Origin: Candidatus Gottesmanbacteria bacterium | Lineage (GTDB): Bacteria > Patescibacteriota > Microgenomatia > UBA10105 > UBA927 | Assembly (NCBI GenBank): GCA_963701185.1 | Contig: OY969569.1 | Location: 795,548 to 859,547 of the forward strand | DNA length: 64,000 bases | Direction: 5' to 3' | Part shown: piece by piece, positions 1-64,000 of the stretch | Layout: each line of letters starts with the position of its first letter | How positions within the stretch are numbered: the first letter of the stretch is position 1 | Position numbers and translations under genes: made by a program | Notes under the pieces: generated by a model | What the model was told of the DNA's origin: nothing | The model's input: only the letters and a program-made list of their open reading frames with translations | Databases searched by the model: none

Positions 1-82
1 TATTATAACCTCTTTTCACCACAAGGTCAACCGTCCACTTGACAAGTAATCGATCCTAGCTTATTATAATAATAAGTCCACT

Positions 83-769
83 ATGGCAAAACCGATTCTT
101 CGTAAAAAAGCTCGACTATTGCGTAAAAACGGATTTGGAGTAAAAACAATTGCCTATAAACTCCACGTTTCATCGAGCACCGTCAGTCAGTGGTGTAAAG
201 ACATTGAACTTACTCCTTTACAGATTGCCACTCTTGAAAAACGCCAACATGATCCTTTTTATGGACGTAGGCTTGCGTACGTAAAAGCGCAACAAAAGAA
301 ACGACAAGATAAAACTCTTGATCTGTTACATCGGGGGGTAAAAGACGTGGGTAAATTATCCAAACGCGAACTGTTTATTTCAGGTATCAGCCTCTATTGG
401 GCAGAGGGATTCAAAAAAGATAACCAAGTCGGATTCGCCAACTCCGACCCTACTATGACCCAATATTTTATCTTATGGCTCGAACAATGTTGTGATGTCA
501 ATAAAAATGCATTAAAACTTCGCGTCGGCGTCAACGAATCATACCGCGATAAAATTCAGGAAATCGAGTCCTTTTGGTCCAAAGCACTCAATATTCCAAC
601 AAGACAATTTCAAAAACCTTTTTTCCAACGTGTCCAATGGAAAAAACAATATGACCATCCAGAGAACTATCATGGTGTTTTACGCATCAGAGTAGCAAAA
701 AGCACGGATTTTTTGCGAAAAATCAATGGCTGGATTGAAGGCTTGAAACACAATTCTCTTGCTGGTTAA
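83..769 (+). CDS. HTH domain protein with a LAGLIDADG-like (homing-endonuclease-fold) C-terminal region
   Basis: N-terminal resolvase-like HTH ('GFGVKTIAYKLHVSSSTVSQW'). Downstream 'ISGISLYWAEGFKKDN' resembles a single LAGLIDADG motif. Lies next to tRNA-Met and a tyrosine recombinase. Confidence 0.4.
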   Translation: MAKPILRKKARLLRKNGFGVKTIAYKLHVSSSTVSQWCKDIELTPLQIATLEKRQHDPFYGRRLAYVKAQQKKRQDKTLDLLHRGVKDVGKLSKRELFISGISLYWAEGFKKDNQVGFANSDPTMTQYFILWLEQCCDVNKNALKLRVGVNESYRDKIQEIESFWSKALNIPTRQFQKPFFQRVQWKKQYDHPENYHGVLRIRVAKSTDFLRKINGWIEGLKHNSLAG

Positions 770-973
770 ATATAATTATGCGAAAAAAAACATCAGAAAA
801 ATTCAAGAAAAACATACTATTTTGAGGGTAAAGATTCGCCAAAGGACTCGTGGCGAAGACACGTGGGACCAAACAAAAAAATTCAGATGATGAAAACTCA
901 AAAAACTTCTCTGCCTGATGACATATTAGAATAATTTGACATCTATTCCTGCCTTCCGTACAGTTAATCTAGG

Positions 974-1540
974 ATGAAAAAGAAAAGTATTAAACGATAT
1001 GTCATCGGTATCTTCCTCCTCGTTACTTTAAACCTCGTTGTCCTCGATTATTTTTTCATAAAAACCTATATCAACGAGCGATACGTTTTGGGAGATGCGA
1101 CAACTGCTGCTGCGGCTTCCTGCCCGTCCGGATGCCTCACGGCAATCAACAAACTCGCAGGAACAACCGCATCAACATCTGTTGCCAAAGAATATTTTAT
1201 TCCGTTGGGCACCGGCACCAATGCCGCAAGCGATTGGACGGATGTCGTGGGCGCATCGGCTACCGTGGATACCGCGCAATATCCAAAGATTAAAAAAGTG
1301 GTATTTGAGGCAACGGTTTCTGTGCCTACCGGCGCGGCATATGTCCGCCTGTTCAATGCCACTGATAAACATCCGGTCTGGTTTTCGGAATTATCCATGA
1401 ATACCAGCGGGCCGACATTGCTCACCACTCAAGCAATTACACTCGACCGCGGGAGCAAGCTCTATCAGGTACAGATGAAAACACAACTTAAATATCCGGC
1501 AAACCTCAACCAATCCCGCATCCACATTACCACGTATTAA
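974..1540 (+). CDS. hypothetical membrane-anchored/exported protein
   Basis: ORF with an N-terminal hydrophobic anchor (IGIFLLVTLNLVVL) and a Thr/Ala-rich extracellular part. No recognisable domain. Confidence 0.4.
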   Translation: MKKKSIKRYVIGIFLLVTLNLVVLDYFFIKTYINERYVLGDATTAAAASCPSGCLTAINKLAGTTASTSVAKEYFIPLGTGTNAASDWTDVVGASATVDTAQYPKIKKVVFEATVSVPTGAAYVRLFNATDKHPVWFSELSMNTSGPTLLTTQAITLDRGSKLYQVQMKTQLKYPANLNQSRIHITTY

Positions 1541-1580
1541 TTGTTTTTGCGCCTCAAAACCGGTAAAATAAGACTCTGAC

Positions 1581-1652
1581 GTCAGGGTAGCTCAGTGGTA
1601 GAGCGGCAGTATCATAAACTGCATGTCGAGAGTCCGATCCTCTCCCCTGACA
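1581..1652 (+). tRNA. tRNA-Met (anticodon CAT), CCA not encoded
   Basis: Hand-folded cloverleaf. Acceptor GTCAGGG/CCCTGAC, D-arm GCTC-AGTGGTA-GAGC, anticodon stem GCAGT/ACTGC with loop AT-CAT-AA, T-arm GAGAG-TCCGATC-CTCTC, discriminator A. Total 72 nt. It lacks the three consecutive G-C pairs of an initiator tRNA, so it is an elongator Met or an Ile2 (lysidine) tRNA. Confidence 0.8.
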
Positions 1653-2015
1653 CTAAAAAAACAGACTCCACCACTGTTTCCACGAAGGTAAATCCTGCGG
1701 GGTCTTTTGATTACCGGTTTTCACGTTCTGCGTTCTGTCCATAATGACCACCGTCTCCCCGGGGCGGACCAGTCCCAGTTTATCCCGCGCCTCCTGCTCA
1801 ATAAATGCCGGACTGGTAGCCTCCAAAAGCTGTTCGTTAAGCCGACTGTTTTCGGCAAGAAGCCCGTGAAGCACCCCTTGACGCTCGCTGATAATCCCTT
1901 TTTTTTGCGAGAGCGTATAGACGGATCGGACAATCCCGATCCCCATGGTAATGAGAATGACCAGAATCATACCCCGAATCAGTTTTCTTCCCATATTTTG
2001 CTCCCTTGAAATCAA
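1653..2015 (-). CDS. ftsB: septum formation initiator (FtsB/DivIC-like) protein
   Basis: Short protein with an N-terminal TM helix (MILVILITMGIGIV) followed by a coiled coil and an 'EQEARDKLGLVRPGETVV' motif typical of FtsB/DivIC. The real start is probably the internal Met near 1994. Confidence 0.55.
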   Translation of the reverse strand: MISREQNMGRKLIRGMILVILITMGIGIVRSVYTLSQKKGIISERQGVLHGLLAENSRLNEQLLEATSPAFIEQEARDKLGLVRPGETVVIMDRTQNVKTGNQKTPQDLPSWKQWWSLFF

Positions 2016-2051
2016 GCGTGTTCAATGATATTATAGGACTCTAACATCTTT

Positions 2052-2912
2052 ATGGCACTTGATCTCAAAACTTCCCATACGCAATTCACCGAATACCTTG
2101 AAAGCCGCAGACGCGCCCGCGCTACTATCGTAGCATACGGTAAAGACATCGAACAGGTGACCACATTTCTTGCCAATATGGGCAAGAAAACGATCCACGA
2201 CGTCAGTCGGGATGAGCTTGAGGCGTTTTTGAAGAAGCTTGCCGCCGACCGCTATACGCCAAAATCGATCTCGCGCAAGATTAACTCCATAAAGACCTTT
2301 TTCCGATTTTTAAAGGCCTCCGGCGCCGTTTCGATGGATCCGGCAATCGAGATAGCTCACCCCAAATATGAGGTCAAACCCCCGAGGATTTTGTCAAAAA
2401 TTGAATACCGGGCTCTGCGGGACGCATGCCGCGGCGACATACGTATGTACGCCATCGTTGAGCTGTTTTTGCAAACCGGCATCCGGATTGGTGAGCTTGC
2501 CGCCCTCAGCCTTGCCGATGTCAAGGATAGTGAACTTCATATTGCCGCCCAGGAAGGACATGCAGAGCGCATGGTGCCGCTCAATAAGGCCGCCAAAGAG
2601 GCTTTGGACCGCTATATTGCGGTACGAAGTCCGAAAGCCGCCAGTCCTGCACTCTTTGTCACCAAAACCGGACGGGCGCTCCTGATCCGTAACATCCGCA
2701 CGGCTATTGACCGGTATTTCCGCATTGCAGGCATTGAAGGAGCAAAAGTCAACGATTTGCGCCACACGTTCATTGCCCATCATCTGATGGCGGGAACATC
2801 CATTACCACGCTTTCAAAACTCGTCGGCCACAAACGTCTCTCGACGACCGAGCGCTACCTTGAACTCGTCAAGGACAAAGGCACGGACACGGTTAAATTG
2901 GAAGAATTGTAA
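2052..2912 (+). CDS. xerD: tyrosine site-specific recombinase (XerC/XerD family)
   Basis: N-terminal SAM-like core-binding domain. C-terminal catalytic motifs are 'LRHTFIAHHLMAGTSITTLSKLVGHKRLSTTERYLEL' with the R..HxxR..Y signature. Confidence 0.8.
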   Translation: MALDLKTSHTQFTEYLESRRRARATIVAYGKDIEQVTTFLANMGKKTIHDVSRDELEAFLKKLAADRYTPKSISRKINSIKTFFRFLKASGAVSMDPAIEIAHPKYEVKPPRILSKIEYRALRDACRGDIRMYAIVELFLQTGIRIGELAALSLADVKDSELHIAAQEGHAERMVPLNKAAKEALDRYIAVRSPKAASPALFVTKTGRALLIRNIRTAIDRYFRIAGIEGAKVNDLRHTFIAHHLMAGTSITTLSKLVGHKRLSTTERYLELVKDKGTDTVKLEEL

Positions 2913-2932
2913 ATATACGCTACAATTGCCTC

Positions 2933-5014
2933 ATGGACAAAGCGTATACTCCCCAAACGGTAGAAGCGGCGATTTATACACTCTGGGAAACCGGAGGATA
3001 TTTTTCTCCGAACATGGACGGGTCAAAAATTCCCTTCTCTGTCCTTCTGCCTCCCCCCAACGCCAATGCGGATTTGCATTTGGGTCACGCAATGTACGTG
3101 GTTGAGGATATTATGATCCGCTACCACCGCATGAAGGGCGACCCCACGCTCTGGCTGCCCGGCGCCGACCACGCAGGTTTTGAAACGCAGTTCGTCTATG
3201 AAAAATATCTTGCCAAACAGGATAAAAGCCGCTTCGATTTCGACCGCGGGACGCTTTATAAAAACATCTGGGATTTTGTCGCGGCAAACCGCGGCACGAT
3301 GGAAAACCAACTCCGGCGCCTTGGATTTTCACTTGATTGGTCCAGAAACATTTTTACCCTTGATCCCAAAATTGTCGCCATCGTCTATCAAACATTCAAA
3401 AAATTATTCTATGACGGGCTCGTGTACCGCGATGCGAGACTGGTCAACTACTGCACGAAAGATGGGACGAGCTTCTCTGACCTTGAGGTCAAACATGTGG
3501 AGCGCATTGACCCTCTGTATTACATGAAATATGGGCCGTTTGTCCTCGCCAGCGTCCGGCCGGAAACCAAATTCGGCGATACCGCCGTAGCCGTCAATCC
3601 TAAAGATAAACGCTATACACAGTGGGTCGGCAAGGAAATTACGGTTGAAGGATTATTGGGGCCGTTTAAGGTAGTGGTGGTTGCGGATTCGGCTATTGAT
3701 CCGGCATTCGGCACGGGGGTTGCCAAAGTGACGCCCTTCCATGATATGACGGATTTTCAAATCGCCAAACGCCATAATCTGCCCGCCAAACAGGTCATCG
3801 GTTTTGACGGCAGGCTGACCAAAATCGCCGGCCCGTACGCGGGAATGAAAGTCAAAGCCGCACGGGAACAAATCGTCAAGGATATGGTCGCCCGCGGTCT
3901 CATGGATCACATTGATGAAACCTATACCCATACGGTCGCCACCTGCTACAAATGCGGCAATGTTCTTGAGCCGCTCCCCCTTTCCCAGTGGTATGTCAAA
4001 GTAAAACCACTCGCCGATGAGGCCAAAAAAGTAATAAAAGAAAAGAAAATCACATTTGTTCCCAAACGCTTTGAAAAAATAGCCAATCAGTGGCTGACTA
4101 ATTTCCATGACTGGAACATAAGCCGCCAGATTGTGTGGGGCATTCGGATTCCGGCCTGGAAATGCGAAGACTGTACGACGCCCGAACAGGAATACTGGGT
4201 TGTTACACAGGGCGAAATTCCGACCAATTGTACCAAGTGCGGCGGCACGCGGCTCACACAGGATATCGATACGTTTGATACGTGGTTTTCTTCCGGCCAA
4301 TGGCCGTTTGCGACACTCAAGGCCAGTGAACCGAGTGATTTTGAATATTTTTACCCGACGTCGGTTATGGAAACCGGCTACGACATTCTCCCCTGGTGGG
4401 TGTGCCGCATGATGATGCTGGGACTCTATATTACCGGCAAAGTACCGTTTAAGACGGTCTATCTTCACGGTTTAGTGCGCGATGCCAAAGGCCAGAAGAT
4501 GAGCAAAAGCAAGGGAAATGTGGTGAATCCCCTCAAGATGGTTGACCAGTACGGCGCCGATGCACTGCGGTTCACGCTCGTTTTCGGAGCGGCGCCGGGA
4601 AGCGATATCGCCGTCTCGGAAGACAAAATCCGCGGCATGCGGAATTTCGCCAATAAAATATGGAATGCATCACGTTTTATCACGTTATTTCAATCTGAAA
4701 CCAAAGAAGGAAAACAAGATAAAGAATGTAATAAAAAAATAAAAGATGTTACGAAAAAAGTCACGTCATATATGGAAAAATATAGATTCAACAATGCCGC
4801 CGAGCTCTTGTATGAAAGTTTTTGGCATTGGTTCTGCGATCAGGCAATCGAGCAGGCAAAAAACGGCGAGATTTCAAAGCGTGCACTTCAAGAAGGATTG
4901 CTGACATACCTCAAACTTCTCCATCCCTTTATGCCGTTTGTGACGGAAGAACTCTATCAGAAAATTCCCGGGTGGGATGGTATCCCTCTTATTGTGTCCC
5001 CGTGGCCTGTGTAA
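2933..5014 (+). CDS. valS: valine--tRNA ligase (short form lacking the long C-terminal coiled coil)
   Basis: Class I aaRS with HIGH motif 'PPPNANADLHLGHA' and KMSKS motif 'KMSKSKGN'. ValRS-type blocks 'WLPGADHAGFETQ' and 'DTFDTWFSSGQWPF' are present. At 693 aa it is shorter than typical ValRS. Confidence 0.75.
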   Translation: MDKAYTPQTVEAAIYTLWETGGYFSPNMDGSKIPFSVLLPPPNANADLHLGHAMYVVEDIMIRYHRMKGDPTLWLPGADHAGFETQFVYEKYLAKQDKSRFDFDRGTLYKNIWDFVAANRGTMENQLRRLGFSLDWSRNIFTLDPKIVAIVYQTFKKLFYDGLVYRDARLVNYCTKDGTSFSDLEVKHVERIDPLYYMKYGPFVLASVRPETKFGDTAVAVNPKDKRYTQWVGKEITVEGLLGPFKVVVVADSAIDPAFGTGVAKVTPFHDMTDFQIAKRHNLPAKQVIGFDGRLTKIAGPYAGMKVKAAREQIVKDMVARGLMDHIDETYTHTVATCYKCGNVLEPLPLSQWYVKVKPLADEAKKVIKEKKITFVPKRFEKIANQWLTNFHDWNISRQIVWGIRIPAWKCEDCTTPEQEYWVVTQGEIPTNCTKCGGTRLTQDIDTFDTWFSSGQWPFATLKASEPSDFEYFYPTSVMETGYDILPWWVCRMMMLGLYITGKVPFKTVYLHGLVRDAKGQKMSKSKGNVVNPLKMVDQYGADALRFTLVFGAAPGSDIAVSEDKIRGMRNFANKIWNASRFITLFQSETKEGKQDKECNKKIKDVTKKVTSYMEKYRFNNAAELLYESFWHWFCDQAIEQAKNGEISKRALQEGLLTYLKLLHPFMPFVTEELYQKIPGWDGIPLIVSPWPV

Positions 5015-5026
5015 TTGTCATTCCCG

Positions 5027-5063
5027 CGAAGGCGGGAATCGGTTTTGGTATTGTCCGAATTAG
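5027..5063. repeat. GC-rich hairpin repeat copy 1 (REP-like / putative bidirectional terminator) between convergent valS and the downstream gene
   Basis: 'GTCATTCCCGCGAAGGCGGGAATCGGTTTTGGTATTG'. Stem ATTCCCGC/GCGGGAAT with loop GAAG. Sits 12 nt after the valS stop and next to the 3' end of the minus-strand gene. Near-identical copies occur at 18709, 47276 and 55864. Confidence 0.7.
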
Positions 5064-5803
5064 TTTCCCGAGGTTGTCGCTGGTGTTGGCGTCGAAGAAA
5101 AATCAAGCGTTGAGATGATCTGGGTGAAGAGCGCGTCGTCGCGAGCCCAATCCGCAGTGACACCAACCGGCGTAAAGTGATTAATTTCCAAAGTGAGAGC
5201 CGGCGTCACTTCAATCATAAACCCGTGCATTTGTGTAAACCCGTAGCCGCCGGTCGTGCGGCCCGAGAATGTACCGGTATATTCAATAGCCGTATGCCCC
5301 GACATAGTCGCATCATGGCTGGTAAATGCCGTCCCTGCAACGTCCGTGATAACCGCACCGCGAAGACTGGATAATGACTGCGTGACAGTTTTGGGCGACA
5401 TTGTCAGTCTTGTGCCGCCCGGCAGATTCGTCCCCTGTGAGATACATCCTGCCACATCGCACGCGGGCGCCATAACATCCGGCGGCAATTTATACGAAAT
5501 TCCGGCGGCGGTATTCGTCCGCCAGTTAGCGAACGGATCCGCAGGTGTGGGGGTTGCGACGATCGGAGTCGGAGTTGGAACCCGGCCGCTCGCATTGTTC
5601 AGACCTGACAAAAATGGTAGGAGGTATGGTGAAAGAACTATGCCGGCAGCGACCAAAAGAATCAACAGGAGAATTGTGAAAACCGGAGAACCGCGGGAGA
5701 GGGCAGGCATCGGCGGAGGTGGAGGTACCTGCGGTTGCGTCGGCTCAGGCATATCCATGGGGATTTCCGGCGTTTCTTCGATAGGAAGCGGAGTATCATT
5801 CAT
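5060..5803 (-). CDS. hypothetical membrane protein (Pro-rich cytoplasmic N-terminus, single TM, extracytoplasmic domain)
   Basis: ORF with 'PQVPPPPPMP' followed by TM 'VFTILLLILLVAAGIVL'. Chosen over the overlapping plus-strand ORF 5256..5876 because its composition is protein-like. Confidence 0.45.
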   Translation of the reverse strand: MNDTPLPIEETPEIPMDMPEPTQPQVPPPPPMPALSRGSPVFTILLLILLVAAGIVLSPYLLPFLSGLNNASGRVPTPTPIVATPTPADPFANWRTNTAAGISYKLPPDVMAPACDVAGCISQGTNLPGGTRLTMSPKTVTQSLSSLRGAVITDVAGTAFTSHDATMSGHTAIEYTGTFSGRTTGGYGFTQMHGFMIEVTPALTLEINHFTPVGVTADWARDDALFTQIISTLDFSSTPTPATTSGN

Positions 5804-5857
5804 AACTCTATTGTTCCATGGTCCCCGCAGGGTGTCAACGCGAAAATTCTCCGGTTT

Positions 5858-6421
5858 TTATGCTCTCTCGAGGTAGGTTCCTGTTTCCGGATCGATGGCA
5901 ATCGTTTCGCCTTCTTTAATGAAGAGCGGCACGGTGACGACAGCACCGGTCTCGACAATCACGGTTTTGGTTGCCCCCGATACGGTATTACCCTTGGCGC
6001 CTTCCGTGGCCTCGGTTACCTTGAGGCGCACTTTTTTGGGGAACCGCAGTCCCACGGCTTCTTCACCATTCACCAACACCTGGTAGACATCGTTGGGTTT
6101 TAAATAATTAACATAAATACCTAACATGGCGGCGGGAATGTTGTACTGTTCGTAGGACGTATTGTCCATAAACACATAATTATCGTTTTCTTTGTAGAGA
6201 TACTGCATTTCGCGCGTGGCGATGGATACTTCCGTCACGGATTCGCCGGATTTGTAGGTAAATTCCTGCACCTTGCCGGTTTTCAAAGACTTAAGCCGGG
6301 TCCGCACAAACGCCGAACCCTTCCCGGGATTCACATGAGTCGCCTCCACAATCTGATGGGGTTCGCCTTTGAATTCGATAAATGTACTCTTGGTAAAATC
6401 GCCGGTGGTAATTGTAGCCAT
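5858..6421 (-). CDS. efp: elongation factor P
   Basis: 187 aa with 'FKGEPHQIVEATHVNPGKGSAFVRTRLKSLKTGK'. The conserved Lys sits in the PGKG loop (the beta-lysylation site in the EpmA system). Confidence 0.85.
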   Translation of the reverse strand: MATITTGDFTKSTFIEFKGEPHQIVEATHVNPGKGSAFVRTRLKSLKTGKVQEFTYKSGESVTEVSIATREMQYLYKENDNYVFMDNTSYEQYNIPAAMLGIYVNYLKPNDVYQVLVNGEEAVGLRFPKKVRLKVTEATEGAKGNTVSGATKTVIVETGAVVTVPLFIKEGETIAIDPETGTYLERA

Positions 6422-6428
6422 AGAATCC

Positions 6429-7415
6429 TCAAATTATATCAAATTCTTCGCGGGCTGGGAAGAACAAGGTGTCTGCAATGTCCGTCACACCGGCCAAAAG
6501 CATGACGAGGCGATCAACGCCCACAGCGATGCCGCTGCATTTTGGAAGTCCTACTTTCAGGGCGTCAATAAAATCGTGATCATAATCGTACGTCGTTTTC
6601 CCCAGACGTTTGAGCTCAACAAGTTCTTTTTTAAACCGCTCTTCCTGCTCAACGGGGTCCGTGAGTTCCGAATACGCATCGGCGAGCTCCAAGCCGCCCG
6701 CATACACTTCAAAACGCTCCGCAAATCTCGAGTCACGTTCTTTTTTCTTCGCAAGAGCCGCAAGTACCACCGGAAATTCATACAGAATCGTGGCTGTTTT
6801 CCCCCGTCCTAAATGAGATTCTACTTCGTTTAAGAATATCTGGTTATACTGCTCTTCCCATGTTGTACGCTCGTTGAGCGTATACCCTTTCTTCCGGGCA
6901 ATTTCGGGCGCATGATCAAAAAATTCATCAAAATTCACACCTGCATATTTTTTAAATGCAGCGGCCACGGTGATGCGTTCCCACTGATAATGAAGTCCGA
7001 TATGTGTAAATAACCTTTCACATTCATCCATGATATCGGTATAGTCTGCGCCCGCGCGGTACCACTCAAGAATCGTAAATTCGGGGTTATGGGTCCGGCT
7101 ATGCGTTTCCGTGTTGCGGAAACTTTTGGTAATGGCAAAACAATTACCCAAGCCCGCAACCATGAGCTTCTTTAAAGGAACTTCCGGGGACGTGGAGAGA
7201 TACGCGGGGGTTGCGCGGCGGGCCCGGTCAAGAAGTTTCGTTTCAAATACGTCCAAATATGATTCGGCCGGCGGATGGGCAATGAGGAGGGGCGTTTCTA
7301 TTTCGTGGAACTTCTCTTTTTCAAAAAATGACCGGATCGCACGGATTACCTTTTCGCGGACGAAATACCGCTCCCATAATTCCGGATGATCATGAAGTTT
7401 ACGCCAAGTACTCAT
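6429..7415 (-). CDS. epmA: EF-P--(R)-beta-lysine ligase EpmA (PoxA/GenX; truncated class II LysRS paralogue)
   Basis: 328 aa, about LysRS-catalytic-core length with no anticodon-binding domain. Class II motifs are present ('FHEIETPLL', 'EFTILEWYRAGADY', 'GLELADAYSELTDPVEQEERF', 'GLPKCSGIAVGVDRLVMLL'). Located immediately downstream of efp. Confidence 0.7.
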   Translation of the reverse strand: MSTWRKLHDHPELWERYFVREKVIRAIRSFFEKEKFHEIETPLLIAHPPAESYLDVFETKLLDRARRATPAYLSTSPEVPLKKLMVAGLGNCFAITKSFRNTETHSRTHNPEFTILEWYRAGADYTDIMDECERLFTHIGLHYQWERITVAAAFKKYAGVNFDEFFDHAPEIARKKGYTLNERTTWEEQYNQIFLNEVESHLGRGKTATILYEFPVVLAALAKKKERDSRFAERFEVYAGGLELADAYSELTDPVEQEERFKKELVELKRLGKTTYDYDHDFIDALKVGLPKCSGIAVGVDRLVMLLAGVTDIADTLFFPAREEFDII

Positions 7416-7467
7416 GAATAGATTGTACTACGGCGCTTTATAATTTCAAAGCTTAGCTTTAAAATAA

Positions 7468-8130
7468 TTAAAATAATAACGTGTTAAAAAGTGATACAAC
7501 CTTCTTTACATCAAGCGTGTATCCTCCTGTTATTTTCTCACTTACCTGGAAGCTCAACCAGTGAGCGGTTGGACTGGCAAATTCAAATTCTAGTCCGGTA
7601 TAATTTTTCTCATTGGATAATAGTTTAGGGTGCTTTGCTAGTTGTTGTCTCACGTGTTCCCCTGTTATTGCTGAATCGCCGGGTTTCCAAATCTCGCACG
7701 GACCAAACGTCATCCACCAATCTACCACACCCAACACGGTTGAGTTCGGTTGTCCAGAAAAAAATGTTCCGGTTTGCGCATGTAACGATTTCCCCAATGC
7801 CCGAACTACCGCTGGAAATGACGTGTTACCGAATTCCTGTATAACGGATAAATATAGAAGCAAAAACTCGTGCGGATCACGTGCGTTTTTCAGTTGGGGC
7901 GAGTGCTGGATACCGAAGTAAAAATCATGCCCATCTTTGGTTTTATAAAATAATTCCACTGCCACAATCTCGGGGCGTTTTCCTAAAAATTCATTCACGC
8001 GCGCCTCACTATATTCAAACTGAGAAATGGGAATCCTCCATGCATTTTCCCATCTACGATTAACCGCCATTTGAAGCTTATATGGGGTAGAAACCAACAA
8101 ATTGGCTACTGACTCAATAAGTGTAGCCAT
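7468..8130 (-). CDS. hypothetical protein
   Basis: ORF 7468..8190 trimmed to the internal Met (MATLIESV) to remove the overlap with the upstream small gene. No recognisable domain. Confidence 0.35.
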   Translation of the reverse strand: MATLIESVANLLVSTPYKLQMAVNRRWENAWRIPISQFEYSEARVNEFLGKRPEIVAVELFYKTKDGHDFYFGIQHSPQLKNARDPHEFLLLYLSVIQEFGNTSFPAVVRALGKSLHAQTGTFFSGQPNSTVLGVVDWWMTFGPCEIWKPGDSAITGEHVRQQLAKHPKLLSNEKNYTGLEFEFASPTAHWLSFQVSEKITGGYTLDVKKVVSLFNTLLF

Positions 8131-8140
8131 ATGTATGAGC

Positions 8141-8386
8141 TTATCGTGACCGACGCGCTGTCTTTTTACCGCTAAATGCGCGGGCGACAAAAATAAGATA
8201 GATGATCTCCAGTATTCCCAGGGTATGAACCAACAGGAAAAGGATAAACCACCATTTCTCCTGGCGACGGGCGGCGTGCCAGAGCGCTAGTCCCGTCCAA
8301 AGCAAAGACCAGATTGCAAAAGGGATCACTCCCCACCCGAACCAACCGGTGGACATCATCGAACCGTTTCCTAAATACCACGGCAT
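8141..8386 (-). CDS. small membrane protein (2 TM, Trp-rich)
   Basis: 81 aa with two clear TM helices. An AGGAGG RBS on the minus strand precedes the ATG. Confidence 0.4.
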   Translation of the reverse strand: MPWYLGNGSMMSTGWFGWGVIPFAIWSLLWTGLALWHAARRQEKWWFILFLLVHTLGILEIIYLIFVARAFSGKKTARRSR

Positions 8387-8389
8387 ATC

Positions 8390-9046
8390 TTATTCCTCCT
8401 TTATATTTATTGATTGTAGCACAGTGGGGGTAACGGGTTTGGAGTCCTCCCCTATTCCGTTATCTGTGACGGGCGCCGATGCGATAGCATCGAGCGTGGC
8501 GAGACTGGCCGTATCAGACGGATTGATCGCCCCGAAAATAACGTATTGTTTGGGCAACGGATAATCCTTGTGCATGATGAAAAACTGGCTTCCATTGGTG
8601 TTGGGACCGCTGTTGGCCATGGCAATCGTGCCGCGGGTATACTCACGGGTAATCGGCTCATCGACAAACGAATACCCCGGGCCGCCCGTCCCGTTCCCCT
8701 TCGGGTCGCCGCCCTGGATCATAAAGCCTTTCATGACGCGGTGGAAAATCGTGTTGGCGTAAAATCCTGCGCGCGCCAGTACGACAAAGTTATTGACCGT
8801 CACCGGCGTATCTTTGGCAAATAACCCGACAACCATTGTCCCTTTATCCGTTACGATTGTTGCCGTATACGTTTTATTGGAATCTATGGCCATTGCCGGC
8901 GGGCTGTTATATTGTTTTGTCATAGGTGTTTCCTCAACTTGTTTTACTTTTGTCGGTGACGGACTTTTTGTGGCAGATTTCCAAATAAATACTCCGCCCA
9001 CAGTCACGACTACTAATAGAATCGCAAGGATATACGTTTTCTTCAT
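8390..9046 (-). CDS. ppiB: peptidyl-prolyl cis-trans isomerase, cyclophilin type, membrane-anchored
   Basis: 'FHRVMKGFMIQGGDP', 'GTIAMANSGPNTNGSQFFIMHKD' and an N-terminal TM anchor. Confidence 0.85.
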   Translation of the reverse strand: MKKTYILAILLVVVTVGGVFIWKSATKSPSPTKVKQVEETPMTKQYNSPPAMAIDSNKTYTATIVTDKGTMVVGLFAKDTPVTVNNFVVLARAGFYANTIFHRVMKGFMIQGGDPKGNGTGGPGYSFVDEPITREYTRGTIAMANSGPNTNGSQFFIMHKDYPLPKQYVIFGAINPSDTASLATLDAIASAPVTDNGIGEDSKPVTPTVLQSINIKEE

Positions 9047-9052
9047 GCCTAG

Positions 9053-9697
9053 TTACAAAAATCGGAGAATGCGTGCTTTTGCTTTAATCTCGGCAAACCA
9101 TGTCTGCAGCTTCTGGTTCATCTGTTGGGAAAAAATAGCCTGTCTGGCTTCTTCTTTTACCCCGGCTTCGTCGGTTGCCGTGAGCGTCGACCCGCTGGTG
9201 GCAATATAGTTGGCAACTTCATCATCCGTGATCGTAATATCCTTCCCTAGCAGTTTTTCAACCGTCAACTGGATGCGGAGCTGATCTTCAAAATCCGACT
9301 TCGTCATGCCCTGGTATTGAAGAACATCCTCAAGACTTACCGTGCCGCCTAGGCTTTTAATAAGATCCGATTCTTTTTTGGCAATTTCCTCCTGCGAGAC
9401 ACGAACATTGGCTTTCCTGGCTTCCGAATCAACGAGCGATTGGCTGATCATGCTGTCCAACGTTTGAGCCCCGAACCGGCTTGCCATGACCTTATTGAGC
9501 TGCCACCGAAATATCGGTCTGCCGTTGACGACCGCGGCAACCAACAATCCCTTGTTGGACACAAAAATGGCGACCAATCCGAGGATAACGACAACGAGGG
9601 CCGCCTTCGCAATCGGGAACCGGCGCTTGGGTTGTACGGGTTGCATGGGTATAAGATCTTCCGGGGGTAATTTTTTAACGGATTTTTTTCGTGCCAT
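9053..9697 (-). CDS. SurA N-terminal-domain chaperone-like protein (PpiD/SurA-like, membrane-anchored)
   Basis: N-terminal TM anchor followed by a SurA_N-like helical chaperone region. Co-located with the PPIase gene. No parvulin domain. Confidence 0.5.
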   Translation of the reverse strand: MARKKSVKKLPPEDLIPMQPVQPKRRFPIAKAALVVVILGLVAIFVSNKGLLVAAVVNGRPIFRWQLNKVMASRFGAQTLDSMISQSLVDSEARKANVRVSQEEIAKKESDLIKSLGGTVSLEDVLQYQGMTKSDFEDQLRIQLTVEKLLGKDITITDDEVANYIATSGSTLTATDEAGVKEEARQAIFSQQMNQKLQTWFAEIKAKARILRFL

Positions 9698-9748
9698 ATG
9701 GTCTCCTTTATATGTAACGGATAATGCAGGAAGGATATCACAGTAGCT

Positions 9749-10441
9749 TTATCCCTGCAAGCGGGAGGACGGACAGAGGGAGTTCATCACGCACGCCGCG
9801 CAGTCGGGGTTTTGGGCACGGCAACGGGCGCGGCCGTGATCGATAAGGAGATAGGTGAGGCTAAACCAGTCTTTTTTGGGAATGACCGTCATGAGGTCTT
9901 TCTCAATTTTTACGGGATCCGCGTCTTTTGTGTAATCGATGAATACCTTGCCTCCGCGCTCAAAAATCATGAGTTTTTTACCGCCGATTTTCGTCAAATC
10001 CACGAGACGCAGCCGCTGGCTCACGCGCGACACGTGCGTATCCACCGCGATTCCGACCACGACGCCGTAGGCGTTCCCCAATACCACATTGGCGGTTTTC
10101 CGGGCAACACCGGGGATCGTGAGCATTTCGTCCATGGTTCTTGGAACATGACCGCGGGTTGCGCGTGCTGCAGCAAGGATGTGTTTTGCCTTATTGTGAT
10201 AAAACCCTGTTGACCTGATATCATGCTCAAATTCAGACAGATCTGCCTGCAGATAATCATTAATCGATGTATATTTCTTAAAAAGTTTTTCCGTGACTTT
10301 GTTGACAGTCAGGTCCGTACACTGGGCCGAAAGCATGACGGCGACCAGAAGTTCCCACGGAGTTGAATAATGAAGGATAATATGTGCGCCTGGATAGGTT
10401 TTTTTCAATAAAGAGAGAATGAGACTTGCATTATGAGCCAT
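9749..10441 (-). CDS. nth: endonuclease III (DNA-(apurinic or apyrimidinic site) lyase)
   Basis: HhH-GPD block 'LPGVARKTANVVLGNAYG...DTHVSRVSQRL' and C-terminal 4Fe-4S cluster loop 'CRAQNPDCAACVMNSLC'. ORF 9749..10576 trimmed to the Met at 10441 (MAHNASL) to give the typical ~230 aa length. Confidence 0.8.
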   Translation of the reverse strand: MAHNASLILSLLKKTYPGAHIILHYSTPWELLVAVMLSAQCTDLTVNKVTEKLFKKYTSINDYLQADLSEFEHDIRSTGFYHNKAKHILAAARATRGHVPRTMDEMLTIPGVARKTANVVLGNAYGVVVGIAVDTHVSRVSQRLRLVDLTKIGGKKLMIFERGGKVFIDYTKDADPVKIEKDLMTVIPKKDWFSLTYLLIDHGRARCRAQNPDCAACVMNSLCPSSRLQG

Positions 10442-10463
10442 AGCCTGAGTACAATCATAGCAC

Positions 10464-10964
10464 ATGACCATCCCGAGGCTACATTTCCCGCATATTTCCC
10501 GAATATTCTCCGCATTTTGTCTTTGGACGCTCCTTCTTACGCTTGTCAGCTTCAATATCTTCCTGCGGATCACCAAGCCTATGACCTATGCGGACGGTGT
10601 TTTTCAGATATTTGCCCACCCTAACGCTGCTTCCGCATATGAAAACCTGGCCCAAGCGCTGTGGAGCTCGGGGGCGCGTACCCAAGCAAACCACGAACTG
10701 GCTATTGTCGCAGAACTTAACCCGGTGTTAGGCGCAAGTACAACAGCCAAGGAAGAACGTGAGAAAACCGATAGTATCTATTGGCTCAACATTGCCGCCT
10801 CATACCCCGACTATCGCGATGCCTATCTGCAAATTGCCGCACTCTCTTACCGTCAGGGAAATCTCACGCAAACGCATGCGTATCTCGTCAAGGCTCTGGC
10901 ACTGGATCCGAATAATGCGGCGATCAACCGACTTCTTGCGTTTACTTCGAAGTTTTTGGAGTAG
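10464..10964 (+). CDS. membrane-anchored TPR-repeat protein
   Basis: N-terminal TM followed by TPR-like helical repeats ('AYENLAQALWSSGARTQANHELAIVAELNP', 'AYLQIAALSYRQGNLTQTHAYLVKALALDPNN'). Start codon uncertain. Confidence 0.4.
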   Translation: MTIPRLHFPHISRIFSAFCLWTLLLTLVSFNIFLRITKPMTYADGVFQIFAHPNAASAYENLAQALWSSGARTQANHELAIVAELNPVLGASTTAKEEREKTDSIYWLNIAASYPDYRDAYLQIAALSYRQGNLTQTHAYLVKALALDPNNAAINRLLAFTSKFLE

Positions 10965-11643
10965 GTTCGACAGGAGGAGCAGCTTCTGTCGGTGTTACTG
11001 CTTCCGTAGCTGCCGGGGCGGCGGCGGCTTCTGCGGCTGCGGCGGCTTTCACTGCTGCTTCCGCAGCGGCTTCTGCTTCTGCTTCTTTACTGATTAATGC
11101 TCCGACACGAATGACAGATTGATCTTGAGGAGTCAGAACGGTTACGCCGGAAGAAACTTTGAGCTCTCCCACCTTCACTTCCTGACCAACCTCTGCCAAT
11201 GGTGAAATATTAACCGTCAGCTTTTCCGGCAAGTCCGTCGGCAACGCTTCCACTTCCACCTCGTCAATAAGAGTGAGAAGTACCCCGACTTTCCCGATAA
11301 CCGCCGGCGCGTCCCCGATAAAAACGAGCGGCACTTTTGCATGAACTTTTTCTTTCAAATCTACCTGGTGAAATTCAATATGCAGCACCTGATTCGTCAC
11401 GGGATCTTTCTGCAATGTGTGGACAAGAACAGGCCGGATATCTTTTCCCACCGCAAGTTCAACCAGCCCCGTCTCCCCTGCTTCCTTGTATAGCTTCTCA
11501 AATCCTGCTGCGGGAACCGAAACCGAAACGCTTGTAACATTTTTGCCGTATACCGTCGCAGGAATCTGACCTTCCCGGCGCAGTTTTTTCACTTTCCTGC
11601 CGACGAGATCACGGGGTTGGGCTGTTAAGGAATGTTTTTTCAT
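10942..11643 (-). CDS. rplY: 50S ribosomal protein L25 / general stress protein Ctc with an Ala/Glu-rich C-terminal tail
   Basis: 'LTAQPRDLVGRKVKKLRREGQIPATVYGKN...VLVHTLQKDPVTNQVLHIEFHQV'. Low-complexity tail AEAEAAAEAAVKAAAAAEAAAAPA. Confidence 0.8.
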   Translation of the reverse strand: MKKHSLTAQPRDLVGRKVKKLRREGQIPATVYGKNVTSVSVSVPAAGFEKLYKEAGETGLVELAVGKDIRPVLVHTLQKDPVTNQVLHIEFHQVDLKEKVHAKVPLVFIGDAPAVIGKVGVLLTLIDEVEVEALPTDLPEKLTVNISPLAEVGQEVKVGELKVSSGVTVLTPQDQSVIRVGALISKEAEAEAAAEAAVKAAAAAEAAAAPAATEAVTPTEAAPPVEPTPKTSK

Positions 11644-11645
11644 TG

Positions 11646-14087
11646 TTACTTTGTGAACCGGATGCGCGTGAGACGGTCGCGGTCAAGAATCGTATTGTAC
11701 TCGAGTTGGCCGGTGTTTGCAATAAAGTCTTCCTGCCCCTCCACGCCTGCGGTCCATTCGGAGGGATACCGCACCACGGTATGGACCGGCGCTGCGTTCA
11801 CCCCCGGCTGTTTTTGGATAAAGAGGTCAAGGAGCGCACCGGAGTCTCCGAATGAAACGGCCTGATTTCTGGTATAGGAAATGGTGATGTTTTTTTCACT
11901 TCCGGAAGGAATATCCGCGGCAACCCCCAGGACATACAACGGGCTTGTCAGATCCGTCCGCTCAAGATACGGAAGGGAGGGAATTTTTGTCGCGTCTTTG
12001 CGCGCGGGAACCAGAGCCCCGTCAATGGTCACGCCGGCAACGGCGACATCCGGGGGCAGCAAAAACCGAAGATAGGTCCGGTACGATAATTGTTGTTCCT
12101 GCCCGCTGGTATTTTTGATTGTCATGGTTGCCGTTTCACTGACCGTGCCGTCGGCATCGACCGTTACCTGCCGGTTCAGCATCCTGCTGACAAAATAGTT
12201 CGCTTTGTTCACTCCCATATTGGATTCAACAGCAATAAACGGATCAAACCTGCAGGCTCCCTGAGTTTCGCCGACACAGCCGGTCGCGGACGGCACCCGA
12301 CCGGCCCACCCGTAATGGGAAATGACCGACTGAAGCTCATCATTCCCGAACATCATGAGAAGGTCGTGACCGGAAAGCGCGCGTGTTACGGCCTGAAACA
12401 ATGCGGGGACATTCGTGGTTCGGCCGGTCGTAATTTTTGTGATGAGCGCCCGCATCAAGGCTCCGAGAAAATCTCTTTTTTGGGTAGACCCGGGAAAAAA
12501 ATCCGCCTGCGTATAGTACAGGGACTTCCCGTAAAAATTATCCGCCGTGATGCGGTCATTATAATCAGGAAGGTCAATCGGCCCGGTTGCTTTCAACACC
12601 TCAACGATAAATGGCGTGTTGACGGCGAATACTCCGTCAACGCTGGTGCCGCTTTCTTTCTGGAAAAACCATGCGGCCTTTGAGCCGCTCACGGAAAAAT
12701 CCGGGTCCCAGTTTGAATCGCGTAAATACCAATGCTCCTGCCCGAGCAGTTCCCGAATGGGTATCGGCGGATCCGCGTGCCCTTTGAGTTGCCCGTCAAA
12801 AGTATAGACGTCATGCACCGCCAAATCCGTCATCCGTCCGTCTTCAAATGATGCAGTCGCGATACTGCCGAGAAACCCTCCTGTCGGCCGAAGTTCCGCG
12901 CTGTTCTGAAATAAAACAAGATAGGTCCTGGGTTCTTTAAATCCTGCAAGCTGTAAAAATAATGAGACGAGTTTATCCATGTTGGATGCAAAATCCCGAA
13001 GCGTTGTAATTTCTGCAACGACGCGCGTTCCTTCCCGTGCAATCCGGGGAATGGTAAACGGAAACGTCCGGTCTTTCAAAAGAAGTGTAAGTTCCGCTTG
13101 GGCAAGTCCCAACGAATTCTGAACCGAATGTAATGATCTTCGGAGTTTCGTGATATCTGATACCGGCGTCGTACCGGTGCCGGTAACATCCATTTGGTTC
13201 AAAAACCCGGATGCCACCGACTGACTCACTCCCATCATGGACTGAACCTCTTCACTGGCTGCTTCCGCATCGGAAAAAAATGAGAGTAATCGTTCCTGAC
13301 CGCGGATCTGATCCTGAGCCCCTGCCCATTTCAAGGGAACGGCAGCGACATGAAGGACCATGTTCCCCTGTCCGATCCAATATTTTGCAACGCGTAATTG
13401 CCACCCCGCAGTTCCCATGTTTCCGGCGCTGACGGCGCGCACACTTCCGGCAAGGAACGCGCCGGCCGCGGCAATACTGACCAGATACCAGATGACCGGA
13501 AGAATAAGTATCCCCAACCCCATCAAAACACCGGCCAACCACTGCCGCTGTTTTTTCTTCCTGCGGGGAGGAGGTTTCGTGTTATCGCCAAATACATCTT
13601 TGATCATATGACTGATCCGTTCCTTGTCGCTCACCGCCCCCGCCGGAGATTCAACAATGGGCTTCTCATGTGCGATTCGGCTTAGCCGCGGGCTTCGCAG
13701 GTCTAACGTATTTTTTTCCGAGGTGAAAAAAAATTCGAGCATGCCGGCCACCTGTACCCCGGAAATTTCTTTCGGATCGACAAAAATAATTTTGCCGTGG
13801 TAGTCCGCCGGATCGGGCGGGACGGGCGGATATCCGACAACGATTGCGAGTCTTTTTTCCTTTTGTTTTTTCGTCCGGAAAAAAATATCTTTCACAAAAT
13901 CGCTGTCGCCCATCACCAGATGATATATCGCAGCAACATCGGGAACCTTGTTGACAACCACCTGAACCCCGTGTCTTTCTAAGTATTCCCGCAGCGGCAA
14001 TACTGCTGGCGCGTCCTGCGCGTCAATACGGGCTGCAGGTTGTGCGTTTTGTTCACCGGTTGCAACTGATGCGGCGGCAGAATGCAT
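11646..14087 (-). CDS. large membrane protein, DUF4012-like extracytoplasmic domain
   Basis: 813 aa. Cytoplasmic N-terminal region, a TM (WLAGVLMGLGILILPVIWYLVSIAAA), then a large external domain containing 'NSAELRPTGGFLGSIA', which I recall as the DUF4012 signature. The family assignment is from memory. Confidence 0.45.
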   Translation of the reverse strand: MHSAAASVATGEQNAQPAARIDAQDAPAVLPLREYLERHGVQVVVNKVPDVAAIYHLVMGDSDFVKDIFFRTKKQKEKRLAIVVGYPPVPPDPADYHGKIIFVDPKEISGVQVAGMLEFFFTSEKNTLDLRSPRLSRIAHEKPIVESPAGAVSDKERISHMIKDVFGDNTKPPPRRKKKQRQWLAGVLMGLGILILPVIWYLVSIAAAGAFLAGSVRAVSAGNMGTAGWQLRVAKYWIGQGNMVLHVAAVPLKWAGAQDQIRGQERLLSFFSDAEAASEEVQSMMGVSQSVASGFLNQMDVTGTGTTPVSDITKLRRSLHSVQNSLGLAQAELTLLLKDRTFPFTIPRIAREGTRVVAEITTLRDFASNMDKLVSLFLQLAGFKEPRTYLVLFQNSAELRPTGGFLGSIATASFEDGRMTDLAVHDVYTFDGQLKGHADPPIPIRELLGQEHWYLRDSNWDPDFSVSGSKAAWFFQKESGTSVDGVFAVNTPFIVEVLKATGPIDLPDYNDRITADNFYGKSLYYTQADFFPGSTQKRDFLGALMRALITKITTGRTTNVPALFQAVTRALSGHDLLMMFGNDELQSVISHYGWAGRVPSATGCVGETQGACRFDPFIAVESNMGVNKANYFVSRMLNRQVTVDADGTVSETATMTIKNTSGQEQQLSYRTYLRFLLPPDVAVAGVTIDGALVPARKDATKIPSLPYLERTDLTSPLYVLGVAADIPSGSEKNITISYTRNQAVSFGDSGALLDLFIQKQPGVNAAPVHTVVRYPSEWTAGVEGQEDFIANTGQLEYNTILDRDRLTRIRFTK

Positions 14088-14179
14088 AATGGGAAGAATG
14101 TAGACGTTTGTATTATTGCAAATAATACATCCGAAAACAACGAATCAGATGTGATGTATCACGCACAACAAGATCAAGC

Positions 14180-14605
14180 CTACATGAGCGTGTTGTCCAG
14201 CGCCTGGTTGACCAGAAAATCTGCGCGCCGGTTTTGTTCGCGGGGTATGGAAGTGTAGTGGACCACTCCCCCCACCTCTTGTTCCAAAATCCTGATGCCG
14301 GTCGCCAGCGACCGGAGAGTCGGATCTTTAATTTTAAATAATCCGTTAAGCTGGTTAACCACTAGCGTAGAGTCCAAATAAAAAAATATTTCCAATTTTC
14401 CATTCTTCATTCTAAACTCTAAACTCTTCATTGCTTTTAATGCTTCCTCAACCGCCGTATATTCTGCAACATTGTTCGTCGCATTTCCGATTGCTTTTCC
14501 GATTTTTTTTATGACGTTCTTTTTCTCATCTTCAATAACCACGCCGATTCCTGCCGGACCCGGATTGCCCCGTGCTCCCCCATCGGTATGAATAATGAAT
14601 TTCAT
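14180..14605 (-). CDS. rnhA: ribonuclease HI
   Basis: 'MKFIIHTDGGARGNPGPAGIGVVIE', 'NNVAEYTAVEEAL', 'DSTLVVNQLNG'. ORF trimmed to MKFIIHTD. ATGA overlap with the upstream flippase gene. Confidence 0.8.
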   Translation of the reverse strand: MKFIIHTDGGARGNPGPAGIGVVIEDEKKNVIKKIGKAIGNATNNVAEYTAVEEALKAMKSLEFRMKNGKLEIFFYLDSTLVVNQLNGLFKIKDPTLRSLATGIRILEQEVGGVVHYTSIPREQNRRADFLVNQALDNTLM

Positions 14606-15816
14606 AACTTGCGCAGTAACATTGATCCGCTTACAACCAATACCAGCCCTTCGGAGATTACCGTCCACCATGCCGCCGCCATAAATCCGTATGCCGGAAC
14701 AAACACAATATTGCCGACAAGATTAACAATCATCGCCGTCCCGTAAATAACAACAAGTGAGGATTGTTTCTTTACTGCAATCAGCGCCCACATCGTGGCA
14801 CTTGTCAGAAAGAAAAACGGCAGGCCCAATGATAACACGCGCAGCGCTCCGACACTCGGAGCAAAATCGCTTTTAATAAGCGTAACGGCGGGGGCCGCAA
14901 ACCATATAACGATAAGGGACAGGAGAGAGGTGATCAGTAAAAACAAAAATGAATGCATAAAAATTGATTTGAATTTTGACCGTTCCTGTTTGAGCAGAAT
15001 GGGATACACGGCATTCATAAAAAATGTCGGAAACACCAATGCCACTTCAAATACTTTATACGCCAGACCGTAGACGCCGACTTCTGCCGTCGGCCTGGTG
15101 AGGGTGAGGATCACGCTGTCCGCGCGGAAATAGACGAGATTAAAAAGCAGGGTAACCCCCAGGGGTATGGAGGGAAGTAAAAGCCGCTTCATGTCCCCAA
15201 AAGAAATGTGTATCATTGGCAGGGGGGACGAGCGCAGCGCAACATACATTGTTGTTGCCGCGGTCATGATAGAACCGGCGACCAGCGCAAGAAGCGCGGC
15301 CGTAATCCCCGGCACAGCCCACTGGAACAGGAGCACCCACAACAGTCCGACGGTCGTCAGCGACCCGGCCAGTATTGCCCATGCGGAAAAATCATAGCGG
15401 AGTTTTTTTTGAAATATTGCATTGCCGGTCGTAATCCAGGCCTGAAACACGATGGTGGGGGAATACAGGAGAATTCCCAGTCTCACGAGAGATGTATACC
15501 CCTGACTGCCCGTGTCGGGCAAAAGCCAAACAATCACGATGGCCAATGCGACAAGAACCAATCCGCCGATTGTCCGGATACCGATGAGTGCCGGCCAGCT
15601 TGTCCGCGACTGCGCCTGCTGCAAATACACGGCGTTCATGCCGAAATCCGCCAGAAGATAAAAGAGTGCAACGTAGGTCGTGATTTTTACAAAATCTCCG
15701 TACCCGTCAGCCCCCAATTGCCGGGCAACCAAAAACGTGACGATAAACGTAGCCGCGACGCTCACCCCCCTCCCGATGAGCTGGCTGACCGTGTTGATCG
15801 CAACACTTTTCTTCAT
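14602..15816 (-). CDS. MOP-superfamily oligosaccharide/lipid flippase (Wzx/MurJ-like polysaccharide biosynthesis protein)
   Basis: 404 aa with about 12 TM helices. N-terminal 'INTVSQLIGRGVSVAATFIVTFLVARQLGADGYGDF' is typical of the polysaccharide biosynthesis/flippase family. Confidence 0.6.
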   Translation of the reverse strand: MKKSVAINTVSQLIGRGVSVAATFIVTFLVARQLGADGYGDFVKITTYVALFYLLADFGMNAVYLQQAQSRTSWPALIGIRTIGGLVLVALAIVIVWLLPDTGSQGYTSLVRLGILLYSPTIVFQAWITTGNAIFQKKLRYDFSAWAILAGSLTTVGLLWVLLFQWAVPGITAALLALVAGSIMTAATTMYVALRSSPLPMIHISFGDMKRLLLPSIPLGVTLLFNLVYFRADSVILTLTRPTAEVGVYGLAYKVFEVALVFPTFFMNAVYPILLKQERSKFKSIFMHSFLFLLITSLLSLIVIWFAAPAVTLIKSDFAPSVGALRVLSLGLPFFFLTSATMWALIAVKKQSSLVVIYGTAMIVNLVGNIVFVPAYGFMAAAWWTVISEGLVLVVSGSMLLRKL

Positions 15817-15820
15817 ATCG

Positions 15821-17029
15821 TCATTGTATCAAAGAAAGGGAAAGAAAAATGGTAAACAGCAGTTGACCCTGCTGAAGAGTTAAAAAATAATGATCCGCAA
15901 GACCGAGCAATAACAAAAATATAAATGACTTTTCTTTTTTCAGTGCTTTCCATATTAACCATAAAAAAATAACCAGTCCGATCATTCCCGTTTCCGACAA
16001 AATCAGCAAATATATATTATGCACCGGCTGCAAAAAATAAATGGTCCGCGACACCAGATGGGCGGGAAGCCGTACCAAAAAATTTCCCAATCCGTTGCCG
16101 ATGATGGGGGACGCACGGAACATCGAAATGGCGGCTGTATTTAATTGTTGCCGGATGACAACGGATTCATCCTGAAATCCAAACGTTTTTCCGATAAAAA
16201 ATATAAACAGAATTGCAAAAAAAAGGATAGGAAAAAACATGCGATTCTTTTTTCTAAATACAAAATACACAATACTCAATACACATACGACCCACGCGCT
16301 GCGGCTAAATGTCAAAATCAATGCAATGATTCCTAAAATAATCGTGACTGTTTTATAAATTGAAAATTTCTTTGTTTGATTGAAAATTGAAAATTGAAAA
16401 TTGAAAATTAACAATGGCAACATTGTTGCGAGGTATCCTCCCAAAACATTCGGGTGGGGGAATGTCGCGTAACTGCGGAGTTTAAATAGGGAATAAAAAT
16501 CAACGCGGGCGATGCCGGGTGTGTTTACGGAAAATGTCCGTTCACCTAAAAACCAAAAAATTCCTCCAAGAGAGTGCTGAAATAGAAATTGCATGATGGC
16601 GAGTAGAGAAGAATACAAAACGCCGACGGATAACGGGAAAATAATTGAAGAAAATTTTGGTTTCGTCTGAACGATATATATTCCCAGCGCCGCCATCTCC
16701 AAAATTTTTACCCATGCGAACAACGCGACCATGCGGTCGGCTGCAAAATAAATATTCGCACTACTGAATCCTAATATCAGAAAAACTTTTGCAATGGCTG
16801 ATTGAAAATTTCTTTGTTTGATTGAAAATTGAAAATTGAAAATTGAAATTTTTTTTTGTATCAACCAAAAAATTATGGTTAAAAAAATAAGTATATCCGT
16901 GAGATACAGAGTAGGGGAAAGGTAATCGACCCGTCTCCCCAATACCAGTGCCCAATCGGGCCAAAAGTGGTATCCCAGTTGCGTCGGCAGGAAAACAAGA
17001 AGAAGAGAAAACAATAATTCGTGCATCAA
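15821..17029 (-). CDS. O-antigen ligase (Wzy_C)-like polytopic membrane protein carrying two in-frame repeat insertions
   Basis: 402 aa with about 10 TM helices. Wzy_C-like 'RSYATFPHPNVLGGYL' motif. Contains the peptide 'IFNFQFSI' twice, encoded by the 48-nt direct repeats. Confidence 0.55.
   Translation of the reverse strand: MMHELLFSLLLVFLPTQLGYHFWPDWALVLGRRVDYLSPTLYLTDILIFLTIIFWLIQKKISIFNFQFSIKQRNFQSAIAKVFLILGFSSANIYFAADRMVALFAWVKILEMAALGIYIVQTKPKFSSIIFPLSVGVLYSSLLAIMQFLFQHSLGGIFWFLGERTFSVNTPGIARVDFYSLFKLRSYATFPHPNVLGGYLATMLPLLIFNFQFSIFNQTKKFSIYKTVTIILGIIALILTFSRSAWVVCVLSIVYFVFRKKNRMFFPILFFAILFIFFIGKTFGFQDESVVIRQQLNTAAISMFRASPIIGNGLGNFLVRLPAHLVSRTIYFLQPVHNIYLLILSETGMIGLVIFLWLIWKALKKEKSFIFLLLLGLADHYFLTLQQGQLLFTIFLSLSLIQ
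16359..16406. repeat. 48-nt direct repeat copy A, ATTGAAAATTTCTTTGTTTGAT + (TGAAAAT)n, inside the O-antigen-ligase-like CDS
   Basis: Identical over 48 nt to 16801..16848. The 3' part is a 7-nt microsatellite (TGAAAAT, 4 units here and 3 in copy B). Confidence 0.85.
16801..16848. repeat. 48-nt direct repeat copy B (same element, 442 bp from copy A)
   Basis: Perfect match to 16359..16406. Both copies are read in-frame on the minus strand, each in a different frame relative to the repeat. Confidence 0.85.
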
Positions 17030-17041
17030 CCCAATAATACG

Positions 17042-17497
17042 TTAAATCGCCTTGGGTTTCACGAGCAGCGTCCGGGACACGCCTTCGCCCACGGATTCTG
17101 TTTCCACCCGTTCATCGCCGGCAAGTGTGAGGTGAATAACGCGGCGTTCGGATGCGGATAGGTGGGGCAGTTCAATGGGCCGCCCGGCGGAAATGGCCCG
17201 CTCGGCCGCATGCTGGGCCATGAGCATGAGGGCTTCTTCCCGTTTTTCGCGGTAGTCGCCGACATTCACATAGACTTTCACCCATTGGGCCAGCTCCTTG
17301 GAAACCAACAGCCCCAAAATAATCTGGAAACTCTCGAGCGTTTTCCCGTGGAATCCGATCAATAAACCCGTTTCTTCCGTTTCGATATGTACGCGGAATG
17401 CACCGGTCTCGTCCAGGTCGACGCTAACCGCGCCGGCAACATCAAGCCGCTTCAAAAAATCTTCCGTTATCTTTTTTACCTTCTCTATATGTTCCAT
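17042..17497 (-). CDS. jag: Jag/KhpB-like RNA-binding protein (KH + R3H domains)
   Basis: 'GRPIELPHLSASERRVIHLTLAGDERVETESVGEG' is an R3H motif. Sits directly downstream of yidC as in the canonical rpmH-rnpA-yidD-yidC-jag operon. Confidence 0.75.
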   Translation of the reverse strand: MEHIEKVKKITEDFLKRLDVAGAVSVDLDETGAFRVHIETEETGLLIGFHGKTLESFQIILGLLVSKELAQWVKVYVNVGDYREKREEALMLMAQHAAERAISAGRPIELPHLSASERRVIHLTLAGDERVETESVGEGVSRTLLVKPKAI

Positions 17498-17499
17498 GA

Positions 17500-18288
17500 T
17501 TACTTTTCCTTATTAATTGCAATCTGCTGCATGATACCAAAAAGTCCGAAGATGTTCCAATACAGCGCAAGCCCCAACGGGAACTGGTAGGCAAAATATC
17601 CAAACATAATAGGGGTAATAATAGCCATTTGTTTTTGCATGTCCGCAGCCATATCCTCTTTAGGTTTTTCATCTTTGACTGCCAACGCTTTCGCGGCTGG
17701 AGCCGTATTCATCATGAGCTTGGTCTGCCAATACTGCAATGCCGCCGTAATCACGGGAATAAGGAGGAGCCAATACCCCTGTGTCTGAAATTGCGACGGT
17801 TTGACCCCAAGATTCATCCCGAAAAAACTCAGATCAAGAGTTGTCAATTTCAATGCAGGCAGATACACGATCTGGTTGATTTCCCCCATCATTTTCGAAA
17901 GGTTGCCGTTGTTTAACACCTGATAAAAAACGTTGTAGAGGGCGATGAGTACCGGCATCTGGATAAGAAGGGGGAGACACCCTGCCGCGGGATTAACGCC
18001 GTGTTCTTTATAAAGCGCCATCTGCGCCTGTTGGAGGGCGGCTTTGTCTCCTTTATGTTTGATCGATAGCGCGTCCATGTGCGGTTTGATCTTTGCCATT
18101 TTTTTGGCGCTCCTTAGTTGGGCGGCCATGAGGGGATAGAGGAGAAGCCGGATGATAAGCGTGAGTCCGATGACGGCAAACCCCAAGGGCCCGGGGATAT
18201 GCAGAAATTCAAAAAGTTTGTACAGGGCGATGAGCACGTTCAAAATCGGCCAGACTAACAGTTGATTCCAGAGATTCGGATTCGTCAT
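17500..18288 (-). CDS. yidC: membrane protein insertase YidC (short form)
   Basis: '[75 protein letters not shown]' is a canonical YidC/Oxa1 core. Confidence 0.85.
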
Positions 18289-18500
18289 ATGTTTGGTACG
18301 GGATCAAAACCGCCTTTCGACCATGGATGGCAGCGAAGAATACGTCTCACCCCCAAAATCGATCCTCTGATTATACCATAGCGCTCGATTGCGCCATAGG
18401 TGTACTCGCTGCACGTGGGAGAAAAACGGCATGCCTGTCCGGTTAAGGGAGATATATACCGCTGATAGAACCGGATGGATTTCAAAATAAACCGTTTCAT
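18285..18500 (-). CDS. yidD: membrane protein insertion efficiency factor YidD
   Basis: 71 aa with '[31 protein letters not shown]...[13 protein letters not shown]'. Confidence 0.85.
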
Positions 18501-18844
18501 ACGGAAAGTAATCCGCTGATGATTTTTTCCACTTCAGACTGGGGGATATCCGCGAAATTCTTCTTCGCGATAAAAATACCGTCAATGGGCGGTAAGGTTG
18601 ATAAAAGATGCCGCACCGATTCGCTCATAACCCGGCGCATGCGGTTCCGTTGCGTCGCGCGTTTATCTATTTTTGTCGACACGATGAACGCGAATCTGGA
18701 AGTATTATTGTCATTCCCGCGCAGGCGGGAATCGGTATTGGTTTTTTTATAAATTAACTCAATGAGCTCACTGCGTACGTGCGTGCCGTAGCGCAAAAGT
18801 GGAGATATCCCTTCTTTGGGAAGTCTATGGGCGGCGGACAACAT
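18497..18844 (-). CDS. rnpA: ribonuclease P protein component, with an in-frame hairpin-repeat insertion
   Basis: '[28 protein letters not shown] ... [31 protein letters not shown]' is the RnpA fold with the RNR motif. The segment '[15 protein letters not shown]' is encoded by the hairpin repeat. Confidence 0.8.
18709..18747. repeat. GC-rich hairpin repeat copy 2, located inside the rnpA CDS
   Basis: 'GTCATTCCCGCGCAGGCGGGAATCGGTATTGGTTTTTTT'. Translated in-frame on the minus strand as part of RnpA. Confidence 0.7.
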
Positions 18845-18847
18845 GAA

Positions 18848-18985
18848 TTAAATACTGACGCGGCGGCGTCCAACCAGCCTGCGGTGCTTCAACACCTTAC
18901 GGCCGCCGATCGTACGCATCCTGAGACGGAATCCGTGCTTCCGGATGTGTTTTTTCTTTTTCGGCTGATAGACGCGCTTGGGCAT
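18848..18985 (-). CDS. rpmH: 50S ribosomal protein L34
   Basis: Not in the ORF track because it is under 60 aa. Manual translation of the minus strand gives [45 protein letters not shown], a canonical L34, immediately upstream of rnpA. Confidence 0.8.
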
Positions 18986-19030
18986 GGGGGTAGTATACCA
19001 AGATTTCCCTTGTGGTACAATAACCCCGAT

Positions 19031-19372
19031 ATGATGGTCATCACAAAACCAATTCCGTTTTCAAAAGTAAAAGCGCTTGCGAAAAACCGGTTCGGCAACC
19101 TCATAAAAGCCGTCATTGATATTCAGGGGGAGACTCTTGCCATAGACGCGGATCTCCATTCGGACGAGGAAGCGGAGTTGCTCTCCCAAGGCTGCAAACA
19201 GGAAAACCTGTGGGGTATTAATTTGTATCCAGAATTAACCGGCGACGATTTTATCGAATTTGATTCCATGATTAATGTGCGGCCGCAGTCGGGTAATATG
19301 ACCTGCGGCATCGCTGACCTCGCGATTCAGAAAAAAATCCGGACCATCGTACACCGTCTTATCATCGTATAA
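19031..19372 (+). CDS. small conserved hypothetical protein
   Basis: ORF 18779..19372 trimmed to Met85 ([10 protein letters not shown]), because its 5' part overlaps rpmH and rnpA on the opposite strand. No confident family assignment. Confidence 0.35.
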
Positions 19373-19374
19373 CC

Positions 19375-19701
19375 ATGCAACATAAAAATCTGACCATAAA
19401 ACGCTGGAGCAGGCTTTCCCTCATGGAACAACTCGCGAACATCGGAAGCGAGGTCATCCGCGCGACCAACTGGCAGGAAAAGGGGAAAACGGAATACGCC
19501 GCGCTGGCGTTTTATCGTGCGCTTGAACTTACCGACTGTACGCTTGCCCAACCGCTCGAATATACAAAACTCCGGGAGCTTACCCGCATGAGAGAAATAC
19601 TGGTCGATTATTTCTTCGGAAAGAACATCTATGGTTCAACCGCTTCCTCGTGGCAATCGTATTTCGGCGCCTTTACCTTCGCCGCTCGTCGTACCGCATA
19701 A
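19375..19701 (+). CDS. hypothetical protein
   Basis: 108-aa ORF immediately following the previous gene. No recognisable motif. Confidence 0.3.
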   Translation: MQHKNLTIKRWSRLSLMEQLANIGSEVIRATNWQEKGKTEYAALAFYRALELTDCTLAQPLEYTKLRELTRMREILVDYFFGKNIYGSTASSWQSYFGAFTFAARRTA

Positions 19702-19993
19702 GTTTTTTGTGAATCTCATGGAGTTCTTCCGGGTCAAACCGGAGATTATACAGCTTCGACGCCGCAAAGAGCTCCGCAAATAAATCCTCATCATTCAAAA
19801 AACGCCGCTTCGCGCGGATATTGGTGAGAAGAATTTCCTCGGCAAGAATGCCCAAAAATGTCCGGGTGACATACCCCCGCAGGTAGCCCAATACAGCATC
19901 CCCGAAAACGTTTCGTATAACGGATTCCGTTGGGTGGCGGTAGAAGTGATATTTTCGAAGAATTGCACGAATGTGACTTCGTTCCTGGTCCAT
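19673..19993 (-). CDS. hypothetical protein
   Basis: ORF 19673..20080 trimmed to the internal Met (MDQERSHIR) to avoid overlap with the upstream large gene. No recognisable motif. Confidence 0.3.
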   Translation of the reverse strand: MDQERSHIRAILRKYHFYRHPTESVIRNVFGDAVLGYLRGYVTRTFLGILAEEILLTNIRAKRRFLNDEDLFAELFAASKLYNLRFDPEELHEIHKKLMRYDERRR

Positions 19994-20051
19994 ATGGGTA
20001 TCCAGAAATACGAGTGTATCGAAATAGATCAACCAAGTCAAGTTGAACCGG

Positions 20052-22469
20052 CTACGGCGCAACCTCCTGCCAGGATACACCTAGTTCTTTCATAGTCTCC
20101 GGCATGGTGAAAATCAGTTGCGGATTGTAGATAAACAGCTCGGATGGCGTGGTGGTGCTGGCTGCGCCCCCGATGTCGCGGCCAAGCGTAAAATTACCGG
20201 CTACAAATGTCCCCGTTCCGACAAACTGCACGGAACCTGTACCGGTTATAAACGTCCCCGCGGGGGACGTTATATAGACTCCCTGAAGAGCGCCCACCGA
20301 CGGATCAACGGTGATATTACCTTTGACGATAAATGCAATAAACCCTCCCGGCGTTATGGTAATCGGCGTATTGATCGTCAAATTTCCGCTGACGAACACA
20401 ACGACTTTATCACCGCTTGGAATAGTCCACGCGGGAGCATTGATCGTAAGATCTCCGTCGTAATAATAGGGGGTAGCCGATCCGGCCAGACGACTGGATA
20501 GGGTTGTCGTTCCTGCTGTCGGGGCAGGCGAGCCGAACTGAGTGAACATCAGTTGGTAAAAATTGGTAGCGGGAGACGTGTCGTTGGCGAGCCAGTTTTT
20601 ACTGCTGACCCACGTGTTCCCCTGTCCCGCCCCGCTGTCAAAATCATAATTCCCGCCGTACGTGGCGACACCGGGATATCCGCCTGCTCCGTCCTTAATA
20701 AATACCTGCGCCGGGTGCGGTACCGGCACAAAGGATTGCAGCATGCCGCTGGCATAGACGTCGCCGCCCGCGGCCTGGCTCCATGCAATCCCCTGTACGT
20801 ATCCGATATCCCACGTTAAGGTATCTCCGGATGCCAAATCTGCCGACATGGTTTCACCGGAAGTTGGAGCAGTTGTCCTTTGCCAACAATATCTGACAGG
20901 TATATACCCACCGGCCGGAGGAGCGGGCTGAATGGTGTATGTTCCGATGGTTGCATTGTTAAATACGACATATGAACTTCCGCTTTGCGTCTGGGGTGCG
21001 GGTTGGGATGCGGAGGACGGGGTAAACTGGTGAATGGTCCCACCGATACCGTTGCCGCCCGCGATGATGTCGGCACAGGTGGCGGACGGAGCAACCTGTA
21101 CCGCCCGCGCCCGGATAGTACCCACTTGGGCACTATAATGCCACCAAAGATCGGCATACCCATCAGCAGATTGGCAATAAGAGGTATCGGACAAACTAAC
21201 AGAACTTGACATTACGGGTGGATTTCCATGACAACCAGTACTATTATAACAAAGTGTATAACCGACATCATAACCGGCCGGTACGGTAGCGGAAACGGTC
21301 CTTGTTTTATTTGCGGCGGGAAAAGAAAAAGAATAGGGGTTTGTTGTCGTTTGAGTAAACAGATCGCTCAGCGTTACCGTTTGAGAATCGAGCGGGGCTT
21401 GATTTGGCTGTTTAAAACCCTGGATCGTACACGTCGACGGACAAGGGACCGGCACTTTTTGCTGGGGACTACAATACACATTATTGTACGCATTGTTGTT
21501 CATAAAAACATCGCCAATCATATGTCCCTGATACCCTCCTAAGTCGGTTTGCGGAATAGTGGCCTGCCATGTCCCCCCGCCCATATTTGTGGCCGTGTAT
21601 GTTTTCATAATCGTAGCCCACCCCCGGTCATCATATCCGTTCACAGTTACCCCTGTGACATTTTGCACACCTAATGCGCTCACCACCCAGCTTCCTCCGT
21701 TGTTTACACATACCGGGGCAGAGGAGGTACCGGTACACGTCGGCGGGACGCAGGGAACCGGCACCTTTTGCTGGGGACCACAATTCACATTACTGAACGA
21801 ACCGTTGCTCATAAAAACATCGCCAATCATATGTCCCTGATACCCTCCTAAGTCGGTTTGCGGAATAGTGGCCTGCCATGTCCCCCCGCCCATATTTGTG
21901 GCCGTGTATGTTTTCATAATCGTAGCCCACCCCCGGTCATCATATCCGTTCACTGTTACCTGGCCGGCGTTTTGCACGCCTGACGCAGTGACCACCCAAC
22001 TTCCTCCGTTGTTTACACATACCGGGACAGAGGACGTGCCACCGCACGTCGGCGGGACGGAGGGTGTGGGGGTTGCCGCCGGTGGCGGTGTGGGGGTCGG
22101 ACCTGGCGGTGTGGGGGTCGGACCACTCCAATTACAATAAGCACCCGCCTCTTCTATGCAAACACAATTACCAACAGCACATGCATTCCCTGCAGAACAA
22201 TATGACTGGGACATATCAGAGCACTGATTGCATGTCCACCTGGTTCCGCTATCACAGTAATTGCAAGTGTTGCAATTCGGCACGACTGGGTTACAGGCAA
22301 TCCCAGAACCGCAATAATTCAGTTCGTGTGTTTGTCTTTCTTGGGAATGGCAATGATAAGGTTCGGAACCGCTTCCTGTGCAGGAAGCCTTAACATCCGT
22401 CTTAACAAAAATTAGACCTAAAGAAAAAAATAATATGGTTAGAAAGAGTCTTAATAAGTTTTTACACAT
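20052..22469 (-). CDS. large exported Cys-rich / Pro-Thr-linker protein with an internal tandem-duplicated ~103-aa domain (putative surface protein)
   Basis: Signal peptide MCKNLLRLFLTILFFSLGLIFVKTDVKA, then a Cys-rich module, then a PTPTPP linker. Two near-identical domains follow ('C.GTSS.PVCVNNGGSWVV...VNGYDDRGWATIMKTYTATNMGGGTWQATIPQTDLGGYQGHMIGDVFM'), then a long Gly/Thr-rich C-terminal region. Confidence 0.55.
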   Translation of the reverse strand: MCKNLLRLFLTILFFSLGLIFVKTDVKASCTGSGSEPYHCHSQERQTHELNYCGSGIACNPVVPNCNTCNYCDSGTRWTCNQCSDMSQSYCSAGNACAVGNCVCIEEAGAYCNWSGPTPTPPGPTPTPPPAATPTPSVPPTCGGTSSVPVCVNNGGSWVVTASGVQNAGQVTVNGYDDRGWATIMKTYTATNMGGGTWQATIPQTDLGGYQGHMIGDVFMSNGSFSNVNCGPQQKVPVPCVPPTCTGTSSAPVCVNNGGSWVVSALGVQNVTGVTVNGYDDRGWATIMKTYTATNMGGGTWQATIPQTDLGGYQGHMIGDVFMNNNAYNNVYCSPQQKVPVPCPSTCTIQGFKQPNQAPLDSQTVTLSDLFTQTTTNPYSFSFPAANKTRTVSATVPAGYDVGYTLCYNSTGCHGNPPVMSSSVSLSDTSYCQSADGYADLWWHYSAQVGTIRARAVQVAPSATCADIIAGGNGIGGTIHQFTPSSASQPAPQTQSGSSYVVFNNATIGTYTIQPAPPAGGYIPVRYCWQRTTAPTSGETMSADLASGDTLTWDIGYVQGIAWSQAAGGDVYASGMLQSFVPVPHPAQVFIKDGAGGYPGVATYGGNYDFDSGAGQGNTWVSSKNWLANDTSPATNFYQLMFTQFGSPAPTAGTTTLSSRLAGSATPYYYDGDLTINAPAWTIPSGDKVVVFVSGNLTINTPITITPGGFIAFIVKGNITVDPSVGALQGVYITSPAGTFITGTGSVQFVGTGTFVAGNFTLGRDIGGAASTTTPSELFIYNPQLIFTMPETMKELGVSWQEVAP
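21470..22100. repeat. tandem duplication (2 x ~309 nt) within the large exported protein gene
   Basis: 21502..21660 is essentially identical to 21811..21969, an offset of 309 nt. The plus-strand shadow ORFs 21559.. and 21868.. begin with identical 31 aa. Confidence 0.8.
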
Positions 22470-22471
22470 GC

Positions 22472-23062
22472 TTATATTTTATCTATTATGAAAAATCGAT
22501 CTTTTTTCACCCGCTCTGTCGCGAATCTATCTGCTTCACCATTATCAATTTGATCAGTCGATATGTTTTTATATTTACTAACAATATAAACACTCATCCA
22601 ATAAGCATAATCAAATAAACCTTCAATTTGCTCTTTGTTTTGTAAATAGGCAGGATCTTCTACGGAGATATCGATAATTACCTCTCCATCCGGTGTTACT
22701 TTCGCGCTGGCTTCTGTAATTTTGGCCTTGTTCTTAGGATCAGTTTCAAGAAGGAAACCGTCGGAGACTTGCGGCACAAGAGTAATTTTTAGTGCCTTGG
22801 CAGTAAACCTTTTTTCTATAATATTAAAATTGGCAACACCGTTATCTTTCCAGAATCCAATCGTGGTTAGCTCGTTATAAAGTTTATCCTGATCTTTGGC
22901 GGAAAGACGATACCCTTCAATTTTTGAGTCAATGACAATTTGCCGTTTGGGGGTAAAAAAAGAAAACGTATTGGTAAGAGAAAAATACTTGAATATTAAG
23001 TAAGAGGAGAACAATCCAAGTAATACAAGAGCTACTAATAAAATGATTTTTAATTTTTCCAT
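22472..23062 (-). CDS. hypothetical membrane-anchored protein in an AT-rich segment
   Basis: N-terminal TM (IILLVALVLLGLFSSYLIF). Local A+T is clearly higher than the flanks. Confidence 0.4.
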   Translation of the reverse strand: MEKLKIILLVALVLLGLFSSYLIFKYFSLTNTFSFFTPKRQIVIDSKIEGYRLSAKDQDKLYNELTTIGFWKDNGVANFNIIEKRFTAKALKITLVPQVSDGFLLETDPKNKAKITEASAKVTPDGEVIIDISVEDPAYLQNKEQIEGLFDYAYWMSVYIVSKYKNISTDQIDNGEADRFATERVKKDRFFIIDKI

Positions 23063-23162
23063 CCAAGCAGTTTATAAATGTATAATATATTTATAGTATA
23101 ATTTGAATTCGAAGTCAACGAAGTTGAGGCAACGAAGATTTTATACGTAGTTAATAGAAAAT

Positions 23163-24674
23163 TTACTCAAACGTAACATTAAACAAACCCTGATCCCCAT
23201 TCGTACAGAAATTATTATTAGCTCTACAATTAAAAGCTTCGTAAATAGGGTTAGGCATCCAACCTTGCCTTCTAATTCCTTTGGTTATTGTGACACCAGC
23301 CCTACCTAAACCATCGGCAATAATACGCATTACGGCATCTTTTCGGTCCCAGTCAGAACTAATATTTGATAAAAATGAAGATCTACTGATAACAATAAGC
23401 GTACCTTCATTATCAAAGTAGGCCATGAGAGGGGAGGTCTCGGTTGCCCCAAGATCATCCAAAATACTTAAACCGCAAATTCGTTCAGAATTTAGCAACC
23501 TTTCTCGGATGTTTGTGAATTCATCTCGGTTTACTACAAAAATTTTAGCTCTACCAAGCGAACCCACGATACTGTCATAAAACCTTTCATCCGTGGTATT
23601 TCTATAAGAACCTATGATTAGGGTTTCACCCTCTGCCATTTTTTGATAGTTGTAAGTATCATTTACAATCCACCCCCATGCTCTATCCATTGCTGCTGGA
23701 TCCACCTGTATGCTATCTATCCCTGCATAATCTAAAACTGAGTTGGCATACCGAACTTCCAGTTCCCCGCTTTCTGATATATTTTCTCCCCTTTGTGGAA
23801 ATTCGGCATTTGTATCTATAATACTTTGTAATTCTTGGCATACTTTTTCTGTTGGGGTGGCTGTTGGTGTTTCAGTTGGCATAGCAGTTTCGGTTTTGCT
23901 GGGTTCCGGAGTGGGGGCTGATGTTTCTGTGGTTGTTACCGCCGGTGCCGGTGGGGCGGGGAGTACCGTCGGCGTCACGGAAAACTCACCTCTGGCGGTA
24001 TTCACGGGTTTAAAAACAACATTAATGACATTCGTCGTTGTTTCCGGCGTCTGCGTGGGGGAAACCATCTTTTCCCGGCCGGTAGCCTCCCGGATGAAGG
24101 AAAAAGTCTCTCCGTCATACTCCATTTTAAACGGCGCTATCGACACCCTATGGTCCGTCCCCAGGGTGGCCGCGTCATAGATGCCTTCCGGCCCCGCGGC
24201 TGTCCCTTCCAGTACGAGCATTGTTGCTTCGGATGAATTCGCCTGCGTGTCATGCGTGATGAGAAATATTGCACTGCCGACGGGGGCGTACTCCTCTCCT
24301 CCGGGTTTTTTCACCTCTACGGGAACAACGCAAAACGCATACTGCTTGGTCGTATCAAGAGTGCCGTCTGCCTTTTGCAGATGAAATGTTTCGAGGGTTG
24401 CGCCGGTGGTATCGGACGGGTTGGTGGCACACAGCAAATTTCCCGTCAGGCGGGCTTCATACCCTGCACTATTGGAAAAAGGCTCCGCAGCCCACGGCAG
24501 CATTGCTTTGGCCGCGTCAACGGTAAGAAGCGAGGTTGCTGTTTCCGGTATCACCGTTGCTTCAACCTGACAGCCGGCAAGCACGCTTGCGGCAGTACCG
24601 AGCGCTATGACTGATTCTACAGGCTTAGCAAATGCTTTAGTTCGATCGGGCAACAATACTTCCCCCATATGCAC
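23163..24674 (-). CDS. hypothetical exported protein with a Pro/Thr-rich linker
   Basis: 503 aa. Linker 'PAPPAPAVTTTETSAPTPEPSKTETAMPTETPTATPTEK'. No known domain recognised. Confidence 0.4.
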   Translation of the reverse strand: MHMGEVLLPDRTKAFAKPVESVIALGTAASVLAGCQVEATVIPETATSLLTVDAAKAMLPWAAEPFSNSAGYEARLTGNLLCATNPSDTTGATLETFHLQKADGTLDTTKQYAFCVVPVEVKKPGGEEYAPVGSAIFLITHDTQANSSEATMLVLEGTAAGPEGIYDAATLGTDHRVSIAPFKMEYDGETFSFIREATGREKMVSPTQTPETTTNVINVVFKPVNTARGEFSVTPTVLPAPPAPAVTTTETSAPTPEPSKTETAMPTETPTATPTEKVCQELQSIIDTNAEFPQRGENISESGELEVRYANSVLDYAGIDSIQVDPAAMDRAWGWIVNDTYNYQKMAEGETLIIGSYRNTTDERFYDSIVGSLGRAKIFVVNRDEFTNIRERLLNSERICGLSILDDLGATETSPLMAYFDNEGTLIVISRSSFLSNISSDWDRKDAVMRIIADGLGRAGVTITKGIRRQGWMPNPIYEAFNCRANNNFCTNGDQGLFNVTFE

Positions 24675-24845
24675 CTCTTATAACTTATAGTATACCACTT
24701 CTGTCAAAAATTGCACTTTTCCTAAAAAAAACTCCGCTCGGCGCGGAGTTCTATCATGGATTTTCCATCCTCTATGTGAGAGAGATATTCTCGGATATGC
24801 TTTATCATAGGCACACTGTATACTAACACTAGTCAGTGTAGACTA

Positions 24846-27527
24846 TTGCCAAACTCACGTCAATCTATGGGGGAATCACTCGGCGCACCAAATAAAAACA
24901 GCGGAGAGGCGATGCTTCAGAGTTTTCCGCCCCACGTCAGGAGGGAGTGGTTTGATGCGCATCCGAGTATCTCCGGCGCAAAGCGGTTATTGCTTCCTGC
25001 TGATACTGTTTTAGCAATACGGCTGGAATCCAAGATCACCCCACAGGAGCTCATTGATGTGGTGGATCTCAGAAACAGGGAGGCGGCCATTGATCAAAAA
25101 CTCAAAACGGAAAAGCCGGAAACGTTTTTTTCTTCTGAATACCGGCGGCTCTACGCGATCGCGCGCGAACAAGGCCCGACAGAACATGTCTTACGTGAGG
25201 CGCTGGCGCTCAGTATTGCCGCCGCAAAACACGCATACGGAACGGCAGGAAAACCGTTTGATGTATGGGGCACCCAGCGCATCGCGATGCTACGGATCAC
25301 CAAAAATCTCCTGCAAGCCGCCAGTCCCGGACTTGTGGCGGATCTGCGGACCGGGATGGGAAAAAGCGCCGTGGTTGCCATGATTACCATACCGGTCGGC
25401 CTCATGGTGAAAGACCACTGGGATGTTGTCAGCCGGACACCTCTTTCGCGCATGGACAATGCCCGGCGGTTTTCGGCGCTCGGAGATCTCTTGGGCATCA
25501 AAAACGCAGAAGTGACGGAATCGTCGACATGCATCTGGAAAAACGGCAGACGCGGCACGTATATAAGCCTGGATCCTAAAAGAGACGTGCGGACTATCGC
25601 CATGAAAGACAATCAGGTGACCTTTGCAACGCGGCCCGACATTGCCTCGTATATTTTAACGCACTATGCAGGCGGGCAGTTTCGGACACTGCAGGACATC
25701 GTCCGGCCCGCACGACGGGGATGCATTGTCGATGAAATCGACGCCGCGTTTATCGATGAGGCGTCTCACCTGCTTATCATCTCCGGTCCCGCCGAAGAAA
25801 CGCCCGGGGCCGTCCGCGTCTATTGGGAACCGACTGCCTATCCCAAGGATACGACGGATTCTGATATTCCGTCTAAAAGAATTTCGCGCCGGCTCTATAC
25901 AAAGCATATGTCGCGGCTCCAACGCGCCATGGAAAACGACGTGCATCGGGCGCGGGCCGCACTTGGGGAAAACACGGCGGCGGCGGGGGATGAGAATACT
26001 GCTTTTTCTTTTGCATTACTGCAAAAGATATTCTCGTTTGAAGACGAGCTGCGCCGTCAGGATCGTTTTCAAATACACAGACCGTTTTTCACTCCCGACG
26101 GACGACTGACCGCGGACGGACAGTATGATCTGTTGCGGCGGTTTTACAGTTCTGTTGCCGGCATACCCTATAACAGTCAGGAGCTTATCCCGCAGGAATG
26201 GGACAAATTCCTTTCAATACTTTTCCCTGCCCACATCATCGAAACCATCGGGGCGGGTATGCGCCTGCGGCCGGAAAAAGATTATTTTATAAAAGATCGC
26301 AACATTGTCGTCCAATCGCCGTTAACAGGCTGGCCGCGGCCGCGGCAGGAATTTGACCCGCTCACCACATTTGCCCTCTACGCCAAAGAGTCGCTTCGCG
26401 CTCAGCTCGACGTTCCGACGACGCTTCATGAAACAGCGGATGCGTTTTCCTCTCCGGAACTGGATGCAATATTCTACACCAAAATGATCGGCCTGACCGG
26501 AACAGGACTGCAGGCCGCAGACTGGTTCCGCAGGGTTCGCGGCATGGATATCACAGCCTGTCCTCCTGAATTTGCCGAAACAATAGACGATACCGATCCC
26601 TACATCGTGGTTCGGAATGGAGAGACAAAAAAACAACACCTGGAAGACTATCTCAAAGCCCTTCCGGACCCGTCTGTTCCCGTTCTTATTGACGTATCAT
26701 CCAGACAGGAACAACAGACGGCCGTCGACCTTTTACAGACGCTCTACCCGGATGACCGGATTCAGGTCATTTCTGCGGTCAATGCGCAGGACGCTCAGGA
26801 AAAATTTGACAAAGCCGGGCAGCCGGGCATGAAAACGGTCGTGCTTCTTATGGCCGGAAGAGAGGTGGATATTCTCGTGGATGATGCGCTGGAACACATC
26901 GGCGGACTGCGGGTAGTGTCAATGAGTCCGCGGACGTTGGCGCGCAGTGAACAACAACTGAAAGGCCGCACCGGAAGAGCGGGGAAGTCCGGCGCATACC
27001 GCTGTCTTGTATCGGCGGACGATGAGGTCTTTGCGCTGCTGACGCCGGACCAGCAGAAAAAAGCCGCACAATACATCCGGGGCGGCAATACGGAAAAAAT
27101 AAAACAGGTTATCGCGCGGGGACAGCAAAAACATGAAGAACGGCTCCGGGAACAAAACGCCGCATTTGAACGGATCTACGGGCCGCTTGTACTCATCCGC
27201 CGCCGCATGCTGCGGCTTTCGCCTGCACAATTTGATGCCGTCACTATTTTTTGGCAGGATTTCCTGACACTGAATCAAACATGGGGGGCAAGCCTCGGAT
27301 TTCTCACGCCGCCGACAGGATTAAAAGAGCATCAGGTAAACACGCTGTGGAAACATCATGTCGTGGGGATGTTTGAAACGGCATTGGCGCGGACAACCGA
27401 GCTCATGGAACAGTCAAAAACAACGACTGCAATGACCCGCGGCCGCATGCGGGACATTATAGGGGACGAGATGGGCGCCGCTATGAATAATTTTGGTTTT
27501 TCCGTCGGGCCGATTTCCGGCACTTGA
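24846..27527 (+). CDS. SecA-like DEAD-box ATPase, highly divergent (preprotein-translocase SecA paralogue/orthologue)
   Basis: SecA blocks are recognisable but diverged. 'PFDVWGTQRIAMLRI' matches SecA 'RHFDVQLIGGMVLH'. Walker A 'LRTGMGKSAVVAMITIPVGL' matches '[20 protein letters not shown]'. 'CIVDEIDAAFIDEASHLLIISGP' matches '[20 protein letters not shown]'. 'MIGLTGTG' matches 'LAGMTGTA'. 'GRTGRAGKSGAYRCLVSADDEVF' matches '[20 protein letters not shown]'. No C-terminal zinc finger. Confidence 0.55.
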   Translation: MPNSRQSMGESLGAPNKNSGEAMLQSFPPHVRREWFDAHPSISGAKRLLLPADTVLAIRLESKITPQELIDVVDLRNREAAIDQKLKTEKPETFFSSEYRRLYAIAREQGPTEHVLREALALSIAAAKHAYGTAGKPFDVWGTQRIAMLRITKNLLQAASPGLVADLRTGMGKSAVVAMITIPVGLMVKDHWDVVSRTPLSRMDNARRFSALGDLLGIKNAEVTESSTCIWKNGRRGTYISLDPKRDVRTIAMKDNQVTFATRPDIASYILTHYAGGQFRTLQDIVRPARRGCIVDEIDAAFIDEASHLLIISGPAEETPGAVRVYWEPTAYPKDTTDSDIPSKRISRRLYTKHMSRLQRAMENDVHRARAALGENTAAAGDENTAFSFALLQKIFSFEDELRRQDRFQIHRPFFTPDGRLTADGQYDLLRRFYSSVAGIPYNSQELIPQEWDKFLSILFPAHIIETIGAGMRLRPEKDYFIKDRNIVVQSPLTGWPRPRQEFDPLTTFALYAKESLRAQLDVPTTLHETADAFSSPELDAIFYTKMIGLTGTGLQAADWFRRVRGMDITACPPEFAETIDDTDPYIVVRNGETKKQHLEDYLKALPDPSVPVLIDVSSRQEQQTAVDLLQTLYPDDRIQVISAVNAQDAQEKFDKAGQPGMKTVVLLMAGREVDILVDDALEHIGGLRVVSMSPRTLARSEQQLKGRTGRAGKSGAYRCLVSADDEVFALLTPDQQKKAAQYIRGGNTEKIKQVIARGQQKHEERLREQNAAFERIYGPLVLIRRRMLRLSPAQFDAVTIFWQDFLTLNQTWGASLGFLTPPTGLKEHQVNTLWKHHVVGMFETALARTTELMEQSKTTTAMTRGRMRDIIGDEMGAAMNNFGFSVGPISGT

Positions 27528-27550
27528 CGAACAAAACAAATGTGTTTACT

Positions 27551-27570
27551 ATGTGGACAAGTTATCCACA
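27551..27570. promoter_or_regulatory. DnaA boxes immediately upstream of dnaA
   Basis: 'TGTGGACAA' (one mismatch to TGTGGATAA) and a perfect 'TTATCCACA' at 27562-27570, two nucleotides before the dnaA ATG. Confidence 0.6.
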
Positions 27571-27571
27571 T

Positions 27572-28948
27572 ATGGACATACAAAAACTCTGGAAGTCGGT
27601 ATTGTCGGAACTTGAACTGTCGGTTTCAAAAGCGACATTTCAAACGCATTTCGCCCATTCCGAACTCGTCTCGTTTGAAGGGGGAGTCGCCACCATTGGC
27701 TTTACCAGCCCTCTTATGCGGACGCTCGTTGAAACCCGATATTATTCCCTTGTCAAAAGCGTGTTGGACCACCAGGCAAAACAAAACACAAGCCTCGTTT
27801 TCGTTGTCGTTGCCAAAAAGGAAACGCTTGACCCCGCCAGCGCGGGACCGCTCTTCGCCCAAACGCTGGACCGGGAGGTCATAAGCATTTCCTCCGTCGC
27901 GCGCCGTCTTCATATCCGCCCCGGGGCCACATTCGAAAGCTTTGCCGTATCGACAACCAACCAGATGGCGTATGCGGCGGCAACCGCCGTTGCCAAAAAC
28001 CCGGGCACGGCGTACAACCCCCTGTTTTTTTACGGCGGCACCGGAGTAGGGAAGACCCATCTTATGCACGCCATTGCAAACCAGCTTCTTGCCGTCCGGC
28101 CGGAAATGCGTATTGTCTATTGCATGGGAGAGGAATTTCTCAATGAAATCGTGGAGGCAATCCAGACCAAATCAGCGCGGCAGTTTAAACAAAAGTACAG
28201 GAGCGCCCAGCTCCTTTTGGTGGATGACGTCCAGTTTATCGCGGGCAAACAGACGGCGCAGGAAGAATTTTTCCATACGTTTAACACGGTGCACCGCGAG
28301 GGGGGACAGATTGTCCTCACGAGCGACCGGCCGCCGTCTGAAATTTCGCGGCTTGAGGACCGCCTGCGCAGCCGTTTCGAGGGAGGGCTCACGGTTGACG
28401 TGGCGGCGCCGGATTTTGAACTGCGCGTCGCCATTGCAAATATTAAGGCTGACGCCATGGGGCTTGCCGTTCCTCCGGACGCGGCACAACTCGTCGCGGC
28501 AAACATCACCGACACGCGCGCCATTGAGGGGTTCTTGCGGCGGCTCACCACGGAAGCGGCAACCCGGAAGTCTACGGTTACCGCGGAGCTTGTCGCGTCG
28601 CTGTTAAACATTAAAAACCATGGGGATGGCGTCACTGCCCCGTCTGCGTCCGCAAAGCGCGTCAGTCCGCAGGAGGTGTTGGACTGCGTCGCGGCGTATT
28701 ACGGCCTGAAAACTACGGCGCTCAAAGGCACCAAGCGCGACCGGCCGATAGCCAGACCACGCCAGGTCTTTATGTACTTGTGCCGCACGGAGCTCGGGTT
28801 AACCCATGAAGACATCGGTGGCTCATTGGGGGGGCGCGACCACACGACGGTTATGCACGGCGTGGAAACGATTACCCGCGAATTGTCCACAAACACGCGC
28901 CTTCGGGAGGCGGTGGAGGGGATAAAACAAAAACTATGGGCCTACTAA
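27572..28948 (+). CDS. dnaA: chromosomal replication initiator protein DnaA
   Basis: AAA+ Walker A 'GGTGVGKTHLMHAIANQ', Walker B 'LLLVDDVQFIAGK', sensor 'IVLTSDRPP', and a C-terminal DnaA-box-binding HTH 'RQVFMYLCRTELGLTHEDIGGSLGGRDHTTVMHG'. Start placed at MDIQKLW because the upstream ATG region contains the DnaA boxes. Confidence 0.9.
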   Translation: MDIQKLWKSVLSELELSVSKATFQTHFAHSELVSFEGGVATIGFTSPLMRTLVETRYYSLVKSVLDHQAKQNTSLVFVVVAKKETLDPASAGPLFAQTLDREVISISSVARRLHIRPGATFESFAVSTTNQMAYAAATAVAKNPGTAYNPLFFYGGTGVGKTHLMHAIANQLLAVRPEMRIVYCMGEEFLNEIVEAIQTKSARQFKQKYRSAQLLLVDDVQFIAGKQTAQEEFFHTFNTVHREGGQIVLTSDRPPSEISRLEDRLRSRFEGGLTVDVAAPDFELRVAIANIKADAMGLAVPPDAAQLVAANITDTRAIEGFLRRLTTEAATRKSTVTAELVASLLNIKNHGDGVTAPSASAKRVSPQEVLDCVAAYYGLKTTALKGTKRDRPIARPRQVFMYLCRTELGLTHEDIGGSLGGRDHTTVMHGVETITRELSTNTRLREAVEGIKQKLWAY

Positions 28949-28956
28949 TAAGAAAG

Positions 28957-29136
28957 TTATCAACTTATCCACCGCTACCAACTATTTATCCACTTTGTTA
29001 TCCACACGATCTCCACAGATAAAACGATTGTTTTGAGTCGTTGACACGAGACGTTAAAAAGCATACACTTTTCCACGCCGTTTTCTATTACTACTACTAT
29101 TGGATTATATAGAAGAAAAACAAAAACAAACCCTGT
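28957..29136. promoter_or_regulatory. oriC-like DnaA-box cluster plus AT-rich region between dnaA and dnaN
   Basis: TTATCCACC (28965-28973), TTATCCACT (28987-28995), TTATCCACA (28998-29006), TCCACAGAT (29012-29020), followed by AT-rich sequence up to dnaN. Confidence 0.6.
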
Positions 29137-30243
29137 ATGAATATTTCAATTCTCCAAGAAAACCTACTAAAAGCACTCACGCGAACGGGCAGAATCGTTG
29201 CACAAAAAACCCAATTGCCCATCATGCAGAATGTGCTTCTTGCGACGGATGACGCGCGACTCAAAATTGTTGCAACCACCATGGAAACGACAGAGGTTGT
29301 GTGGGCGGGCGCCAAGGTGGAAAGCGAAGGGGGGATATGTGTCTCTTCGAGACTGCTGACTGATCTTGTGATGTCTCTCCCTCAGGATACCATCCATATG
29401 GTGGCCAGAGAGGGGTCTCTTCATGTGAGGTGTAACGGCGTCAACGCGACCATTCCCGGCGTGCCCGCGTCCGAATTCCCTCCTGTTTCTTCCCTGAAAA
29501 AGAAAACAGGAATGAAGCTGGAAAAAACGACGTTTCTGGGCGCGCTCACCGGCGTGCTGTTTGCGGCCGCCACGGACGAGGGGAGGCCGCTTCTGACCGG
29601 CGTCAAAATCGCAACCGGCGACGGATCGGCGCTGTTTGCGGCCACGGACGGGTACCGCCTGTCCATGAAAAAAGTCGCGTCGGGAAAGTTTGGAGATATT
29701 CATTTGGTGATTCCTGCGCGGGCGCTGTCGGAGGTTGTGAAGGTGAGCCAGGAAGAAAAAGAAGTAGGCGTCGTAGAGATGGTAGAGACAGAAGAAGGGC
29801 AGATGGTCTTTACGATTGGAGACACGGAGATCCACACAAGGCCGATTGCCGGCGAATATCCCGATATCGAAAAAATTGTCCCTGCGCGGCACAATACGCG
29901 GGTATTGGTTGATAAAACAAGCCTCCTGCGCGCGGTCAAGTCTGCCTCTATATTTGCCCGGGACAACGCAAACATTCTCCGGCTTCATATTGAAAATCAG
30001 AAAATAATTGTGTCGGCCAACACTCCGCAGGTCGGGGAAAATCATGTGGAGGTGGAGGCCAAAGTGGACGGCGACGGGGGAGACATCGCCTTCAACAGCA
30101 GGTTTTTGCTGGAGTTCCTCAACGGGTTTGCCGGCGAAGAGCTTTTGTTTGAAATGACGGGGTCATTAAACTCCGGAGTCTTCCGCCCCGTGAAGGACGA
30201 CTCCTATCTTCACATCATTATGCCGGTGAGAGTTCAGAGTTGA
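29137..30243 (+). CDS. dnaN: DNA polymerase III beta sliding clamp
   Basis: 368 aa. 'MNISILQENLLKALTRTGRIVAQKTQLPIMQNVLL' plus the three-domain length. Canonical position after dnaA. Confidence 0.85.
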   Translation: MNISILQENLLKALTRTGRIVAQKTQLPIMQNVLLATDDARLKIVATTMETTEVVWAGAKVESEGGICVSSRLLTDLVMSLPQDTIHMVAREGSLHVRCNGVNATIPGVPASEFPPVSSLKKKTGMKLEKTTFLGALTGVLFAAATDEGRPLLTGVKIATGDGSALFAATDGYRLSMKKVASGKFGDIHLVIPARALSEVVKVSQEEKEVGVVEMVETEEGQMVFTIGDTEIHTRPIAGEYPDIEKIVPARHNTRVLVDKTSLLRAVKSASIFARDNANILRLHIENQKIIVSANTPQVGENHVEVEAKVDGDGGDIAFNSRFLLEFLNGFAGEELLFEMTGSLNSGVFRPVKDDSYLHIIMPVRVQS

Positions 30244-31229
30244 ATGGGTTCAGCCGGGATCAGCCAGAGAAACAGCGTTGCTTTTTGGATGGAGCCGGTA
30301 TTCGCTACCCCTGTTCCGGTCATGTAGATGGCGGGTAGCAGCAGGTTCTTCTGCGGCGCATAGACGATGGCGCTCTCCTCTATAACAAAGCGAGAAAAGC
30401 CGGGAATTTCTCCCTGCTCGGGCGTCTGTGGGTTGTGCGTATCCAAAAGCGTCCCTCGCCCCGCGGCAAGATTTTCAAGAATCTGATCGCCCGTCAAAAG
30501 CGGCACTGCGGCTCCCGCCTGAAATGACGCAGGCGGCGGGACAATGTTTGCAAAACGGATGATGCCGCCGCTGTCGGCGATGACGGAAACGGGCTCAATA
30601 CTTAAGTCGGGCGTCAACAGCGGGTAGGACGCCACGGTATAGGAATAGAAGTAATTTTTAAATGATGTCGGGGAGGGCGTGTCCAGTACGAGGAGTCCGT
30701 CAAAAGGGCCGCTTGTTGTTCCTGCGGCTTGTATGGAAAGGTTTGGTGTCGCAGGAACGAGGGTCTGTAAAAATTGCCGTACGGCGGCGTCCTGTGTGAT
30801 CGTATTTGGAGCCTGTTTGCTCTTTACCTGGCGGAAGGTGACAGAAATTATCCCGTTTGTTTGAGTGACCGCAAGGGCAGCCTCATCCGGCCGGGACCAC
30901 GTTTTGGTATATGAGCCGCCGCGGATAAGCGTGCTTGGGGTAGCGTCCAGGTCAAGGGCGGCAGCGGCGTTTCCGGCAGTTTTTTCAACAGATGAAAGAG
31001 GCGCCGGCTGAAACGTATATATCGGAAGCGATGCGGGAATGGTGGGAGGCGCGGAGAATGAGAACGCGACCTTTGCCGGCTGAGTAAATATGCCAGTCGG
31101 CCCGGGCGCGGCAAGTGTCGGTTCGGGGTGGGAGGAAGGGGGAGGCGCGGACTGACGCACAACAAGCGCCAGCACGGCGGCAACACCGACGATAAAAATA
31201 ATCCCAACAAACAGTAGTTTTTTATTCAT
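30234..31229 (-). CDS. hypothetical exported protein (last gene of the T4SS-like operon)
   Basis: N-terminal anchor 'LLFVGIIFIVGVAAVLALVV', then a Pro-rich stretch. Lies directly downstream of the M23 peptidase gene. Confidence 0.4.
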   Translation of the reverse strand: MNKKLLFVGIIFIVGVAAVLALVVRQSAPPPSSHPEPTLAAPGPTGIFTQPAKVAFSFSAPPTIPASLPIYTFQPAPLSSVEKTAGNAAAALDLDATPSTLIRGGSYTKTWSRPDEAALAVTQTNGIISVTFRQVKSKQAPNTITQDAAVRQFLQTLVPATPNLSIQAAGTTSGPFDGLLVLDTPSPTSFKNYFYSYTVASYPLLTPDLSIEPVSVIADSGGIIRFANIVPPPASFQAGAAVPLLTGDQILENLAAGRGTLLDTHNPQTPEQGEIPGFSRFVIEESAIVYAPQKNLLLPAIYMTGTGVANTGSIQKATLFLWLIPAEPIQL

Positions 31230-31230
31230 A

Positions 31231-33273
31231 CTATTTTCTCCCCGTGGTTATCGCCGTTGCCGGACACGCCTTTGTGCATCCTGACACATTTGATACACAG
31301 CCGTTAATCGCTTCGGGCGACAGCTTTGGGTTCCCGGTGGGCACAAAATCCAGAACGTTGCCGCCCGAAAGTACGCCAAAGTGCAGATGGGTGCCTGTGG
31401 AGTTTCCCGTCTGATCCATCCACCCCAACTGCGCGTGCGCGTCAACGTGTTGTCCTGCCCGTACCGCAATGGCACTCTCCAGATGGCCAAAAATGAGCGT
31501 GTACCCATCGTCTGTTTTTAGAATAACATGATTGCCGTACCCTGCATATGCCGGGCTTCCGCCGCATGTGTTGCCGGGGCGCCCGGAATTGTTTGAACAC
31601 CCCCCATAGGCCTCAATGACGGTTCCTGCCCTCGGTGTGTAGACGGGGCCTCCGGAAAAACTGGCAATATCAATGCCGTTTGCCGCCGATCCCGCCGCAT
31701 GTGATGTTCTGGCGGTACAATGTGCCGCAGTGCGCGGCCCCTGGGAAATGTAGCCGCTTGCCGGCCAGCGGCAATCGCCGGAACAGGCAGTAAACTTGCA
31801 CTGCGGATTATCGGGCGTCAGTTGGCAATTGACGACTGGGCCGCCCTCCATGCCGCCCTCGGCGCTTGTGGCAATCGACGTGTCGATCATGGACTGGTTA
31901 AATGCGGGGAGATTTAAGAGGGGGAATATCGGAAGGAAGAAAACAAGGACAACGCCCGCCCCGACAACAAGAATCAGGTTGTCTTCGGGGTTTTTGCTGT
32001 TGCCCATAAACAGAAGGCTTTTGAAGACGGAGACGGCTTTATTAACCGCCCCTTTGAGAAGATCCGCCCCGATCATTATCAATGCGCCCACGCCGCCCGT
32101 GGCGGCCCCGGTAGCCGCCTCCAATCCCAGTTTTGTTACCCCGCTGACCGCCGCCTTTTTTACCCCTGCCTTAATTCCTGCCCGTATGGCATAATTGGCG
32201 CCCGTCCAAACGAGCCGCCGGCCGTAACCCAGGACGACCGGACTGTAACAAGGGATATTGCCCACAACGACCCCCTGCGATGCGACGAGCCGGTATGTTT
32301 CGATATAGGTAATGACGCGTTCGGTTGCCGGACCGCGGAACACCGTTGTGGCGACATCGGAAACGAGGGCGGTAAATTTGGATGTAACTTTTAGCGCGCT
32401 TTTCTGGTCGCTCATCATGCGGTTGGCGTCAGTCTGCAGCGCCGTAAACCAGGAAGAATTTACAAAATCTGCCCCCCACCTGTCCGTCATCGTTCCCATG
32501 ACGGTTTGCGGCAGCGCCTCGGGGTGATTGACAATAGTAGTCAGCGGCTGCAGGAGAATTTTATTGACGACCGCTTCTTTGGCGGCGAGGGGTACGACAG
32601 CGTCCAGCACGGACGCAACACTTTTTTGAAAATCATTGGACGCAAGTATGGAAAAAGATTGTGGGGGCGGAAATGTGCCGGCGGGGGAGGAGAGAACCTT
32701 CGCAGCCTCAGTTGCTTCAACCGCGCGGGGAACGAGCTCTTTGATTTCGCGGTCCGGCTGTTCGGAAGCAAACGAAGCCAGCGCGTGAAAAACGAGCGCT
32801 TTTTCTTCCGGCGGCCCGGGGTAACGGATCGCGGCGCTGATGGCGCCCTGTATCCGCTCCGGTGATACCGGAGCGCCCTCCCGTTCCGGCGGCACGGGCG
32901 CCCGCATTTCGGGGAGCGGTCCATTTGATTTTTTTGCGTTTTCTTTTAGCGCCTCAACGAATTTTTTTGACGCCGTTGCCGCATTGACCCTTTGCTCTTT
33001 TGCCGCGGCAAACTCGCGGTCAAACTCCTCAACCAGTTCGTTAATCTTGGGGTTGATATTTCGCTGGATCCCGTCGGTTTCAGCGGCCGGCATTGTTATT
33101 TCAAAAAAGCGCAGGAACGCCTCGGTTGGCTCTCTGAGAAAAGGCCACGATCCAAAAGGGTTTGCCTCCGGATATTTATTAAAAAACCCTTCAAGCGTTT
33201 CCGGATCCTCCTGGAGCTTCAGCAAGCACCCGAGCGCCCGTTCGATTTCTTGTGATGATGCAAATTCTGCCAT
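31231..33273 (-). CDS. T4SS-associated membrane protein with a C-terminal M23 (lysostaphin-type) peptidoglycan peptidase domain
   Basis: About 420-aa N-terminal region, a TM (LILVVGAGVVLVFFLPIFPLL), then an M23 domain ('PRAGTVIEAYGG...GYGNHVILKTDDGYTLIFGHL...GNSTGTHLHFGV') with the HxH zinc motif. Confidence 0.65.
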   Translation of the reverse strand: MAEFASSQEIERALGCLLKLQEDPETLEGFFNKYPEANPFGSWPFLREPTEAFLRFFEITMPAAETDGIQRNINPKINELVEEFDREFAAAKEQRVNAATASKKFVEALKENAKKSNGPLPEMRAPVPPEREGAPVSPERIQGAISAAIRYPGPPEEKALVFHALASFASEQPDREIKELVPRAVEATEAAKVLSSPAGTFPPPQSFSILASNDFQKSVASVLDAVVPLAAKEAVVNKILLQPLTTIVNHPEALPQTVMGTMTDRWGADFVNSSWFTALQTDANRMMSDQKSALKVTSKFTALVSDVATTVFRGPATERVITYIETYRLVASQGVVVGNIPCYSPVVLGYGRRLVWTGANYAIRAGIKAGVKKAAVSGVTKLGLEAATGAATGGVGALIMIGADLLKGAVNKAVSVFKSLLFMGNSKNPEDNLILVVGAGVVLVFFLPIFPLLNLPAFNQSMIDTSIATSAEGGMEGGPVVNCQLTPDNPQCKFTACSGDCRWPASGYISQGPRTAAHCTARTSHAAGSAANGIDIASFSGGPVYTPRAGTVIEAYGGCSNNSGRPGNTCGGSPAYAGYGNHVILKTDDGYTLIFGHLESAIAVRAGQHVDAHAQLGWMDQTGNSTGTHLHFGVLSGGNVLDFVPTGNPKLSPEAINGCVSNVSGCTKACPATAITTGRK

Positions 33274-33277
33274 AGCC

Positions 33278-35176
33278 TTATACCTTTTCTACGGTAAATA
33301 TCGGGCGGGAGCTTTTATCTTCTTCGGTTATCATGGTTGGTTTTTCCTGCGGCGCGGTAGCCTTTATCTGAACCTGTTTTTCTAATTCCTGTGGTTTAGT
33401 TGTGGCAAGCGCGTGTTCTTCAGGTGAAGAAATGACCCTAATGGCCGCGTGGGCCGGTCCGGCAAAAAACAACCCCTCGCCGATATCGGCAGACAAGAGA
33501 AGGTGCTGTTCCCCCTCGGAGAGATAGAAGACATCAGCGACCTTGTCGATGGCGGCGGACGACTGTTTAAGCAGTATCTGAACACTGCTGTTTTGAATGA
33601 TGGATTTTCCGAGGTCAACGGTTAAAAAATCTTCGACATCCTGAGTAATGGTCGTGAGACCGAGATAATATTTGCGCGCTCGTTTGGCAATAGAATTGAG
33701 GAATGCCCCGGAATCAGGATATTTCATCATGTACCACGCCTCGTCAACGATGAGGATCCGGCGTTTGGCGTCGCGGCGTATTTTGGTCCAGATATAGTCA
33801 AGGATAAGGTACATGGCGATGGGCCGCAGCTCATCCTCCAAATCCCGGATGGAGAATACCGTGAGCTGGTTTCGTATTTCCACGTTGGTCTGCCGGTCAA
33901 AAATCCCGACCAGACTCCCTTTGACGAATTTTTCTATGCGGTCGGCAAGACCCCGCGCAGTCGGATCTTCCATACCGGTAAGGGCTTTATACAAATCTTC
34001 CATGAGCGGCGGCTCGCGGGTCTGGGTGGCGGGATCCGGCGTAATGCCTTTTTGTTTGTAGGTAAGGATCAGGGCCCGGTCAAGGAGGGCATCTTCCGTG
34101 GGAGTGAGCTTTCCCATGACAACGCGGAAAAATCCGTGCAGGGACAATATCTTTTGGTTGAGCTCGCTTTCCCCCCCTGCGCCTTTCGTTTGGGTGAACA
34201 AAGACAGGTCAAACGGATTGATTTTTGTCGTTGAGCCGAAGTGGAAGCGGATGTATTCGCCGCCTAAGGCGTGGGAGAGTGATTCGTATTCTGATTCCGG
34301 ATCGATGACGATGACCTCCGTGTCGAACATAAGACTGCGCATAATTTCCAGTTTCACCATGTACGATTTTCCAGAACCGGATTTTCCGAAGACCACCGTA
34401 TTTGCATTCTCTAAGGTAAACCGGTCAAAAATAACAAGGCTGTCATTATGTTCGTTGATGCCGTACAGAACCCCTTCATTGGCGGTGAGCTCCGATGTCG
34501 TAAACGGAAATGTGGTGGCAAGGGACGTGGTATCCATATTCCTGGTGATAACGAGCCGGTCGCGCCCCATGGGGAGCGTCGTTTTGAAGCCTTCCTCCAT
34601 CTGCAGGATTGCGCGCTTGGTGATAATCAGAAGAGCCGCAAGGGCGGCTTCAACCTGTTTTGTCGTTTTATTGAGGTCCTCCAGATTTTTGGCAGGGACC
34701 GTGATATACAGGGCAAACTGAAAAAAGCGCTGGGAGCCCTTGGCCAGCTCCTGCTGGAGAGATACCGCATCTTCAAGCGCGACTTGAATGGAGGGCTCTG
34801 TTGCCCTTCCGCGCTTCATGTCCGACTGGATTGTGGCCTCCATTTCGCCGACCCTGCGCTTGAGGTTTTCCAACACCTCTTCGCTTTTAGTGGGATAGAC
34901 ATACATGGCAATATCCAGCGTGTGATTGAAAGAAATAAGCGGCTCCAGCCAATTGGCGGATACAAACCGCGGATACCCGGCAACGAAGAGCGTGCGGAAA
35001 TACCGGTCGCCGATTTTTATCGTATCAAAATCCACTTCAATTGCCGGCGGGGCGACGAGGTCTTTTATGGTCATGGGGCCCTGCCTGTCGGCAGGCAGGC
35101 CGCCGTCTCCGGTCGAGGCGGGCATGGGATTGATGAATTTTTTCACTGCAGATTGTACGCGTTTGGTTAGATCCAT
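33278..35176 (-). CDS. virB4: type IV secretion system ATPase VirB4/TraC/TrbE family
   Basis: Walker A 'VVFGKSGSGKSYMVK', Walker B 'ILIVDEAWYMM', 'LGLTTITQDVEDF'. About 630 aa, consistent with Gram-positive/CPR-type VirB4. Confidence 0.8.
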   Translation of the reverse strand: MDLTKRVQSAVKKFINPMPASTGDGGLPADRQGPMTIKDLVAPPAIEVDFDTIKIGDRYFRTLFVAGYPRFVSANWLEPLISFNHTLDIAMYVYPTKSEEVLENLKRRVGEMEATIQSDMKRGRATEPSIQVALEDAVSLQQELAKGSQRFFQFALYITVPAKNLEDLNKTTKQVEAALAALLIITKRAILQMEEGFKTTLPMGRDRLVITRNMDTTSLATTFPFTTSELTANEGVLYGINEHNDSLVIFDRFTLENANTVVFGKSGSGKSYMVKLEIMRSLMFDTEVIVIDPESEYESLSHALGGEYIRFHFGSTTKINPFDLSLFTQTKGAGGESELNQKILSLHGFFRVVMGKLTPTEDALLDRALILTYKQKGITPDPATQTREPPLMEDLYKALTGMEDPTARGLADRIEKFVKGSLVGIFDRQTNVEIRNQLTVFSIRDLEDELRPIAMYLILDYIWTKIRRDAKRRILIVDEAWYMMKYPDSGAFLNSIAKRARKYYLGLTTITQDVEDFLTVDLGKSIIQNSSVQILLKQSSAAIDKVADVFYLSEGEQHLLLSADIGEGLFFAGPAHAAIRVISSPEEHALATTKPQELEKQVQIKATAPQEKPTMITEEDKSSRPIFTVEKV

Positions 35177-35180
35177 AGGT

Positions 35181-35840
35181 TTAGGTTCCCACCGCCTTTT
35201 CGATATTTTCAGCGCTCACAATCGGCGCGCCCTGGTTATAGATTTCGTAAAACAGCCGCACGAGCCGCTCATTGGTTAATTGTTTTGCCGAGAGACCTAT
35301 GCGGTTGCAAAGCCGTATGATTTGGTCCCCTTTGGGGGTAAGGACAATTATGGCCCGTTCGAAAATATAGGGCCTCGGGTACGGGAGGCCCCGCCTTTTG
35401 GACCCGCCAAGAAGCACGTTGGCGCTTGCCCCCAGCTCCAGATATGAAAACGGTACGACAATATAAAACTTTTTATCCAGCACATCTTTCTCCTTGACGG
35501 TGGCCGCCACAAACAGGCGGTATCCGTGCATGGCAGCGGCAAGCTTCGGATTTTTTTGCGTTTTTTCCCTGTCCTCCAGCGTCCGGAGGTATGCCGTCAC
35601 GTCTTTGTGTTGGGTGCGGATCAAAATTTCAATCGGGAAGGAGAGCGAATTTAACAGACCCGCGTACGCGTAAATAATTGCATCCTGTTCCTTTTCGGAT
35701 AGCAATCCGAAATTAACCGCGGTCGCGGATATAACCATGGAGCAGGAGCCGTCGGCGTACATGACCAGACCATGGTCAATGGTTTCTATTTCCGTGAATA
35801 GCTGTGTTGAGGATCTGATGGGTACGATTGGGTCAGGCAT
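35181..35840 (-). CDS. hypothetical T4SS-operon protein
   Basis: ORF 35181..36053 trimmed to Met72 (MPDPIVPIRS) so it does not overlap the upstream gene ending at 35851. Located between the PrgI-like and VirB4 genes. Confidence 0.4.
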   Translation of the reverse strand: MPDPIVPIRSSTQLFTEIETIDHGLVMYADGSCSMVISATAVNFGLLSEKEQDAIIYAYAGLLNSLSFPIEILIRTQHKDVTAYLRTLEDREKTQKNPKLAAAMHGYRLFVAATVKEKDVLDKKFYIVVPFSYLELGASANVLLGGSKRRGLPYPRPYIFERAIIVLTPKGDQIIRLCNRIGLSAKQLTNERLVRLFYEIYNQGAPIVSAENIEKAVGT

Positions 35841-35850
35841 ATGGGTATAA

Positions 35851-37044
35851 CTATGTCGGTGCCCCGAACAATTCCTTCTCAAGCTTTGCCCGCGTGATTT
35901 CTTTTTCGGTTTTTGCAAAAATCTCAAGCGCCGGTACGATCGACCCGTTGAGGGTGATCTGGGCGCGGTCAAAGGTAAAGCGAAGCCGGGGGTCTTCCGT
36001 TTCCACAAAATAGATGCCGTTGGGAAGCTGGGTGGACGCCGCAAACTGGCCAAGGCGGTTGGTTTTGAGGGCCCGCAGCGGCATGCCGTCTTTGTCTTTT
36101 ACTGTTACCAGGACGCCGGGCAGCAAATTTTTGTCTTTGTCTTTGACGATTCCGGTGACGATGTTGGGAAATGTCGTGAGGCGTGGTAATCCCACTTTTG
36201 CCGCGCGTCCGGGACCTATGACCTGAATGGTGGGCATCTTCGCCTGCCCGGCGGGTGTTTGCGTAACGGTAGTAGTGGGAGGGTTATATTCAGGAGGGCT
36301 TTGAAGCGAACGGAGTTTGGCGAGTTCCGCCATCATCTTTTCCTGTTCGGCCAAGAGCTCGGTTAGCTGGGCCTGCAGTTCCGCGACACGCGATTCCGCC
36401 GCGGTTTTACTCTCCAATTCCGAGGTGAGTTTTTTGAGTTTGTCTTCCAGGGCTGATTCTTTTTGCTGGGTCTCTGTAAGCTCTTTTGAAACATTTGGTG
36501 CGGGTCTTACAATAGGCGGCGGAGAAAGGTCCATGTGCGGCACCGGCGCCGTCTTGGGTTTGGGCGCCCACAAATCGGCAAGCCGATCAGCGATGCCCTT
36601 TTTGGGAGCAGATACAGTTACGACGCCGGCAGTAGTAGCCGGCGGCGAAGGAACAAAAATATTCTGCAAAATATCTCCCTTTCGGGTTGGGGGAGATGCC
36701 GGGGCGGTTTGTGTTTTTTCCGGCACTGCGGGCCGGGGATTCTCGGTTTTTGGCCGGCTCCAGACATACTGCGTTGGGTTATAAATACTCTTGATAAACG
36801 AAAGGACCCATACATCCATAGGGCGTTCCTCAATCGGCACAAACGCGAGCCCGAATCCGGCAACCGCACTGGTGACCGCCAGCGGCAGGGTAATGAAAAA
36901 CGGCAAGGGCAGCTTGTACATGATGTAGGCTCCAATCGCTCCTCCGACCAAATACCCGAATTGTTTGAGGGTCATGTCGCCGATGAGGCGGAATTGAAAT
37001 GTCGTAACGTTTTGCGGGACAGGATGTTGTTCCATATATAACAA
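35851..37044 (-). CDS. PrgI/VirB3-like T4SS membrane protein with an extended Pro-rich/coiled-coil C-terminal region
   Basis: N-terminal 'FQFRLIGDMTLKQFGYLVGGAIGAYIMYKLPLPFFITLPLAVTSAVAGFGLAFVPIEERPMDVWV' is a PrgI-like two-TM module. Pro/Ala-rich linker, coiled coil, then a C-terminal globular part. Confidence 0.5.
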   Translation of the reverse strand: MLYMEQHPVPQNVTTFQFRLIGDMTLKQFGYLVGGAIGAYIMYKLPLPFFITLPLAVTSAVAGFGLAFVPIEERPMDVWVLSFIKSIYNPTQYVWSRPKTENPRPAVPEKTQTAPASPPTRKGDILQNIFVPSPPATTAGVVTVSAPKKGIADRLADLWAPKPKTAPVPHMDLSPPPIVRPAPNVSKELTETQQKESALEDKLKKLTSELESKTAAESRVAELQAQLTELLAEQEKMMAELAKLRSLQSPPEYNPPTTTVTQTPAGQAKMPTIQVIGPGRAAKVGLPRLTTFPNIVTGIVKDKDKNLLPGVLVTVKDKDGMPLRALKTNRLGQFAASTQLPNGIYFVETEDPRLRFTFDRAQITLNGSIVPALEIFAKTEKEITRAKLEKELFGAPT

Positions 37045-37190
37045 ACGACGAGCGTCGCTATAGTAATTATTCTAAAAGGTAATTTTGCATGGCGCAATAG
37101 TGCAAAGCGCATCAGGACCGTGAAAACTGAAAATTTTTCCGTGAAAATTTTCATCCCGAGCGAAGTCGAAGGATATGCTACAATGAGCGT

Positions 37191-37754
37191 ATGAAAATCG
37201 GAATTCTCGGCGGTTCGTTTGATCCGCCGCACTTCGGACACCTTCTTCTGGCCCGGCAGACGAGAGAAATTATGGGCTTGGATGAAATTTGGCTTATGCC
37301 GTATTTTGCTCACAGTTGGGACCCGACTCTCTCGCCGGCCGCAGACCGGCTTGCGATGGCCAAACTTATCGAAGAACCCGGCATTGTGGTGTCGGAGGAG
37401 GAAATAGGAGAGAGGACGACAAACTACACCATCGATACCGTCCGCCGGCTGAAAACCAAGAACCACCATACATTTTCTTGGATTGTCGGCAGCGATATTT
37501 TGGAGGAATTTGAGCGGTGGCGCGACCACGATGCGCTTTCGGAGGAAGTGCCGTTTCTCGTATTTCCGCGAAACGGATACCCGACGTCCTCGGCTCTCCC
37601 GCCGGGATTCACACTCATTGATTCTCCCGACATCATTACGTCAAACATTTCCTCCACGATCGTACGGAAGCGCCTGCAGCAGTCGCATTCGGTGGTCGGG
37701 CTCATTCCTGCCGATGTGCTCGCCTACATTCATGAGCACGGACTGTATAAATAA
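37191..37754 (+). CDS. nadD: nicotinate-nucleotide adenylyltransferase
   Basis: 'MKIGILGGSFDPPHFGHLLLA' is the (H/T)xGH nucleotidyltransferase motif. About 190 aa. Confidence 0.85.
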   Translation: MKIGILGGSFDPPHFGHLLLARQTREIMGLDEIWLMPYFAHSWDPTLSPAADRLAMAKLIEEPGIVVSEEEIGERTTNYTIDTVRRLKTKNHHTFSWIVGSDILEEFERWRDHDALSEEVPFLVFPRNGYPTSSALPPGFTLIDSPDIITSNISSTIVRKRLQQSHSVVGLIPADVLAYIHEHGLYK

Positions 37755-37793
37755 AATTCTAAGTATTAAGTTTTGGGTACTTAGCATTTAAAT

Positions 37794-38549
37794 ATGAAAC
37801 TTATAGATCCGCAGCAGACGTCCGAACAATTGACCAACTTTTTGAAAACCAGTTTCGCGCGCGCAGGTTTTTCCAACGCCGTGATCGGGCTTTCCGGGGG
37901 CGTGGATTCGGCAACAAGCTGTATTCTGGCTATCCGGGCACTCGGCGCCGATCATGTGTATCCGGTGCTTTTGCCGTACGGCGTTCTCAGTACGCAGGCG
38001 ACGCTGGATGCCATGAGCGTCATCGAACTGCTCAAAATTTCTCCGTCGAATGTTACCCGCGTTGACATTAAACCCGTGATTGACCCCATAGCGCCGCAAG
38101 ACAATATTCGCCGGGGCAATATGATGGCACGAACCCGCATGATGATTTTGTTTGACCAGGCAAAGAAACGTGACGCTTTGGTAGTGGGGACGGAAAATAA
38201 AAGCGAGCATCTCCTGGGTTACTTTACCCGGTACGGAGACGAGGCAAGCGATATTGAGCCCTTGCGGAATCTCTACAAAACTCAGGTGTATGAATTGGCA
38301 AAATATCTGGGCGTGCCTGAGGCGATTCTCACCAAAAAGCCCACGGCGGGTCTGTGGGAAGGGCAGACGGACGAAGGAGAATTCGGATTTACCTACAAAG
38401 ACGCGGATGAGATTCTGTTTCTCTCATTCGACGAAAAAAAATCGGATGAGCAAATTATTGCCGCAGGATTTTTCAAAGAAATTGTGGAAAAAGTGCTGGC
38501 CCGCGTCCGCGCCAATGACTTCAAACACCATTTGCCAATAATCCTATAG
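37794..38549 (+). CDS. nadE: NH3-dependent NAD+ synthetase
   Basis: PP-loop 'GLSGGVDSATS' and 'VVGTENKSEHLLGYFTRYGDEASD'. Confidence 0.85.
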   Translation: MKLIDPQQTSEQLTNFLKTSFARAGFSNAVIGLSGGVDSATSCILAIRALGADHVYPVLLPYGVLSTQATLDAMSVIELLKISPSNVTRVDIKPVIDPIAPQDNIRRGNMMARTRMMILFDQAKKRDALVVGTENKSEHLLGYFTRYGDEASDIEPLRNLYKTQVYELAKYLGVPEAILTKKPTAGLWEGQTDEGEFGFTYKDADEILFLSFDEKKSDEQIIAAGFFKEIVEKVLARVRANDFKHHLPIIL

Positions 38550-38587
38550 TTTGACTTTTCTTTAAAAAAATGGTATAAATTTGAACC

Positions 38588-39268
38588 ATGTCTAGATCAG
38601 AAAATGGAAAAGGTGTAACACCAAAAGAAAACACTATTTGGTATCAATCTCTTCAAAGAGCGGGTCTTGCGTTACGAGAACGGCGAATAGACACAGCTCT
38701 GAACGAACTGGAGTTTGCGAGTAACAACCGTCCAACCCAAAACAAAGATGAGCTGCCCGGATTTTTCTATGACCCTCAATATTCAATGTGTATTCCACAT
38801 GGTGTAGTGGGACTAGCGTATACCGCCGTCACAATTTATCAAGATACAGATGCCGCATACAGAATTCTTAATTTTGTAGAGGAAAAATGGGATGAAAAGG
38901 GAACTGCACTTGAAGATACCTGGTTTGAATTATCGAAAGAAGCAATAAAACAGAAGAGGTTTGAAGATGCATCTGTTTTTTTCCGTCGAAGCAGAGATGC
39001 CCATCGAACCCAATATCAAGAGCGTATTCCGTTTTTTGAATTGTGGAATTATTGTCGGTCATATATAAGAAATTGGTATACTGACAGACAATATGCAGAT
39101 GCTGCAGGCGCACTTTTCATGGTTGCACGAAACGGTAAAGATCCAGAGGTAGGTATGATGGCCGAACGATTAGCAAGGAAATTATTAGATGGGGATGCTT
39201 GGGCGGATTGGGAGGGTTTTCACAAAGCTATACGAGAATTAGACAAGGCATTGGGCGCTCCATGGTAA
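38588..39268 (+). CDS. hypothetical protein (first gene of the AT-rich island)
   Basis: 226-aa ORF, AT-rich. No recognisable domain. Confidence 0.35.
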   Translation: MSRSENGKGVTPKENTIWYQSLQRAGLALRERRIDTALNELEFASNNRPTQNKDELPGFFYDPQYSMCIPHGVVGLAYTAVTIYQDTDAAYRILNFVEEKWDEKGTALEDTWFELSKEAIKQKRFEDASVFFRRSRDAHRTQYQERIPFFELWNYCRSYIRNWYTDRQYADAAGALFMVARNGKDPEVGMMAERLARKLLDGDAWADWEGFHKAIRELDKALGAPW

Positions 39269-39351
39269 AGTGATGATATTAAACGCCGCTTGGCAATACT
39301 ACTGTAATGTAACCTTCGTCTTGCGCCCCACCTCCCACTAGCGATACAATC

Positions 39352-42300
39352 GTGGTATCTATGGCAGAAACAGAGCCGCCACCAAAGAAGAATGTTGAGC
39401 AGGAGCAAAAACCTCAAGAACAGACCCCTGAAGATAAAGCAGCGGAGGAATTAGGCAAACGTGCCCAAAAATCAACGCGGTATGAACGTCATAAGATAAA
39501 AGAACAACGGGAGAGAGCCGAAAAAGTATTCGAAAAACTAAAAAAGGGTGAAGTTCCAAAACTTGATTTGGAAAAAATGTCCCCTGCGGATATCAAAGAA
39601 GCCAAATCTATTATCGCCGACATAGAACGCGCCCACGAACAAAAGTGGCTTACCAAAGGCGAAATTCCAGATAACCCAATTGTATTAGATGTTGTTGCCC
39701 GCATCGCCAGTGCGCCTCAAGAGCTTCAGGATGACCCGAAATGGCTTATTGCCCAGGGACTTGAACTGCGGGAAGCGCAAAAAGGAAGTATGCCTGATGA
39801 TGTAAAGATTGCCATACAAAAAGTGAGTTATAGAATAAGGAATAGGGTTACAGAATTAACAGGTATAAATGAAGAAGACCGGCATGCCATTTTTCGCTCT
39901 TCATTTGATCCCGCGAAACTTACCAGCGTAACCCCGGAGCAAGCGGAAGTTGTTGAGGTGGCAGAATTTTATTTAAGCGAGTCTGGAAGCCCGGTTCGGC
40001 GCGGGTCGGGAACGCCAGAATTAATTACCCCAAGCGATTGGCTTTACAAAGGACAAACGACGGGAAACGCAGCTCTGGATAAGAAATTGGAGGAAATTAA
40101 TAATAGATATGCGAATGAACCACAGGCAGAATATCTTCAAGAAGCGCATCGTGAGCTTAAAGATATGAAACTTGCCGAAGCAGAACCATATCTCAGAACA
40201 ATCGAAAACACTTATAAAATCATGTCCGATGAGCAATTTAGGTTAACCCCCGCGGAAATCGAGAAAATTAAAAATCCTGACACACGCGACGAGGTTTTTT
40301 ACCGACGCATAGAAAAAATTTTGAATAAACCAAATAAAACATCTCGGGAAAGCATGGATCTCTACACACAAACAGCATTGGACTCATTTACGTATGGTGT
40401 AAGCAGAATGGAAAATGGTCGAAATCTCGTCGCTCACTTTGAAAACCTGCAAGAAGCGATTTTTGCGTTTCATGATATTGACTTTTATGCACGCAGCGCC
40501 GCCGGAGATGTAAAACCGTTTGTTGAGGCAGCATCATATTTCCAAAATTCATTCGCAATAGAAGCCATTAATGACCCGCTTGTGGAAGTGAGCATTCAGA
40601 GCTACGAGCAGGCACTCAAGATGATTCGGGACAATAATGACGGGTATATACCGCCATCGATGGTAAGTTACGATACGAATACCTACCAGAATTATTGGGA
40701 TGAACTTGCAAAGAAAATTCTGATAGAGAAAATAAAGGCGGGTTTAGTTCACGATTATGATCGCGACCCAAAAACAGGAACTCCTCTGAAAAATAATGAT
40801 GGCACACGGCGGTTTAAAGATGAGGCAATGACACTTGAAGAGCTCGGTTTAGATCCAAAAAGTAAGCTGAGCGTTGAAGATCAGAGAAATAAAACATTAC
40901 GTCTTATTGCCTCCATGCGTATGGCAAAAGGATTTGGGATCCTCGACATGAGGCTTTTGGAAATTTTTGCATTCTCCAAAACCCCCGGGTATTCCAATCC
41001 AGAATACGGAACGCAAGGACTAATATTCAGCAGTAAAGCATATGAAGGAATCGCGCGTTGGTTAAATCCCATGGCTGATTGGTTTGGCAAATTTAAAATG
41101 GGAGACACCATGTTTGCTCCATTCTTTGCGACACTCATAGGAATAAAACACAATGATCTTAAGGAATTTTTCTCATGGGATCAGGACCAGTGGAAACGTA
41201 TCACCAATATGGCGGCCAACGGAGAATTACAGGAATGGCTCCGGAATAAATTTCCGAAAGGTGGCGGACGACTTCACGATCTTGTTTCAATGTTTGCATT
41301 TAGCGGACGTTTCGGGCCGTTGTCAAAATGGGGAGAGTCAGATGTCACTTTGGGTTTTACTGATTTAGATCGTGAACGGGAAGGCGGCTCAATGAGGCTA
41401 TTTAAGGCCTCAAGGTGGGCAGAAGAGGAAGCCAGAAATCATTTTGATCCGGATAAGAAACTAAAAGAGTCGGAATGGAGAGTCATGAAGAACTCTGAAG
41501 AAGTTAAGAAGAAAATAGACGAATATGAAAAAGCATATAAAATTCACGTGTGGGTACAGACCGTCATGCGTAATCCAACCGGAGTAGCAGGCCATGTGCG
41601 TATGCAGACGCCAGAGAAATCTGGGGAAGCGCCGCATACGTATCTATACGGCGATGTTCATAAGCATGGTAATGAAAGAATGGCACGACATCTCAGGAAT
41701 GTGGTTATCCAAGAAGTGCTTGGGAATGACTATATTGTCGAGGGAAGAATTTTATTAAACGGAGAAATTCAATATGAGCCTGTAGAGAATGAACGATCTC
41801 CTGACGCAGCTAAACTTAATAAGATGGCCCGTATAGAACTTTTGGAGCGGGATGTCATGACGATCCAGCAGGCAGCGCTCTGCGGCGGCAGCGACAACAG
41901 ACCACGGGATATAAAATTAGAAACAGACTCGAAGCGTATCGAGGGCGATGAAGTGATTGCAGGAGAAACCATTACGCAAGAAAAGCGTCGTGAAGATGCA
42001 AAACAATACATTACCCGCGTGCAGACATATATGTTGGGGAACAAATTGTCAGCAAAAGATTGGCAAAAAAAACTTGGGGGGGATTGGGATGATACATTGG
42101 ACAGAATTAAGATGGAAGATTACTCGTCGGATAGTGTGAGCGTTCCGGTCGGAAGCGGGAAAAGTAAATTAGTATTGAAGATTGTGGACACAATAACGGA
42201 GAAAAATCCCACTCCCGTAACTAAGATGCTCGCATCTGTTCGTGGCATAGATGAAGATGCCAAGGTAGACTATGGGAACCCGTTATTGTCGGAAGAGCTT

Positions 42301-42930
42301 TTGAAAGTGATTTCGCCTTCACATATGGGTCTTGAGGACGTGCAATGGCATTATATAGATATTGCTCCTTTGGGTGAGCGGCATTGGGCGAGACGAGCGA
42401 ACGATTTGCGGGCACGGTCAGAAACAGATGCGGCGCTGATAAAAAGTTTAGACACAATGCGCCCACACCCTGATCTTAAAGAGATCGGAAAAGCGCTTGA
42501 GGAAGTGTACAACGCAGAAAAACAGCACGATCCAAATGAGGCGCACAGGTTTGTGTATTTATGGTCGCGGGGAATGGGAGAGATGTACAGACAAAGATTT
42601 TGGGCGAAAATTCCTTTTCTTGGAAGACTTATTTCTCGAATGAATCCATCTTCTATTGCTGCGCAAGTGTATGGTCCCGAGCATGGAGCTTCGTGGAGTG
42701 CGAATAATGAGAGGGAATTTGTGGAAGCAGTCCAACAATCAACAAAACTACCATATCAGGAAATCGATAGGTTGGGAAATAAGCATACATATAACATACA
42801 TAGTTTGGAAAAAGAACTAGGTGCGACCCGGAGAGTCGTGATAATGGAAATGATCGGATTGGGGGTGTTTATTGCGATTGCGGCAACGATATTGGCAGCG
42901 GGCACAAAATCGCTGGAAGATAAAGATTAA
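39352..42930 (+). CDS. giant hypothetical protein (1192 aa) with a C-terminal TM anchor
   Basis: Single uninterrupted ORF, highly charged (K/E/D/R-rich). No P-loop or other signature found. C-terminal hydrophobic helix 'VVIMEMIGLGVFIAIAATILAAG'. Its A+T content is above the surrounding core genes. Confidence 0.55.
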   Translation: MVSMAETEPPPKKNVEQEQKPQEQTPEDKAAEELGKRAQKSTRYERHKIKEQRERAEKVFEKLKKGEVPKLDLEKMSPADIKEAKSIIADIERAHEQKWLTKGEIPDNPIVLDVVARIASAPQELQDDPKWLIAQGLELREAQKGSMPDDVKIAIQKVSYRIRNRVTELTGINEEDRHAIFRSSFDPAKLTSVTPEQAEVVEVAEFYLSESGSPVRRGSGTPELITPSDWLYKGQTTGNAALDKKLEEINNRYANEPQAEYLQEAHRELKDMKLAEAEPYLRTIENTYKIMSDEQFRLTPAEIEKIKNPDTRDEVFYRRIEKILNKPNKTSRESMDLYTQTALDSFTYGVSRMENGRNLVAHFENLQEAIFAFHDIDFYARSAAGDVKPFVEAASYFQNSFAIEAINDPLVEVSIQSYEQALKMIRDNNDGYIPPSMVSYDTNTYQNYWDELAKKILIEKIKAGLVHDYDRDPKTGTPLKNNDGTRRFKDEAMTLEELGLDPKSKLSVEDQRNKTLRLIASMRMAKGFGILDMRLLEIFAFSKTPGYSNPEYGTQGLIFSSKAYEGIARWLNPMADWFGKFKMGDTMFAPFFATLIGIKHNDLKEFFSWDQDQWKRITNMAANGELQEWLRNKFPKGGGRLHDLVSMFAFSGRFGPLSKWGESDVTLGFTDLDREREGGSMRLFKASRWAEEEARNHFDPDKKLKESEWRVMKNSEEVKKKIDEYEKAYKIHVWVQTVMRNPTGVAGHVRMQTPEKSGEAPHTYLYGDVHKHGNERMARHLRNVVIQEVLGNDYIVEGRILLNGEIQYEPVENERSPDAAKLNKMARIELLERDVMTIQQAALCGGSDNRPRDIKLETDSKRIEGDEVIAGETITQEKRREDAKQYITRVQTYMLGNKLSAKDWQKKLGGDWDDTLDRIKMEDYSSDSVSVPVGSGKSKLVLKIVDTITEKNPTPVTKMLASVRGIDEDAKVDYGNPLLSEELLKVISPSHMGLEDVQWHYIDIAPLGERHWARRANDLRARSETDAALIKSLDTMRPHPDLKEIGKALEEVYNAEKQHDPNEAHRFVYLWSRGMGEMYRQRFWAKIPFLGRLISRMNPSSIAAQVYGPEHGASWSANNEREFVEAVQQSTKLPYQEIDRLGNKHTYNIHSLEKELGATRRVVIMEMIGLGVFIAIAATILAAGTKSLEDKD

Positions 42931-42933
42931 ATA

Positions 42934-44418
42934 TTATGGATGGCTTCCGCCACCCCCTCCCTTTCCCTTATTTATCCATTTTCCTACCTGACTGACCATT
43001 GCTGAGCCATAGTAAAACTGGGATGCGGTTCCCATAGTGGTTTGAACAGCGCCGCCCAAGGGTGAGAATATTGCGCTGGGGCCAGCACTGACCATAGGTT
43101 TGGCCTTGAGCGCCTCTTTCAGTGCCTTACCAATCGAAGGAATGGCAAATAGAATGCCCAGTGAGATAAGTGTTGAGAGTGACGTCGTGTTGAATGAGAT
43201 CGCCGATAAATTTGGAGCCCAAAGTGATTTATGGGTGTCGGCAAAGTTCGCAAATACCGCCGCAAGCATGAAGAAAACAACACCAAGCGGAAACACAGCA
43301 ATATTTGCTATAAGATTATTGATCCACGACCCGAATGAGTTGGTTCCTGGAATTGCTTCCATCAGGATTTGTACCGGGCCAAAGAGAAGTGCAAGTACGA
43401 TTTGAATGTATGCTCCGACGAAAAAGATGAGGAGACGTATAAACAAAAATAGCATGGCAAGGGATAGAATGAATTCCAAAACAGGCATCGAAAGAGCGGC
43501 AATTCCTCCTGCTACTACCATCGGGCCGGCTACCCCCGCTGAAATTGCCGTAATGGCAACCGCCGGAACAATCAACAATGCTCCGAGACCTAGCCCTGCA
43601 AGCAATTCCGTTCCGACCCCTACGGGTATGCCCAATATTTTTAAAACGCTCACGTTCCAAGTCGCCTGGATGGTGTTAGCAGCCAAGGTTCCCTGTGTAA
43701 AGAATTTCAGCTGTGTATCTAGCCCCCAGATGTTCCAGATACTAGGGACTGCCGGTAACAGTCCTGAAGAAACAAATAAACCTACGGCAAGATACATGAT
43801 CAAATACATGACGTCTATGAGAAGCCCGACAATAGCATATGAGAATGTTATAAGAAGGAGGGTAAGTACAATTCTCGGGAGGGCATTCTGGACGGTGACG
43901 ACGGTTTTTGGATCTATTTTTTTTCGGAACATGACCATGAATCCGATGACGATCATAACAACGGCCATAAGAAAGTAGGCGATGTTTCTGAATATTTTCC
44001 AGAGAGGTAGAAGAGCAGAGAATCCGGAAAATCCAATGCCTTGAGCGTGTACCTGTTTAGGAAAAAAGCCAAGAGATTGACCGGTATCTTCTACCCAGTA
44101 GGCAATGCTTGAGGGTGGCGTCGTATAGACGCCCGCTATAACGCCGCTTATAAGGGTTAACGAGCTTTTACCGTAATAAAATGCGCTGTTTGGATCTTTG
44201 CTGCAGCCGGCAATCATGCAGGTTGCCGTGTTCATGTACGAGGCCTGGGTATTGACGGTATAGACCTCTTTACTCATCTGCCCCGCTTTGGATTTCTGGT
44301 CCACGATTGCGCCAAACTCTTCGGCGCTTGGCATCGGATTAAACTCCGCGTGTGCGGGCGGCACAAAGACCAATCCGACGAGAATGAAGATGAGAAATAA
44401 AAACGCGGCGTGCTTCAT
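42934..44418 (-). CDS. VirB6/TrbL-like polytopic T4SS membrane protein
   Basis: Signal peptide plus a periplasmic N-domain, then 7 or more TM helices. Encoded immediately downstream of six VirB2-like pilin genes, in the VirB6 position. Confidence 0.5.
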   Translation of the reverse strand: MKHAAFLFLIFILVGLVFVPPAHAEFNPMPSAEEFGAIVDQKSKAGQMSKEVYTVNTQASYMNTATCMIAGCSKDPNSAFYYGKSSLTLISGVIAGVYTTPPSSIAYWVEDTGQSLGFFPKQVHAQGIGFSGFSALLPLWKIFRNIAYFLMAVVMIVIGFMVMFRKKIDPKTVVTVQNALPRIVLTLLLITFSYAIVGLLIDVMYLIMYLAVGLFVSSGLLPAVPSIWNIWGLDTQLKFFTQGTLAANTIQATWNVSVLKILGIPVGVGTELLAGLGLGALLIVPAVAITAISAGVAGPMVVAGGIAALSMPVLEFILSLAMLFLFIRLLIFFVGAYIQIVLALLFGPVQILMEAIPGTNSFGSWINNLIANIAVFPLGVVFFMLAAVFANFADTHKSLWAPNLSAISFNTTSLSTLISLGILFAIPSIGKALKEALKAKPMVSAGPSAIFSPLGGAVQTTMGTASQFYYGSAMVSQVGKWINKGKGGGGGSHP

Positions 44419-44457
44419 AGATATATTATGCTGACTCCATTGGCACGAGTCAATGTG

Positions 44458-44763
44458 TTAATTGCCGGGGATCGTAAATTGCGTGACATTGACGCCGGTA
44501 AACAACTGGATGGTGCGTAAGATAAGATACGCAATGACGATAACGACAACGCCGGTGATAGCTGCCGTCAGCGTGCCGCGGGCTTTCTCGAGTTTTTTTT
44601 GGTCCCCGCCGGAGAATAAAAAACCGTACCCGCCGATTATGAACATGATAAATAATGCAACGCCTATGAGTGCGGTAAGCGCCTGCACGACACCCGTAAA
44701 TATCGGTTCAAAACATTGAAGTGTCGCTGCGCCCCCAATCGTACAGTTCTGCCAGGTCCACAT
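44458..44763 (-). CDS. VirB2/TrbC-like T4SS pilin paralogue 1
   Basis: TM1, then 'GGYGFLFSGGDQKKLEKARGTLTAAITGVVVIV', then TM2. Same architecture as the other paralogues. Confidence 0.6.
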   Translation of the reverse strand: MWTWQNCTIGGAATLQCFEPIFTGVVQALTALIGVALFIMFIIGGYGFLFSGGDQKKLEKARGTLTAAITGVVVIVIAYLILRTIQLFTGVNVTQFTIPGN

Positions 44764-44814
44764 ATGGAATCATTATCGCGCAGATGGCGGCAACAGGCAA
44801 GAGGGTGTCGCGCT

Positions 44815-45147
44815 TTAATTAAAAGGCTTTGGGAACGTGAGCGTCCCGCCGATAATCGATATGCCCAGGAAATTCTGGACGAGAATCATAATCGCCCACG
44901 CGGCTCCGACAATGATAAGTCCGACAATCGCATGGGTAATTTTATTGCGCGCAGCTTCCATGCCGGCTTTGTCTCCGCCGGAGGTGATCCATTGGATGCC
45001 GCCCATGATAAGGAAAAAGAATGCCAGGAGTGCCGCAACGATAAGAAGCACGCCGACGAGCGCACTGATGAGCTGACCGATATCACCGATTTTTATGTTC
45101 GCGGGTTGCGGGATTGTAATCTGTGCCTGTGCAAATACCTTTTCCAT
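44815..45147 (-). CDS. VirB2/TrbC-like T4SS pilin paralogue 2
   Basis: 'LIMGGIQWITSGGDKAGMEAARNKITHAIVGLIIVGAAWAI' is the core motif GG.QW.(T/S).GGD...A..I..AI.GL.I. Confidence 0.65.
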   Translation of the reverse strand: MEKVFAQAQITIPQPANIKIGDIGQLISALVGVLLIVAALLAFFFLIMGGIQWITSGGDKAGMEAARNKITHAIVGLIIVGAAWAIMILVQNFLGISIIGGTLTFPKPFN

Positions 45148-45222
45148 AATTCCTCCTTATTAACGACCGTGTTTTATTATATCCTTATTCTCATTGTTGC
45201 GCAACTATCTTTCGCTTGTCAA

Positions 45223-45579
45223 CTATTGATTAATGCTCGGGATGGTAAGTTTTGTGATCTCTATGCCGAAAAATTGTCCGACGAGCGTCATGAGCGCATA
45301 GGCTGCCGCCACGATCACCAGCCCCATAATGGCGTTGGTAATACCGCTGCGCGCTTTCTCCAGCGCCTGCTTGTCTCCGCCTGCAGTGATCCATTGGATG
45401 CCGCCGATAAGAAGCAGCATAAACGTGAGTAAGAATCCCGCGATAAACAGTGCGCCGACCAAATTACTGATGAGCTTTCCCAGCGACGCGCCGCCCTGAG
45501 AAACATCGGGGTTTGGTCCGCCTCCGAGAGACGGGGGTAAAACGGGGTTTCGGATCTGAGATAATATTCGTGTATTCAT
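45223..45579 (-). CDS. VirB2/TrbC-like T4SS pilin paralogue 3
   Basis: 'LLIGGIQWITAGGDKQALEKARSGITNAIMGLVIVAAAYAL'. Confidence 0.65.
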   Translation of the reverse strand: MNTRILSQIRNPVLPPSLGGGPNPDVSQGGASLGKLISNLVGALFIAGFLLTFMLLLIGGIQWITAGGDKQALEKARSGITNAIMGLVIVAAAYALMTLVGQFFGIEITKLTIPSINQ

Positions 45580-45581
45580 TT

Positions 45582-45974
45582 TTACTGAATTTTTAATTGC
45601 TGAATAATGACTCCGGGATTGCCGACAAGAATATCATATCCGAAGAATTGACCGACGACCGCGATCATGATCCAGGCGGCAATGATGATGACGAGCCCGA
45701 AAAATCCGTTCATAATCCGCTGCCGGGCCGTTGTAAGCTTTTTTGTGTCTCCGGCGCTGGAAATCCATTCATAGCCGCCAAACAGGAGCTGGAACATAAA
45801 CCAAATACTGCCGGCTATCGTCAGAAATCCGACGATGGAGGATATGACTCCGGTTACCTTGGTCAGCGCCAGTACGCCGCCTGCCTGACCACCGAAATTT
45901 AGCGCCCCAAACGGCCCCAAGCCGGATCCTCCGATGTTTCCAAGCCCCTGTCCTGTTTGTGCAAGTAGCGCCAT
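45582..45974 (-). CDS. VirB2/TrbC-like T4SS pilin paralogue 4
   Basis: Gly-rich N-terminus, then 'LLFGGYEWISSAGDTKKLTTARQRIMNGFFGLVIIIAAWIMIAV'. Confidence 0.6.
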   Translation of the reverse strand: MALLAQTGQGLGNIGGSGLGPFGALNFGGQAGGVLALTKVTGVISSIVGFLTIAGSIWFMFQLLFGGYEWISSAGDTKKLTTARQRIMNGFFGLVIIIAAWIMIAVVGQFFGYDILVGNPGVIIQQLKIQ

Positions 45975-45977
45975 AGA

Positions 45978-46352
45978 TTATGGTGTGTAAATCTTCGGAT
46001 TTAAGATATACCCCGCATCGCCGAACAATAAGTATCCGAATAGTGCGGCGAGGGCGAATGAGCTGACCACAAGAATGAGTCCCAAGAGCGACTGCCAGAT
46101 TTTTCCCCATGCCTTTTGCACGACTTTTGAGTCTCCTCCGGCGCCCATAAATTGGAATCCGGCGAGAATAAGATTGATGAATGCAAACAATCCGGCGACC
46201 ACAAAGACCAGCCGGAGAATGTTTGTGAGAAAGAGGATGAGTCCGCCGCCCTGTGCGGCAGTTATGCCCCGGTATGCTTTCGGGAGCGGATTGTCAACCG
46301 TCCCGACGATGCTTGATGCGCCCTGTGCAAATATTTTTTCCATGCCAAACAT
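45978..46352 (-). CDS. VirB2/TrbC-like T4SS pilin paralogue 5
   Basis: 'LILAGFQFMGAGGDSKVVQKAWGKIWQSLLGLILVVSSFALAAL'. Confidence 0.6.
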   Translation of the reverse strand: MFGMEKIFAQGASSIVGTVDNPLPKAYRGITAAQGGGLILFLTNILRLVFVVAGLFAFINLILAGFQFMGAGGDSKVVQKAWGKIWQSLLGLILVVSSFALAALFGYLLFGDAGYILNPKIYTP

Positions 46353-46354
46353 AA

Positions 46355-46711
46355 TTATTTCAGACCGACCATCTGTTTTAATATGTCAGCGCCCGTGATG
46401 GTGGCGATGACCTGGACGATAAGAACTGATAAGACGACGATCAAAAGCCCGATGACCGCCCCGGTTACCGCCCTTTTGCTCTGTTCGAGTTGTTTGGCGT
46501 CCTCGGATCCTGCTCCCACTATAACGCCCAGTCCCCCTAAAATCAATAAAACAAAGCTGATAACCCCGGCCAGTACGACGGCATTTTTGACAATCACGGA
46601 TACGATTGAGCCGAAGTCGCTAAATGTCGCGGCGGGCGCGAATATGGTTTTGATGTCGACAGCGTACACCATTCTCAGATCATTGTATGGGTAAATGGAG
46701 GTTACTGTCAA
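46355..46711 (-). CDS. VirB2/TrbC-like T4SS pilin paralogue 6
   Basis: 'LLILGGLGVIVGAGSEDAKQLEQSKRAVTGAVIGLLIVVLSVLIVQV'. Confidence 0.6.
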   Translation of the reverse strand: MTVTSIYPYNDLRMVYAVDIKTIFAPAATFSDFGSIVSVIVKNAVVLAGVISFVLLILGGLGVIVGAGSEDAKQLEQSKRAVTGAVIGLLIVVLSVLIVQVIATITGADILKQMVGLK

Positions 46712-47273
46712 TTTATGGTATAGTTATCGGGTTGTGGACGACGCAAACATTATTCCTAAGATTCTTGCGCGCGACCGGAGGGCACTGCTTATTTTTTACC
46801 GCAGGTACGCGCCGAAACTCTCCCGCTTCATTGCCGGAAAGATCGGAAATCCGGGCGATGCGGAAGAGGTTCTGCAGGACACGCTCTATGCATTCTTGGA
46901 GGCCATCCGCGATTTTCAGGGAAAAAGCAATATTCAGACGTTTTTGTTTTCCATTTGCCAGCACAAAGTGATTGATTATTACCGGAGAAAGAAGCTCAAG
47001 CACGCAGTGTTTTCCCAGATGCCGCAGCTTGAGGCGATTATCTCGCCTCTTATCAGTCCCGAAGACCAGCTGGATGCCGTTTTAGTGAAAGAGAAAATTC
47101 ACGCCGTGTTGGGGCGACTCCTCCCGCGTCATAGGCAAATTTTGCAGCTGAAATATCTTGACGGGTTATCCGTAGAAGAAATCGCAAAACGCCTGGCGAT
47201 GACATTTAAGAGTGTCGAGTCCCAGCTTTTCCGCGCCAGGAAAGCCTTTGTCGAGCATTTTATATCTATTTAG
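46695..47273 (+). CDS. RNA polymerase sigma factor, ECF (sigma-70 group 4) family
   Basis: Region 2 'DAEEVLQDTLYAFLEAIRDFQGKSNIQTFLFSICQHKVIDYYRRK'. Region 4 HTH 'LKYLDGLSVEEIAKRLAMTFKSVESQLFRARKAF'. Divergent to the pilin array. Confidence 0.75.
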   Translation: MEVTVNLWYSYRVVDDANIIPKILARDRRALLIFYRRYAPKLSRFIAGKIGNPGDAEEVLQDTLYAFLEAIRDFQGKSNIQTFLFSICQHKVIDYYRRKKLKHAVFSQMPQLEAIISPLISPEDQLDAVLVKEKIHAVLGRLLPRHRQILQLKYLDGLSVEEIAKRLAMTFKSVESQLFRARKAFVEHFISI

Positions 47274-47275
47274 GT

Positions 47276-47313
47276 GTCATTCCCGCGAAGGCGGGAATCG
47301 GTACTGGTATTTG
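47276..47313. repeat. GC-rich hairpin repeat copy 3, directly after the sigma factor stop codon
   Basis: 'GTCATTCCCGCGAAGGCGGGAATCGGTACTGGTATTTG' begins 3 nt after the TAG. Confidence 0.7.
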
Positions 47314-47344
47314 AAAAAAATGCAGATCCCCGATCAGGTCGGGG

Positions 47345-47590
47345 ATGACAAAAAAACATATGAGAAGTACAACATATCAAAAATTTGTCAAAAGGTGGGA
47401 AGAGGTGACGGACCTGCCGCCGCAGACAGTCGGGCCCCTGACGCCCCTTTATAAAGCAGTCGCCCGGCGGCTCAAAGTGATGCCCTGGCCGGTATTGGTT
47501 CTCTCGTCGCTCGTTGTGGTTACGGGATTGTATGTGATCATCGGATCCGCCATTACCCTCCTTGTCTCCGTTCTGCAAAAAGGATTTTAA
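47345..47590 (+). CDS. putative anti-sigma factor (small single-pass membrane protein)
   Basis: 81 aa. Charged cytoplasmic N-terminus, one TM (VLVLSSLVVVTGLYVIIGSAITLLV). Position immediately after the ECF sigma gene. Confidence 0.4.
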   Translation: MTKKHMRSTTYQKFVKRWEEVTDLPPQTVGPLTPLYKAVARRLKVMPWPVLVLSSLVVVTGLYVIIGSAITLLVSVLQKGF

Positions 47591-47616
47591 CCCCCCATTA
47601 CGACTAATACGTATAC

Positions 47617-48234
47617 ATGGAGACATCGCTTATTGTCGCGCTTGTTGATTTTAGCAGAAATATTATAGGATTAATTATCCGTCCGTATGAAACGTGCCGC
47701 AGGATCGTGGAAAAAGAAAACCCGTTGGAACTGATTTATGTTGCGGTAGTGCTTGCCGTATATTTTGTCCTCGCGTCTTTGGTTAAGGTTGCCAGCTTCC
47801 GTCCGTTTCTTCTGACCCGGCAGTTTTTTGTGTTGGCGGGTGCGGTAGCTATTACGTATTGTTTTGTCGTGACGGTATTCTGGGTGGTAGGGAGATTGGT
47901 GGGCGCAGGCGGGAAAATGAAAGGCCTTGCGGTCCTCTGGGGGTATTCGCTGCTGCCTACGACACTCTGGTTTTTCGTCACATCTCTCCTCTATGTTTTG
48001 TTGCCTCCGCCGCGGACCACAAGCATTCAGGGGATTCTTTTCAGCGTATTCTTCCTCGTGTTTTCCATTACGCTGTTTTTGTGGAAGGCAACGATTACCT
48101 ATTTGTCTCTCCGCTTCGGACTCAAGGTGGATTTAGGAAAAATTTTGGTTATTTTGGCGATATCACTTCCGGTTCTTGCGTTATACAGTTACGGCATGTA
48201 TAGACTCGGAATCTTTAAAATACCGTTTATATGA
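47617..48234 (+). CDS. polytopic membrane protein (Yip1-like topology)
   Basis: 205 aa with five predicted TM helices. Stop overlaps the HMGR start (ATGA). Confidence 0.4.
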   Translation: METSLIVALVDFSRNIIGLIIRPYETCRRIVEKENPLELIYVAVVLAVYFVLASLVKVASFRPFLLTRQFFVLAGAVAITYCFVVTVFWVVGRLVGAGGKMKGLAVLWGYSLLPTTLWFFVTSLLYVLLPPPRTTSIQGILFSVFFLVFSITLFLWKATITYLSLRFGLKVDLGKILVILAISLPVLALYSYGMYRLGIFKIPFI

Positions 48235-49370
48235 ACCTACGTGATTACACAAGCGTTTTGGAACGAAGGAAAGCGATTGAGAAAGAACGGAACGTTGATC
48301 TTACGCATATCGGTGCCTTCACGCTGGATGAGACTGTTGCCGTCACACGAAACTGCGAAAACATGATTGGCGCAGTACAGATTCCGATGGGAATTGCCGG
48401 GCCGCTTCGCATTGCCAAAAAAGAATATTATCTGCCGCTTGCGACCACGGAAGGTGCGCTCGTGGCGTCCGTGAACCGCGGATGCAGGGCAATAACCGAA
48501 TCAGGAGGGGCATTTGTCCGAAGTAAACGCGTGGGTGCTACGCGCGGGCCTGTATTTCGTGTTGAGTCTATGCGGGACCAAGTAGTTTTCAGTGATTTTC
48601 TTAAAAAGAATTTTAAGGATTTGAAAAATATTGCTCAGTCAACATCAGGTCACATAACGCTTCTCAGTGCTCATTCACGGGCCGTTGGAAGATATCGCTA
48701 CGTACGTTTTGTTTTTGACACACAGGACGCCATGGGCATGAACATGGCAACAATCGCGGCGCAAAAACTTGTTGCGTTTATTGAATTAAAAACCACGGCC
48801 CGCTGCGTTTCCGTGGCAGGGAATTATGACATAGACAAAAAACCCGCCTGGGTGAATGTTATTGAAGGCCGCGGTACAAAAGCATGGGCGGAAGTGACAA
48901 TTTCCGACAGAATTTTAAGGAGAATATTGAAAACCACCGCGCAAAAAATATATGATGTGTGGCTTGCAAAATGTATGATCGGGTCTGCCATGAGCGGCTC
49001 GATGGGATTCAATGCTCAGTATGCAAATGTAATCGCTGCACTTTTTATTGCTACAGGCCAGGATCCCGCACATGTTGTTGAGGGAAGTTTGGGGATAACA
49101 ACGGTGGAGGTTATTGACGGAAAAAATCTATACATGAGCGTCTATCTTCCTGATTTGATGGTCGGGACTGTCGGAGGAGGAACCGGACTTGCGACACAAC
49201 GGGAAGCGCTATCGATGATTGGCGCAAAAACGAGTCAAGAGTTTTCGGAAATTATCGCCGGAGCAGTGCTGGCGGGGGAGATTTCGTTACTCGCATCATT
49301 AAGCGAAGGAACGTTAGCACGGGCACACCAAAAATTGGCGCGCGGAAAAGTATTAAGTACTAAATACTAA
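48231..49370 (+). CDS. hmgA: hydroxymethylglutaryl-CoA reductase (class I-like)
   Basis: 'DAMGMNMATIAAQK' is a class I signature. 'AGNYDIDKKPAWVNVIEGRGTKAWAEV' and 'IGTVGGGTGLATQ'. Confidence 0.8.
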   Translation: MNLRDYTSVLERRKAIEKERNVDLTHIGAFTLDETVAVTRNCENMIGAVQIPMGIAGPLRIAKKEYYLPLATTEGALVASVNRGCRAITESGGAFVRSKRVGATRGPVFRVESMRDQVVFSDFLKKNFKDLKNIAQSTSGHITLLSAHSRAVGRYRYVRFVFDTQDAMGMNMATIAAQKLVAFIELKTTARCVSVAGNYDIDKKPAWVNVIEGRGTKAWAEVTISDRILRRILKTTAQKIYDVWLAKCMIGSAMSGSMGFNAQYANVIAALFIATGQDPAHVVEGSLGITTVEVIDGKNLYMSVYLPDLMVGTVGGGTGLATQREALSMIGAKTSQEFSEIIAGAVLAGEISLLASLSEGTLARAHQKLARGKVLSTKY

Positions 49371-49405
49371 GTATTAATTAAAACTTAGCACTTAGAATTT
49401 AAACT

Positions 49406-50455
49406 ATGGTCGGCATTGTTAGTTACGGAACATACATACCGCAGTATCGGATTAAGCTGGCCGATATCGCCGCGGCGTGGAAAAAAGATCCGCAGGAAGT
49501 CGTCGGGTCGCTCGGGATTGAAGAGAAATCGGTTCCGGGGACTGATGAGGATGCCGTATCGATAGCGCTGGAAGCGGCATGGAATAGCCTGTCGGCATTC
49601 AACGGAAAACCGGCGGACATAGAAGCACTCTTCGTCGGGAGCGAAAGCCATCCGTATGCTGTGAACCCGACATCAACGATTGTCGGAGAGTTATTGGGAG
49701 CCGGACATAACTATTTGGCAGCGGATTTGGAATTTGCCTGCAAGGCCGCAACGGCGGGCGTGCAGGCGGCTGCCGGACTTATCAGCGCGGGACACGCGCG
49801 TTATGGTTTAGTCATCGGAGCGGATACTGCCCAAAGCAAGCCGCATGATGCCCTGGAGTATACCTCGGCGGCGGCAGGGGCCGCATATCTGCTGTCGGGA
49901 GAGAAGCAAGAGATTGTTGCTAAACTTCTGGCTTATACCTCGTATTCTTCCGATACGCCGGATTTCTGGAGACGGGACGGCATCCGGTATCCCTCCCACG
50001 CAGGGCGATTTACCGGCGAACCCGCATATTTTGCCCACGTACTTGGCGCGGCAGCCAGACTCTTTGCCCAGTGTCATATGAAACCGGAGGATTTTGATTA
50101 TTGCGTATTCCATATGCCCAACGGCAAGTTCCCGCGCGACGCGGCGCGCCGTCTGGGATTTAGTAAAGAGCAATTGTCAACGTCTCTTATCGTTGATTAT
50201 ATCGGCAATCCGTACTCCGCCTCTGCCATGCTCGGCCTTGCGGCGGTCCTGGATATTGCACGGCCGGGTGAAAAAATATGTATGGTGTCGTATGGCTCCG
50301 GCGCGGGCTCGGATGCGTTTGTATGGGAAACGACGCCGCTCTTGCCGCGCATGCAGAAGATCCGCGGAAAGCAGCAGAGCTTGGTAACCCAGCAGATAGT
50401 AAAAAAACAGTATGTGGATTACGTCGGCTATTTGAAGCAGACACACAAGATTTAA
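49406..50455 (+). CDS. hydroxymethylglutaryl-CoA synthase, archaeal-type (thiolase-fold condensing enzyme)
   Basis: 'MVGIVSYGTYIPQYRIKLADIAAAW', catalytic Cys context 'LEFACKAATAG'. About 350 aa. Co-located with a thiolase and a DUF35 protein, as in the archaeal HMGS/thiolase/DUF35 complex. Confidence 0.75.
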   Translation: MVGIVSYGTYIPQYRIKLADIAAAWKKDPQEVVGSLGIEEKSVPGTDEDAVSIALEAAWNSLSAFNGKPADIEALFVGSESHPYAVNPTSTIVGELLGAGHNYLAADLEFACKAATAGVQAAAGLISAGHARYGLVIGADTAQSKPHDALEYTSAAAGAAYLLSGEKQEIVAKLLAYTSYSSDTPDFWRRDGIRYPSHAGRFTGEPAYFAHVLGAAARLFAQCHMKPEDFDYCVFHMPNGKFPRDAARRLGFSKEQLSTSLIVDYIGNPYSASAMLGLAAVLDIARPGEKICMVSYGSGAGSDAFVWETTPLLPRMQKIRGKQQSLVTQQIVKKQYVDYVGYLKQTHKI

Positions 50456-50512
50456 TTTGAAAATTAAGAAAATAAAAATTGATTAAAAATTGAAAATTTT
50501 AAATTAAAAATT

Positions 50513-51658
50513 ATGAAAGTGTATATAACCGGCGCAGCAACGACAAAATTCGGTGAATTGTGGGCAACGTCCCCCAGGAGCCTTGCGCGCACGGCAGCGT
50601 TCGGCGCACTGAAAGACGCGGGGATTGGCGTCCGTCGCATCCAGGCGGTATTCGTCGGCAATATGTTGTCCGGCATCTTGGGCGGGCAGGAGCATTTGGG
50701 CGCATTTTTTGCGGAAGAATTAGGAATAAGCGTACCGGCATTTAAAATTGAAGGCGCGTGTGCATCCGGCGGTCTTGCGCTTCATAACGCAGTCAACAGT
50801 GTTTTGTCGGGTCAGTACGATACTGTGGTTGTTCTGGGTGTAGAGAAAATGACGGATCACAAGCCGGAAGATGTCGCCACAGCCCTCATGGGTGCGGGAT
50901 CGGAAGAAGAACGTGCGGCCGGTGCGACATTTCCGGGCTTGTACGCCATACTTGCGCGTGCCCATATGAGGGCATATGGGACGACACAGGAACAGCTCGC
51001 CGCAGTTGCCGTCAAAAATCACTATCATGCATCGCTCAACCCCAATGCGCAGTTTCATACCACACTTACGATTGAACAGGTTATACGAAGTTCGCGGATT
51101 GCCGACCCCTTACGGCTTTTGGATTGCTCGCCCATTTCAGACGGAGCTTCAGCACTTGTTATCACGAGTAAAAAATCAGGAGTTCAGATAGCCGCCTCGA
51201 CGGTCGCGACGGATACGTTGGGATTGGCACAGAGGAAAAGTCTTACAGAGCTGGCCGCGACGAAAGAGGCGGGTAAAAAGGCATATAAACATGCAGGCAT
51301 GACACCGAAGGATGTTGATGTTGCGGAGGTTCATGATTGTTTTACCATTGCCGAAATATTTGCGATGGAAGACCTCGGATTTTTTTCGAGGGGAAAGGCT
51401 GCTGTTGCAATTGCGGCCGGAGAAACAAGACTTGAAACATCACGCCATCTCGTCGTTAATCCTTCGGGCGGACTCAAAGGGTGCGGGCATCCGGTGGGGG
51501 CAACCGGCGTGAAGCAAATTGTGGAACTGGTCGATCAACTGCGCGGCCGCGCCACAGCGCGGCAGGTAAAAGGAGCAACAATTGGTTTAGCACATAATGT
51601 CGGCGGCAGCGGGGCAACAGCGGTTGTGCATATACTTAAAAAATTAATGTATGAATAG
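50513..51658 (+). CDS. acetyl-CoA C-acetyltransferase (archaeal-type thiolase)
   Basis: Active-site Cys 'IEGACASGGLALHNAV'. C-terminal 'GHPVGATGVKQIVELVDQLRG' and 'GLAHNVGGSGATAVVHIL'. Confidence 0.8.
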   Translation: MKVYITGAATTKFGELWATSPRSLARTAAFGALKDAGIGVRRIQAVFVGNMLSGILGGQEHLGAFFAEELGISVPAFKIEGACASGGLALHNAVNSVLSGQYDTVVVLGVEKMTDHKPEDVATALMGAGSEEERAAGATFPGLYAILARAHMRAYGTTQEQLAAVAVKNHYHASLNPNAQFHTTLTIEQVIRSSRIADPLRLLDCSPISDGASALVITSKKSGVQIAASTVATDTLGLAQRKSLTELAATKEAGKKAYKHAGMTPKDVDVAEVHDCFTIAEIFAMEDLGFFSRGKAAVAIAAGETRLETSRHLVVNPSGGLKGCGHPVGATGVKQIVELVDQLRGRATARQVKGATIGLAHNVGGSGATAVVHILKKLMYE

Positions 51659-51950
51659 TCCGGTTAAAATTTGGAGAAACCAAAAACATATAGCCAATCT
51701 GCTTGGCCGCGAGGGAACGATCGTTTCCTGGACCGTTGTCCGCGTGCCGCCCGCCGGATTTTCCAATCTTGCGCCGTATCCCGTCGTGGTTGTTGATCTT
51801 GCAGGAGGAGGGAGAATTACCGCTCAACTCGTGGATTGGAACGAAGCAGATCTCACAGAAGGACGACGGGTAAAAGTAGTCATCCGGCGCATCTGTGAAC
51901 CCACAACTGAGGGCATTATTCCGTATGGGATTAAGGTGAAACCCGTCTAG
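51651..51950 (+). CDS. DUF35 OB-fold protein (scaffold of the thiolase/HMGS complex)
   Basis: 99 aa. 'GTIVSWTVVRVPPAGFSNLAPYPVVVVDLAGGGRITAQLVD' is OB-fold DUF35-like. Overlaps the thiolase stop. Confidence 0.6.
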   Translation: MNSPVKIWRNQKHIANLLGREGTIVSWTVVRVPPAGFSNLAPYPVVVVDLAGGGRITAQLVDWNEADLTEGRRVKVVIRRICEPTTEGIIPYGIKVKPV

Positions 51951-51959
51951 GAATTCTAT

Positions 51960-52848
51960 ATGAAAATTTCAGTATCTGTTCCCGGGAAAATTATTCTGAT
52001 GGGTGATCATGCGGTCGTGCATGGAAAGCCTGGGCTTATTGCTGCAGTCAACCGCAGGCTTACCGTACAGGTTTCATGCAGGAAAAGGCACACACAAGGA
52101 ATATATCTCACACATTCTCGGGATTATACAAAATCATTTTCAGCTTTCGATACCGCCTGCATTTACGGATAACAATTACGTCAGATATCCCCGAGGGATA
52201 TCACTTGGGTTCATCTGCTGCGGTTGCAGTAGCAACTATTGGGGCCGCCATCGTATTTTTTGAAAAAAATATGGAATCCGACTGCTATAAATCAACTTGC
52301 GTATGAGGCGGAAAAAATACACACATAAGATCCGTCAGGAGGTGACAATACGGCGGTGACATTCGGAGGATTTATATGGTACAGAAAGGAACTGGAATTT
52401 TCAAAAGTATTTGGCAGTTGCCGCTGAAGTTTCCGCGGCGATTAATCATTTTTCTCTCATTGATACCGGTCGGCCCAAAGAGAAATACGGGAGAGATGGT
52501 TGCGTACGTTGAGGAAACTCAATACACAATACAATGCAAGAAGTTTTTGACACAAATGAAGTACAGACAAAAAGAATTGCGGTGGCATTAAAAGAGGGAG
52601 ATGAAAAGACATTTATTGATGCGATGCGAAAAGGCGAACGGACTCTGGAGGCAATCGGCGTAGTCAGTCCGAAAGTGATTCCCATAATCCGTGCGGTTGA
52701 GAAATCCGGTGGAGCAGCAAAAATATTAGGTGGCGGGGGACGCGCCAACGGCGTGGGGTATCTGTTATGTTATTCCCATAACCCTCCAGAAGGAGCAATG
52801 CCAATCACACTTGGTGAAGAAGGGGTTCGTTTGGAGAAAAAAATATGA
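51960..52848 (+). pseudogene. GHMP-kinase (mevalonate kinase-like) gene disrupted by several frameshifts and an in-frame TAA
   Basis: Conserved pieces lie in different frames. 'PGKIILMGDHAVVHG' is in frame 0. 'ITSDIPEGYHLGSSAAVAVA' is in frame 2. 'LAYEAEKIHT*DPSGGDNTAVTFGGFIWY' is in frame 0 with an in-frame TAA. 'LIDTGRPKEK' and the C-terminal 'ILGGGGRANGVGYLLCY' are in frame 1. The total span of about 890 nt equals one GHMP kinase. Confidence 0.6.
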
Positions 52849-54191
52849 GAACAAGCGCACCGGGAAAACTCATGTTGCTTGGCGAACATGCCGTCGTGTA
52901 CGGGTATCCGTGCATTGTGACGGCCATTTCCCAAAGGCTTTATGTGAAGGAAGGAAATTCCACCGGTGATACGCGATTTTTGGATGCAGCGATAAAATTA
53001 TGGGGAACTAGTAGCACAAAACTTTCTGCAGATTGTTTGTTTTCCGGAAAATATGGGTTCGGATCTTCTTCCGCGGTGACGGTTGCGGCACTCAAAGCTC
53101 TAAAACCCAATGCGCCTAATAAAGACATTTTTGATGCGGCATACAAGATCGTTCTGGATATTCAGGGTGCGGGATCAGGATTTGATGTTGCGGCGGCAAC
53201 TCACGGCGGGACGCTGTATTACGTAAAAAATAAAACAATTGAGCCTTTGGCAATCAGCGATATGCCGCTTATCGTTGGGTATACCGGTATAAAAAGCAGT
53301 ACGATTGATATCGTCAACACGGTAGCCGCCAAAAGGGATGCGTACCCGGAAAAAGTAGACAGGATTTTTCTCGGGATTGCCAAACTCGTGGATCAGGCGA
53401 AGGAAAAAATGCTTACAGGAGATTGGGAGCGTGTCGGCAGACTCATGGATTTTGACCAGGAGTATCTTCGCGATCTTGGGGTAAGTTCGGAGAAACTGGA
53501 GGCATTGATCAAGGCGGCCAAACGTGCAGGAGCTTGGGGCGCCAAGCTGTCTGGGGCGGGCGGCGGAGATTGTATGATTGCCATGGCGCCTCCTGACAGG
53601 CGGCAAGCAGTGGAAGACGCTATAGCGGACGCGGGCGGGGAGGTGGCGCGGGTCACGCCCGACGCAGAAGGGGTGAGGATCGAAACCACGGATAATCAGG
53701 ATGAACTTTTTATTGTTGTCGATCGCGATGATACCATTTTAGGATACAAAACCCGCTATGAATGTCATCATGATAAAACTCTTATACACCGGGTGGTAGG
53801 TGCTTTGATTTTTGATGAAGCCGGCAGAATCTTATTACAAAAGCGCAGTATGACAAAAGATATGGGGCCGGGATTGTGGGGAATATCAGCAGCGGGTCAC
53901 GTGACAAAGGGTCAAACGGATGAGGAAGCTGTGCACCGCGAGCTTCAGGAAGAGTTGGGGGTAGATATACCGTTAACATTCTGGAAAAAATTTATATCGG
54001 AAGAGCCGAGTGAAACAGAACGGGATATGATTTATAAAGGCATGTCAGACGGCCCGTTTCATCCGAACGCGGAAGAGGTCTCCGAGGTACGTTTTTTTGA
54101 AATCCGCGAACTCAAATTTCTGTGTGCAAGTCGGCATATCCGGCTGACTGCAGGAGCAGCAAGAACATTACGCGAGGTGGAAATTTTATGA
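52845..54191 (+). CDS. mevalonate kinase (GHMP kinase) fused to a C-terminal Nudix / IPP-isomerase-type-1-like domain
   Basis: N-terminus 'SAPGKLMLLGEHAVVYG', 'GFGSSSAVTVAALKAL', 'KLSGAGGGDCMIAM' is an intact GHMP kinase. C-terminal ~150 aa 'VVGALIFDEAGRILLQKRSMTKDMGPGLWGISAAGHVTKGQTDEEAVHRELQEELG' is an IDI-1/Nudix fold. Ala replaces the Cys of the canonical IDI 'CCGH' motif. Confidence 0.65.
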   Translation: MRTSAPGKLMLLGEHAVVYGYPCIVTAISQRLYVKEGNSTGDTRFLDAAIKLWGTSSTKLSADCLFSGKYGFGSSSAVTVAALKALKPNAPNKDIFDAAYKIVLDIQGAGSGFDVAAATHGGTLYYVKNKTIEPLAISDMPLIVGYTGIKSSTIDIVNTVAAKRDAYPEKVDRIFLGIAKLVDQAKEKMLTGDWERVGRLMDFDQEYLRDLGVSSEKLEALIKAAKRAGAWGAKLSGAGGGDCMIAMAPPDRRQAVEDAIADAGGEVARVTPDAEGVRIETTDNQDELFIVVDRDDTILGYKTRYECHHDKTLIHRVVGALIFDEAGRILLQKRSMTKDMGPGLWGISAAGHVTKGQTDEEAVHRELQEELGVDIPLTFWKKFISEEPSETERDMIYKGMSDGPFHPNAEEVSEVRFFEIRELKFLCASRHIRLTAGAARTLREVEIL

Positions 54192-55114
54192 AGAAAGCAA
54201 CCGCCATCGCGCCCGCAAACATCGCGTTTATCAAATTTTGGGGTAAAAAAGATGCGGCGTTGCGCCTGCCGTGCAATCCGTCGATTTCCATGAATTTATC
54301 ATCTTGTACGACGACGACGATAGTAGAATTCTCGCCTGATTTTGAAAAAGACACAGTGTCAGAAGGTTTCGACGAAAAAAGAATACTCGATCACGTTGAC
54401 CGTTTACGGAAAATCGCAGAATCGGAAGAAAAAGTAACGGTGATAACGGAAAATAATTTTCCGAAATCAGCGGGTATTGCCTCGTCCGCGTCGGGTTTTG
54501 CAGCGCTTACCGTGGCCGCCGCCGCCGCGTTGGGTTTAAAACTTTCGGAAAAGGAGTTGTCAAGTCTTGCCCGTTTGGGATCAGGATCCGCAAGCCGCAG
54601 TATTCCCGATGGTTTTGTAAAATGGGATGGCGAATTTGCCCGATCTCTCTACCCGCCGGACTGGTGGGACCTGCGGGATATTATCGTCATTGTACAAAGT
54701 CGGGTCAAGGATGTGCCCACATCGATCGGTCATGAAAACGTGCAAACAAGTCCGTTTTTCAAAAAAAGACTGGAAGCGTTGCCCCGTCGGATTACGCGAT
54801 TAGAAAAGGCACTGAAAGAAAAAAACCTTACGATGTTTGGAGAAATACTCGAAGAAGAGTGCCTGGATATGCATCATGTCATGCAGACACAGACGCCGCC
54901 GTTATTTTATTGGAACGATGATACAAAACGGGTAATGAAGAAATTGAAAATGAGCGGAATACCGGCCTATTTCACTATTGATGCCGGACCCAATGTACAC
55001 GTCATGTGTGAAGCAAAAGATGAAAGAAAAGTAACGCAACTTTTTAAAAATTGGAAAATGATCGTCAATAAACCGTCAGATGGCGCCCATATAGTCAATA
55101 CACACTTATTTTAG
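54188..55114 (+). CDS. mvaD: diphosphomevalonate (or phosphomevalonate) decarboxylase
   Basis: 'APANIAFIKFWGK', 'ITENNFPKSAGIASSASGFAALTVAAA', 'GSGSASRS'. ATGA overlap with the upstream gene. ORF trimmed to MKKATAIAP. Confidence 0.8.
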   Translation: MKKATAIAPANIAFIKFWGKKDAALRLPCNPSISMNLSSCTTTTIVEFSPDFEKDTVSEGFDEKRILDHVDRLRKIAESEEKVTVITENNFPKSAGIASSASGFAALTVAAAAALGLKLSEKELSSLARLGSGSASRSIPDGFVKWDGEFARSLYPPDWWDLRDIIVIVQSRVKDVPTSIGHENVQTSPFFKKRLEALPRRITRLEKALKEKNLTMFGEILEEECLDMHHVMQTQTPPLFYWNDDTKRVMKKLKMSGIPAYFTIDAGPNVHVMCEAKDERKVTQLFKNWKMIVNKPSDGAHIVNTHLF

Positions 55115-55139
55115 TATGGTAATATGCTAATATGCTAAT

Positions 55140-55820
55140 ATGACACAACAGCAAAATATACCGACACATATTGCCATCATCATGGACGGAAACCGGCGGT
55201 GGGCTGGTGAACATAAGCTTCCGATTTTGGAAGGGCATCGCAGGGTCGCCAATGTCGTCTTGGAACGCCTTGTTGAACATGCGGCAAAACGCGGGATTGC
55301 ATACATAACATTCTGGGCATTCTCGACGGAGAATTGGAATCGGGCAAAAGATGAAGTAAAAGGAATCATGCAGATTTTATCCCAGGGCATCGGATATTTC
55401 GGGAAGCGTATGTTTGAAAAAGGAGTGAAACTGCAGATGATCGGTGACCTGTCGCGTCTTGACCCGAAACTGCAAAAAAGTATTCTGCAGGTAGTAGAAA
55501 ACACAAAAGAAAATAAAAGAATTACATTGATTATCGCATTAAATTACGGAGGGCGGGACGAAATAATACGCGCAATGCAGAAAGTGAACGGGGAAATATC
55601 AGAAAAAGAATTTTCTCAACTTCTTGATACCGTTGGCATTCCCGATCCGGATTTACTCATACGGACGGGCGGGGAACAGCGGTTAAGCGGATTTTTACCG
55701 TGGCAAAGCGTCTACAGCGAACTGTATTTTCCGCCGTGGTACATGCCGGATTTTACCCCCCGTAGGTTGGACGAGGCGATTGAGGAATTTGCGCGCCGTC
55801 AGCGCCGGTTTGGTCGTTGA
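55140..55820 (+). CDS. uppS: isoprenyl transferase (undecaprenyl-diphosphate synthase family)
   Basis: 'HIAIIMDGNRRWA', 'GHRRG', 'ITFWAFSTENWNR', 'RTGGEQRLSGFLPWQSVYSELYF'. Confidence 0.85.
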   Translation: MTQQQNIPTHIAIIMDGNRRWAGEHKLPILEGHRRVANVVLERLVEHAAKRGIAYITFWAFSTENWNRAKDEVKGIMQILSQGIGYFGKRMFEKGVKLQMIGDLSRLDPKLQKSILQVVENTKENKRITLIIALNYGGRDEIIRAMQKVNGEISEKEFSQLLDTVGIPDPDLLIRTGGEQRLSGFLPWQSVYSELYFPPWYMPDFTPRRLDEAIEEFARRQRRFGR

Positions 55821-55823
55821 TGT

Positions 55824-55857
55824 GTCATCCTCGCGAAAGCGAGGATCTGCCTTTTTC
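55824..55857 (+). terminator. intrinsic terminator after uppS (hairpin variant of the repeat family)
   Basis: 'GTCATCCTCGCGAAAGCGAGGATCTGCCTTTTTCG'. Stem ATCCTCGC/GCGAGGAT, loop GAAA, followed by a T-run. Same architecture as the CCCGC/GCGGG repeat but with compensatory changes. Confidence 0.65.
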
Positions 55858-55863
55858 GAAAAA

Positions 55864-55900
55864 CAACACCAAAACCGATTCCCGCCTTCGCGGGAATGAC
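55864..55900. repeat. GC-rich hairpin repeat copy 4 (inverted orientation)
   Basis: The reverse complement is 'GTCATTCCCGCGAAGGCGGGAATCGGTTTTGGTGTTG', one mismatch from copy 1. Lies between convergent uppS and the pilin gene. Confidence 0.7.
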
Positions 55901-55911
55901 AAAATGAGAAA

Positions 55912-56253
55912 TTATTTAAAAACGCTGGTAATAGACTCAAGCCCGAAGATGGCGCCCACGAGCTGGACAATCCAGTATGCGGCAAATACGATAAAAAATC
56001 CCACAATTGCGTTCGTCAGACGGGATTTTCCCTGTTCCATTTTTTTTGCATCGCCCGCACTGGTGAGAAACGTGTAGCCTGCGGAAATAAGCATCAGCAG
56101 TAACCCCAGCCCCGCAAACGCCAGTACCAACGGAACCGCAGCAGAGAGAATGTTCCCGATGGTAGGATTGGATCCGTATAATGGCATATTGAGCGGTCCT
56201 TTAATAGAGCTTCCGTCAGGCAGTGTTAAATTTTGTGCTAAAAGAGTGTACAT
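55912..56253 (-). CDS. VirB2/TrbC-like T4SS pilin paralogue 7
   Basis: 'LLMLISAGYTFLTSAGDAKKMEQGKSRLTNAIVGFFIVFAAYWIVQL'. Confidence 0.6.
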   Translation of the reverse strand: MYTLLAQNLTLPDGSSIKGPLNMPLYGSNPTIGNILSAAVPLVLAFAGLGLLLMLISAGYTFLTSAGDAKKMEQGKSRLTNAIVGFFIVFAAYWIVQLVGAIFGLESITSVFK

Positions 56254-56258
56254 AAAAG

Positions 56259-56933
56259 TTATTGAAATCCAGGAATACCAAGAATACTTACTCCGATTAG
56301 CCGCAATATAAATATGGAAAAGATAATAATGAGCAGCCCCGTGATGGCGCTGGTGACCAATTCTTTACCGGCATTGAGCTGCTCCGGGTTTCCGGCGCTC
56401 ATGAGTATTTGGAACCCGCCGAAGAGAATGAGGAGGAAGGCGATCCCGCCGCCGATGCCGATGCCGATCCGAAGTATATCTCCGATAAATTTCTGCGGGT
56501 CAGTCTGGATGCACCCGATCGCCGTCCATGCCGCCGTCCCTTTCCCCATACACGTTTCGCACGCCGATTTTTTATCGCCCGCAAAATCGCATATTTTGTT
56601 TGATGTGGATGTTGTGTTACTCGCGATGCATTTTTGCGTTGTTGCACAAATACCGGCTGATACAGTCACGGAATTCCCGCTACAACAGGATTGGAGTAAC
56701 GTTTTGCACTGATTATCTTCGATACAAATTGATCCGCCAACGGTGCCGCATTTTTGCGTTGTTGCACAAATACCGGCTGATACAGTCACGGAATTCCCGC
56801 TACAACAGGATTGGAGTAACGTTTTGCACTGATTATCTTCGATACATGCTGCCGACGCAGGCGTATCCAACAAACCAAATAATGTTGTTATGAAAACGAA
56901 GAATAAGACGGTTAGAATAACCTTTTTGACCAT
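56259..56933 (-). CDS. pilin-like protein with an N-terminal tandem Cys-rich module (VirB2-like C-terminal domain; paralogue 8 / putative minor pilin or adhesin)
   Basis: Signal peptide, then two perfect copies of 'CIEDNQCKTLLQSCCSGNSVTVSAGICATTQKC', then a C-terminal 'LILFGGFQILMSAGNPEQLNAGKELVTSAITGLLIIIFSIFIL' pilin core. Confidence 0.55.
   Translation of the reverse strand: MVKKVILTVLFFVFITTLFGLLDTPASAACIEDNQCKTLLQSCCSGNSVTVSAGICATTQKCGTVGGSICIEDNQCKTLLQSCCSGNSVTVSAGICATTQKCIASNTTSTSNKICDFAGDKKSACETCMGKGTAAWTAIGCIQTDPQKFIGDILRIGIGIGGGIAFLLILFGGFQILMSAGNPEQLNAGKELVTSAITGLLIIIFSIFILRLIGVSILGIPGFQ
56629..56846. repeat. perfect 2 x 120-nt tandem repeat inside the Cys-rich pilin-like gene
   Basis: 98 nt at 56629..56726 are identical to 56749..56846. 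The two Cys-rich modules are therefore identical. Confidence 0.85.
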
Positions 56934-56943
56934 ATTACACTAA

Positions 56944-58695
56944 GTGTATCAAAGATTTTCTTCAAACGCACGTGGTAAAATGGGTGAGATGAGAAAAATA
57001 TTCCTCATGTGCATGCTTCTAGTTGTGTATTTTTTTGCCGCCCCATATGTGTCTGCACAGGAGTGTAATGCGTCAAATATTTCGTCGATGAATTTATTAG
57101 CGCTCACAGACTTGGGCAATAAATGTCAGGAAGCGCTCAATAGTCTTCAAAATGCGCTGAAGCCGAATGTTGACCAACTGAACAAAATGAATGCCGCAAT
57201 TGCGGCATTTGAAGCTCGCATCAAAACCATCGAAGTAGACGTGGCGGTAAAAACACAGGAGATTGCCGTCGGGGAAAAAGAGCTTGAAGCATCATTAACC
57301 CTGGCCGGTGAACGGATACGCCAGTTTTACATGCGAAGTTATACATTAAACCCCATGTATTTACTTCTTTCCTCCACAAATATCGGTTCGGCGCTTCGCA
57401 TCATGGGGTATCAGCAGGCGGCAGTCAATGAAGACAAAAAAATCATTACTCAGATTGCCCTTACGGTGAAAGATCTGGAAGATAAAAAGAAGGCACTCGA
57501 GGATGAAAAAGCCACACTTGCCGCACTGAAAGAAGATACGGATAAGAGAGCCGCGTCGGTACGCAAATTGGTCGCTGAAGCGACTGCATATGAGAATAAA
57601 TTGCAGGGTGTAATCTCGGCCGTGACTGCCGCGCAACAGGCAATATTGAACGCCCGTAGCGGCACGTTTACCACGAGTCTCGGAGATGTCCCATTGGCTG
57701 ATGATCCCAACGCTGCACCCAATTACAATCCGGGATTTTCTCCTGCGTTTGCCGGTTTTTCGTTCGGCGCGTATACACACAAGAAAGGCATGAGTCAGTA
57801 TGGAGCTAAGGGTAGAGCGGAAAAAGGTCAAGATGCCAACCAGATTTTACAGGCATATTATGGAAAAACTTCTGTTAATAAGGATACCGGGGGTGACATC
57901 AGCGTTTCCGGTTTCGGTAACATGAATTTTGAAGATCGGTATCTTATGGGAATTGCGGAAATGCCATCCAGTTTCCCGAAAGAAGCACTTCGGGCTCAAG
58001 CCGTTGCCGCCCGATCGTATGCATACCGATATAAGACGCAGGGGCAAACAATTTGTACCACACAGGCCTGTCAGGTATTTTCCAGTTCCAAGGCGGATAA
58101 TCCGCCGGGAGAATGGAGAGATGCGGTCCAAAGCACGAGAGGACAGGTGATTGAAGACGTGGTGACCTATTATTCTTCAACCACCGGGGGGTACTTGCTT
58201 ACCATGGGGTGGGACACGACGTGCGGCGGACAGGGATGTTGGACCAGCGGCGCCTATGAGAGCATTGCCGGCTCCCCGTGGTTTTATAAAGGGTGGTACA
58301 CATCAGATTATTATAATAATTCAGCAAAATGCAGCAGAAATAGTCCATGGCTGACGGCTGATGAATTCGCGGATATTTTAAACGCATGGCGTGTGCTTAA
58401 TAGCGGCGGAGACTCTTCGCGTGTGTTACCCGTAACACTGAATAGTTGTTCAATTTCCGGAGCCTCTGGAAACCCATTTTCTATGGCAGAGATGCGCACA
58501 GAAGCGGACAGTCACGGAGGCGCGTTTACAAGTATTTCTTCCGTTTCGGTGACATATAGTACGGAGGGGTATACCAATGCTGTGGTTGTGAACGGTCAAT
58601 CGATTCCGGGGGATCAATTTAAACAGGCGTTTAATTTACGGGCTCCCGGCTATATTTCAATCAGAAGTTCACTTTATAATATCGAGAAAAAATAG
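56944..58695 (+). CDS. SpoIID/LytB-domain protein with an N-terminal coiled coil (cell-wall remodelling)
   Basis: Signal/TM 'IFLMCMLLVVYFFAAPYVSA', a long coiled coil, then a SpoIID/LytB domain ('GMSQYGAKGRAEKGQDANQILQAYYG', 'EMPSSFPKEALRAQAVAARSYA'). The true start may be the Met at about 56980. Confidence 0.6.
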   Translation: MYQRFSSNARGKMGEMRKIFLMCMLLVVYFFAAPYVSAQECNASNISSMNLLALTDLGNKCQEALNSLQNALKPNVDQLNKMNAAIAAFEARIKTIEVDVAVKTQEIAVGEKELEASLTLAGERIRQFYMRSYTLNPMYLLLSSTNIGSALRIMGYQQAAVNEDKKIITQIALTVKDLEDKKKALEDEKATLAALKEDTDKRAASVRKLVAEATAYENKLQGVISAVTAAQQAILNARSGTFTTSLGDVPLADDPNAAPNYNPGFSPAFAGFSFGAYTHKKGMSQYGAKGRAEKGQDANQILQAYYGKTSVNKDTGGDISVSGFGNMNFEDRYLMGIAEMPSSFPKEALRAQAVAARSYAYRYKTQGQTICTTQACQVFSSSKADNPPGEWRDAVQSTRGQVIEDVVTYYSSTTGGYLLTMGWDTTCGGQGCWTSGAYESIAGSPWFYKGWYTSDYYNNSAKCSRNSPWLTADEFADILNAWRVLNSGGDSSRVLPVTLNSCSISGASGNPFSMAEMRTEADSHGGAFTSISSVSVTYSTEGYTNAVVVNGQSIPGDQFKQAFNLRAPGYISIRSSLYNIEKK

Positions 58696-58707
58696 TACAA
58701 TAGAGCC

Positions 58708-59313
58708 GTGCAGAAAGACAGACATTTTTCTCCCACATCACAGCCGCCGACCGCGATGCATCCCTTGACCGCATTTGCCGTCAACCCCATGTCGCTGCGG
58801 TTTGAAACCCAGGAAGAGGCGGAAAAAGTCATTCTTTTTTTACGGCAGCATTTCATCGTCAACGTGCCGTGGATTTTGGTTGCCATTGTGCTGGTTATCG
58901 CTCCGACCGTCATTTTTCCCATCTTATTCCGCGTGTTAAGTCTCAATATGGCGTTTCCCGCCTCCTATTATGTCGTCGGTACGATGTTTTGGTACCTTGC
59001 GACGTTTGGTTTTACCCTGGCAAGCTTTATCGGCTGGTTTTTTAACATTTATATCGTGACGAACGAACGGATTGTGGACATCGACTTTTTCTATTTGTTA
59101 TATAAAAAATTTGCGCAGGCGGAACTGACGAAAATTCAGGATATTAATTACACGAGCGGAGGGATAGTCGCGGCACTGTTTAACTACGGCAATGTAACAG
59201 TAGAAACCGCGGGAGAAGCGCCCAACATTATCTTTGAGGCAATCCCGTTTCCGGAAAAAGTCGTGGAAACGATTCGGGAGTTAACTGAACACGAGGAAAG
59301 GGAGCCTGTATGA
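58708..59313 (+). CDS. bacterial PH-domain (YdbS/YdbT-like) membrane protein
   Basis: Two TM helices followed by 'IVTNERIVDIDFFYLLYKKFAQAELTKIQDINYTSGGIVAALFNYGNVTVETAG', a bPH_2-like fold. Confidence 0.55.
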   Translation: MQKDRHFSPTSQPPTAMHPLTAFAVNPMSLRFETQEEAEKVILFLRQHFIVNVPWILVAIVLVIAPTVIFPILFRVLSLNMAFPASYYVVGTMFWYLATFGFTLASFIGWFFNIYIVTNERIVDIDFFYLLYKKFAQAELTKIQDINYTSGGIVAALFNYGNVTVETAGEAPNIIFEAIPFPEKVVETIRELTEHEEREPV

Positions 59314-59531
59314 CGCCGGTCGCTATTCCATCGTATGTTCTTTTGACCATAAAAATTTTCAGCATTGTGGGACTCCTTGTCTATACCGTGTTTGCCAGCG
59401 TTCTTGTTCGCCAGGAACAGCTCATGGCCCATGTATTGGAAGAACAATTTCAGCCGATTATACGGCTGCTTGTACTTGTGCACCTGATTGCGACGGTCGT
59501 TCTTCTCCTGTTGACGATTATTCTTCTCTAG
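59310..59531 (+). CDS. small membrane protein (2 TM)
   Basis: 73 aa with two hydrophobic helices. ATGA overlap with the upstream gene. Confidence 0.4.
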   Translation: MTPVAIPSYVLLTIKIFSIVGLLVYTVFASVLVRQEQLMAHVLEEQFQPIIRLLVLVHLIATVVLLLLTIILL

Positions 59532-59548
59532 CGTGCTAAGATAAAGAT

Positions 59549-61312
59549 ATGCACGTAAAGCCTTTAGTAGGATCCGTGGTGGGACCCACAAGCGTCACCC
59601 ATTGGGCGCAAATACTTCAACTGCCGACGGCCTACGGCGTTGTGGAGGCGGCATATCCGGACGGAGCCGCAAGAGCGGTAGGAATCCATATATTGAGCTC
59701 GCTCAGTCACCAATTGACTGATGGTCCTGTCAGTCTCAAAGCTATTAGCCGGATTGTTGAAGCTGAGATAAAAGACGGGGTGCGTACCATTTTGGTTGCG
59801 GTACCCGTTGGAAACGTTCTCTATATTGTCCTTCGGGGTACAGGCGACGTGTATCTGAAGCGTGGAAGCGAGTTTGCCCGGCTTCTTACTGGTGCGGGGG
59901 AAATTTCCGGTGAAGTGAAGGTTGGCGATACACTCCTTCTGACGTCGGCGGAATTTTCCAAAGCACTGCATCAGGATGAACTCACACACGTATTTGATCA
60001 TCTGCCGCCGGCGGAGGTCGCTGAGCGTTTGACGCTTCTTTTGCATGAGAAAGAATACGGGGAAGGGAGCGCCGCAGTGATTCTGCAGATTAACGATCTG
60101 TATGAGGCAGAGGTTCCGGAAACGAAAGTTCATGAACCGTCAGTCCCGCGGCACTACCTATCGCCGTCATACATAAAATCTGCTATTCGAAGAGTCCGAT
60201 CACATCCCAAAAAAGCAACGGCGATATTGACCATCGTTTTGATCGCGGTTTTCGGCGTGAGTGTTTTGTTGGGTGTGTGGAAACAGTCAACACGGGTGAA
60301 GAATCAATCCGTTATCAATACGCTCAACGATGCGCGGCATGCGCTGGATGAGGGGATTGCCCTTGCCTCACTCAATCCGGTGAAAGGCCGTGAGCGGCTG
60401 GTCACAGCAAAACAGTTATTGGAGCCACTGCGGACCTCCGTCTCTGCGCGAAGTGACGAAGGGGTGCAGGTTGCCAATCTTTACCGTCAGATCACGGACA
60501 ATCTTACGCAGGCCATGCAGATATATGCGGTGAAACCGGAGCTGTTTTTCGACGCGGGACTCGTGAAGAAAGACGGGAAGATATCATCCGTCGGATTTGA
60601 AGGTACCACCATGGGCATCACGGATCAGATAACCAAGACCGTATATTCGCTCGACGTGACCAGTAAAAATTCCCAGGTTCTTGGCGGAGGGCCGACGTAC
60701 GAAGGGCTTTCGTTCGTTGCGATTCACGGAACTGACATATATGTGTTAACGGATTCGGGGATTAATCAGGTTCAGCTGACGGATAAGCAAACGGCGGTAA
60801 ATGTTGTGAAAAAAGATCCGGAGTGGGGAACAATCAGCGCACTTGTTTCATTTGGGGGGAACCTATATATATTGGATACGCAAAAAAGCCGCATCTGGAA
60901 ATATGTGGCGACTGATACCGGATTTTCCGACACCCGTGAATACCTCAATTCCGATACGCTTCCGGATCTAGGCCGCGCAACCAGTATGGCCATTGACGGA
61001 TCGGTCTGGATCGGCTCTGCGGACGGAAAAATTATGAAATTTACCCAGGGGAAATCTGACACATTTACCCCCAAAGGCGTTGACCCTGCATTCGGGGAAA
61101 ATTTGACCGTCTACACCAGCGATACGACGACTAATTTGTACGTCCTGGACGGGCAAAACAAGCGTGTCGTCGTTTTGGATAAAGATGGGACATATCTTGC
61201 CCAGTATGCGTGGCAGGAAAATATTATTCCCACACAACTTGCCGTATCGGAAAGTCAGAAAAAGATATATCTTCTAGCCTCCGGCCAGCTCTACGCAATC
61301 GGTTTGAAATAG
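59549..61312 (+). CDS. hypothetical single-pass membrane protein with an extracytoplasmic repeat (beta-propeller-like) region
   Basis: 587 aa. TM 'ATAILTIVLIAVFGVSVLLGVW'. C-terminal repeated 'NLYILDTQKSRIW' and 'NLYVLDGQNKRVVVLDKDGTYLAQY' blades. Confidence 0.45.
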   Translation: MHVKPLVGSVVGPTSVTHWAQILQLPTAYGVVEAAYPDGAARAVGIHILSSLSHQLTDGPVSLKAISRIVEAEIKDGVRTILVAVPVGNVLYIVLRGTGDVYLKRGSEFARLLTGAGEISGEVKVGDTLLLTSAEFSKALHQDELTHVFDHLPPAEVAERLTLLLHEKEYGEGSAAVILQINDLYEAEVPETKVHEPSVPRHYLSPSYIKSAIRRVRSHPKKATAILTIVLIAVFGVSVLLGVWKQSTRVKNQSVINTLNDARHALDEGIALASLNPVKGRERLVTAKQLLEPLRTSVSARSDEGVQVANLYRQITDNLTQAMQIYAVKPELFFDAGLVKKDGKISSVGFEGTTMGITDQITKTVYSLDVTSKNSQVLGGGPTYEGLSFVAIHGTDIYVLTDSGINQVQLTDKQTAVNVVKKDPEWGTISALVSFGGNLYILDTQKSRIWKYVATDTGFSDTREYLNSDTLPDLGRATSMAIDGSVWIGSADGKIMKFTQGKSDTFTPKGVDPAFGENLTVYTSDTTTNLYVLDGQNKRVVVLDKDGTYLAQYAWQENIIPTQLAVSESQKKIYLLASGQLYAIGLK

Positions 61313-61327
61313 CGTAAAATAGGGCCA

Positions 61328-61771
61328 ATGAAGATTTTCAATAAGAAAGCCACGTTTGAATATGAGATCCTGGAACGATTTGAGGCCGGGGTTGCTTTGA
61401 CGGGCGCAGAGGTGAAATCCATAAAAGGAGGCCACGCACAGCTGACGGGATCGTTTGTGCGGATTATCGGCTCGGAAGCATACGTGGTTAATGCTCAGGT
61501 ATATCCGTATACCTATGCGCGTCCTGAGGGGTATGACCCGAAGCGGACCAGGAAGCTCCTTTTGCACAAGGCAGAGCTAATCCGCCTGAAAAGCAAGCTG
61601 GAAGGGGCCAATTTGACCTTGATACCCCTCTCTTGGTATACTAAAGGCCCTCTTGTGAAGCTCGAAATAGGACTTGCGCGCGGCAAAAAGCAGTACGAAA
61701 AGCGTGAAGCCAAACGCAGGGAGGACCAAAAAATAGAACTTGAACGGGAATTTAGGGGGAAAGTAAAGTAA
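61328..61771 (+). CDS. smpB: SsrA-binding protein
   Basis: 'FEYEILERFEAGVALTGAEVKSIKGGHAQLTGSFVRI' is canonical SmpB. 147 aa. Confidence 0.85.
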   Translation: MKIFNKKATFEYEILERFEAGVALTGAEVKSIKGGHAQLTGSFVRIIGSEAYVVNAQVYPYTYARPEGYDPKRTRKLLLHKAELIRLKSKLEGANLTLIPLSWYTKGPLVKLEIGLARGKKQYEKREAKRREDQKIELEREFRGKVK

Positions 61772-61772
61772 T

Positions 61773-62182
61773 GGGGATGATTGACTCGACGAGAGATTGT
61801 ACATTAACAACTGCAAGCCGGCGATGATAAAAGAGCCGTAAAACTTTATTAAAATTTATCTGCTGATATTTCAGACAGAAAACAGTCACTCCGCGAAGAA
61901 CTCGCATCACTGCGAGCCTATTTCGGTATGACTCCTCGACAGTTCGCGTTCGCGTGAACTGATTAAGGCGTTTCGCGATAATTTTGTCCGGTGGATTGCG
62001 CGAGGCGGAAACTCAGCCGGAACGTCAGGAATCAATCGACCAGTTGGTTCCGGAGAAATAATTGGTCAAAACCCCGCTTTCATTTTTGTCCGTTTCTATG
62101 AATGCGGGAAATCAAATGGACTACGCTTGTAGACGTTGACGATGTATGCTTTCGGACCCGGGCTCAATACCCGGCATCTCCA
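61773..62182 (+). ncRNA. ssrA: tmRNA (ssrA), CCA not encoded
   Basis: Starts 2 nt after smpB. 5' end 'GGGGATGATTGACTCGACGAGA' matches E. coli 'GGGGCTGATTCTGGATTCGACGGGA'. 3' T-arm/acceptor 'GGACCCGGGCTCAATACCCGGCATCTCCA' matches 'GGACGCGGGTTCAACTCCCGCCAGCTCCA'. A candidate tag ORF ends in '...RQFAFA*' at about 61936-61956, but its assignment is uncertain. Confidence 0.7.
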
Positions 62183-62276
62183 CACTCCGCTCTCGACTTT
62201 CAATCGGAGCTTCGTGTGGCACGGCCACATTCGATGTTGTTTGATGAAAAATAAAACTGGTATAATGTAATAAATT

Positions 62277-62504
62277 ATGCCAAGTCGTTATCGCTTCGAG
62301 GCTATCTTCCTTGTTGATTCAGCAGGTGGAACCATCACTCCGAAATATAATGTCGTTATCAATGGCATGAGATTTAATCAAGGCTCAACGATAGCACGTC
62401 TTACTTCGTTTGGAGGATTAAATTTATTTAACTATGTTGGTAGGCCTCTTGCCGGGACATGGGATCCAGTTAATCGAGTTCTAACAATATTAGGATTTTA
62501 TTAA
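62277..62504 (+). CDS. small hypothetical protein in an AT-rich islet downstream of ssrA
   Basis: 75-aa ORF. The islet 62190..62940 is clearly more AT-rich than the flanks. Confidence 0.3.
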   Translation: MPSRYRFEAIFLVDSAGGTITPKYNVVINGMRFNQGSTIARLTSFGGLNLFNYVGRPLAGTWDPVNRVLTILGFY

Positions 62505-62506
62505 AT

Positions 62507-62881
62507 ATGGGTGGAGGACAAATCGCACTAGATCCAAATGCCGTGCCTCAACCAGAGGAGAAGAAGGCTCCTGTGGGGTTTGATCCAGCTTCGCTGCTAA
62601 GTCGGTTAGATTCACTCGAAAAAGGACACAAATTATTAAACAATACCATAGATTTTGTAAAGGGAACCAATCAATTTGTTCTTGCGGTATTATTTATGGG
62701 TTTTATTGCGATGTTGGCGTCATTTATATCTGGCGTTATTCAAGCAACGAATTCTAATTCGGCGACGCAGATTGAATTTATTAAATCCTTAGATAGTTTA
62801 TCTACTGAAATGAAGAGTTTATCCAAAGAAATTAATGCAATTAAACCAACAAGTACGCCAACTCAGATAGTACCCCAATAA
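62507..62881 (+). CDS. small membrane protein (coiled coil - TM - coiled coil; holin/XhlA-like architecture)
   Basis: 124 aa. Central TM 'FVLAVLFMGFIAMLASFISGVI' flanked by heptad-like 'LLSRLDSLEKGHKLL' and 'EFIKSLDSLSTEMKSLSKEINAI'. Confidence 0.35.
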   Translation: MGGGQIALDPNAVPQPEEKKAPVGFDPASLLSRLDSLEKGHKLLNNTIDFVKGTNQFVLAVLFMGFIAMLASFISGVIQATNSNSATQIEFIKSLDSLSTEMKSLSKEINAIKPTSTPTQIVPQ

Positions 62882-62940
62882 TAAGATTCAACCCATAATA
62901 TCTGTTTTTTCTGTACTATGAATATAGGAGGAGATTTTTT

Positions 62941-63591
62941 GTGCAAATTTTAGATATTATTTTTCCCAAGCGTTGCGTCGGGTGCGGCCGTATCGGAAAA
63001 TATTTTTGTGTGGCGTGCCGGGCGAAAATTCGAATTATTCATTCCAATGAGCGCATATGTCCCACGTGCGGAAGGCTTGCGCTTGACGGGATTACCCACC
63101 CGTACTGCCGGACACGATATGGAATTGACGGACTCACCAGTTTTTTCCATTACGAAGGTGTGGTGCAAAAGGCAATCAAAGCGATTAAATACCGTATGGT
63201 TTCCGATGTAGCAGAAGAGTTTGTGAGCCTACTTTCAATCCCCGAATTTAAAAATTATGTATTGATTCCCATTCCGCTTCATTCCAAAAGATACAGAGAG
63301 CGGGGATTTAATCAGGCAGAGGTATTCGGAAACTTGATTGCTAAACGGTTGAATATAACAGCGCGAACTGATATTCTTCGGCGGACCCGTGCGACCGTGC
63401 CGCAGGCGGAAATTAAAGAAAAAAACAAACGGCTGGACAATATGAAAAACAGTTTTGTGAGCAGTAAGATACGGGGCAATATTGTACTTTTTGATGATGT
63501 AACGACGACAGGAGCAACGCTGCGGAATGCCGCGGACGCACTCAAACGTGCAGGAGCACACCATGTATGGGCAATGACCATCGCACACTAA
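62941..63591 (+). CDS. comFC: ComF family protein (ComFC; zinc-finger + phosphoribosyltransferase domain)
   Basis: GTG start with an AGGAGG RBS. N-terminal 'CVGCGRIGKYFCVACRAKI...CPTCG' and the PRTase motif 'IVLFDDVTTTGATL'. Confidence 0.8.
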   Translation: MQILDIIFPKRCVGCGRIGKYFCVACRAKIRIIHSNERICPTCGRLALDGITHPYCRTRYGIDGLTSFFHYEGVVQKAIKAIKYRMVSDVAEEFVSLLSIPEFKNYVLIPIPLHSKRYRERGFNQAEVFGNLIAKRLNITARTDILRRTRATVPQAEIKEKNKRLDNMKNSFVSSKIRGNIVLFDDVTTTGATLRNAADALKRAGAHHVWAMTIAH

Positions 63592-64000
63592 TATTCGGAA
63601 ACGGTTTCCTTCATCCGCAATTTCTCCGCGACATTCGGGAGGGGGATTGCATTATCGGCGTTGATAGGGCGGCGTATTGGTTGCTTTCACAAAGCATTAC
63701 GCCTGATATTGCTATTGGAGACTTCGATTCCGTACGTATAGAAGAATTAAAGCTCATAAAAAAATCCATCCGGTCGGTCAAACAGTATCCTTCAAAAAAA
63801 GATAAAACAGATATGGAGCTGGCTTTGTCATACGCCCGCGGGCAGACGTTTATCTACGGGTGGTCAGGGACGCGGCTGGATCATACGTTTGCAACACTGC
63901 ACATGATGAAACATCACATATTAATAGATGACCATAACAGAATCCGTCTTATAGGCCGCGGTAAGACGGTTGTAGAAAAAGCGTCCTATAGATATGTTTC
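63567..64000 (+). CDS. thiamine pyrophosphokinase (3'-truncated by the window end)
   Basis: 'MGNDHRTLIFGNGFLHPQF...CIIGVDRAAYWLL...IAIGDFDSV...KDKTDMELAL'. The GDFDS motif is present. The start overlaps the comFC 3' end by about 25 nt. The start codon is uncertain. Confidence 0.6.
   Translation, partial: MGNDHRTLIFGNGFLHPQFLRDIREGDCIIGVDRAAYWLLSQSITPDIAIGDFDSVRIEELKLIKKSIRSVKQYPSKKDKTDMELALSYARGQTFIYGWSGTRLDHTFATLHMMKHHILIDDHNRIRLIGRGKTVVEKASYRYV

Follow-up and report, generated by a model that had tools for sequence, protein, structure and literature searches.

The classic in-frame palindromic element of Rickettsia is RPE-1, which is about 100-150 nt long. The CGTC/TGTC-tagged REPs are defined by an 8-9-bp stem whose first and second positions are occupied by complementary A-T residues, a loop of 4 nt in family 1 and of 5 nt in families 2-4, and an unpaired 3-nt tail with the consensus CCA (PMC3733652). 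They are dispersed, multi-copy elements (20 to thousands of units per genome), are mainly arranged as HH homo- or heterodimers with spacers of 20-100 bp, and include RPE-4 and RPE-6 of Rickettsia; in the 2013 survey of Di Nocera et al., the CGTC REPs had no associated transposase in any species (PMC3733652). The Neisseria REP 21-mer ATTCCCGCGCAGGCGGGAATC, for its part, forms REPINs that are tied to Group 2 RAYT (bioRxiv 10.1101/2021.07.10.451892).

In this work, we analysed a 64-kb stretch of DNA, hereafter the window, from a Gottesmanbacteria-like bacterium with a small genome that belongs to the Patescibacteria (CPR, for Candidate Phyla Radiation), and found six REP hairpin units at four loci (Table 1). 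These hairpins are CGTC/TGTC-tagged REP elements of the same superfamily as the Neisseria dRS3 (CGTC-1) and the Rickettsia RPE-6/RPE-4. A REP family of this kind is already catalogued in other bacteria, and our units are added members in a CPR host, to which the catalogued superfamily now extends.

Table 1. Hairpin units in the window and associated genes. Spans are window positions.
Feature	Span	Strand	Sequence features	Context
XerC/D-like tyrosine recombinase gene	2052-2912
Main unit, singleton	5016..5054	+	TGTC tag, stem ATTCCCGC, loop GAAG, stem GCGGGAAT, tail CGG, conserved spacer start TTTTGGTATTGT directly 3' of the tail	Starts 2 nt past the stop of class-I aaRS gene 2933-5014; occupies the 45-nt gap before convergent ORF 5060-5803(-)
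rnpA (RNase P protein), 115 aa	18497..18844	-	Pfam Ribonuclease_P PF00825, E = 1.5e-14	Host of the in-frame unit
Main unit, singleton	18709..18747	+	Loop GCAG	Antisense to rnpA
Main unit, left arm of HH heterodimer 47275-47350	47275..47301	+		Starts 2 nt past the ECF sigma stop codon (47273)
Variant unit, right arm of HH heterodimer 47275-47350	47323..47350	-	GTCATCCCCGACCTGATCGGGGATCTGC; TGTC tag, stem ATCCCCGA, 5-nt loop CCTGA, stem TCGGGGAT, tail CTG, then T-run	Dimer lies between the co-directional ECF sigma factor gene and a 76-aa membrane ORF
Variant unit, left arm of HH heterodimer 55823-55901	55823..55849	+	TGTC tag, stem ATCCTCGC, loop GAAA, stem GCGAGGAT, tail CTG, then CCTTTTT	Starts 3 nt past the uppS stop codon
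Main unit, right arm of HH heterodimer 55823-55901	55875..55901	-		10 nt past the stop of convergent T4SS-pilin gene 55912-56253(-)

Hairpin units in the window

The 26-mer GTCATTCCCGCGAAGGCGGGAATCGG is found four times in the window with at most one mismatch, at 5017(+), 18710(+), 47276(+), and 55900(-), and no match at this threshold was obtained in 100 shuffles; the repeats are genuine and far above chance. A degenerate pattern additionally recovers the variant unit at 55824(+), and an nhmmer profile built from the four main units recovers all four with E-values of ~1e-13 and detects no decayed further copies in the window. The original prediction had counted five copies, overlooking the minus-strand unit at 47323-47350, and had placed the first copy at 5027-5063, while its real span is 5016/5017-5054. 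A match inside dnaA (27833-27846, with 2 mismatches to a 14-mer) is without the tag and the family flanks and was not considered a member.

All six units share a TGTC tag, a perfect 8-bp stem that opens with A-T/T-A, a loop of 4-5 nt, and a 3-nt tail, which is CGG in the main units and CTG in the variant ones. Folding of each unit yields the 8-bp GC-rich stem that had been anticipated, with z-scores between -2.4 and -5.1 relative to shuffles. The loop has 4 nt in five units (GAAG in three, GCAG, and GAAA) and 5 nt in one (CCTGA), so the GNRA-like tetraloops first attributed to the family hold for the 55824 variant alone, the GAAG and GCAG loops of the main units not being GNRA. This same variant does have the compensatory stem changes that were claimed for it, in two pairs with respect to the main unit. 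As read directly from the profile output, the 27-nt core has one differing base among the four window copies, and in the 12 nt that follow there are differences at 1-4 positions.

Two of the four loci hold tags-outward (HH) heterodimers, each composed of one main and one variant unit separated by ~21-25 nt. The finding of the sixth unit, 47323-47350, makes it clear that both dimers are arranged tail-to-tail, with the outer ends GTCAT...ATGAC. A single long hairpin (-38.3 kcal/mol) is predicted for the minus strand of 55818-55906; owing to the difference between its arms, the 47270-47355 dimer gives two separate hairpins. The singletons of the window look like remnants of dimers.

Other identities were discarded. 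Rfam at the gathering threshold reports the tmRNA and one tRNA in the window and zero matches at the repeats, and a tRNA-like identity was ruled out by ARAGORN. A CRISPR array does not fit either, as the copies are separated by 13-29 kb or form inverted pairs. A MITE derived from a DDE transposon was also rejected, given that the main-type rnpA unit is without a flanking duplication and that the outer GTCAT/ATGAC are the REP tags themselves.

Comparison with described palindromic families

The units in the window have the tag, stem, loop, and HH-dimer arrangement that characterize the CGTC/TGTC superfamily. They resemble CGTC-1 in the unpaired CGTC/TGTC tag, the 8-bp A-T/T-A stem, the 4-nt loop, and the 3-nt tail, as well as in the presence of HH dimers that include heterodimers, the location mostly 3' of ORFs, the occasional intragenic units, and the lack of an adjacent transposase (PMC3733652). 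They differ from it in their host, since the Patescibacteria are outside the five phyla listed in 2013, and in their tail, which in this lineage is CGG or CTG instead of the consensus CCA (PMC3733652). In addition, the large clusters of the Neisseria dRS3 are absent here, and the usual dimer partner has a 5-nt loop.

The similarity with the Rickettsia palindromic elements lies in the presence, within a reduced genome, of in-frame palindromes in coding sequences, including housekeeping genes, that add short peptides at tolerated sites; unlike RPE-1, the CPR units have only 27-39 nt (10 aa) and their dimers ~75 nt (~25 aa). As in the REPIN-RAYT system of Bertels and Rainey, two inverted REPs lie within 130 bp, and the master sequence is identical to that of the Neisseria REPIN population; however, a RAYT was not found in the window, the arms differ in stem and loop, and only the 55823-55901 dimer forms a single long hairpin. 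The E. coli REP/BIME are likewise short tagged palindromes located 3' of genes and able to stabilise or terminate transcripts, but they have a GTAG tag, another stem architecture, and a cognate RayT (b0228), and no similarity was found between the E. coli REPs and the window units.

Distribution in other genomes

The 24-mer plus its tail is present in Gottesmanbacteria, Taylorbacteria, Saccharimonadia, other Patescibacteria, Omnitrophota, and several Proteobacteria, and among IMG/VR contigs the 24-mer is frequent, with at least 120 stretches, some of them arrays. The heterodimer of main and variant units with its conserved spacer start recurs at CPR loci, the HH arrangement being seen in L006, L008, L012-L015, L018, L034, L036, and L058, and the usual partner in dimers is the 5-nt-loop unit ATCCCCGA-CCTGA-TCGGGGAT. 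A core of 21-27 nt common to very distant phyla speaks in favour of horizontal spread or of a recognition partner that has been conserved.

Covariation and feature counts were obtained from 31 distinct related units. The tag is TGTC in 19 of them, CGTC in 11, and GGTC in one; the first stem pair is A-T and the second T-A in 30 of the 31 each. Position 3 of the stem alternates between T-A (16) and C-G (14), position 5 between C-G (21) and T-A (8), and position 6 between C-G (24) and G-C (6). The stem covaries at these positions, and what remains fixed is the tag together with pairs 1 and 2. The commonest tail of the related units at other loci is CCA (11/31). The proposal that these are REP-like copied elements is thus sustained by the agreement of the units with the published CGTC/TGTC definition, by their recurrence across Patescibacteria and other phyla, and by the covariation of their stems.

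The same dimers are found in frame in the TsaD (twice, in the same loop), Tgt, CopA, and SNase of other CPR genomes, and three times at the same site of their Wzy_C ligase. These very compact genomes repeatedly tolerate, or recruit, the elements inside essential genes, in parallel with the Rickettsia RPEs.

Intergenic units and transcription termination

The three intergenic loci lie in the 5.25% non-coding fraction of the window, start 2-3 nt past stop codons, and occupy gaps that are almost wholly taken up by the units themselves. The original prediction described the units as typically located between convergent genes, which is the case for two of these loci (aaRS/ORF 5060-5803(-) and uppS/T4SS-pilin), the third one being co-directional. 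A scan for a hairpin followed by a T-run was passed by four of the six units, 5020(+), which is the best terminator-like match on the plus strand, 55827(+), 55897(-), and 47346(-); three of these four are oriented to stop an incoming gene, each 2-10 nt past its stop codon. The rnpA unit and 47279(+), after the sigma gene, fail the test, and 47346(-), the partner of the latter, faces no incoming gene. A bidirectional terminator, as first suggested, would consequently apply only in part: the uppS/pilin dimer alone could work both ways and halt both convergent transcripts, and only three units face an incoming gene. As judged from these sequence features, a terminator role of the units is partly supported and would be secondary to their REP identity.

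It is rather unlikely that the host conserves these units out of need, as intrinsic terminators or 3' mRNA-stabilising hairpins built for that purpose. The terminator-like units that directly follow the gene reading into them speak for this possibility, but insertion inside rnpA, Tgt, TsaD, and CopA is not expected of a terminator, and neither is the dimer of L015, which is flanked by secY and adk within the ribosomal-protein cluster. Moreover, an unpaired TGTC tag and an exact stem are kept across phyla, and termination needs neither; nor does it account for the dimer that follows the sigma gene.

The in-frame unit of rnpA

The in-frame reading of the repeat inside rnpA, a peptide of 15 residues, was confirmed, and this unit contains the exact Neisseria REP 21-mer. 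Compared to empty orthologues, the net insertion is ~30 nt (18710-18739), or 10 residues on the minus strand. The insert spans residues ~35-49 of RnpA, between predicted strands 28-34 and 50-54, and in the AF2 model, with a mean pLDDT of 88.8 that falls to 65-71 in the insert loop, it is placed in a low-confidence surface loop between two beta-strands. The E. coli RnpA structures align to the RnpA of the window only from residue 47 onward.

Most orthologues have 105 aa, are without the insert, and show the empty site TAY AGR AAA ACN nnn GGN GTC CCC CGY TTY. The alignment of orthologues, most of which lack the segment, indicates that the rnpA copy is a true insertion, as had been proposed, and those orthologues that have the segment carry the same hairpin DNA and not an unrelated sequence. 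An assembly artefact or contamination was dismissed, since independent assemblies (L087, L088, and L094) have the same insertion and the genes next to it are typical of CPR.

At the same RnpA loop, related Gottesmanbacteria have filled, variant-filled, nested-filled, and partly deleted alleles, the last with the hairpin deleted and the tail kept (L083 and L085). These alleles are interspersed on the RnpA tree, and the DNA of one filled/empty pair is almost identical. A metagenome scan for rnpA relatives gave about eight close loci, mostly with empty sites, and the syntenic 20-kb stretches of three relatives have either no copy or the rnpA copy alone. From these filled, empty, and decayed sites we infer that the units are probably mobile. 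The comparison of filled and empty rnpA sites revealed no target-site duplication at the main-type unit, which fits an HUH-type strand transfer.

A transposase-free origin, by local template switching at a quasi-palindrome followed by gene conversion among copies, is unlikely. The empty rnpA site (GGN GTC CCC CGY) already resembles the tag plus the left stem arm, the GTCCCGC-loop-GCGGGAC palindromes of the rnpA of L023/P0004, L091, and L092 look like inverted duplications of local sequence, the unit of L094 looks like a hybrid of main and variant units, and the CGTC REPs are without a known transposase (PMC3733652). Nevertheless, the match between the rnpA unit of the window and the intergenic copies is not limited to the palindrome, as it includes the tag and at least 10 nt of non-palindromic tail, and the same 24-27-mer is present in unrelated phyla; local generation cannot yield a shared tail or a shared mer.

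We consider it quite improbable that the rnpA hairpin is itself functional and maintained through selection on its RNA structure, for instance as a barrier to exonucleases or as a processing signal by which rpmH would be uncoupled from the expression of rnpA-yidD-yidC. In five lineages, an 8-bp hairpin is indeed retained at this position, in the same orientation, despite amino-acid-changing substitutions, with two fully compensatory pairs in L093 and with one compensatory pair and one mismatch in L094, for which selection on structure, and not selfish persistence, could be responsible. However, conversion or re-insertion explains these compensated stems equally well because they equal separate family members (e.g., unit 55824); furthermore, most orthologues are insert-free, and L083 and L085 lost the hairpin and retained the tail.

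Proposed mobilisation and spread of the units

Among the ~60 ORFs of the window, Pfam detected neither a RAYT/Y1 transposase nor an IS110-type gene, and tblastn with a single query, the E. coli RayT b0228, gave no match in the window plus 1.8 Mb of fetched loci. The gene located between two dimers in L013, considered as a RAYT candidate, codes for a CopA ATPase, and of its two dimers one lies upstream and the other in frame. In Neisseria, dRS3 serves as an integration site of Nf filamentous prophages and IS elements. It is highly improbable that our units are such recombination target sites for other mobile DNA: the core identical to dRS3, the IMG/VR stretches and arrays, and the XerC/D-like recombinase gene of the window would agree with it, but no mobile element, prophage, or IS110/Piv-type gene was found with Pfam beside any of the four loci, whose gaps are nearly filled by the units, and site use does not account for origin or for spread into coding loops.

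The explanation that we regard as probable is that the units of the window are non-autonomous copied elements, mobilised in trans, that survive where they are harmless. A strand-transferase acting in trans, for which the HUH tyrosine transposase (Group 2 RAYT) tied to the identical Neisseria REP is a precedent, would recognise the single-stranded hairpin together with the unpaired tag; the enzyme may be encoded elsewhere in the genome or have been lost. Since the genome is ~95% coding, copies would persist only at harmless sites. One type of tolerated site would lie a few bases past stop codons, where the hairpin and its T-rich tail could double as a terminator or 3' mRNA stabiliser; the other would be the insertion-tolerant surface loops of proteins, length and frame permitting. 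The rnpA copy would belong to the second type, as a 30-nt in-frame insert in a beta-hairpin loop, in the orientation without a U-tract after the hairpin in the mRNA.

It is possible, but doubtful, that the CGTC-type REP heterodimers of CPR remain active and repeatedly give rise to in-frame inserts in essential proteins (RnpA, TsaD, Tgt, CopA, and the Wzy-type ligase), with the same surface loops hit repeatedly across lineages and the hairpins kept by compensatory change within coding sequence, in genomes of ~1 Mb without an evident RAYT. Active in-frame insertion, if true, would point to a further mobilising or gene-conversion activity and make the minimal CPR genomes the best place to look for the long-missing enzyme of the CGTC REPs. 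Given that these REPs are without a known transposase and that CPR genomes have only ~1000 genes, gene presence and absence in REP-rich versus REP-free CPR could reveal this enzyme.

With regard to annotation, the peptides SRLRGND, VIPAKAGI, IPDQVGDD, and SFPRRRES derive from these repeats and are not conserved protein motifs.

Hairpin repeats in the window

With at most one mismatch allowed, the 26-mer GTCATTCCCGCGAAGGCGGGAATCGG was located at 5017(+), 18710(+), 47276(+), and 55900(-), while it was absent from 100 dinucleotide-preserving shuffles of the window. The variant at 55824(+) was picked up by a degenerate pattern, and a scan for GTCAT-anchored hairpins revealed a sixth unit, GTCATCCCCGACCTGATCGGGGATCTGC, at 47323-47350(-). 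An nhmmer profile built from the four main units recovered them at E of about 1e-13 and detected no additional decayed copies across the 64-kb window. The matches, the shuffles, and the profile search bear out the repeat family of the original prediction with small corrections: the four loci hold six units instead of five copies, the unit at 47323-47350 having been missed, and the first copy occupies 5016-5054, not 5027-5063.

Each unit folds into an 8-bp hairpin that is more stable than shuffled sequences (z = -2.4 to -5.1), and all six share a common plan: an unpaired TGTC tag, an 8-bp stem whose first and second pairs are A-T and T-A, a loop of 4 or 5 nt, and a 3-nt tail, which is CGG or CTG. 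The loops had been described as GNRA-like tetraloops, which holds only for the 55824 variant (GAAA), as GAAG and GCAG are not GNRA. Among the four main copies, a single loop base varies in the 27-nt core, while 1-4 of the following 12 positions differ; a less conserved continuation, GGTWYTGGTDTT, is common to them. The two dimers are main and variant pairs with tags outward and tails inward, and that at 55823-55901 can be folded as a single long hairpin (-38.3 kcal/mol).

The intergenic share of the window is 5.25% according to our own gene calls. Two of the three intergenic loci lie between convergent genes, the setting expected to be typical; the third lies between co-directional genes.

Locations and settings of repeat units and other features. 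Handles beginning with L denote fetched loci of other genomes or contigs; all other coordinates are those of the window.
Feature	Location	Description
Copy 1, main unit	5016(+)	Fills the 45 nt separating a class-I aaRS gene (Pfam tRNA-synt_1; valS in the original prediction) from a convergent ORF
rnpA copy, main unit	18709(+)	Inside rnpA
47275 dimer	47275-47350	Begins 2 nt past the ECF sigma stop; the next gene is a co-directional membrane ORF (76 aa)
55823 dimer	55823-55901	Takes up most of the 91 nt that separate uppS from a convergent pilin gene
rnpA loop	L087, L088	Main unit as in the window
rnpA loop	L094	Main unit with one compensatory pair and one mismatch
rnpA loop	L093	Stem ATCCTCGC/GCGAGGAT, two compensatory pairs; stem of the window's 55824 variant
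rnpA loop	L089	Variant with a 5-nt loop, a GCAG tail of its own, and the peptide IPDQVGDD
rnpA loop	L090 59-433	5-nt-loop variant whose hairpin loop holds a further palindromic segment of 30 nt, GCTCGCCTCGCTGAAGCTTCGGCGAAGCGG; product of 124 aa
rnpA loop	L091, L092	TCCCGCC hairpins, shortened
rnpA loop	L023, L095	GTCCCGC-AGA-GCGGGAC palindrome
rnpA loop	L083, L085	Partial deletions; tail ACCAATACCGAT kept
CopA-type P-type ATPase	L013 2866-2924 (Patescibacteria DATKGN010000012.1)	In-frame REP dimer, reads VIPAPEPGSHWIPGQARND
tRNA-guanine transglycosylase (Tgt)	L012 3070-3144 (Gottesmanbacteria RIFOXYB1_FULL_47_11)	In-frame dimer directly after DSGGFQVFSLG
TsaD (tRNA t6A synthesis)	L036 595-662, L006 242-310	REP heterodimer in the same loop of two distant CPR genomes
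Wzy_C-type O-antigen-ligase-like gene	L034 4318-4386, L035 5898-5953, L036 12043-12068	REP units or dimers at the same N-terminal site
SNase-type nuclease	L036	In-frame dimer
SecA-like gene	24846-27527	
dnaA	27524-28948	
dnaN	29137-30243	
CPR-type T4SS-like cluster	30234-37044, 44458-46711, 55912-56933	TraG/VirB4-like ATPase, PrgI-family protein, M23 peptidase
Mevalonate/isoprenoid gene run	48231-55820	HMG-CoA reductase, HMG-CoA synthase-like, thiolase with OB-fold partner, GHMP kinase-NUDIX fusion, uppS
smpB, then directly tmRNA	61328-62185	tmRNA: Rfam RF00023, 105.6 bits

The in-frame copy in rnpA

The ORF at 18497-18844(-) encodes RnpA (PF00825, E = 1.5e-14) in the usual gene order rpmH-rnpA-yidD-yidC-jag. 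Most RnpA relatives have 105 aa (47 aligned) and read YKKTTG-VPRF at the insert site of the window, the corresponding empty-site DNA being TAY AGR AAA ACN nnn GGN GTC CCC CGY TTY. The window gene has a net insertion of 30 nt, whose reverse complement, GTCATTCCCGCGCAGGCGGGAATCGGTATT, is the unit including its tag and tail; compared with the empty-site DNA, no target-site duplication is visible. In the AlphaFold2 model (mean pLDDT 88.8, pTM 0.81), residues 35-49 form a coil linking strands 28-34 and 50-54, where pLDDT drops to 65-71. The E. coli RnpA structures could be aligned only from residue 47 on. The empty 105-aa orthologues, the DNA insert, and its position in a modeled loop indicate that the tolerated in-frame insertion had been correctly recognized.

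Among relatives, filled and empty alleles, with and without a hairpin insert at this loop, are intermixed on a neighbor-joining RnpA tree built with the loop removed, which is short and poorly resolved. Moreover, the DNA of two relatives, P0004 (filled) and P0006 (empty), is near-identical outside the insert. These two observations indicate one permissive site at which inserts were repeatedly gained, lost, or replaced, and the rnpA loop appears to be a hot spot rather than the site of a single event. Of the near-identical rnpA genes L095 2033-2383 and L096 271-588, the former has a 33-nt insert, RFVPQSGTPLAKP, and the latter is empty; the insert is flanked by the imperfect direct repeat ACCCGTTTC / CCTCGCTTC, which could reflect either a target duplication or a palindrome formed locally.

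A 197-aa plus-strand ORF (18779-19372) overlaps rpmH on the opposite strand; as DUF5674 is matched only by the C-terminal part of this ORF, starting near 19037, the true gene is a shorter one, divergent from rpmH.

In-frame copies in other genes

In-frame copies are common in CPR. Dimers in the CPR loci that were fetched are embedded in long ORFs, and the insert is flanked on either side by Pfam domains. In CopA, the insert directly follows the DKTGTLT phosphorylation motif and lengthens the protein by about 11 residues compared with A. fulgidus CopA; another dimer is located just upstream of the start of this gene. For Tgt, the Pfam TGT match is one stretch spanning the dimer. Both TsaD inserts are located after the NHxxxH motif, at about positions 101-103 of the Pfam profile, and their different reading frames (SVIPAKAGIH..IPDQVGDD versus RHSREGGN..DPRVKPEDD) suggest that they are independent insertions. 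The Wzy_C-type ligase gene, which belongs to the rnpA-yidC-jag neighborhood, contains three different stem types in three homologues.

Relatives of the repeat and known REP families

In the species-representative genome set, the 24-mer with a CGGT tail was found in 19 stretches, whose hosts include Gottesmanbacteria RIFOXYB1_FULL_47_11, Taylorbacteria, Saccharimonadia, and other Patescibacteria and, outside CPR, Omnitrophota, Sphingomonas, Massilia, Accumulibacter, and other Proteobacteria. The tags-outward main and variant heterodimer is recurrent in CPR loci; proteobacterial loci have dimers with two like arms. The stem covaries across 31 distinct units: position 1 is A-T in 30 and G-T in 1; position 2, T-A in 30 and T-G in 1; position 3, T-A in 16, C-G in 14, and G-C in 1; position 4, C-G in all 31; position 5, C-G in 21, T-A in 8, and T-G in 2; position 6, C-G in 24, G-C in 6, and C-C in 1; and C-G, A-T, and G-C all occur at position 8.

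CGTC-tagged REPs have a CGTC tag, often TGTC, stems of 8-9 bp beginning with A-T pairs, loops of 4-5 nt, and 3-nt tails; HH dimers (tags outside), heterodimers included, predominate, and the units lie downstream of ORFs, occasionally within genes, without an associated transposase (Di Nocera et al. 2013, PMC3733652). In every structural feature tested, the window units agree with this superfamily, which supports the REP-like nature originally proposed, except for the tail consensus, CCA in the wider family and CGG/CTG in the window. According to the same study, CGTC-1 corresponds to Neisseria dRS3, and CGTC-1 and CGTC-4 to Rickettsia RPE-6 and RPE-4; the five host phyla it names do not include CPR. 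A full-text search of a limited literature collection returned no paper linking REP, RPE, or RAYT (REP-associated tyrosine transposase) to Patescibacteria. Our analysis extends the known family in two respects: CPR bacteria as hosts, and in-frame copies that recur in the same loops.

According to Bertels and Rainey (bioRxiv 10.1101/2021.07.10.451892), the Neisseria REP, ATTCCCGCGCAGGCGGGAATC, is present 241 times in a single strain and builds REPINs, with a link to a Group 2 RAYT; this exact 21-mer is contained in the rnpA copy of the window. IMG/VR contigs frequently contain the 24-mer without its tail, in at least 120 stretches, some of them arrays. Three viral or prophage contigs (L109, L159, and L107) have 5-13 copies over a few kb, with a spacing of about 68-275 nt in L109, and resemble the large clusters described for Neisseria dRS3.

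Proposed mechanism and possible terminator role

The repeats are a structure-constrained, tagged hairpin family in which copies at unrelated sites have identical non-palindromic flanks. Filled, empty, and decayed alleles exist, and copies survive only just past stop codons or in tolerant protein loops. By analogy with RAYT, copying would be carried out by a trans-acting enzyme that recognizes the single-stranded hairpin. A search with the verified E. coli RayT as query detected no RAYT gene in either the window or the fetched loci (1.8 Mb), and Pfam searches of about 60 window ORFs revealed no Y1/RAYT or IS110 transposase domain.

Judging from the terminator scan, use as a terminator, bidirectional in the original prediction, is plausible at 5020(+), 55827(+), and 55897(-) and implausible for the 47275 dimer and the rnpA unit; the latter was flagged on neither strand, and no T/U run follows its hairpin in the mRNA sense.

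Genomic setting

The window represents ordinary chromosomal DNA from a CPR bacterium close to Candidatus Gottesmanbacteria, to which the named RnpA relatives belong. The tmRNA following smpB was not reported by ARAGORN. The cumulative GC skew has its minimum at about 24-28 kb, adjoining the SecA-like gene, dnaA, and dnaN, and positions 24000-30300 are likely the replication origin region. Both singleton REP units are on the plus strand, to the left of this putative region. The T4SS-like cluster is accompanied by at least six small T4SS_pilin (PF18895) paralogues.

Follow-up and report, generated by a model that had tools for sequence, protein, structure and literature searches.

Does the gene that directly precedes dnaA in this Patescibacteria/Microgenomates genome encode the housekeeping SecA of its lineage, an accessory SecA, or a SecA-derived motor with a different function?

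An intact SecA-like ATPase gene upstream of dnaA

The question arises from a first-pass annotation of the window, by which we mean the whole 64-kb stretch of DNA analyzed here. It described an 893-aa SecA-like open reading frame (ORF) with altered motor motifs, without the C-terminal zinc-finger tail, and with dnaA directly downstream, all of which was borne out. The gene and its principal motifs are located as follows:

24846..27527, + strand: SecA-like ATPase gene, an intact 893-aa ORF from a TTG start
25350-25367, + strand: Walker A, TGMGKS (residues 169-174), in nucleotide-binding domain NBD1
25731-25742, + strand: Walker B, DEID, within 'VDEIDAAFIDEASHLLIISGP', in NBD1
26964-26993, + strand: motif VI, GRTGRAGKSG, in NBD2

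The public gene call (P0001) is 886 aa long and begins at an ATG at 24867; a third possible start, an ATG at 24912, is preceded by the Shine-Dalgarno-like sequence GGAGAGG. With motif III (TGTG) and motif V (GREVDI) also present, every element of the DEAD-type motor of housekeeping SecA is accounted for (NBD1 and NBD2, Walker A and B, and motifs III, V, and VI). In an alignment of the seven-member family described below, K173, D296, E297, T551, R672, E673, Q704, R708, and R711 are invariant, and such constancy of catalytic residues speaks for a functional ATPase that selection maintains. The Walker A of one relative (P0070) reads GMGKD, a departure from the canonical form that may impair Mg-ATP binding.

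SecA homology and predicted fold

The homology of the 893-aa protein to SecA far exceeds chance. The first-pass annotation had tied its assignment to the existence of significant SecA HMM matches, and these are present: Pfam SecA_DEAD (1.5e-11) and P-loop_SecA (1.1e-10) both exceeded their cutoffs, and NCBIfam SecA models matched with E values down to 4.7e-33. B. subtilis SecA from the PDB matched residues 461-737 at 3.5e-23 by phmmer, and profile-profile alignment to canonical SecA by hhalign gave a probability of 100 and an E value of 1e-42. The AlphaFold model is confident (pLDDT 87.6, pTM 0.87), and a Foldseek search of the PDB returned SecA or SecA2 as each of the top 36 matches, with SecA structures at E = 6e-26 and the highest TM-scores going to SecY-bound SecA structures. 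Sequence identity to the solved SecA/SecA2 structures is just ~16%. Lower in the same Foldseek list were weak fold matches to DinG/XPD-type helicases.

The scores themselves are far below those of any described family. SecA and SecA2 models scored the protein at 77-114 bits against cutoffs of 725-1493. The best NCBIfam SecA score was 114.2 bits (cutoff, 862) and TIGR00963 gave 82.5 (cutoff, 800), so that the NCBIfam SecA cutoffs were all missed, roughly 8- to 19-fold, including the whole-protein cutoffs that define housekeeping SecA (TIGR00963, NF009538, and NF006630). All seven family members were equally weak against the SecA models (best E value, 8e-39). The best canonical SecA matches were a taxonomic mix, with Campylobacter and metagenome-assembled genomes (MAGs) among them, and therefore give no clue to the source of the paralog.

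Domain architecture

The predicted structure and the alignments divide the protein into the following regions:

24894..25250, + strand: family-specific N-terminal helical region, residues ~17-135, with helices at 17-131 modeled at pLDDT >90
25251..25799, + strand: NBD1, a DEAD-like motor, which resumes after the preprotein cross-linking domain (PPXD) at 26451-26546
25800..26450, + strand: PPXD-like domain, residues 319-535, with two stem strands, a helical insert, and a conserved core
26547..27050, + strand: NBD2, residues 568-735, with motifs V and VI, delimited by phmmer, hhalign, and Pfam
27090..27416, + strand: long scaffold helix (749-788) and a helix-loop-helix, from predicted secondary structure

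Nothing in canonical SecA detectably matches the first ~105 residues (the hhalign alignment begins at family position 107 and SecA position 65), and the N-terminal helical region is conserved in the alignment of the SecA-like family. The core of the PPXD (residues 461-535) aligned to B. subtilis SecA by phmmer and to the SecA profile by hhalign. It follows a family-specific helical insert of ~110 aa (residues ~340-460), which corresponds to a gap relative to canonical SecA and enlarges the bulb of the domain in the model; Pfam PF01043 (SecA_PP_bind) found no match in the protein.

The hhalign alignment to canonical SecA includes the long scaffold helix. Beyond it, the predicted secondary structure consists of a helix (793-817), a loop (818-827), and a second helix (828-857), which can be weakly assigned to the two-helix finger of SecA. 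This assignment draws on the predicted secondary structure and on a weak local hhalign match (E = 0.013) that aligns 'W.dfL...y' with the SecA sequence 'W.EHL..LRaY' and places F820 at the position of the fingertip Tyr, where the six relatives have Y, Y, Y, Y, W, and L. Because only 4 residues lie between the scaffold helix and the next helix, the helical wing domain must be absent. Pfam PF07516 (SecA_SW) had no match, the full scaffold, wing, and finger arrangement of housekeeping SecA being incomplete here, and Pfam likewise detected no SEC-C zinc-finger tail in the protein. Structure prediction, proposed at the outset as a check on the PPXD, scaffold, and wing, thus gave a split answer, in which the scaffold helix, a probable PPXD core, and a hairpin resembling the finger are retained and the helical wing domain is not. 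Domain lengths were also compared with those of C. difficile SecA2 (PMC7503281).

Family distribution and rate of change

The family is small. An exhaustive HMMER search of 1.84 billion (1.84e9) protein representatives yielded 10 representatives with E values under 1e-30. Apart from the window protein, six of these are full-length. The first canonical SecA comes next in the ranking, where the score falls from 243 bits to 105. These six relatives share 29-38% identity with the window protein, and all lie on Patescibacteria or Microgenomates contigs; intact ORFs of 829-893 aa are found in seven divergent lineages. Carriers include the assemblies GCA_018829345.1 and JAHJMO01 and the JGI contig Ga0619461_08920661. 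Among 5.8 billion (5.8e9) protein clusters, there was no relative of more than 38% identity. The organism itself is Gottesmanbacteria-like, and its YidC has over 100 related clusters, with identities of 69-89%. A profile search of the same database with the family alignment recovered only the canonical SecAs already returned for the single sequence and no family member. Scans of genome contigs located a single locus, in the P0070 MAG, and did not recover the window genome itself, and scans of metagenome contigs located three partial members.

Viral contigs contained no family member, and tblastn against phages and plasmids returned distant SecA or SecA2 matches only, leaving a mobile-element origin of the gene unsupported. 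PADLOC gave no match, so the gene is not a known defense gene.

Compared with YidC and Jag of the same loci, the SecA-like protein changes at about double the rate. Across the same three loci, identity was 30-34% for the SecA-like protein, 61-66% for YidC, 72-80% for Jag, 42-45% for Wzy, and 46% for the flippase. The change is very fast along the whole protein, and an exported DUF7305-like neighbor, at 29-35% identity, changes at about the same rate.

The locus in carriers and noncarriers

The syntenic locus lacks the SecA-like gene in all four of the closest relatives sampled (L012, L013, L016, and L017; YidC identity, 81-89%). These include L012, the closest of all, whose DnaA and YidC are 91% and 89% identical to those of the window. 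The near-universal presence, shared by close relatives, that characterizes a housekeeping gene is not what we see at this locus. The first-pass annotation had allowed for related genomes that carry an equally divergent SecA as their only one, a case contradicted by these closest relatives. No canonical secA lies within the 64-kb window of this ~995-kb (995,214-bp) contig, and from the closest relatives that lack the SecA-like gene, we infer that a canonical SecA is encoded elsewhere in the same genome.

At the corresponding site, each of the four noncarriers has a single membrane protein of 599-742 aa instead. Three of these four proteins have a conserved soluble N-terminal domain of ~190 aa ahead of the membrane anchor; comparison with the N-terminal domain of the SecA-like protein revealed no relationship.

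The SecA-like gene lies in a variable surface-protein region bounded by the rpmH-rnpA-yidD-yidC-jag block and, in most relatives, by a polysaccharide export cluster. Only in the window genome is dnaA on the far side of this region. Downstream of the SecA-like gene in L003, L005, L007, and L008 are a ~200-aa membrane protein (none in L008), Bac_transf, ABC2_membrane, and ABC_tran genes, and then glycosyltransferases. The downstream genes differ in the window, L010, L011, and L014, where dnaA, an AbiEii toxin, an IS66 transposase, and pilin-like genes are found. As the same glycan genes border the locus in L016 and L017, which have no SecA-like gene, they form the frame of the cassette and not part of it.

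The genes around the SecA-like gene in the window are as follows:

20052..22469, - strand: gene for an exported, Cys-rich protein of 805 aa that has a Pro/Thr linker and ends in a DUF7305-like domain
22472..23062, - strand: 196-aa protein with one N-terminal transmembrane segment, AT-rich (GC 0.34)
23163..24674, - strand: 503-aa lipoprotein-like gene, with a lipobox (LAGC) at residues 32-35
24675..24845, no strand: intergenic region, AT-rich (GC 0.38), from which the lipoprotein and SecA-like genes diverge
27551-28948, + strand: dnaA by the public call, starting 23 nt past the SecA-like stop
27551..29136, + strand: dnaA plus its spacer to dnaN, where DnaA boxes cluster (probable oriC)

Next after dnaA comes dnaN, the cumulative GC-skew minimum lies at 26-28 kb of the window, and an alternative TTG start for dnaA at 27524 overlaps the SecA-like gene. 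Among the loci compared, dnaA adjoins the SecA-like gene in the window genome only, and a role tied to dnaA or oriC was rejected because this adjacency is unique.

A divergently encoded exported protein

In all six loci whose upstream side is visible, the SecA-like gene is divergently paired with a gene for an exported protein of ~500 aa (486-535 aa). Five of the six proteins have a lipobox-type N terminus and all six have a central Pro/Thr/Ser-rich segment; in the window lipoprotein, a Pro/Thr-rich linker at ~235-275 separates two domains. The layout of these partners is similar, with patchy residual homology in two pairs only (L003/L014, 1e-14; L007/L015, 5e-12). Direct BLASTP between partners of different loci was mostly nonsignificant, the divergence being too great to prove orthology everywhere. 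A single-sequence structure model of the 503-aa lipoprotein was unusable (pLDDT 35). The divergent intergenic region contains a minus-strand hairpin followed by U8 at about 24722-24752.

The first-pass annotation had suggested that the ATPase serves abundant exported proteins nearby, among them Cys-rich, Pro/Thr-linker, and pilin proteins. Exported Cys-rich and Pro/Thr-linker proteins are indeed encoded adjacent to the SecA-like gene, and a prepilin-motif scan of the window found nothing that would confirm the pilins. The gene for the 805-aa DUF7305-like protein borders the cassette site as a conserved neighbor, whether or not the SecA-like gene is present, and the 196-aa protein has no homolog in the related loci and belongs to the variable region of the window genome only. 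The constant pairing with the ~500-aa protein supports a tie to nearby exported proteins. Divergent pairing is a linkage and not a substrate relationship, and we propose the 503-aa lipoprotein as a candidate cognate substrate or partner.

Comparison with known SecA systems

Experimental work on accessory SecA paralogs has centered mainly on Gram-positive pathogens, in which these ATPases export virulence factors and S-layer proteins. In the SecA2-only systems of C. difficile and Bacillus anthracis, the secA2 gene lies beside the S-layer or surface-protein genes that it serves. SecA2 proteins have no C-terminal tail and reduced wing domains, and C. difficile SecA2 exports S-layer and cell wall proteins (PMC7503281). 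The SecA-like protein resembles the SecA2-only systems (C. difficile, B. anthracis, Listeria, and Mycobacterium) in that the tail is absent and the wing is reduced or absent, as in M. tuberculosis SecA2 (PMC7503281), in its adjoining surface-protein gene, here a paired, variable lipoprotein gene with a candidate client role, and in its presumed standing as an additional SecA-type ATPase next to a housekeeping one. PDB entries 4uaq and 6sxh are among its Foldseek matches. It differs from them in its new ~105-aa N-terminal region and ~110-aa helical PPXD insert, in its Patescibacteria/Microgenomates host, and in its scores against TIGR04221 (81.4 versus 725 bits), NF012136 (86.4 versus 1100), and TIGR04397 (91.7 versus 1085); the NCBIfam SecA2 cutoffs were all missed, roughly 9- to 13-fold.

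The aSec (SecA2-SecY2) systems of streptococci and staphylococci likewise link a SecA paralog to a surface protein with Ser/Thr/Pro-rich linkers, and glycosyltransferase genes occur in the wider neighborhood at some of our loci. However, TIGR03714 scored 84.4 bits against a cutoff of 930, the neighbor is a two-domain lipoprotein rather than a serine-rich-repeat adhesin, and neither the window nor the seven related loci contain secY2, asp1-3, or gtfA/B. Nor do all the loci have a linked set of a dedicated channel, chaperones, or glycosyltransferases of the kind found with described accessory Sec systems.

A third group consists of the secondary SecA_DEAD proteins of Planctomycetes, Verrucomicrobia, Proteobacteria, and others, which lack all or most of SecA_SW (Kamneva et al. 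2015, PMC4452313). They are patchily distributed, their function is unknown, and they form a module with type I secretion-like HlyD, OEP, and ABC components (PMC4452313). The SecA-like protein is similarly a SecA_DEAD protein without SecA_SW, but its family keeps the scaffold helix and finger-like hairpin and occurs on Patescibacteria contigs only. The surroundings of the SecA-like gene have no HlyD or OEP genes, and the ABC genes seen at some loci belong to the ABC-2 Wzm/Wzt type and are present in noncarriers too. Genes annotated as 'DEAD/DEAH box helicase' on megaplasmids matched 55-60% of the query at 22-25% identity by tblastn and may be of the secondary SecA_DEAD type.

Proposed function and alternatives

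We favor, with moderate confidence, an accessory, lineage-restricted SecA paralog that acts as a SecA2-like dedicated export ATPase. The first-pass annotation had raised an accessory SecA2-like ATPase; the fast change, the lack of any relative above 38% identity, and the absence from the locus in the four closest relatives uphold the accessory part, and the missed cutoffs speak against membership in a described SecA2 family. As in the SecA2-only systems of C. difficile and B. anthracis, the motor would dock on the general SecYEG channel, and its ATP cycles would push a dedicated client across the membrane; both SecYEG use and the identity of the client are inferred. The main client would be the rapidly evolving ~500-aa lipoprotein encoded head-to-head, and the neighboring Cys-rich, Pro/Thr-linker surface protein is perhaps a further one. 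In the model, the parts kept are a two-lobed, putatively catalytically competent DEAD-type ATPase, an enlarged PPXD clamp, the scaffold helix, and a probable aromatic-tipped two-helix finger. The protein has lost the wing domain as well as the ribosome/SecB-binding tail at its C terminus, and its N terminus has given way to the family-specific helical domain, which, together with the PPXD insert, could confer client specificity. The gene and its client would then make up a replaceable cassette in the variable surface-protein region. More tentatively, this two-gene cassette of some Microgenomates (a minimal SecA motor and its cognate hypervariable lipoprotein) might alternate at the same site with the one-gene cassette, whose product has 600-740 aa, the two being interchangeable ways to bring one class of protein to the cell surface. 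On that tentative reading, no dedicated SecA2-like export system would have been described from the candidate phyla radiation before this one.

It is less probable, and on balance unlikely, that the protein is a SecA-derived motor outside SecYEG export, such as a cytoplasmic unfoldase or chaperone, a remodeler on the cytoplasmic side of another membrane machine, or, in view of the neighboring dnaA, a nucleic acid or replication ATPase. The loss of the wing, the replaced N terminus, and the heavily modified PPXD would fit such a role, as would the DinG/XPD-type fold matches, and secondary SecA_DEAD proteins without a wing/scaffold domain go with non-Sec, type I-like components (PMC4452313). However, the parts with which SecA handles polypeptides are kept (the scaffold helix, a probable PPXD core, and a hairpin like the finger that has a conserved aromatic residue), SecY-bound SecA structures give the best TM-scores, the constant neighbor is an exported protein, and the dnaA linkage is confined to the window genome.

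Alternatively, the protein could serve the adjacent envelope glycan pathway (Bac_transf, the ABC-2 Wzm/Wzt-type exporter, and glycosyltransferases), for example, by exporting a glycosylated envelope protein or energizing part of the pathway. We consider this improbable: the downstream glycan genes of L003, L005, L007, and L008 suggest it, but the same genes occur in L016 and L017 without the SecA-like gene, and other genes lie downstream in the window, L010, L011, and L014.

That this is the sole, unusually divergent housekeeping SecA of the lineage is very unlikely. The intact motor motifs, the window without a canonical SecA, and an automatic JGI label on one relative would agree with it, but they are countered by the four close relatives without the gene at the locus (one with a 91%-identical DnaA), by the lack of any relative above 38% identity in 5.8e9 clusters alongside more than 100 close YidC relatives, and by the SecA cutoffs missed roughly 8- to 19-fold. 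The protein also has the motor motifs, scaffold helix, and overall fold of housekeeping SecA, and probably its PPXD core, but lacks the wing domain and SEC-C tail and scores 82-114 against 800-862 bits. Housekeeping SecA is normally more conserved than a protein that changes at about twice the rate of YidC and Jag. A decaying duplicate without current function is just as doubtful, since very fast whole-protein change, patchy distribution, and the noncanonical GKD Walker A of one relative are set against intact 829- to 893-aa ORFs in seven divergent lineages, invariant catalytic residues, a confident predicted fold, and conserved synteny with the partner gene.

Implications

If the favored reading of a dedicated export ATPase is true, SecA copies dedicated to particular surface proteins would have arisen independently or very early. 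It would also put the minimal working SecA architecture at one without a wing domain or tail. The adjoining fast-evolving lipoprotein would be a major surface component of these uncultured episymbiotic ultrasmall cells with a candidate role in attachment to the host or in escape from phages and immunity. As a practical caution, JGI automatic annotation calls one family member 'preprotein translocase subunit SecA,' a label that could mislead marker-gene or completeness analyses.

A divergent SecA homolog encoded directly upstream of dnaA

The reading frame at 24846-27527 (+) is a genuine ORF that encodes 893 aa from a TTG start. It contains the SecA motifs quoted in the first-pass annotation and, as noted there, is followed directly by dnaA; dnaN comes next. 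The public gene call is 886 aa from ATG 24867 (a single-member cluster, 995,214-bp contig), and ATG 24912, preceded by GGAGAGG, is a third candidate start. The GC content of the gene (0.54) is like that of neighboring genes. Pfam matched SecA_DEAD (44 bits) and P-loop_SecA (42 bits) and returned no match for SecA_PP_bind, SecA_SW, or SEC-C, the last in agreement with the missing C-terminal zinc-finger tail reported earlier. The marked divergence from SecA was also borne out, as the top NCBIfam SecA model scored 114 bits where its cut-off is 862. None of the four SecA2 models (81-92 bits) reached its cut-off (725-1100), and PDB SecA sequences aligned to residues ~460-740 only. Judged by sequence, the similarity is weak, but the homology to SecA is unambiguous.

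When 1.84 billion representatives were scanned exhaustively with HMMER, no more than 10 proteins fell below E = 1e-30. Apart from the SecA-like protein itself, these were three fragments and six full-length relatives (829-877 aa, 29-38% identity), after which the score dropped from 243 bits to 105, the value of the first ordinary SecA. Every full-length member of this patchily distributed family is a single-member cluster, and the sources are Patescibacteria MAGs or metagenomes. Nothing similar to the family was found in the viral contigs, phages, and plasmids searched, and the SecA-like protein matched no defense-system model. The scan also returned two orphan SecA-like proteins outside the family, P0081 (998 aa, zero Pfam matches) and P0083 (806 aa, weak SecA_DEAD plus Helicase_C and ResIII matches); further uncharacterized SecA-derived motors are thus present in metagenomes.

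Predicted structure

AlphaFold2, supplied with a 35-sequence alignment of family members and canonical SecAs, produced a confident model (pLDDT 87.6, pTM 0.87). All 36 top matches in a PDB fold search were SecA or SecA2, with the top TM-scores going to SecY-bound SecA (6itc, 5eul, 3dl8) at ~16% sequence identity. Profile-profile comparison with canonical SecA aligned family positions 107-785 to SecA 65-626 (probability 100, E = 1e-42).

Domain map of the SecA-like protein in the predicted model
Residues ~17-135: helical N-terminal region specific to the family; residues up to ~105 lack a counterpart in SecA
Residues 136-318 and 536-567: NBD1
Residues 319-535: PPXD-like domain; conserved core 461-535, additional helical insert ~340-460
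Residues 568-735: NBD2
Residues 749-788: long scaffold helix
Residues 793-817, 818-827, and 828-857: helix-loop-helix, beginning 4 residues past the scaffold helix
Residues 865-883: last helix

An 80-residue wing domain separates the scaffold helix of Clostridioides difficile SecA2 from its two-helix finger (PMC7503281). In the SecA-like protein this wing domain is deleted, and the C-terminal tail is absent as well. Retention of the cross-linking and scaffold/wing domains, a question raised in the first-pass annotation, is therefore partial: the model keeps a PPXD-like core, the scaffold helix, and a finger-like hairpin but not the wing. The finger-like character of hairpin 793-857 is a provisional reading of the model. 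A weak local profile alignment (E = 0.013) places the family's 'W.dfL...aromatic' on SecA 'W.EHL..LRaY', with F820 at the position of the finger-tip tyrosine (Y, Y, Y, Y, W, and L in the relatives).

Catalytic residues are invariant throughout the family. The Walker A of the closest member, P0070 (loci L002, L005, and L006), reads GMGKD rather than GMGKS; because four MAG records contain this protein in identical form, the change is not a sequencing error, and the ATPase of P0070 may be impaired.

The SecA-like protein is very unlikely to be the housekeeping SecA

Housekeeping SecA is usually better conserved than YidC. Among the window and loci L003 and L007, which cover the same chromosomal stretch, identities were 61-66% for YidC, 72-80% for Jag, 42-45% for Wzy, 46% for the flippase, and 30-34% for the SecA-like protein. 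The exported DUF7305-like neighbor is 29-35% identical, so the SecA-like protein changes as fast as this neighbor does. A YidC search marked the organism as Gottesmanbacteria-like (Microgenomates) and returned >100 clusters at 69-89% identity, from organisms related to it far more closely than the other carriers are; yet no protein above 38% identity to the SecA-like protein was found in protein-database searches.

We inspected four close relatives: L012 (YidC 89%, DnaA 91%, DnaN 87%), L013 (a 1.006-Mb contig), L016, and L017. In all of them the flanks are intact: rnpA-yidD-yidC-jag and the DUF7305-like gene are present, as is either dnaA or the Bac_transf/ABC-2 cluster. None of the four has the SecA-like gene at the locus (no significant tblastn match; best chance match, E = 0.39), and one 599-742-aa gene occupies the site instead. 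Rate, distribution, and this absence argue against a housekeeping role, and the absence contradicts the possibility that this is simply the lineage's equally divergent SecA. The non-carriers must rely on another SecA for protein export, and since the window's genome shares ~90% protein identity with them, it would almost certainly have that gene too.

A probable cassette with a divergently transcribed lipoprotein-like gene

At every locus where the upstream side is visible (the window, L003/L004, L007, L008, L014, and L015), a divergently oriented gene for 486-535 aa lies beside the SecA-like gene; in the window it is the 503-aa lipoprotein-like gene at 23163-24674 (-). In most loci the N terminus of this partner is short and ends in a weakly hydrophobic segment and a lipobox-type cysteine (LAGC, IVAC, TASC, ATAC, or MGC), the exception being L014, which lacks the cysteine. 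Also in most loci, a first domain is followed by a Pro/Thr/Ser-rich segment at ~220-300 (weaker in L014) and a second domain. The partners can hardly be aligned to each other, with significant similarity in two pairs, and are consistent with a single, very fast-evolving ortholog.

The surrounding frame is common to carriers and non-carriers: rpmH-rnpA-yidD-yidC-jag and the gene of the DUF7305-like exported protein flank one side, and the other is made up of Bac_transf, an ABC-2 exporter, and a ~200-aa membrane protein. The SecA-like and lipoprotein genes therefore behave as a cassette within a variable surface-protein region. The SecA-like gene matches its neighbors in GC, and it diverges from the other carriers in parallel with YidC; a long history of vertical inheritance, with replacement in the closest relatives, is thus no less likely than recent transfer.

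The alternative gene at the site (L012 5317-7116, L013 1498-3399, L016 1605-3650 (+); 599-681 aa) encodes a conserved soluble N-terminal domain of ~190 aa (58-67% identity); behind it come an 'L(L/M/V)GC' membrane segment and a Pro/Thr linker, and the C-terminal domains vary. In L017 the protein is 742 aa and its N terminus differs from the other three. The ~190-aa domain proved unrelated to the N-domain of the SecA-like protein when the two were compared.

Two further genes lie beside the cassette in the window, the first of them in the variable region:
22472-23062 (-): 196-aa single-TM protein, GC 0.34 and GC3 0.31 against ~0.53 for neighbors; it has no homolog in any related locus and looks like a recent insertion
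20052-22469 (-): 805-aa exported protein with a Cys-rich N terminus and Pro/Thr linkers, within which ~100 aa are duplicated in tandem ('CGGTSS.PVCVNNGGSWVV...QQKVPVPC'); its C-terminal ~350 aa (DUF7305-like) are the conserved part, common to all relatives

A putative dedicated export ATPase

The protein retains the ATP- and polypeptide-handling parts of SecA, namely both NBDs, the clamp, the scaffold helix, and, provisionally, the finger-like hairpin. It has lost or replaced those tied to general client capture and ribosome/SecB contact: the wing domain, the C-terminal tail, and the canonical N terminus. The same pattern has been described for SecA2 proteins (PMC7503281). This pattern, together with the invariant pairing with an exported protein, leads us to favor, as the best-supported model, a dedicated, SecA2-like export ATPase. 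Such an ATPase would act on the general SecYEG channel alongside a canonical SecA, with the adjacent lipoprotein as its putative first client and the new N-domain and PPXD insert as candidate specificity elements. Its mode of working would resemble that of SecA2. The earlier suggestion of a SecA2-like accessory ATPase is thus favored. Because every cut-off was missed widely, the protein belongs to no described SecA2 family.

Accessory genes of aSec are absent beside the SecA-like gene, and none of them, including the secY2/asp genes raised earlier, was found at the loci. In PVC bacteria and Proteobacteria, "secondary SecA_DEAD proteins" accompany type I secretion-like genes (PMC4452313), a context unlike that of the SecA-like protein. 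A full-text literature search found no paper connecting "SecA-like" to Patescibacteria. The family should be of moderate interest to secretion and CPR specialists, and it advises caution in automatic annotation.

Replication origin and other features of the window

Among family loci, the window alone has the gene adjacent to dnaA; elsewhere, glycan genes, an AbiEii toxin, an IS66 transposase, or pilin-like genes lie downstream. The cumulative GC-skew minimum of the window falls at 26-28 kb. DnaA boxes are clustered here: two (one perfect) lie at the dnaA 5' end (27552-27570) and four (one perfect) around the dnaA-dnaN spacer (28883-29006), although the total across the window is not above chance. 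The spacer boxes and skew minimum suggest that oriC is probably here.

The divergent intergenic region contains a strong hairpin at 24722-24752 (- strand; 10-bp stem, then U8), roughly 50 nt ahead of the start codon of the lipoprotein gene, which folds better than shuffled sequences (z = -2.8) and was not listed by a simple terminator scan. Its role could be that of a leader attenuator or that of terminating antisense transcription.

Other features of the window
38000-44000: AT-rich (GC 0.43-0.46), strong positive GC and AT skew; its ORFs 39352-42930 (1192 aa) and 42934-44418 (494 aa, - strand) have no Pfam matches
30234-37044 (-), right after dnaN: type IV secretion-like gene set with an M23 peptidase (680 aa), a VirB4/TraG-P-loop ATPase, a TraC-like protein, and a PrgI-family protein with a CarboxypepD_reg domain
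48231-55114 (+): mevalonate pathway block that looks complete, with HMG-CoA reductase, an HMG-CoA synthase-like/ACP_syn_III protein, thiolase, a GHMP kinase-NUDIX fusion, and diphosphomevalonate decarboxylase
61773-62185 (+): tmRNA gene (Rfam, 105.6 bits)
1581-1653 (+): tRNA-Met gene, upstream of a tyrosine recombinase/integrase gene (2052-2912)

Follow-up and report, generated by a model that had tools for sequence, protein, structure and literature searches.

A probable Patescibacteria-type type IV secretion system beside dnaA/dnaN in a Candidatus Gottesmanbacteria genome

A large part of bacterial diversity belongs to the Patescibacteria. They live attached to other cells, and their type IV secretion system (T4SS) is the first to have been shown essential for the bacterium that carries it. 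The locus considered here, from a genome of Ca. Gottesmanbacteria (Microgenomatia), raises the question of whether such a set of genes is a conjugative element, an importer of nucleic acids or a machine turned towards a host cell. It was studied within a stretch of 64 kb, referred to below as the window. A preliminary description of this DNA proposed a T4SS-like system of Gram-positive/CPR style in two loci, a VirB4 operon with an M23 hydrolase and a pilin array with a VirB6-like protein. Hidden Markov models (HMM), predicted folds and synteny uphold both the system and its style, and all the open reading frames (ORFs) named are present where they had been placed. The locus is probably a chromosomal T4SS of the Patescibacteria type, vertically inherited and with its origin in the MPF_FATA conjugation machinery of monoderms. 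Systems of this kind have been known from publications of 2023 to 2025 (Wang 2023; Quinonero-Coronel 2025), and the window adds no new kind. The evidence for the T4SS of this organism is computational.

The VirB4 operon

Five genes separated by 1-4 nt form an operon beside dnaA/dnaN, and dnaN overlaps the end of this operon:
37044..30234, minus strand, five-gene operon
35851..37044, minus strand, PrgI/VirB3-like membrane protein, 397 aa when read from TTG
35181..35846, minus strand, TrsD/TraC-like protein, 221 aa
33278..35176, minus strand, VirB4 ATPase, 632 aa
31231..33273, minus strand, bitopic cell-wall hydrolase, 680 aa
30234..31229, minus strand, membrane-anchored extracellular protein, 331 aa

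The first gene probably starts at the ATG at 37035 rather than at the TTG. Its product matches PF12666 PrgI (E 1.5e-9) and PF13620 (E 1e-4) and begins with a two-helix PrgI domain, which a Pro-rich, coiled-coil linker joins to a C-terminal beta-sandwich (CarboxypepD_reg-like), in accordance with the long C-terminal extension first reported for it. In 78 of 80 related loci the two ends are conserved, with a linker that varies between them. The extension had no match to TrsF, TrsG or TrsH of plasmid pSK41 (hhalign). The second gene exists as described, with its real start at ATG 35846 (the listed TTG 36053 overlaps prgI), and its product is no longer an unknown but a homologue of the N-terminal domain of VirB4, encoded as a protein of its own. 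It matches N-terminal parts of NCBIfam VirB4 models (NF045975 positions 105-233, E 7.5e-6) and the NCBIfam TrsD model NF041427 (E 0.0024), its 59-sequence family aligns with pSK41 TrsD (hhalign probability 83.5, E 8e-6, 173 columns) and its orthologues carry PF26593 TraC-like. This protein was found in 78 of the 80 loci.

The VirB4 ATPase was correctly recognised: it matches Thermoanaerobacter VirB4 (PDB 4ag5, E 8e-47), NF045971 from NCBIfam (401 bits for a cutoff of 325, model positions 185-730) and PF19044/PF12846, with Walker motifs at 264-271 (A) and 474-481 (B). Relative to the CD1110-type model, it lacks the N-terminal ~185 positions. VirB4 is of the monoderm (FATA) type, CD1110 family, and close to other Patescibacteria VirB4s, an assignment based on similarity; its identity across the 80 Microgenomates loci is 63-89%.

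The 680-aa protein has, as proposed, a single transmembrane helix (TM, 433-451) and a C-terminal M23 peptidase (PF01551, E 1.3e-18), the former following a cytoplasmic domain of ~430 aa and the latter being extracellular. The M23 residues are H525..D535, H597 and H629xH631. A degenerate, non-catalytic M23 domain was considered and rejected, the family retaining an H-x(5-10)-D variant together with H and HxH. With predicted catalytic residues intact, the protein is by function a VirB1-type hydrolase, to be seen as an analogue and not a VirB1 family member since it is neither an SLT nor a CHAP homologue. In the orthologue of locus L002, the N-terminal part is retained and Peptidase_C39_2 replaces M23. 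The N-terminal domain alone matched nothing in Pfam, nor TrsF, TrsG or TrsH of pSK41 (hhalign). The 331-aa protein, first labelled as secreted, is in fact held in the membrane by an N-terminal TM anchor followed by three helix-plus-sheet modules of YycI/YycH/PepSY-like fold, and is a candidate regulator or partner of the hydrolase. It was also considered as a VirB8-like subunit and rejected, its fold not being NTF2; no VirB8-like or VirB5-like part was found for this T4SS.

The gene order is collinear with TrsC-TrsD-TrsE...hydrolase of pSK41. This likeness to the staphylococcal pGO1/pSK41 MPF_FATA system (TrsB-TrsL) comprises the succession of a VirB3-like protein, TrsD, VirB4 and a membrane protein with wall hydrolase, the detected TrsD homology and a small pilin-like protein encoded upstream. 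In contrast with the window, the VirB6 of pSK41 can be identified from its sequence as a TrbL-family member, and the plasmid also encodes VirD4 (TrsK), a relaxase and a topoisomerase; where the window has an M23 hydrolase and eight pilin-like genes, pSK41 has a CHAP hydrolase and a single pilin-like gene. With the Gram-negative VirB/R388 T4SS, the system shares the VirB6 fold, the VirB4 C-terminal domain and the hairpin topology of the pilins, but VirB5, VirB7-VirB10 and VirB11 are missing here, its VirB4 N-domain is encoded separately, and neither its pilins nor its VirB6-like protein are similar at the sequence level.

The pilin paralogues and the VirB6-like protein

The second locus lies ~6 kb from the VirB4 operon and is listed here with a further pilin locus, promoter-like sites (consensus matches) and two divergent genes:
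42934..44418, minus strand, VirB6-like polytopic membrane protein, 494 aa
44458..46672, minus strand, array of six VirB2-like pilin paralogues
44458-44763, minus strand, pil1
44815-45147, minus strand, pil2
45223-45579, minus strand, pil3
45582-45974, minus strand, pil4
45978-46352, minus strand, pil5
46355-46672, minus strand, pil6 (extended to 46711 in the ORF list)
55912..56933, minus strand, second pilin locus, pil7 (113 aa) and pil8 (224 aa)
46682..46711, minus strand, near-consensus (11/12) sigma-70-type promoter match TTGACA-18-TACAAT, 9 nt upstream of the pil6 ATG
45222-45193, minus strand, weaker promoter match before pil2
44453-44425, minus strand, weaker promoter match before the VirB6-like gene
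46695/46734-47273, plus strand, ECF-type sigma factor (Sigma70_r2/r4_2/ECF)
47345-47590, plus strand, conserved single-TM protein, 76-81 aa

The VirB2-like two-TM core announced for six tandem and two further small ORFs is borne out. PF18895 (T4SS_pilin) matches all eight, five above the gathering score (30.6-41.6 bits, including pil7 at 41.6) and three below it (24.1, 18.6 and, for pil8, 25.4), and a local pilin HMM retrieves exactly these eight in the 64 kb; the TrbC/VirB2 profile PF04956, also expected to match, gave E 0.23 at best. All eight share the core with conserved G50, G58, D59 and G76, and the charged GGD-K loop between two hydrophobic helices is present. Pil8 has a particular layout, with a Sec signal peptide and a duplicated Cys-rich module ahead of the pilin core; Cys-rich pilins directly follow virB4 in four other Microgenomates loci (L064, L067, L069, L078).

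A rather doubtful alternative is that these small proteins are membrane-embedded channel parts or unrelated hairpins and not filament subunits. Monoderm T4SSs are normally without pilus (PMC12102498), six of the eight proteins have no Sec signal peptide, and a profile of 25 pilins showed no sequence relation to the solved VirB2, TraA and TrbC pilins. This is countered by the PF18895 matches, by weak matches to NF045849, a pilin-like family of Mycoplasma ICEs (E 1e-5 to 0.015), by a strict linkage to virB4 and the VirB6-like gene, by a VirB2-type topology, and by pSK41 encoding a CagC-family pilin-like protein ahead of TrsC.

Eight paralogues were initially regarded as unusual and as a sign of antigenic diversification. 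They are not unusual in Patescibacteria, since 383 of their assemblies, especially of Microgenomatia, have been reported to carry arrays with 2-11 pilin genes, at a mean identity of ~25% (PMC12102498). The divergence in the window is of similar scale (mean 29%, maximum 58%). This low mutual identity, the promoter-like sites inside the array and precedents in Bartonella and Anaplasma (PMC12102498) could be read as a phase- or antigen-variable surface repertoire, of which one or few members would be used at a time against host or phage recognition. Such a repertoire is very unlikely. For each of the six arrayed pilins, the pilin at the corresponding position of the array is the best match in four other Gottesmanbacteria genomes (bit scores of 100-193 on the diagonal and 28-97 off the diagonal; 50-86% identity), so that the paralogues appear old and individually conserved. 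This positional orthology argues against fast antigenic switching and leaves antigenic diversification not favoured. Furthermore, the pilin array showed neither repeats nor invertible segments, and the array pilin genes of Southlakia are essential (PMC10633639; PMC12857230).

The 494-aa protein is the least recognisable part by sequence. It consists of a signal peptide, an ectodomain of ~120 aa and at least six TM helices. The PF04610 TrbL/VirB6 profile (Pfam) matched neither the protein nor 46 homologues, the family profile had no match in the PDB and none to pSK41 TrsL and TrsF (hhalign), and its C-terminus reached E 0.07-0.13 with NF045889/NF045848. Distant relatives provided no bridge from the family to PF04610: the best 150 of 3,555 matches were all close ones. 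By two methods, however, R388 VirB6 and Legionella DotA are the top structural matches of its predicted fold. The original VirB6-like assignment is retained on fold and T4SS gene context, whereas PF04610 and all sequence models are negative. The family is large and without Pfam annotation.

The pilins were said to read through into the VirB6-like gene, which does not hold: gaps of 39-75 nt with promoter-like sites precede pil2 and the 494-aa gene. The start of pil6 is most likely ATG 46672, TTG 46711 being disfavoured because it is the -35 hexamer of the 11/12 promoter match. The divergent arrangement of sigma factor, single-TM protein and pilins is kept in all four related contigs, and the two divergent genes are possible regulators.

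Inheritance of the locus and conjugation parts

The synteny was compared over 80 Microgenomates loci and, within Gottesmanbacteria, with four other genomes (L083-L086). The genes prgI, trsD and virB4 are found together in 78 of the 80 loci, with dnaN/dnaA downstream in 54-56 of the 80. The pilin-VirB6-like module is less than 10 kb away in 43 loci and fused to the virB4 operon in four, and its genes directly follow virB4 in L064, L067, L069 and L078; the separation into two loci is thus real here but lineage-specific rather than general. Identities with L086 (VirB4 88%, TrsD-like 93%, pilins 71-86%) suggest that the T4SS genes are under purifying selection. As the same synteny beside dnaA/dnaN and among housekeeping genes extends across the whole class, the locus appears to be vertically inherited and not mobile.

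The possibility that the locus is a conjugative element, either an ICE, an integrated plasmid or what remains of one, and moves DNA to other cells was nevertheless considered. In its favour are the membership of VirB4 in the CD1110 (CTn2-type) conjugation family, the likeness of the gene order to pSK41 trs and the VirD4/TrwB-like ATPase that relatives encode next to prgI. A tyrosine recombinase is encoded at 2052-2912, but it is XerC/D-like in appearance and 28 kb away. No VirD4, relaxase, VirB11 or VirB9/10 was matched in any large ORF of the 64-kb window, as had been noted earlier, and the 725-aa T4CP-like protein of relatives found nothing in the window by tblastn. This VirD4/TrwB-like ATPase is encoded between nadD and prgI, directly upstream of the latter, in most close relatives and is missing from that position in this genome, so that the minimal system without VirD4 first described is a property of this lineage and not of the system. 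None of the best 120 coupling-protein homologues is located on the 995,214-bp contig carrying the 331-aa protein of the window, which is suggestive of a coupling protein being absent elsewhere on the same contig. Patescibacteria seldom encode relaxases (109 in 103 genomes; PMC12102498). With a locus kept class-wide beside dnaA/dnaN amid housekeeping genes, and without relaxase or coupling protein in the 64 kb, a conjugative element is most improbable.

The vertically inherited system agrees with published Patescibacteria T4SSs, which are MPF_FATA-like, near oriC, without relaxase and with pilin arrays, the same architecture being described across Patescibacteria (PMC12102498). Like the T4SS of Ca. 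Southlakia epibionticum ML1 (SEML1_0006-0019) and the clade of Quinonero-Coronel et al. 2025, it is chromosomal and monoderm-type, and it shares with them VirB3/PrgI, TrsD, VirB4, a peptidase-type wall hydrolase, a VirB6-like protein and an array of about six diverged VirB2-like pilins, with no relaxase. Closeness to dnaA/dnaN is shared with the clade in Microgenomatia. It differs by its taxonomic class (Microgenomatia, against Saccharimonadia for Southlakia), by the ~6 kb between the pilin/VirB6 module and the virB4 operon, by a VirB6-like protein that escapes sequence profiles, by the absence of the coupling-protein gene neighbouring it in relatives, and by being known from genes alone. In the Mycoplasma ICE, Mbov_0395 (pilin-like), Mbov_0396 (TM protein) and Mbov_0397 (VirB4) form the same trio in the same order; VirB4 matches NF045975 with E 3e-77, but the pilin and TM-protein matches are far below the family cutoffs, and the Mycoplasma system, unlike the one in the window, is mobile as an ICE and includes a coupling protein.

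A possible role at the host cell

Southlakia cannot grow as an epibiont without its T4SS and the array of six pilins, but can do so without the coupling protein (PMC10633639; PMC12102498; PMC12857230). Tubular structures, possibly T4SS pili, have been observed at a parasite-host interface (bioRxiv 10.64898/2026.06.21.733656), in agreement with a machine for host contact. An import machine for DNA or other nucleic acids, like H. pylori ComB or archaeal Ced, could supply nucleotides to a cell unable to make them. One cultivated relative feeds on host RNA and has possible T4SS pili at its interface with the host (bioRxiv 10.64898/2026.06.21.733656), and the lack of relaxase and coupling protein in the 64-kb window is compatible with import. 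VirB4 matches CedB (E 2e-14) and CedD (E 4e-7) weakly, the former far below the family cutoff (53 vs 700 bits), and a ComFC-like gene is present at 62941-63591, at a distance of 16 kb from the array, and the two are not linked in those relatives that were inspected. Loss of comEC in Southlakia, however, abolishes competence and not viability while the T4SS is essential (PMC12857230); the essentiality is therefore not exerted through ComEC-dependent DNA uptake. Import is considered unlikely.

For filament assembly, transport direction and cargo, we infer instead a non-conjugative host-contact pilus or conduit. The VirB4 ATPase would be docked on the membrane by the PrgI/VirB3-like protein and the TrsD-like protein, i.e. 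the detached VirB4 N-domain, with the VirB6-like protein as membrane platform. The two-TM pilins would be inserted N-out/C-out, then extracted and polymerised by VirB4 to give a short pilus or tube in which several different subunits, each conserved in its own right, are combined; one of them would be the Cys-rich 'headed' pilin. The peptidoglycan of the cell itself would be opened locally by the membrane-tethered M23 endopeptidase, restrained or positioned by its YycI/PepSY-like partner. The machine would serve contact and exchange with the host cell and not plasmid conjugation. Two neighbouring genes may be linked to it:
56944..58695, plus strand, SpoIID/LytB-domain peptidoglycan hydrolase with N-terminal coiled coil
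39352..42930, plus strand, tail-anchored protein of 1192 aa with no known domain, convergent with the VirB6-like gene

The SpoIID/LytB protein (PF08486, E 4e-18; TIGR02669, 94 bits) is encoded divergently from pil8, also adjoins the pilin array in L078 and is possibly a second wall-opening enzyme. The 1192-aa protein, whose sole TM is C-terminal, had no match in Pfam, NCBIfam or the PDB. Its slot is conserved in all Gottesmanbacteria examined, the flanking genes being 71-96% identical to their counterparts in those genomes, and contains in L083-L086 proteins of 1241-1430 aa with no detectable similarity to it; its tie to the T4SS is positional only. A broader proposal would join an undescribed host-specificity module, with the 1192-aa protein as effector or contact determinant in an arms race, a fixed six-pilin hetero-polymer in which a truncated 'M-x-K-[IV]-[FL]-A|Q' mini-leader replaces the Sec signal, and a machine without coupling protein; as a whole, it is speculative and improbable.

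Overall, the T4SS locus is probably central to life on a host cell, and the window offers a clean Microgenomatia example of the Patescibacteria T4SS with four leads that can be used: a VirB6-like family that is large, lacks Pfam annotation and would explain the apparent VirB6 "scarcity" in Microgenomatia, a natural lineage without the neighbouring coupling-protein gene, consistent with its dispensability in Southlakia, pilin paralogues that would be ancient fixed subunits and not a variable repertoire, and a hypervariable giant protein beside the machine.

The VirB4 operon and the wall hydrolases

Features of the window and of one related contig
37044..30234, minus strand: operon of prgI, a trsD-like gene, virB4 and the genes of a 680-aa M23 protein and a 331-aa protein
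42934..44418, minus strand: 494-aa polytopic protein, described as VirB6-like
44458..46672, minus strand: six-pilin array, pil1-pil6
55912..56933, minus strand: second pilin locus, pil7 and pil8
44815-46672 and 55912-56253: pilins with the short N-terminal '..[IV][FL]AQ' motif
39352-42930, plus strand: 1192-aa tail-anchored protein, convergent with the VirB6-like gene
16716-18893 of L083, another Gottesmanbacteria contig: 725-aa TrwB/VirD4-like ATPase

All the open reading frames named in the preliminary description were found in the window. Only 1-4 nt separate consecutive genes of this five-gene operon, and its last gene shares 10 nt with the end of dnaN. The first product (397 aa) matches PrgI (PF12666, E 1.5e-9) and its C-terminus is a CarboxypepD_reg-like beta-sandwich. 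The third was rightly called VirB4: it matches PDB 4ag5 (E 8e-47) and NCBIfam NF045971 'VirB4-like, CD1110 family' (401 bits, cutoff 325), has intact Walker A and Walker B motifs, and shares 89% and 85% identity with VirB4s from Ca. Gottesmanbacteria MAGs and 63-80% with those of many other Microgenomates. The CD1110 model covers it from position 185 onward only. The second product, a 221-aa protein initially left without assignment, matches VirB4 models in their N-terminal portions (NF045975 positions 105-233, E 7.5e-6; CD1110 positions 11-72) and the TrsD model (E 0.0024). The profile of its family (59 sequences) aligned TrsD of the staphylococcal plasmid pSK41 over 173 columns (probability 83.5, E 8e-6), and PF26593 'TraC-like' was found in its orthologues (68-93% identical). 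Together with the incomplete model coverage of VirB4, these matches identify it at the sequence level as a TrsD-type protein, a VirB4 N-domain encoded on its own. The genes prgI, trsD, virB4 and hydrolase follow one another in the same order as TrsC-TrsD-TrsE...TrsG of pSK41.

The 680-aa protein is devoid of signal peptide and, as described, carries a single TM (433-451) followed by a C-terminal M23 domain (E 1e-18). The M23 family at the T4SS locus kept an H-x(5-10)-D variant of HxxxD, plus H and HxH. In the related locus L002 (OY970230, ~11950-14380), the orthologue retains the cytoplasmic N-domain and the TM while Peptidase_C39_2 replaces M23: the wall-hydrolase head has been swapped and is thus exchangeable on a conserved T4SS-associated anchor. 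The 331-aa protein had been considered secreted but has an N-terminal TM anchor. A SpoIID/LytB hydrolase gene is divergent from pil8 in the window and also lies beside a pilin array in the related locus L078.

Pilins and the VirB6-like protein

The eight small proteins were proposed to be VirB2-like pilins and all match PF18895 'T4SS_pilin', in five cases with scores that pass the gathering threshold; a local HMM based on the pilin core retrieved exactly these eight in the window. It is rather unlikely that they are instead non-filament membrane subunits. Their divergence (mean core identity 29%, range 16-58%) had suggested antigenic or functional diversification. However, in each of four other Gottesmanbacteria genomes the top match to every one of pil1-pil6 occupies the corresponding place in the array (bit scores 100-193 on the diagonal, 28-97 off it), with 71-86% identity to the counterparts in L086, one of these contigs, pil2 being the most conserved. 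The arrayed paralogues are thus ancient and individually maintained, which speaks for separate structural roles rather than antigenic switching and makes antigenic variation quite improbable.

The start of pil6 is best placed at ATG 46672 instead of the supposed TTG, since orthologue N-termini read MERVFAQ... and this TTG belongs to the -35 hexamer of a TTGACA-18-TACAAT promoter match (11/12; 46682-46711, minus strand). The predicted promoter lies 9 nt upstream of the corrected ATG, which implies that the transcript has almost no leader. The annotated 5' end of a divergent sigma-factor ORF also falls within this match, but the real start of that ORF is probably close to 46734. Six of the eight pilins have too little N-terminal sequence for a Sec signal peptide and most of these keep a short 'M-x-K-[IV]-[FL]-A-Q' N-terminus. 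Full-length leaders of pilins from other Microgenomates end in an A-x-A|Q signal-peptidase site. The '..[IV][FL]AQ' motif matches this site and may be a shortened leader or mark where processing occurs. A complete signal peptide is present in pil8, which also carries a Cys-rich module in duplicate; pil1 has two conserved cysteines and always adjoins the VirB6-like gene.

The VirB6-like assignment of the 494-aa protein failed at the sequence level and stood at the levels of fold and gene context. Pfam gave no match in this protein or in 46 homologues, the family profile matched nothing in the PDB, and hhalign found no match to pSK41 TrsL; the C-terminal part matched Mycoplasma ICE TM proteins (NCBIfam) marginally (E 0.07-0.13). 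Foldseek with the predicted fold independently placed chains of TrwI, the VirB6 of R388, at the top of its list (probability 0.99, although at E 0.08-0.8). In 43 of 80 Microgenomates loci a member of the family is encoded downstream of pilins and at most 10 kb from virB4, and four loci (L064, L067, L069, L078) have the order virB4 - Cys-rich pilin - pilin - 494-aa family protein. The predicted model holds a VirB6-type fold, with which gene context agrees. The family comprises 3,555 representatives at 50% identity and is devoid of Pfam annotation, which probably explains why VirB6 was called 'scarce' in Microgenomatia in a 2025 survey (PMC12102498).

Neighbouring genes and the coupling protein

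No known domain was found in the 1192-aa protein besides its C-terminal TM tail anchor, and the gene has a GC content of 0.43-0.45 vs ~0.52. Its slot is conserved across Gottesmanbacteria, filled in all four relatives (L083-L086) by tail-anchored proteins of 1241-1430 aa without detectable similarity to that of the window. The occupants in L083, L085 and L086 share only 21-27% identity with one another and that of L084 matches no other, whereas identity in the neighbouring genes is 71-96%. Divergently from the pilin array, the window (46695-47590, plus strand) and all four related contigs checked encode an ECF sigma factor and a conserved single-TM protein of 76-81 aa, possibly anti-sigma-like. 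Yip1 follows, then a complete archaeal-type mevalonate pathway cluster (48231-55820, plus strand: HMG-CoA reductase, HMG-CoA synthase, thiolase, OB-fold partner, NUDIX-fused GHMP kinases, decarboxylase) and UppS; the cluster is conserved beside the T4SS region in relatives. The gene at 24846-27527 (plus strand), whose stop overlaps the dnaA start, encodes an 893-aa SecA-derived protein. It matches SecA models only partially (114 bits, cutoff 862), which makes it a divergent SecA paralogue, and no counterpart was seen in the flanking regions of the 80 related loci. Three consecutive proteins of 805, 196 and 503 aa (20052-24674, minus strand) have no family match, apart from a sub-threshold DUF7305 match in the first. 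A ComFC-like protein (62941-63591, plus strand; double zinc ribbon and phosphoribosyltransferase) is the only competence-related product seen in the window.

In agreement with the preliminary description, no coupling protein was found in the window. Most close relatives, among them L083-L085 and no fewer than 32 of the closest loci, have a divergent gene between nadD and prgI for a 725-aa TrwB/VirD4-like ATPase (DUF8128, DUF87, TrwB_AAD_bind, TraG-D_C; 66-84% identity among related loci). This intergenic region measures only 146 nt in the window (37045-37190), tblastn with the relatives' ATPase detected no trace within the 64 kb, and none of the best 120 homologues (at least 71% identity) lies on the 995,214-bp contig carrying the window's exact 331-aa protein. 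These observations suggest a lineage-specific loss, although a diverged or relocated copy may exist. Five related loci (L001, L012, L036, L038, L086) likewise have no ATPase gene at this position.

Relation to the patescibacterial T4SS

T4SSs of this type were described across Patescibacteria, with VirB4s forming an MPF_FATA-related clade, TrsD and PrgI adjoining virB4, M23-containing hydrolases and, in Microgenomatia, proximity to dnaA/dnaN (PMC12102498). The same survey reports 441 arrays of 2-11 VirB2-like pilin genes (mean identity about 25%), most abundant in Microgenomatia and Saccharimonadia, and rare relaxases. The window locus is therefore real but an instance of an already published system. 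In Southlakia epibionticum, Tn-seq found the T4SS and a six-pilin array essential for epibiotic growth and the coupling protein non-essential (PMC10633639; PMC12102498; PMC12857230). Tubular structures, possibly T4SS pili, were observed at a parasite-host interface (bioRxiv 10.64898/2026.06.21.733656).

The known patescibacterial T4SS is the best-supported reading, and the identity of its parts is very probable. Filament formation, cargo and direction stand at about even chances, nucleic-acid import is unlikely and conjugation highly improbable. A VirB3/TrsD/VirB4 motor seated on a VirB6-like platform would assemble VirB2-like subunits across a wall opened locally, and the machine would serve for contact or exchange with a host, not for conjugation.
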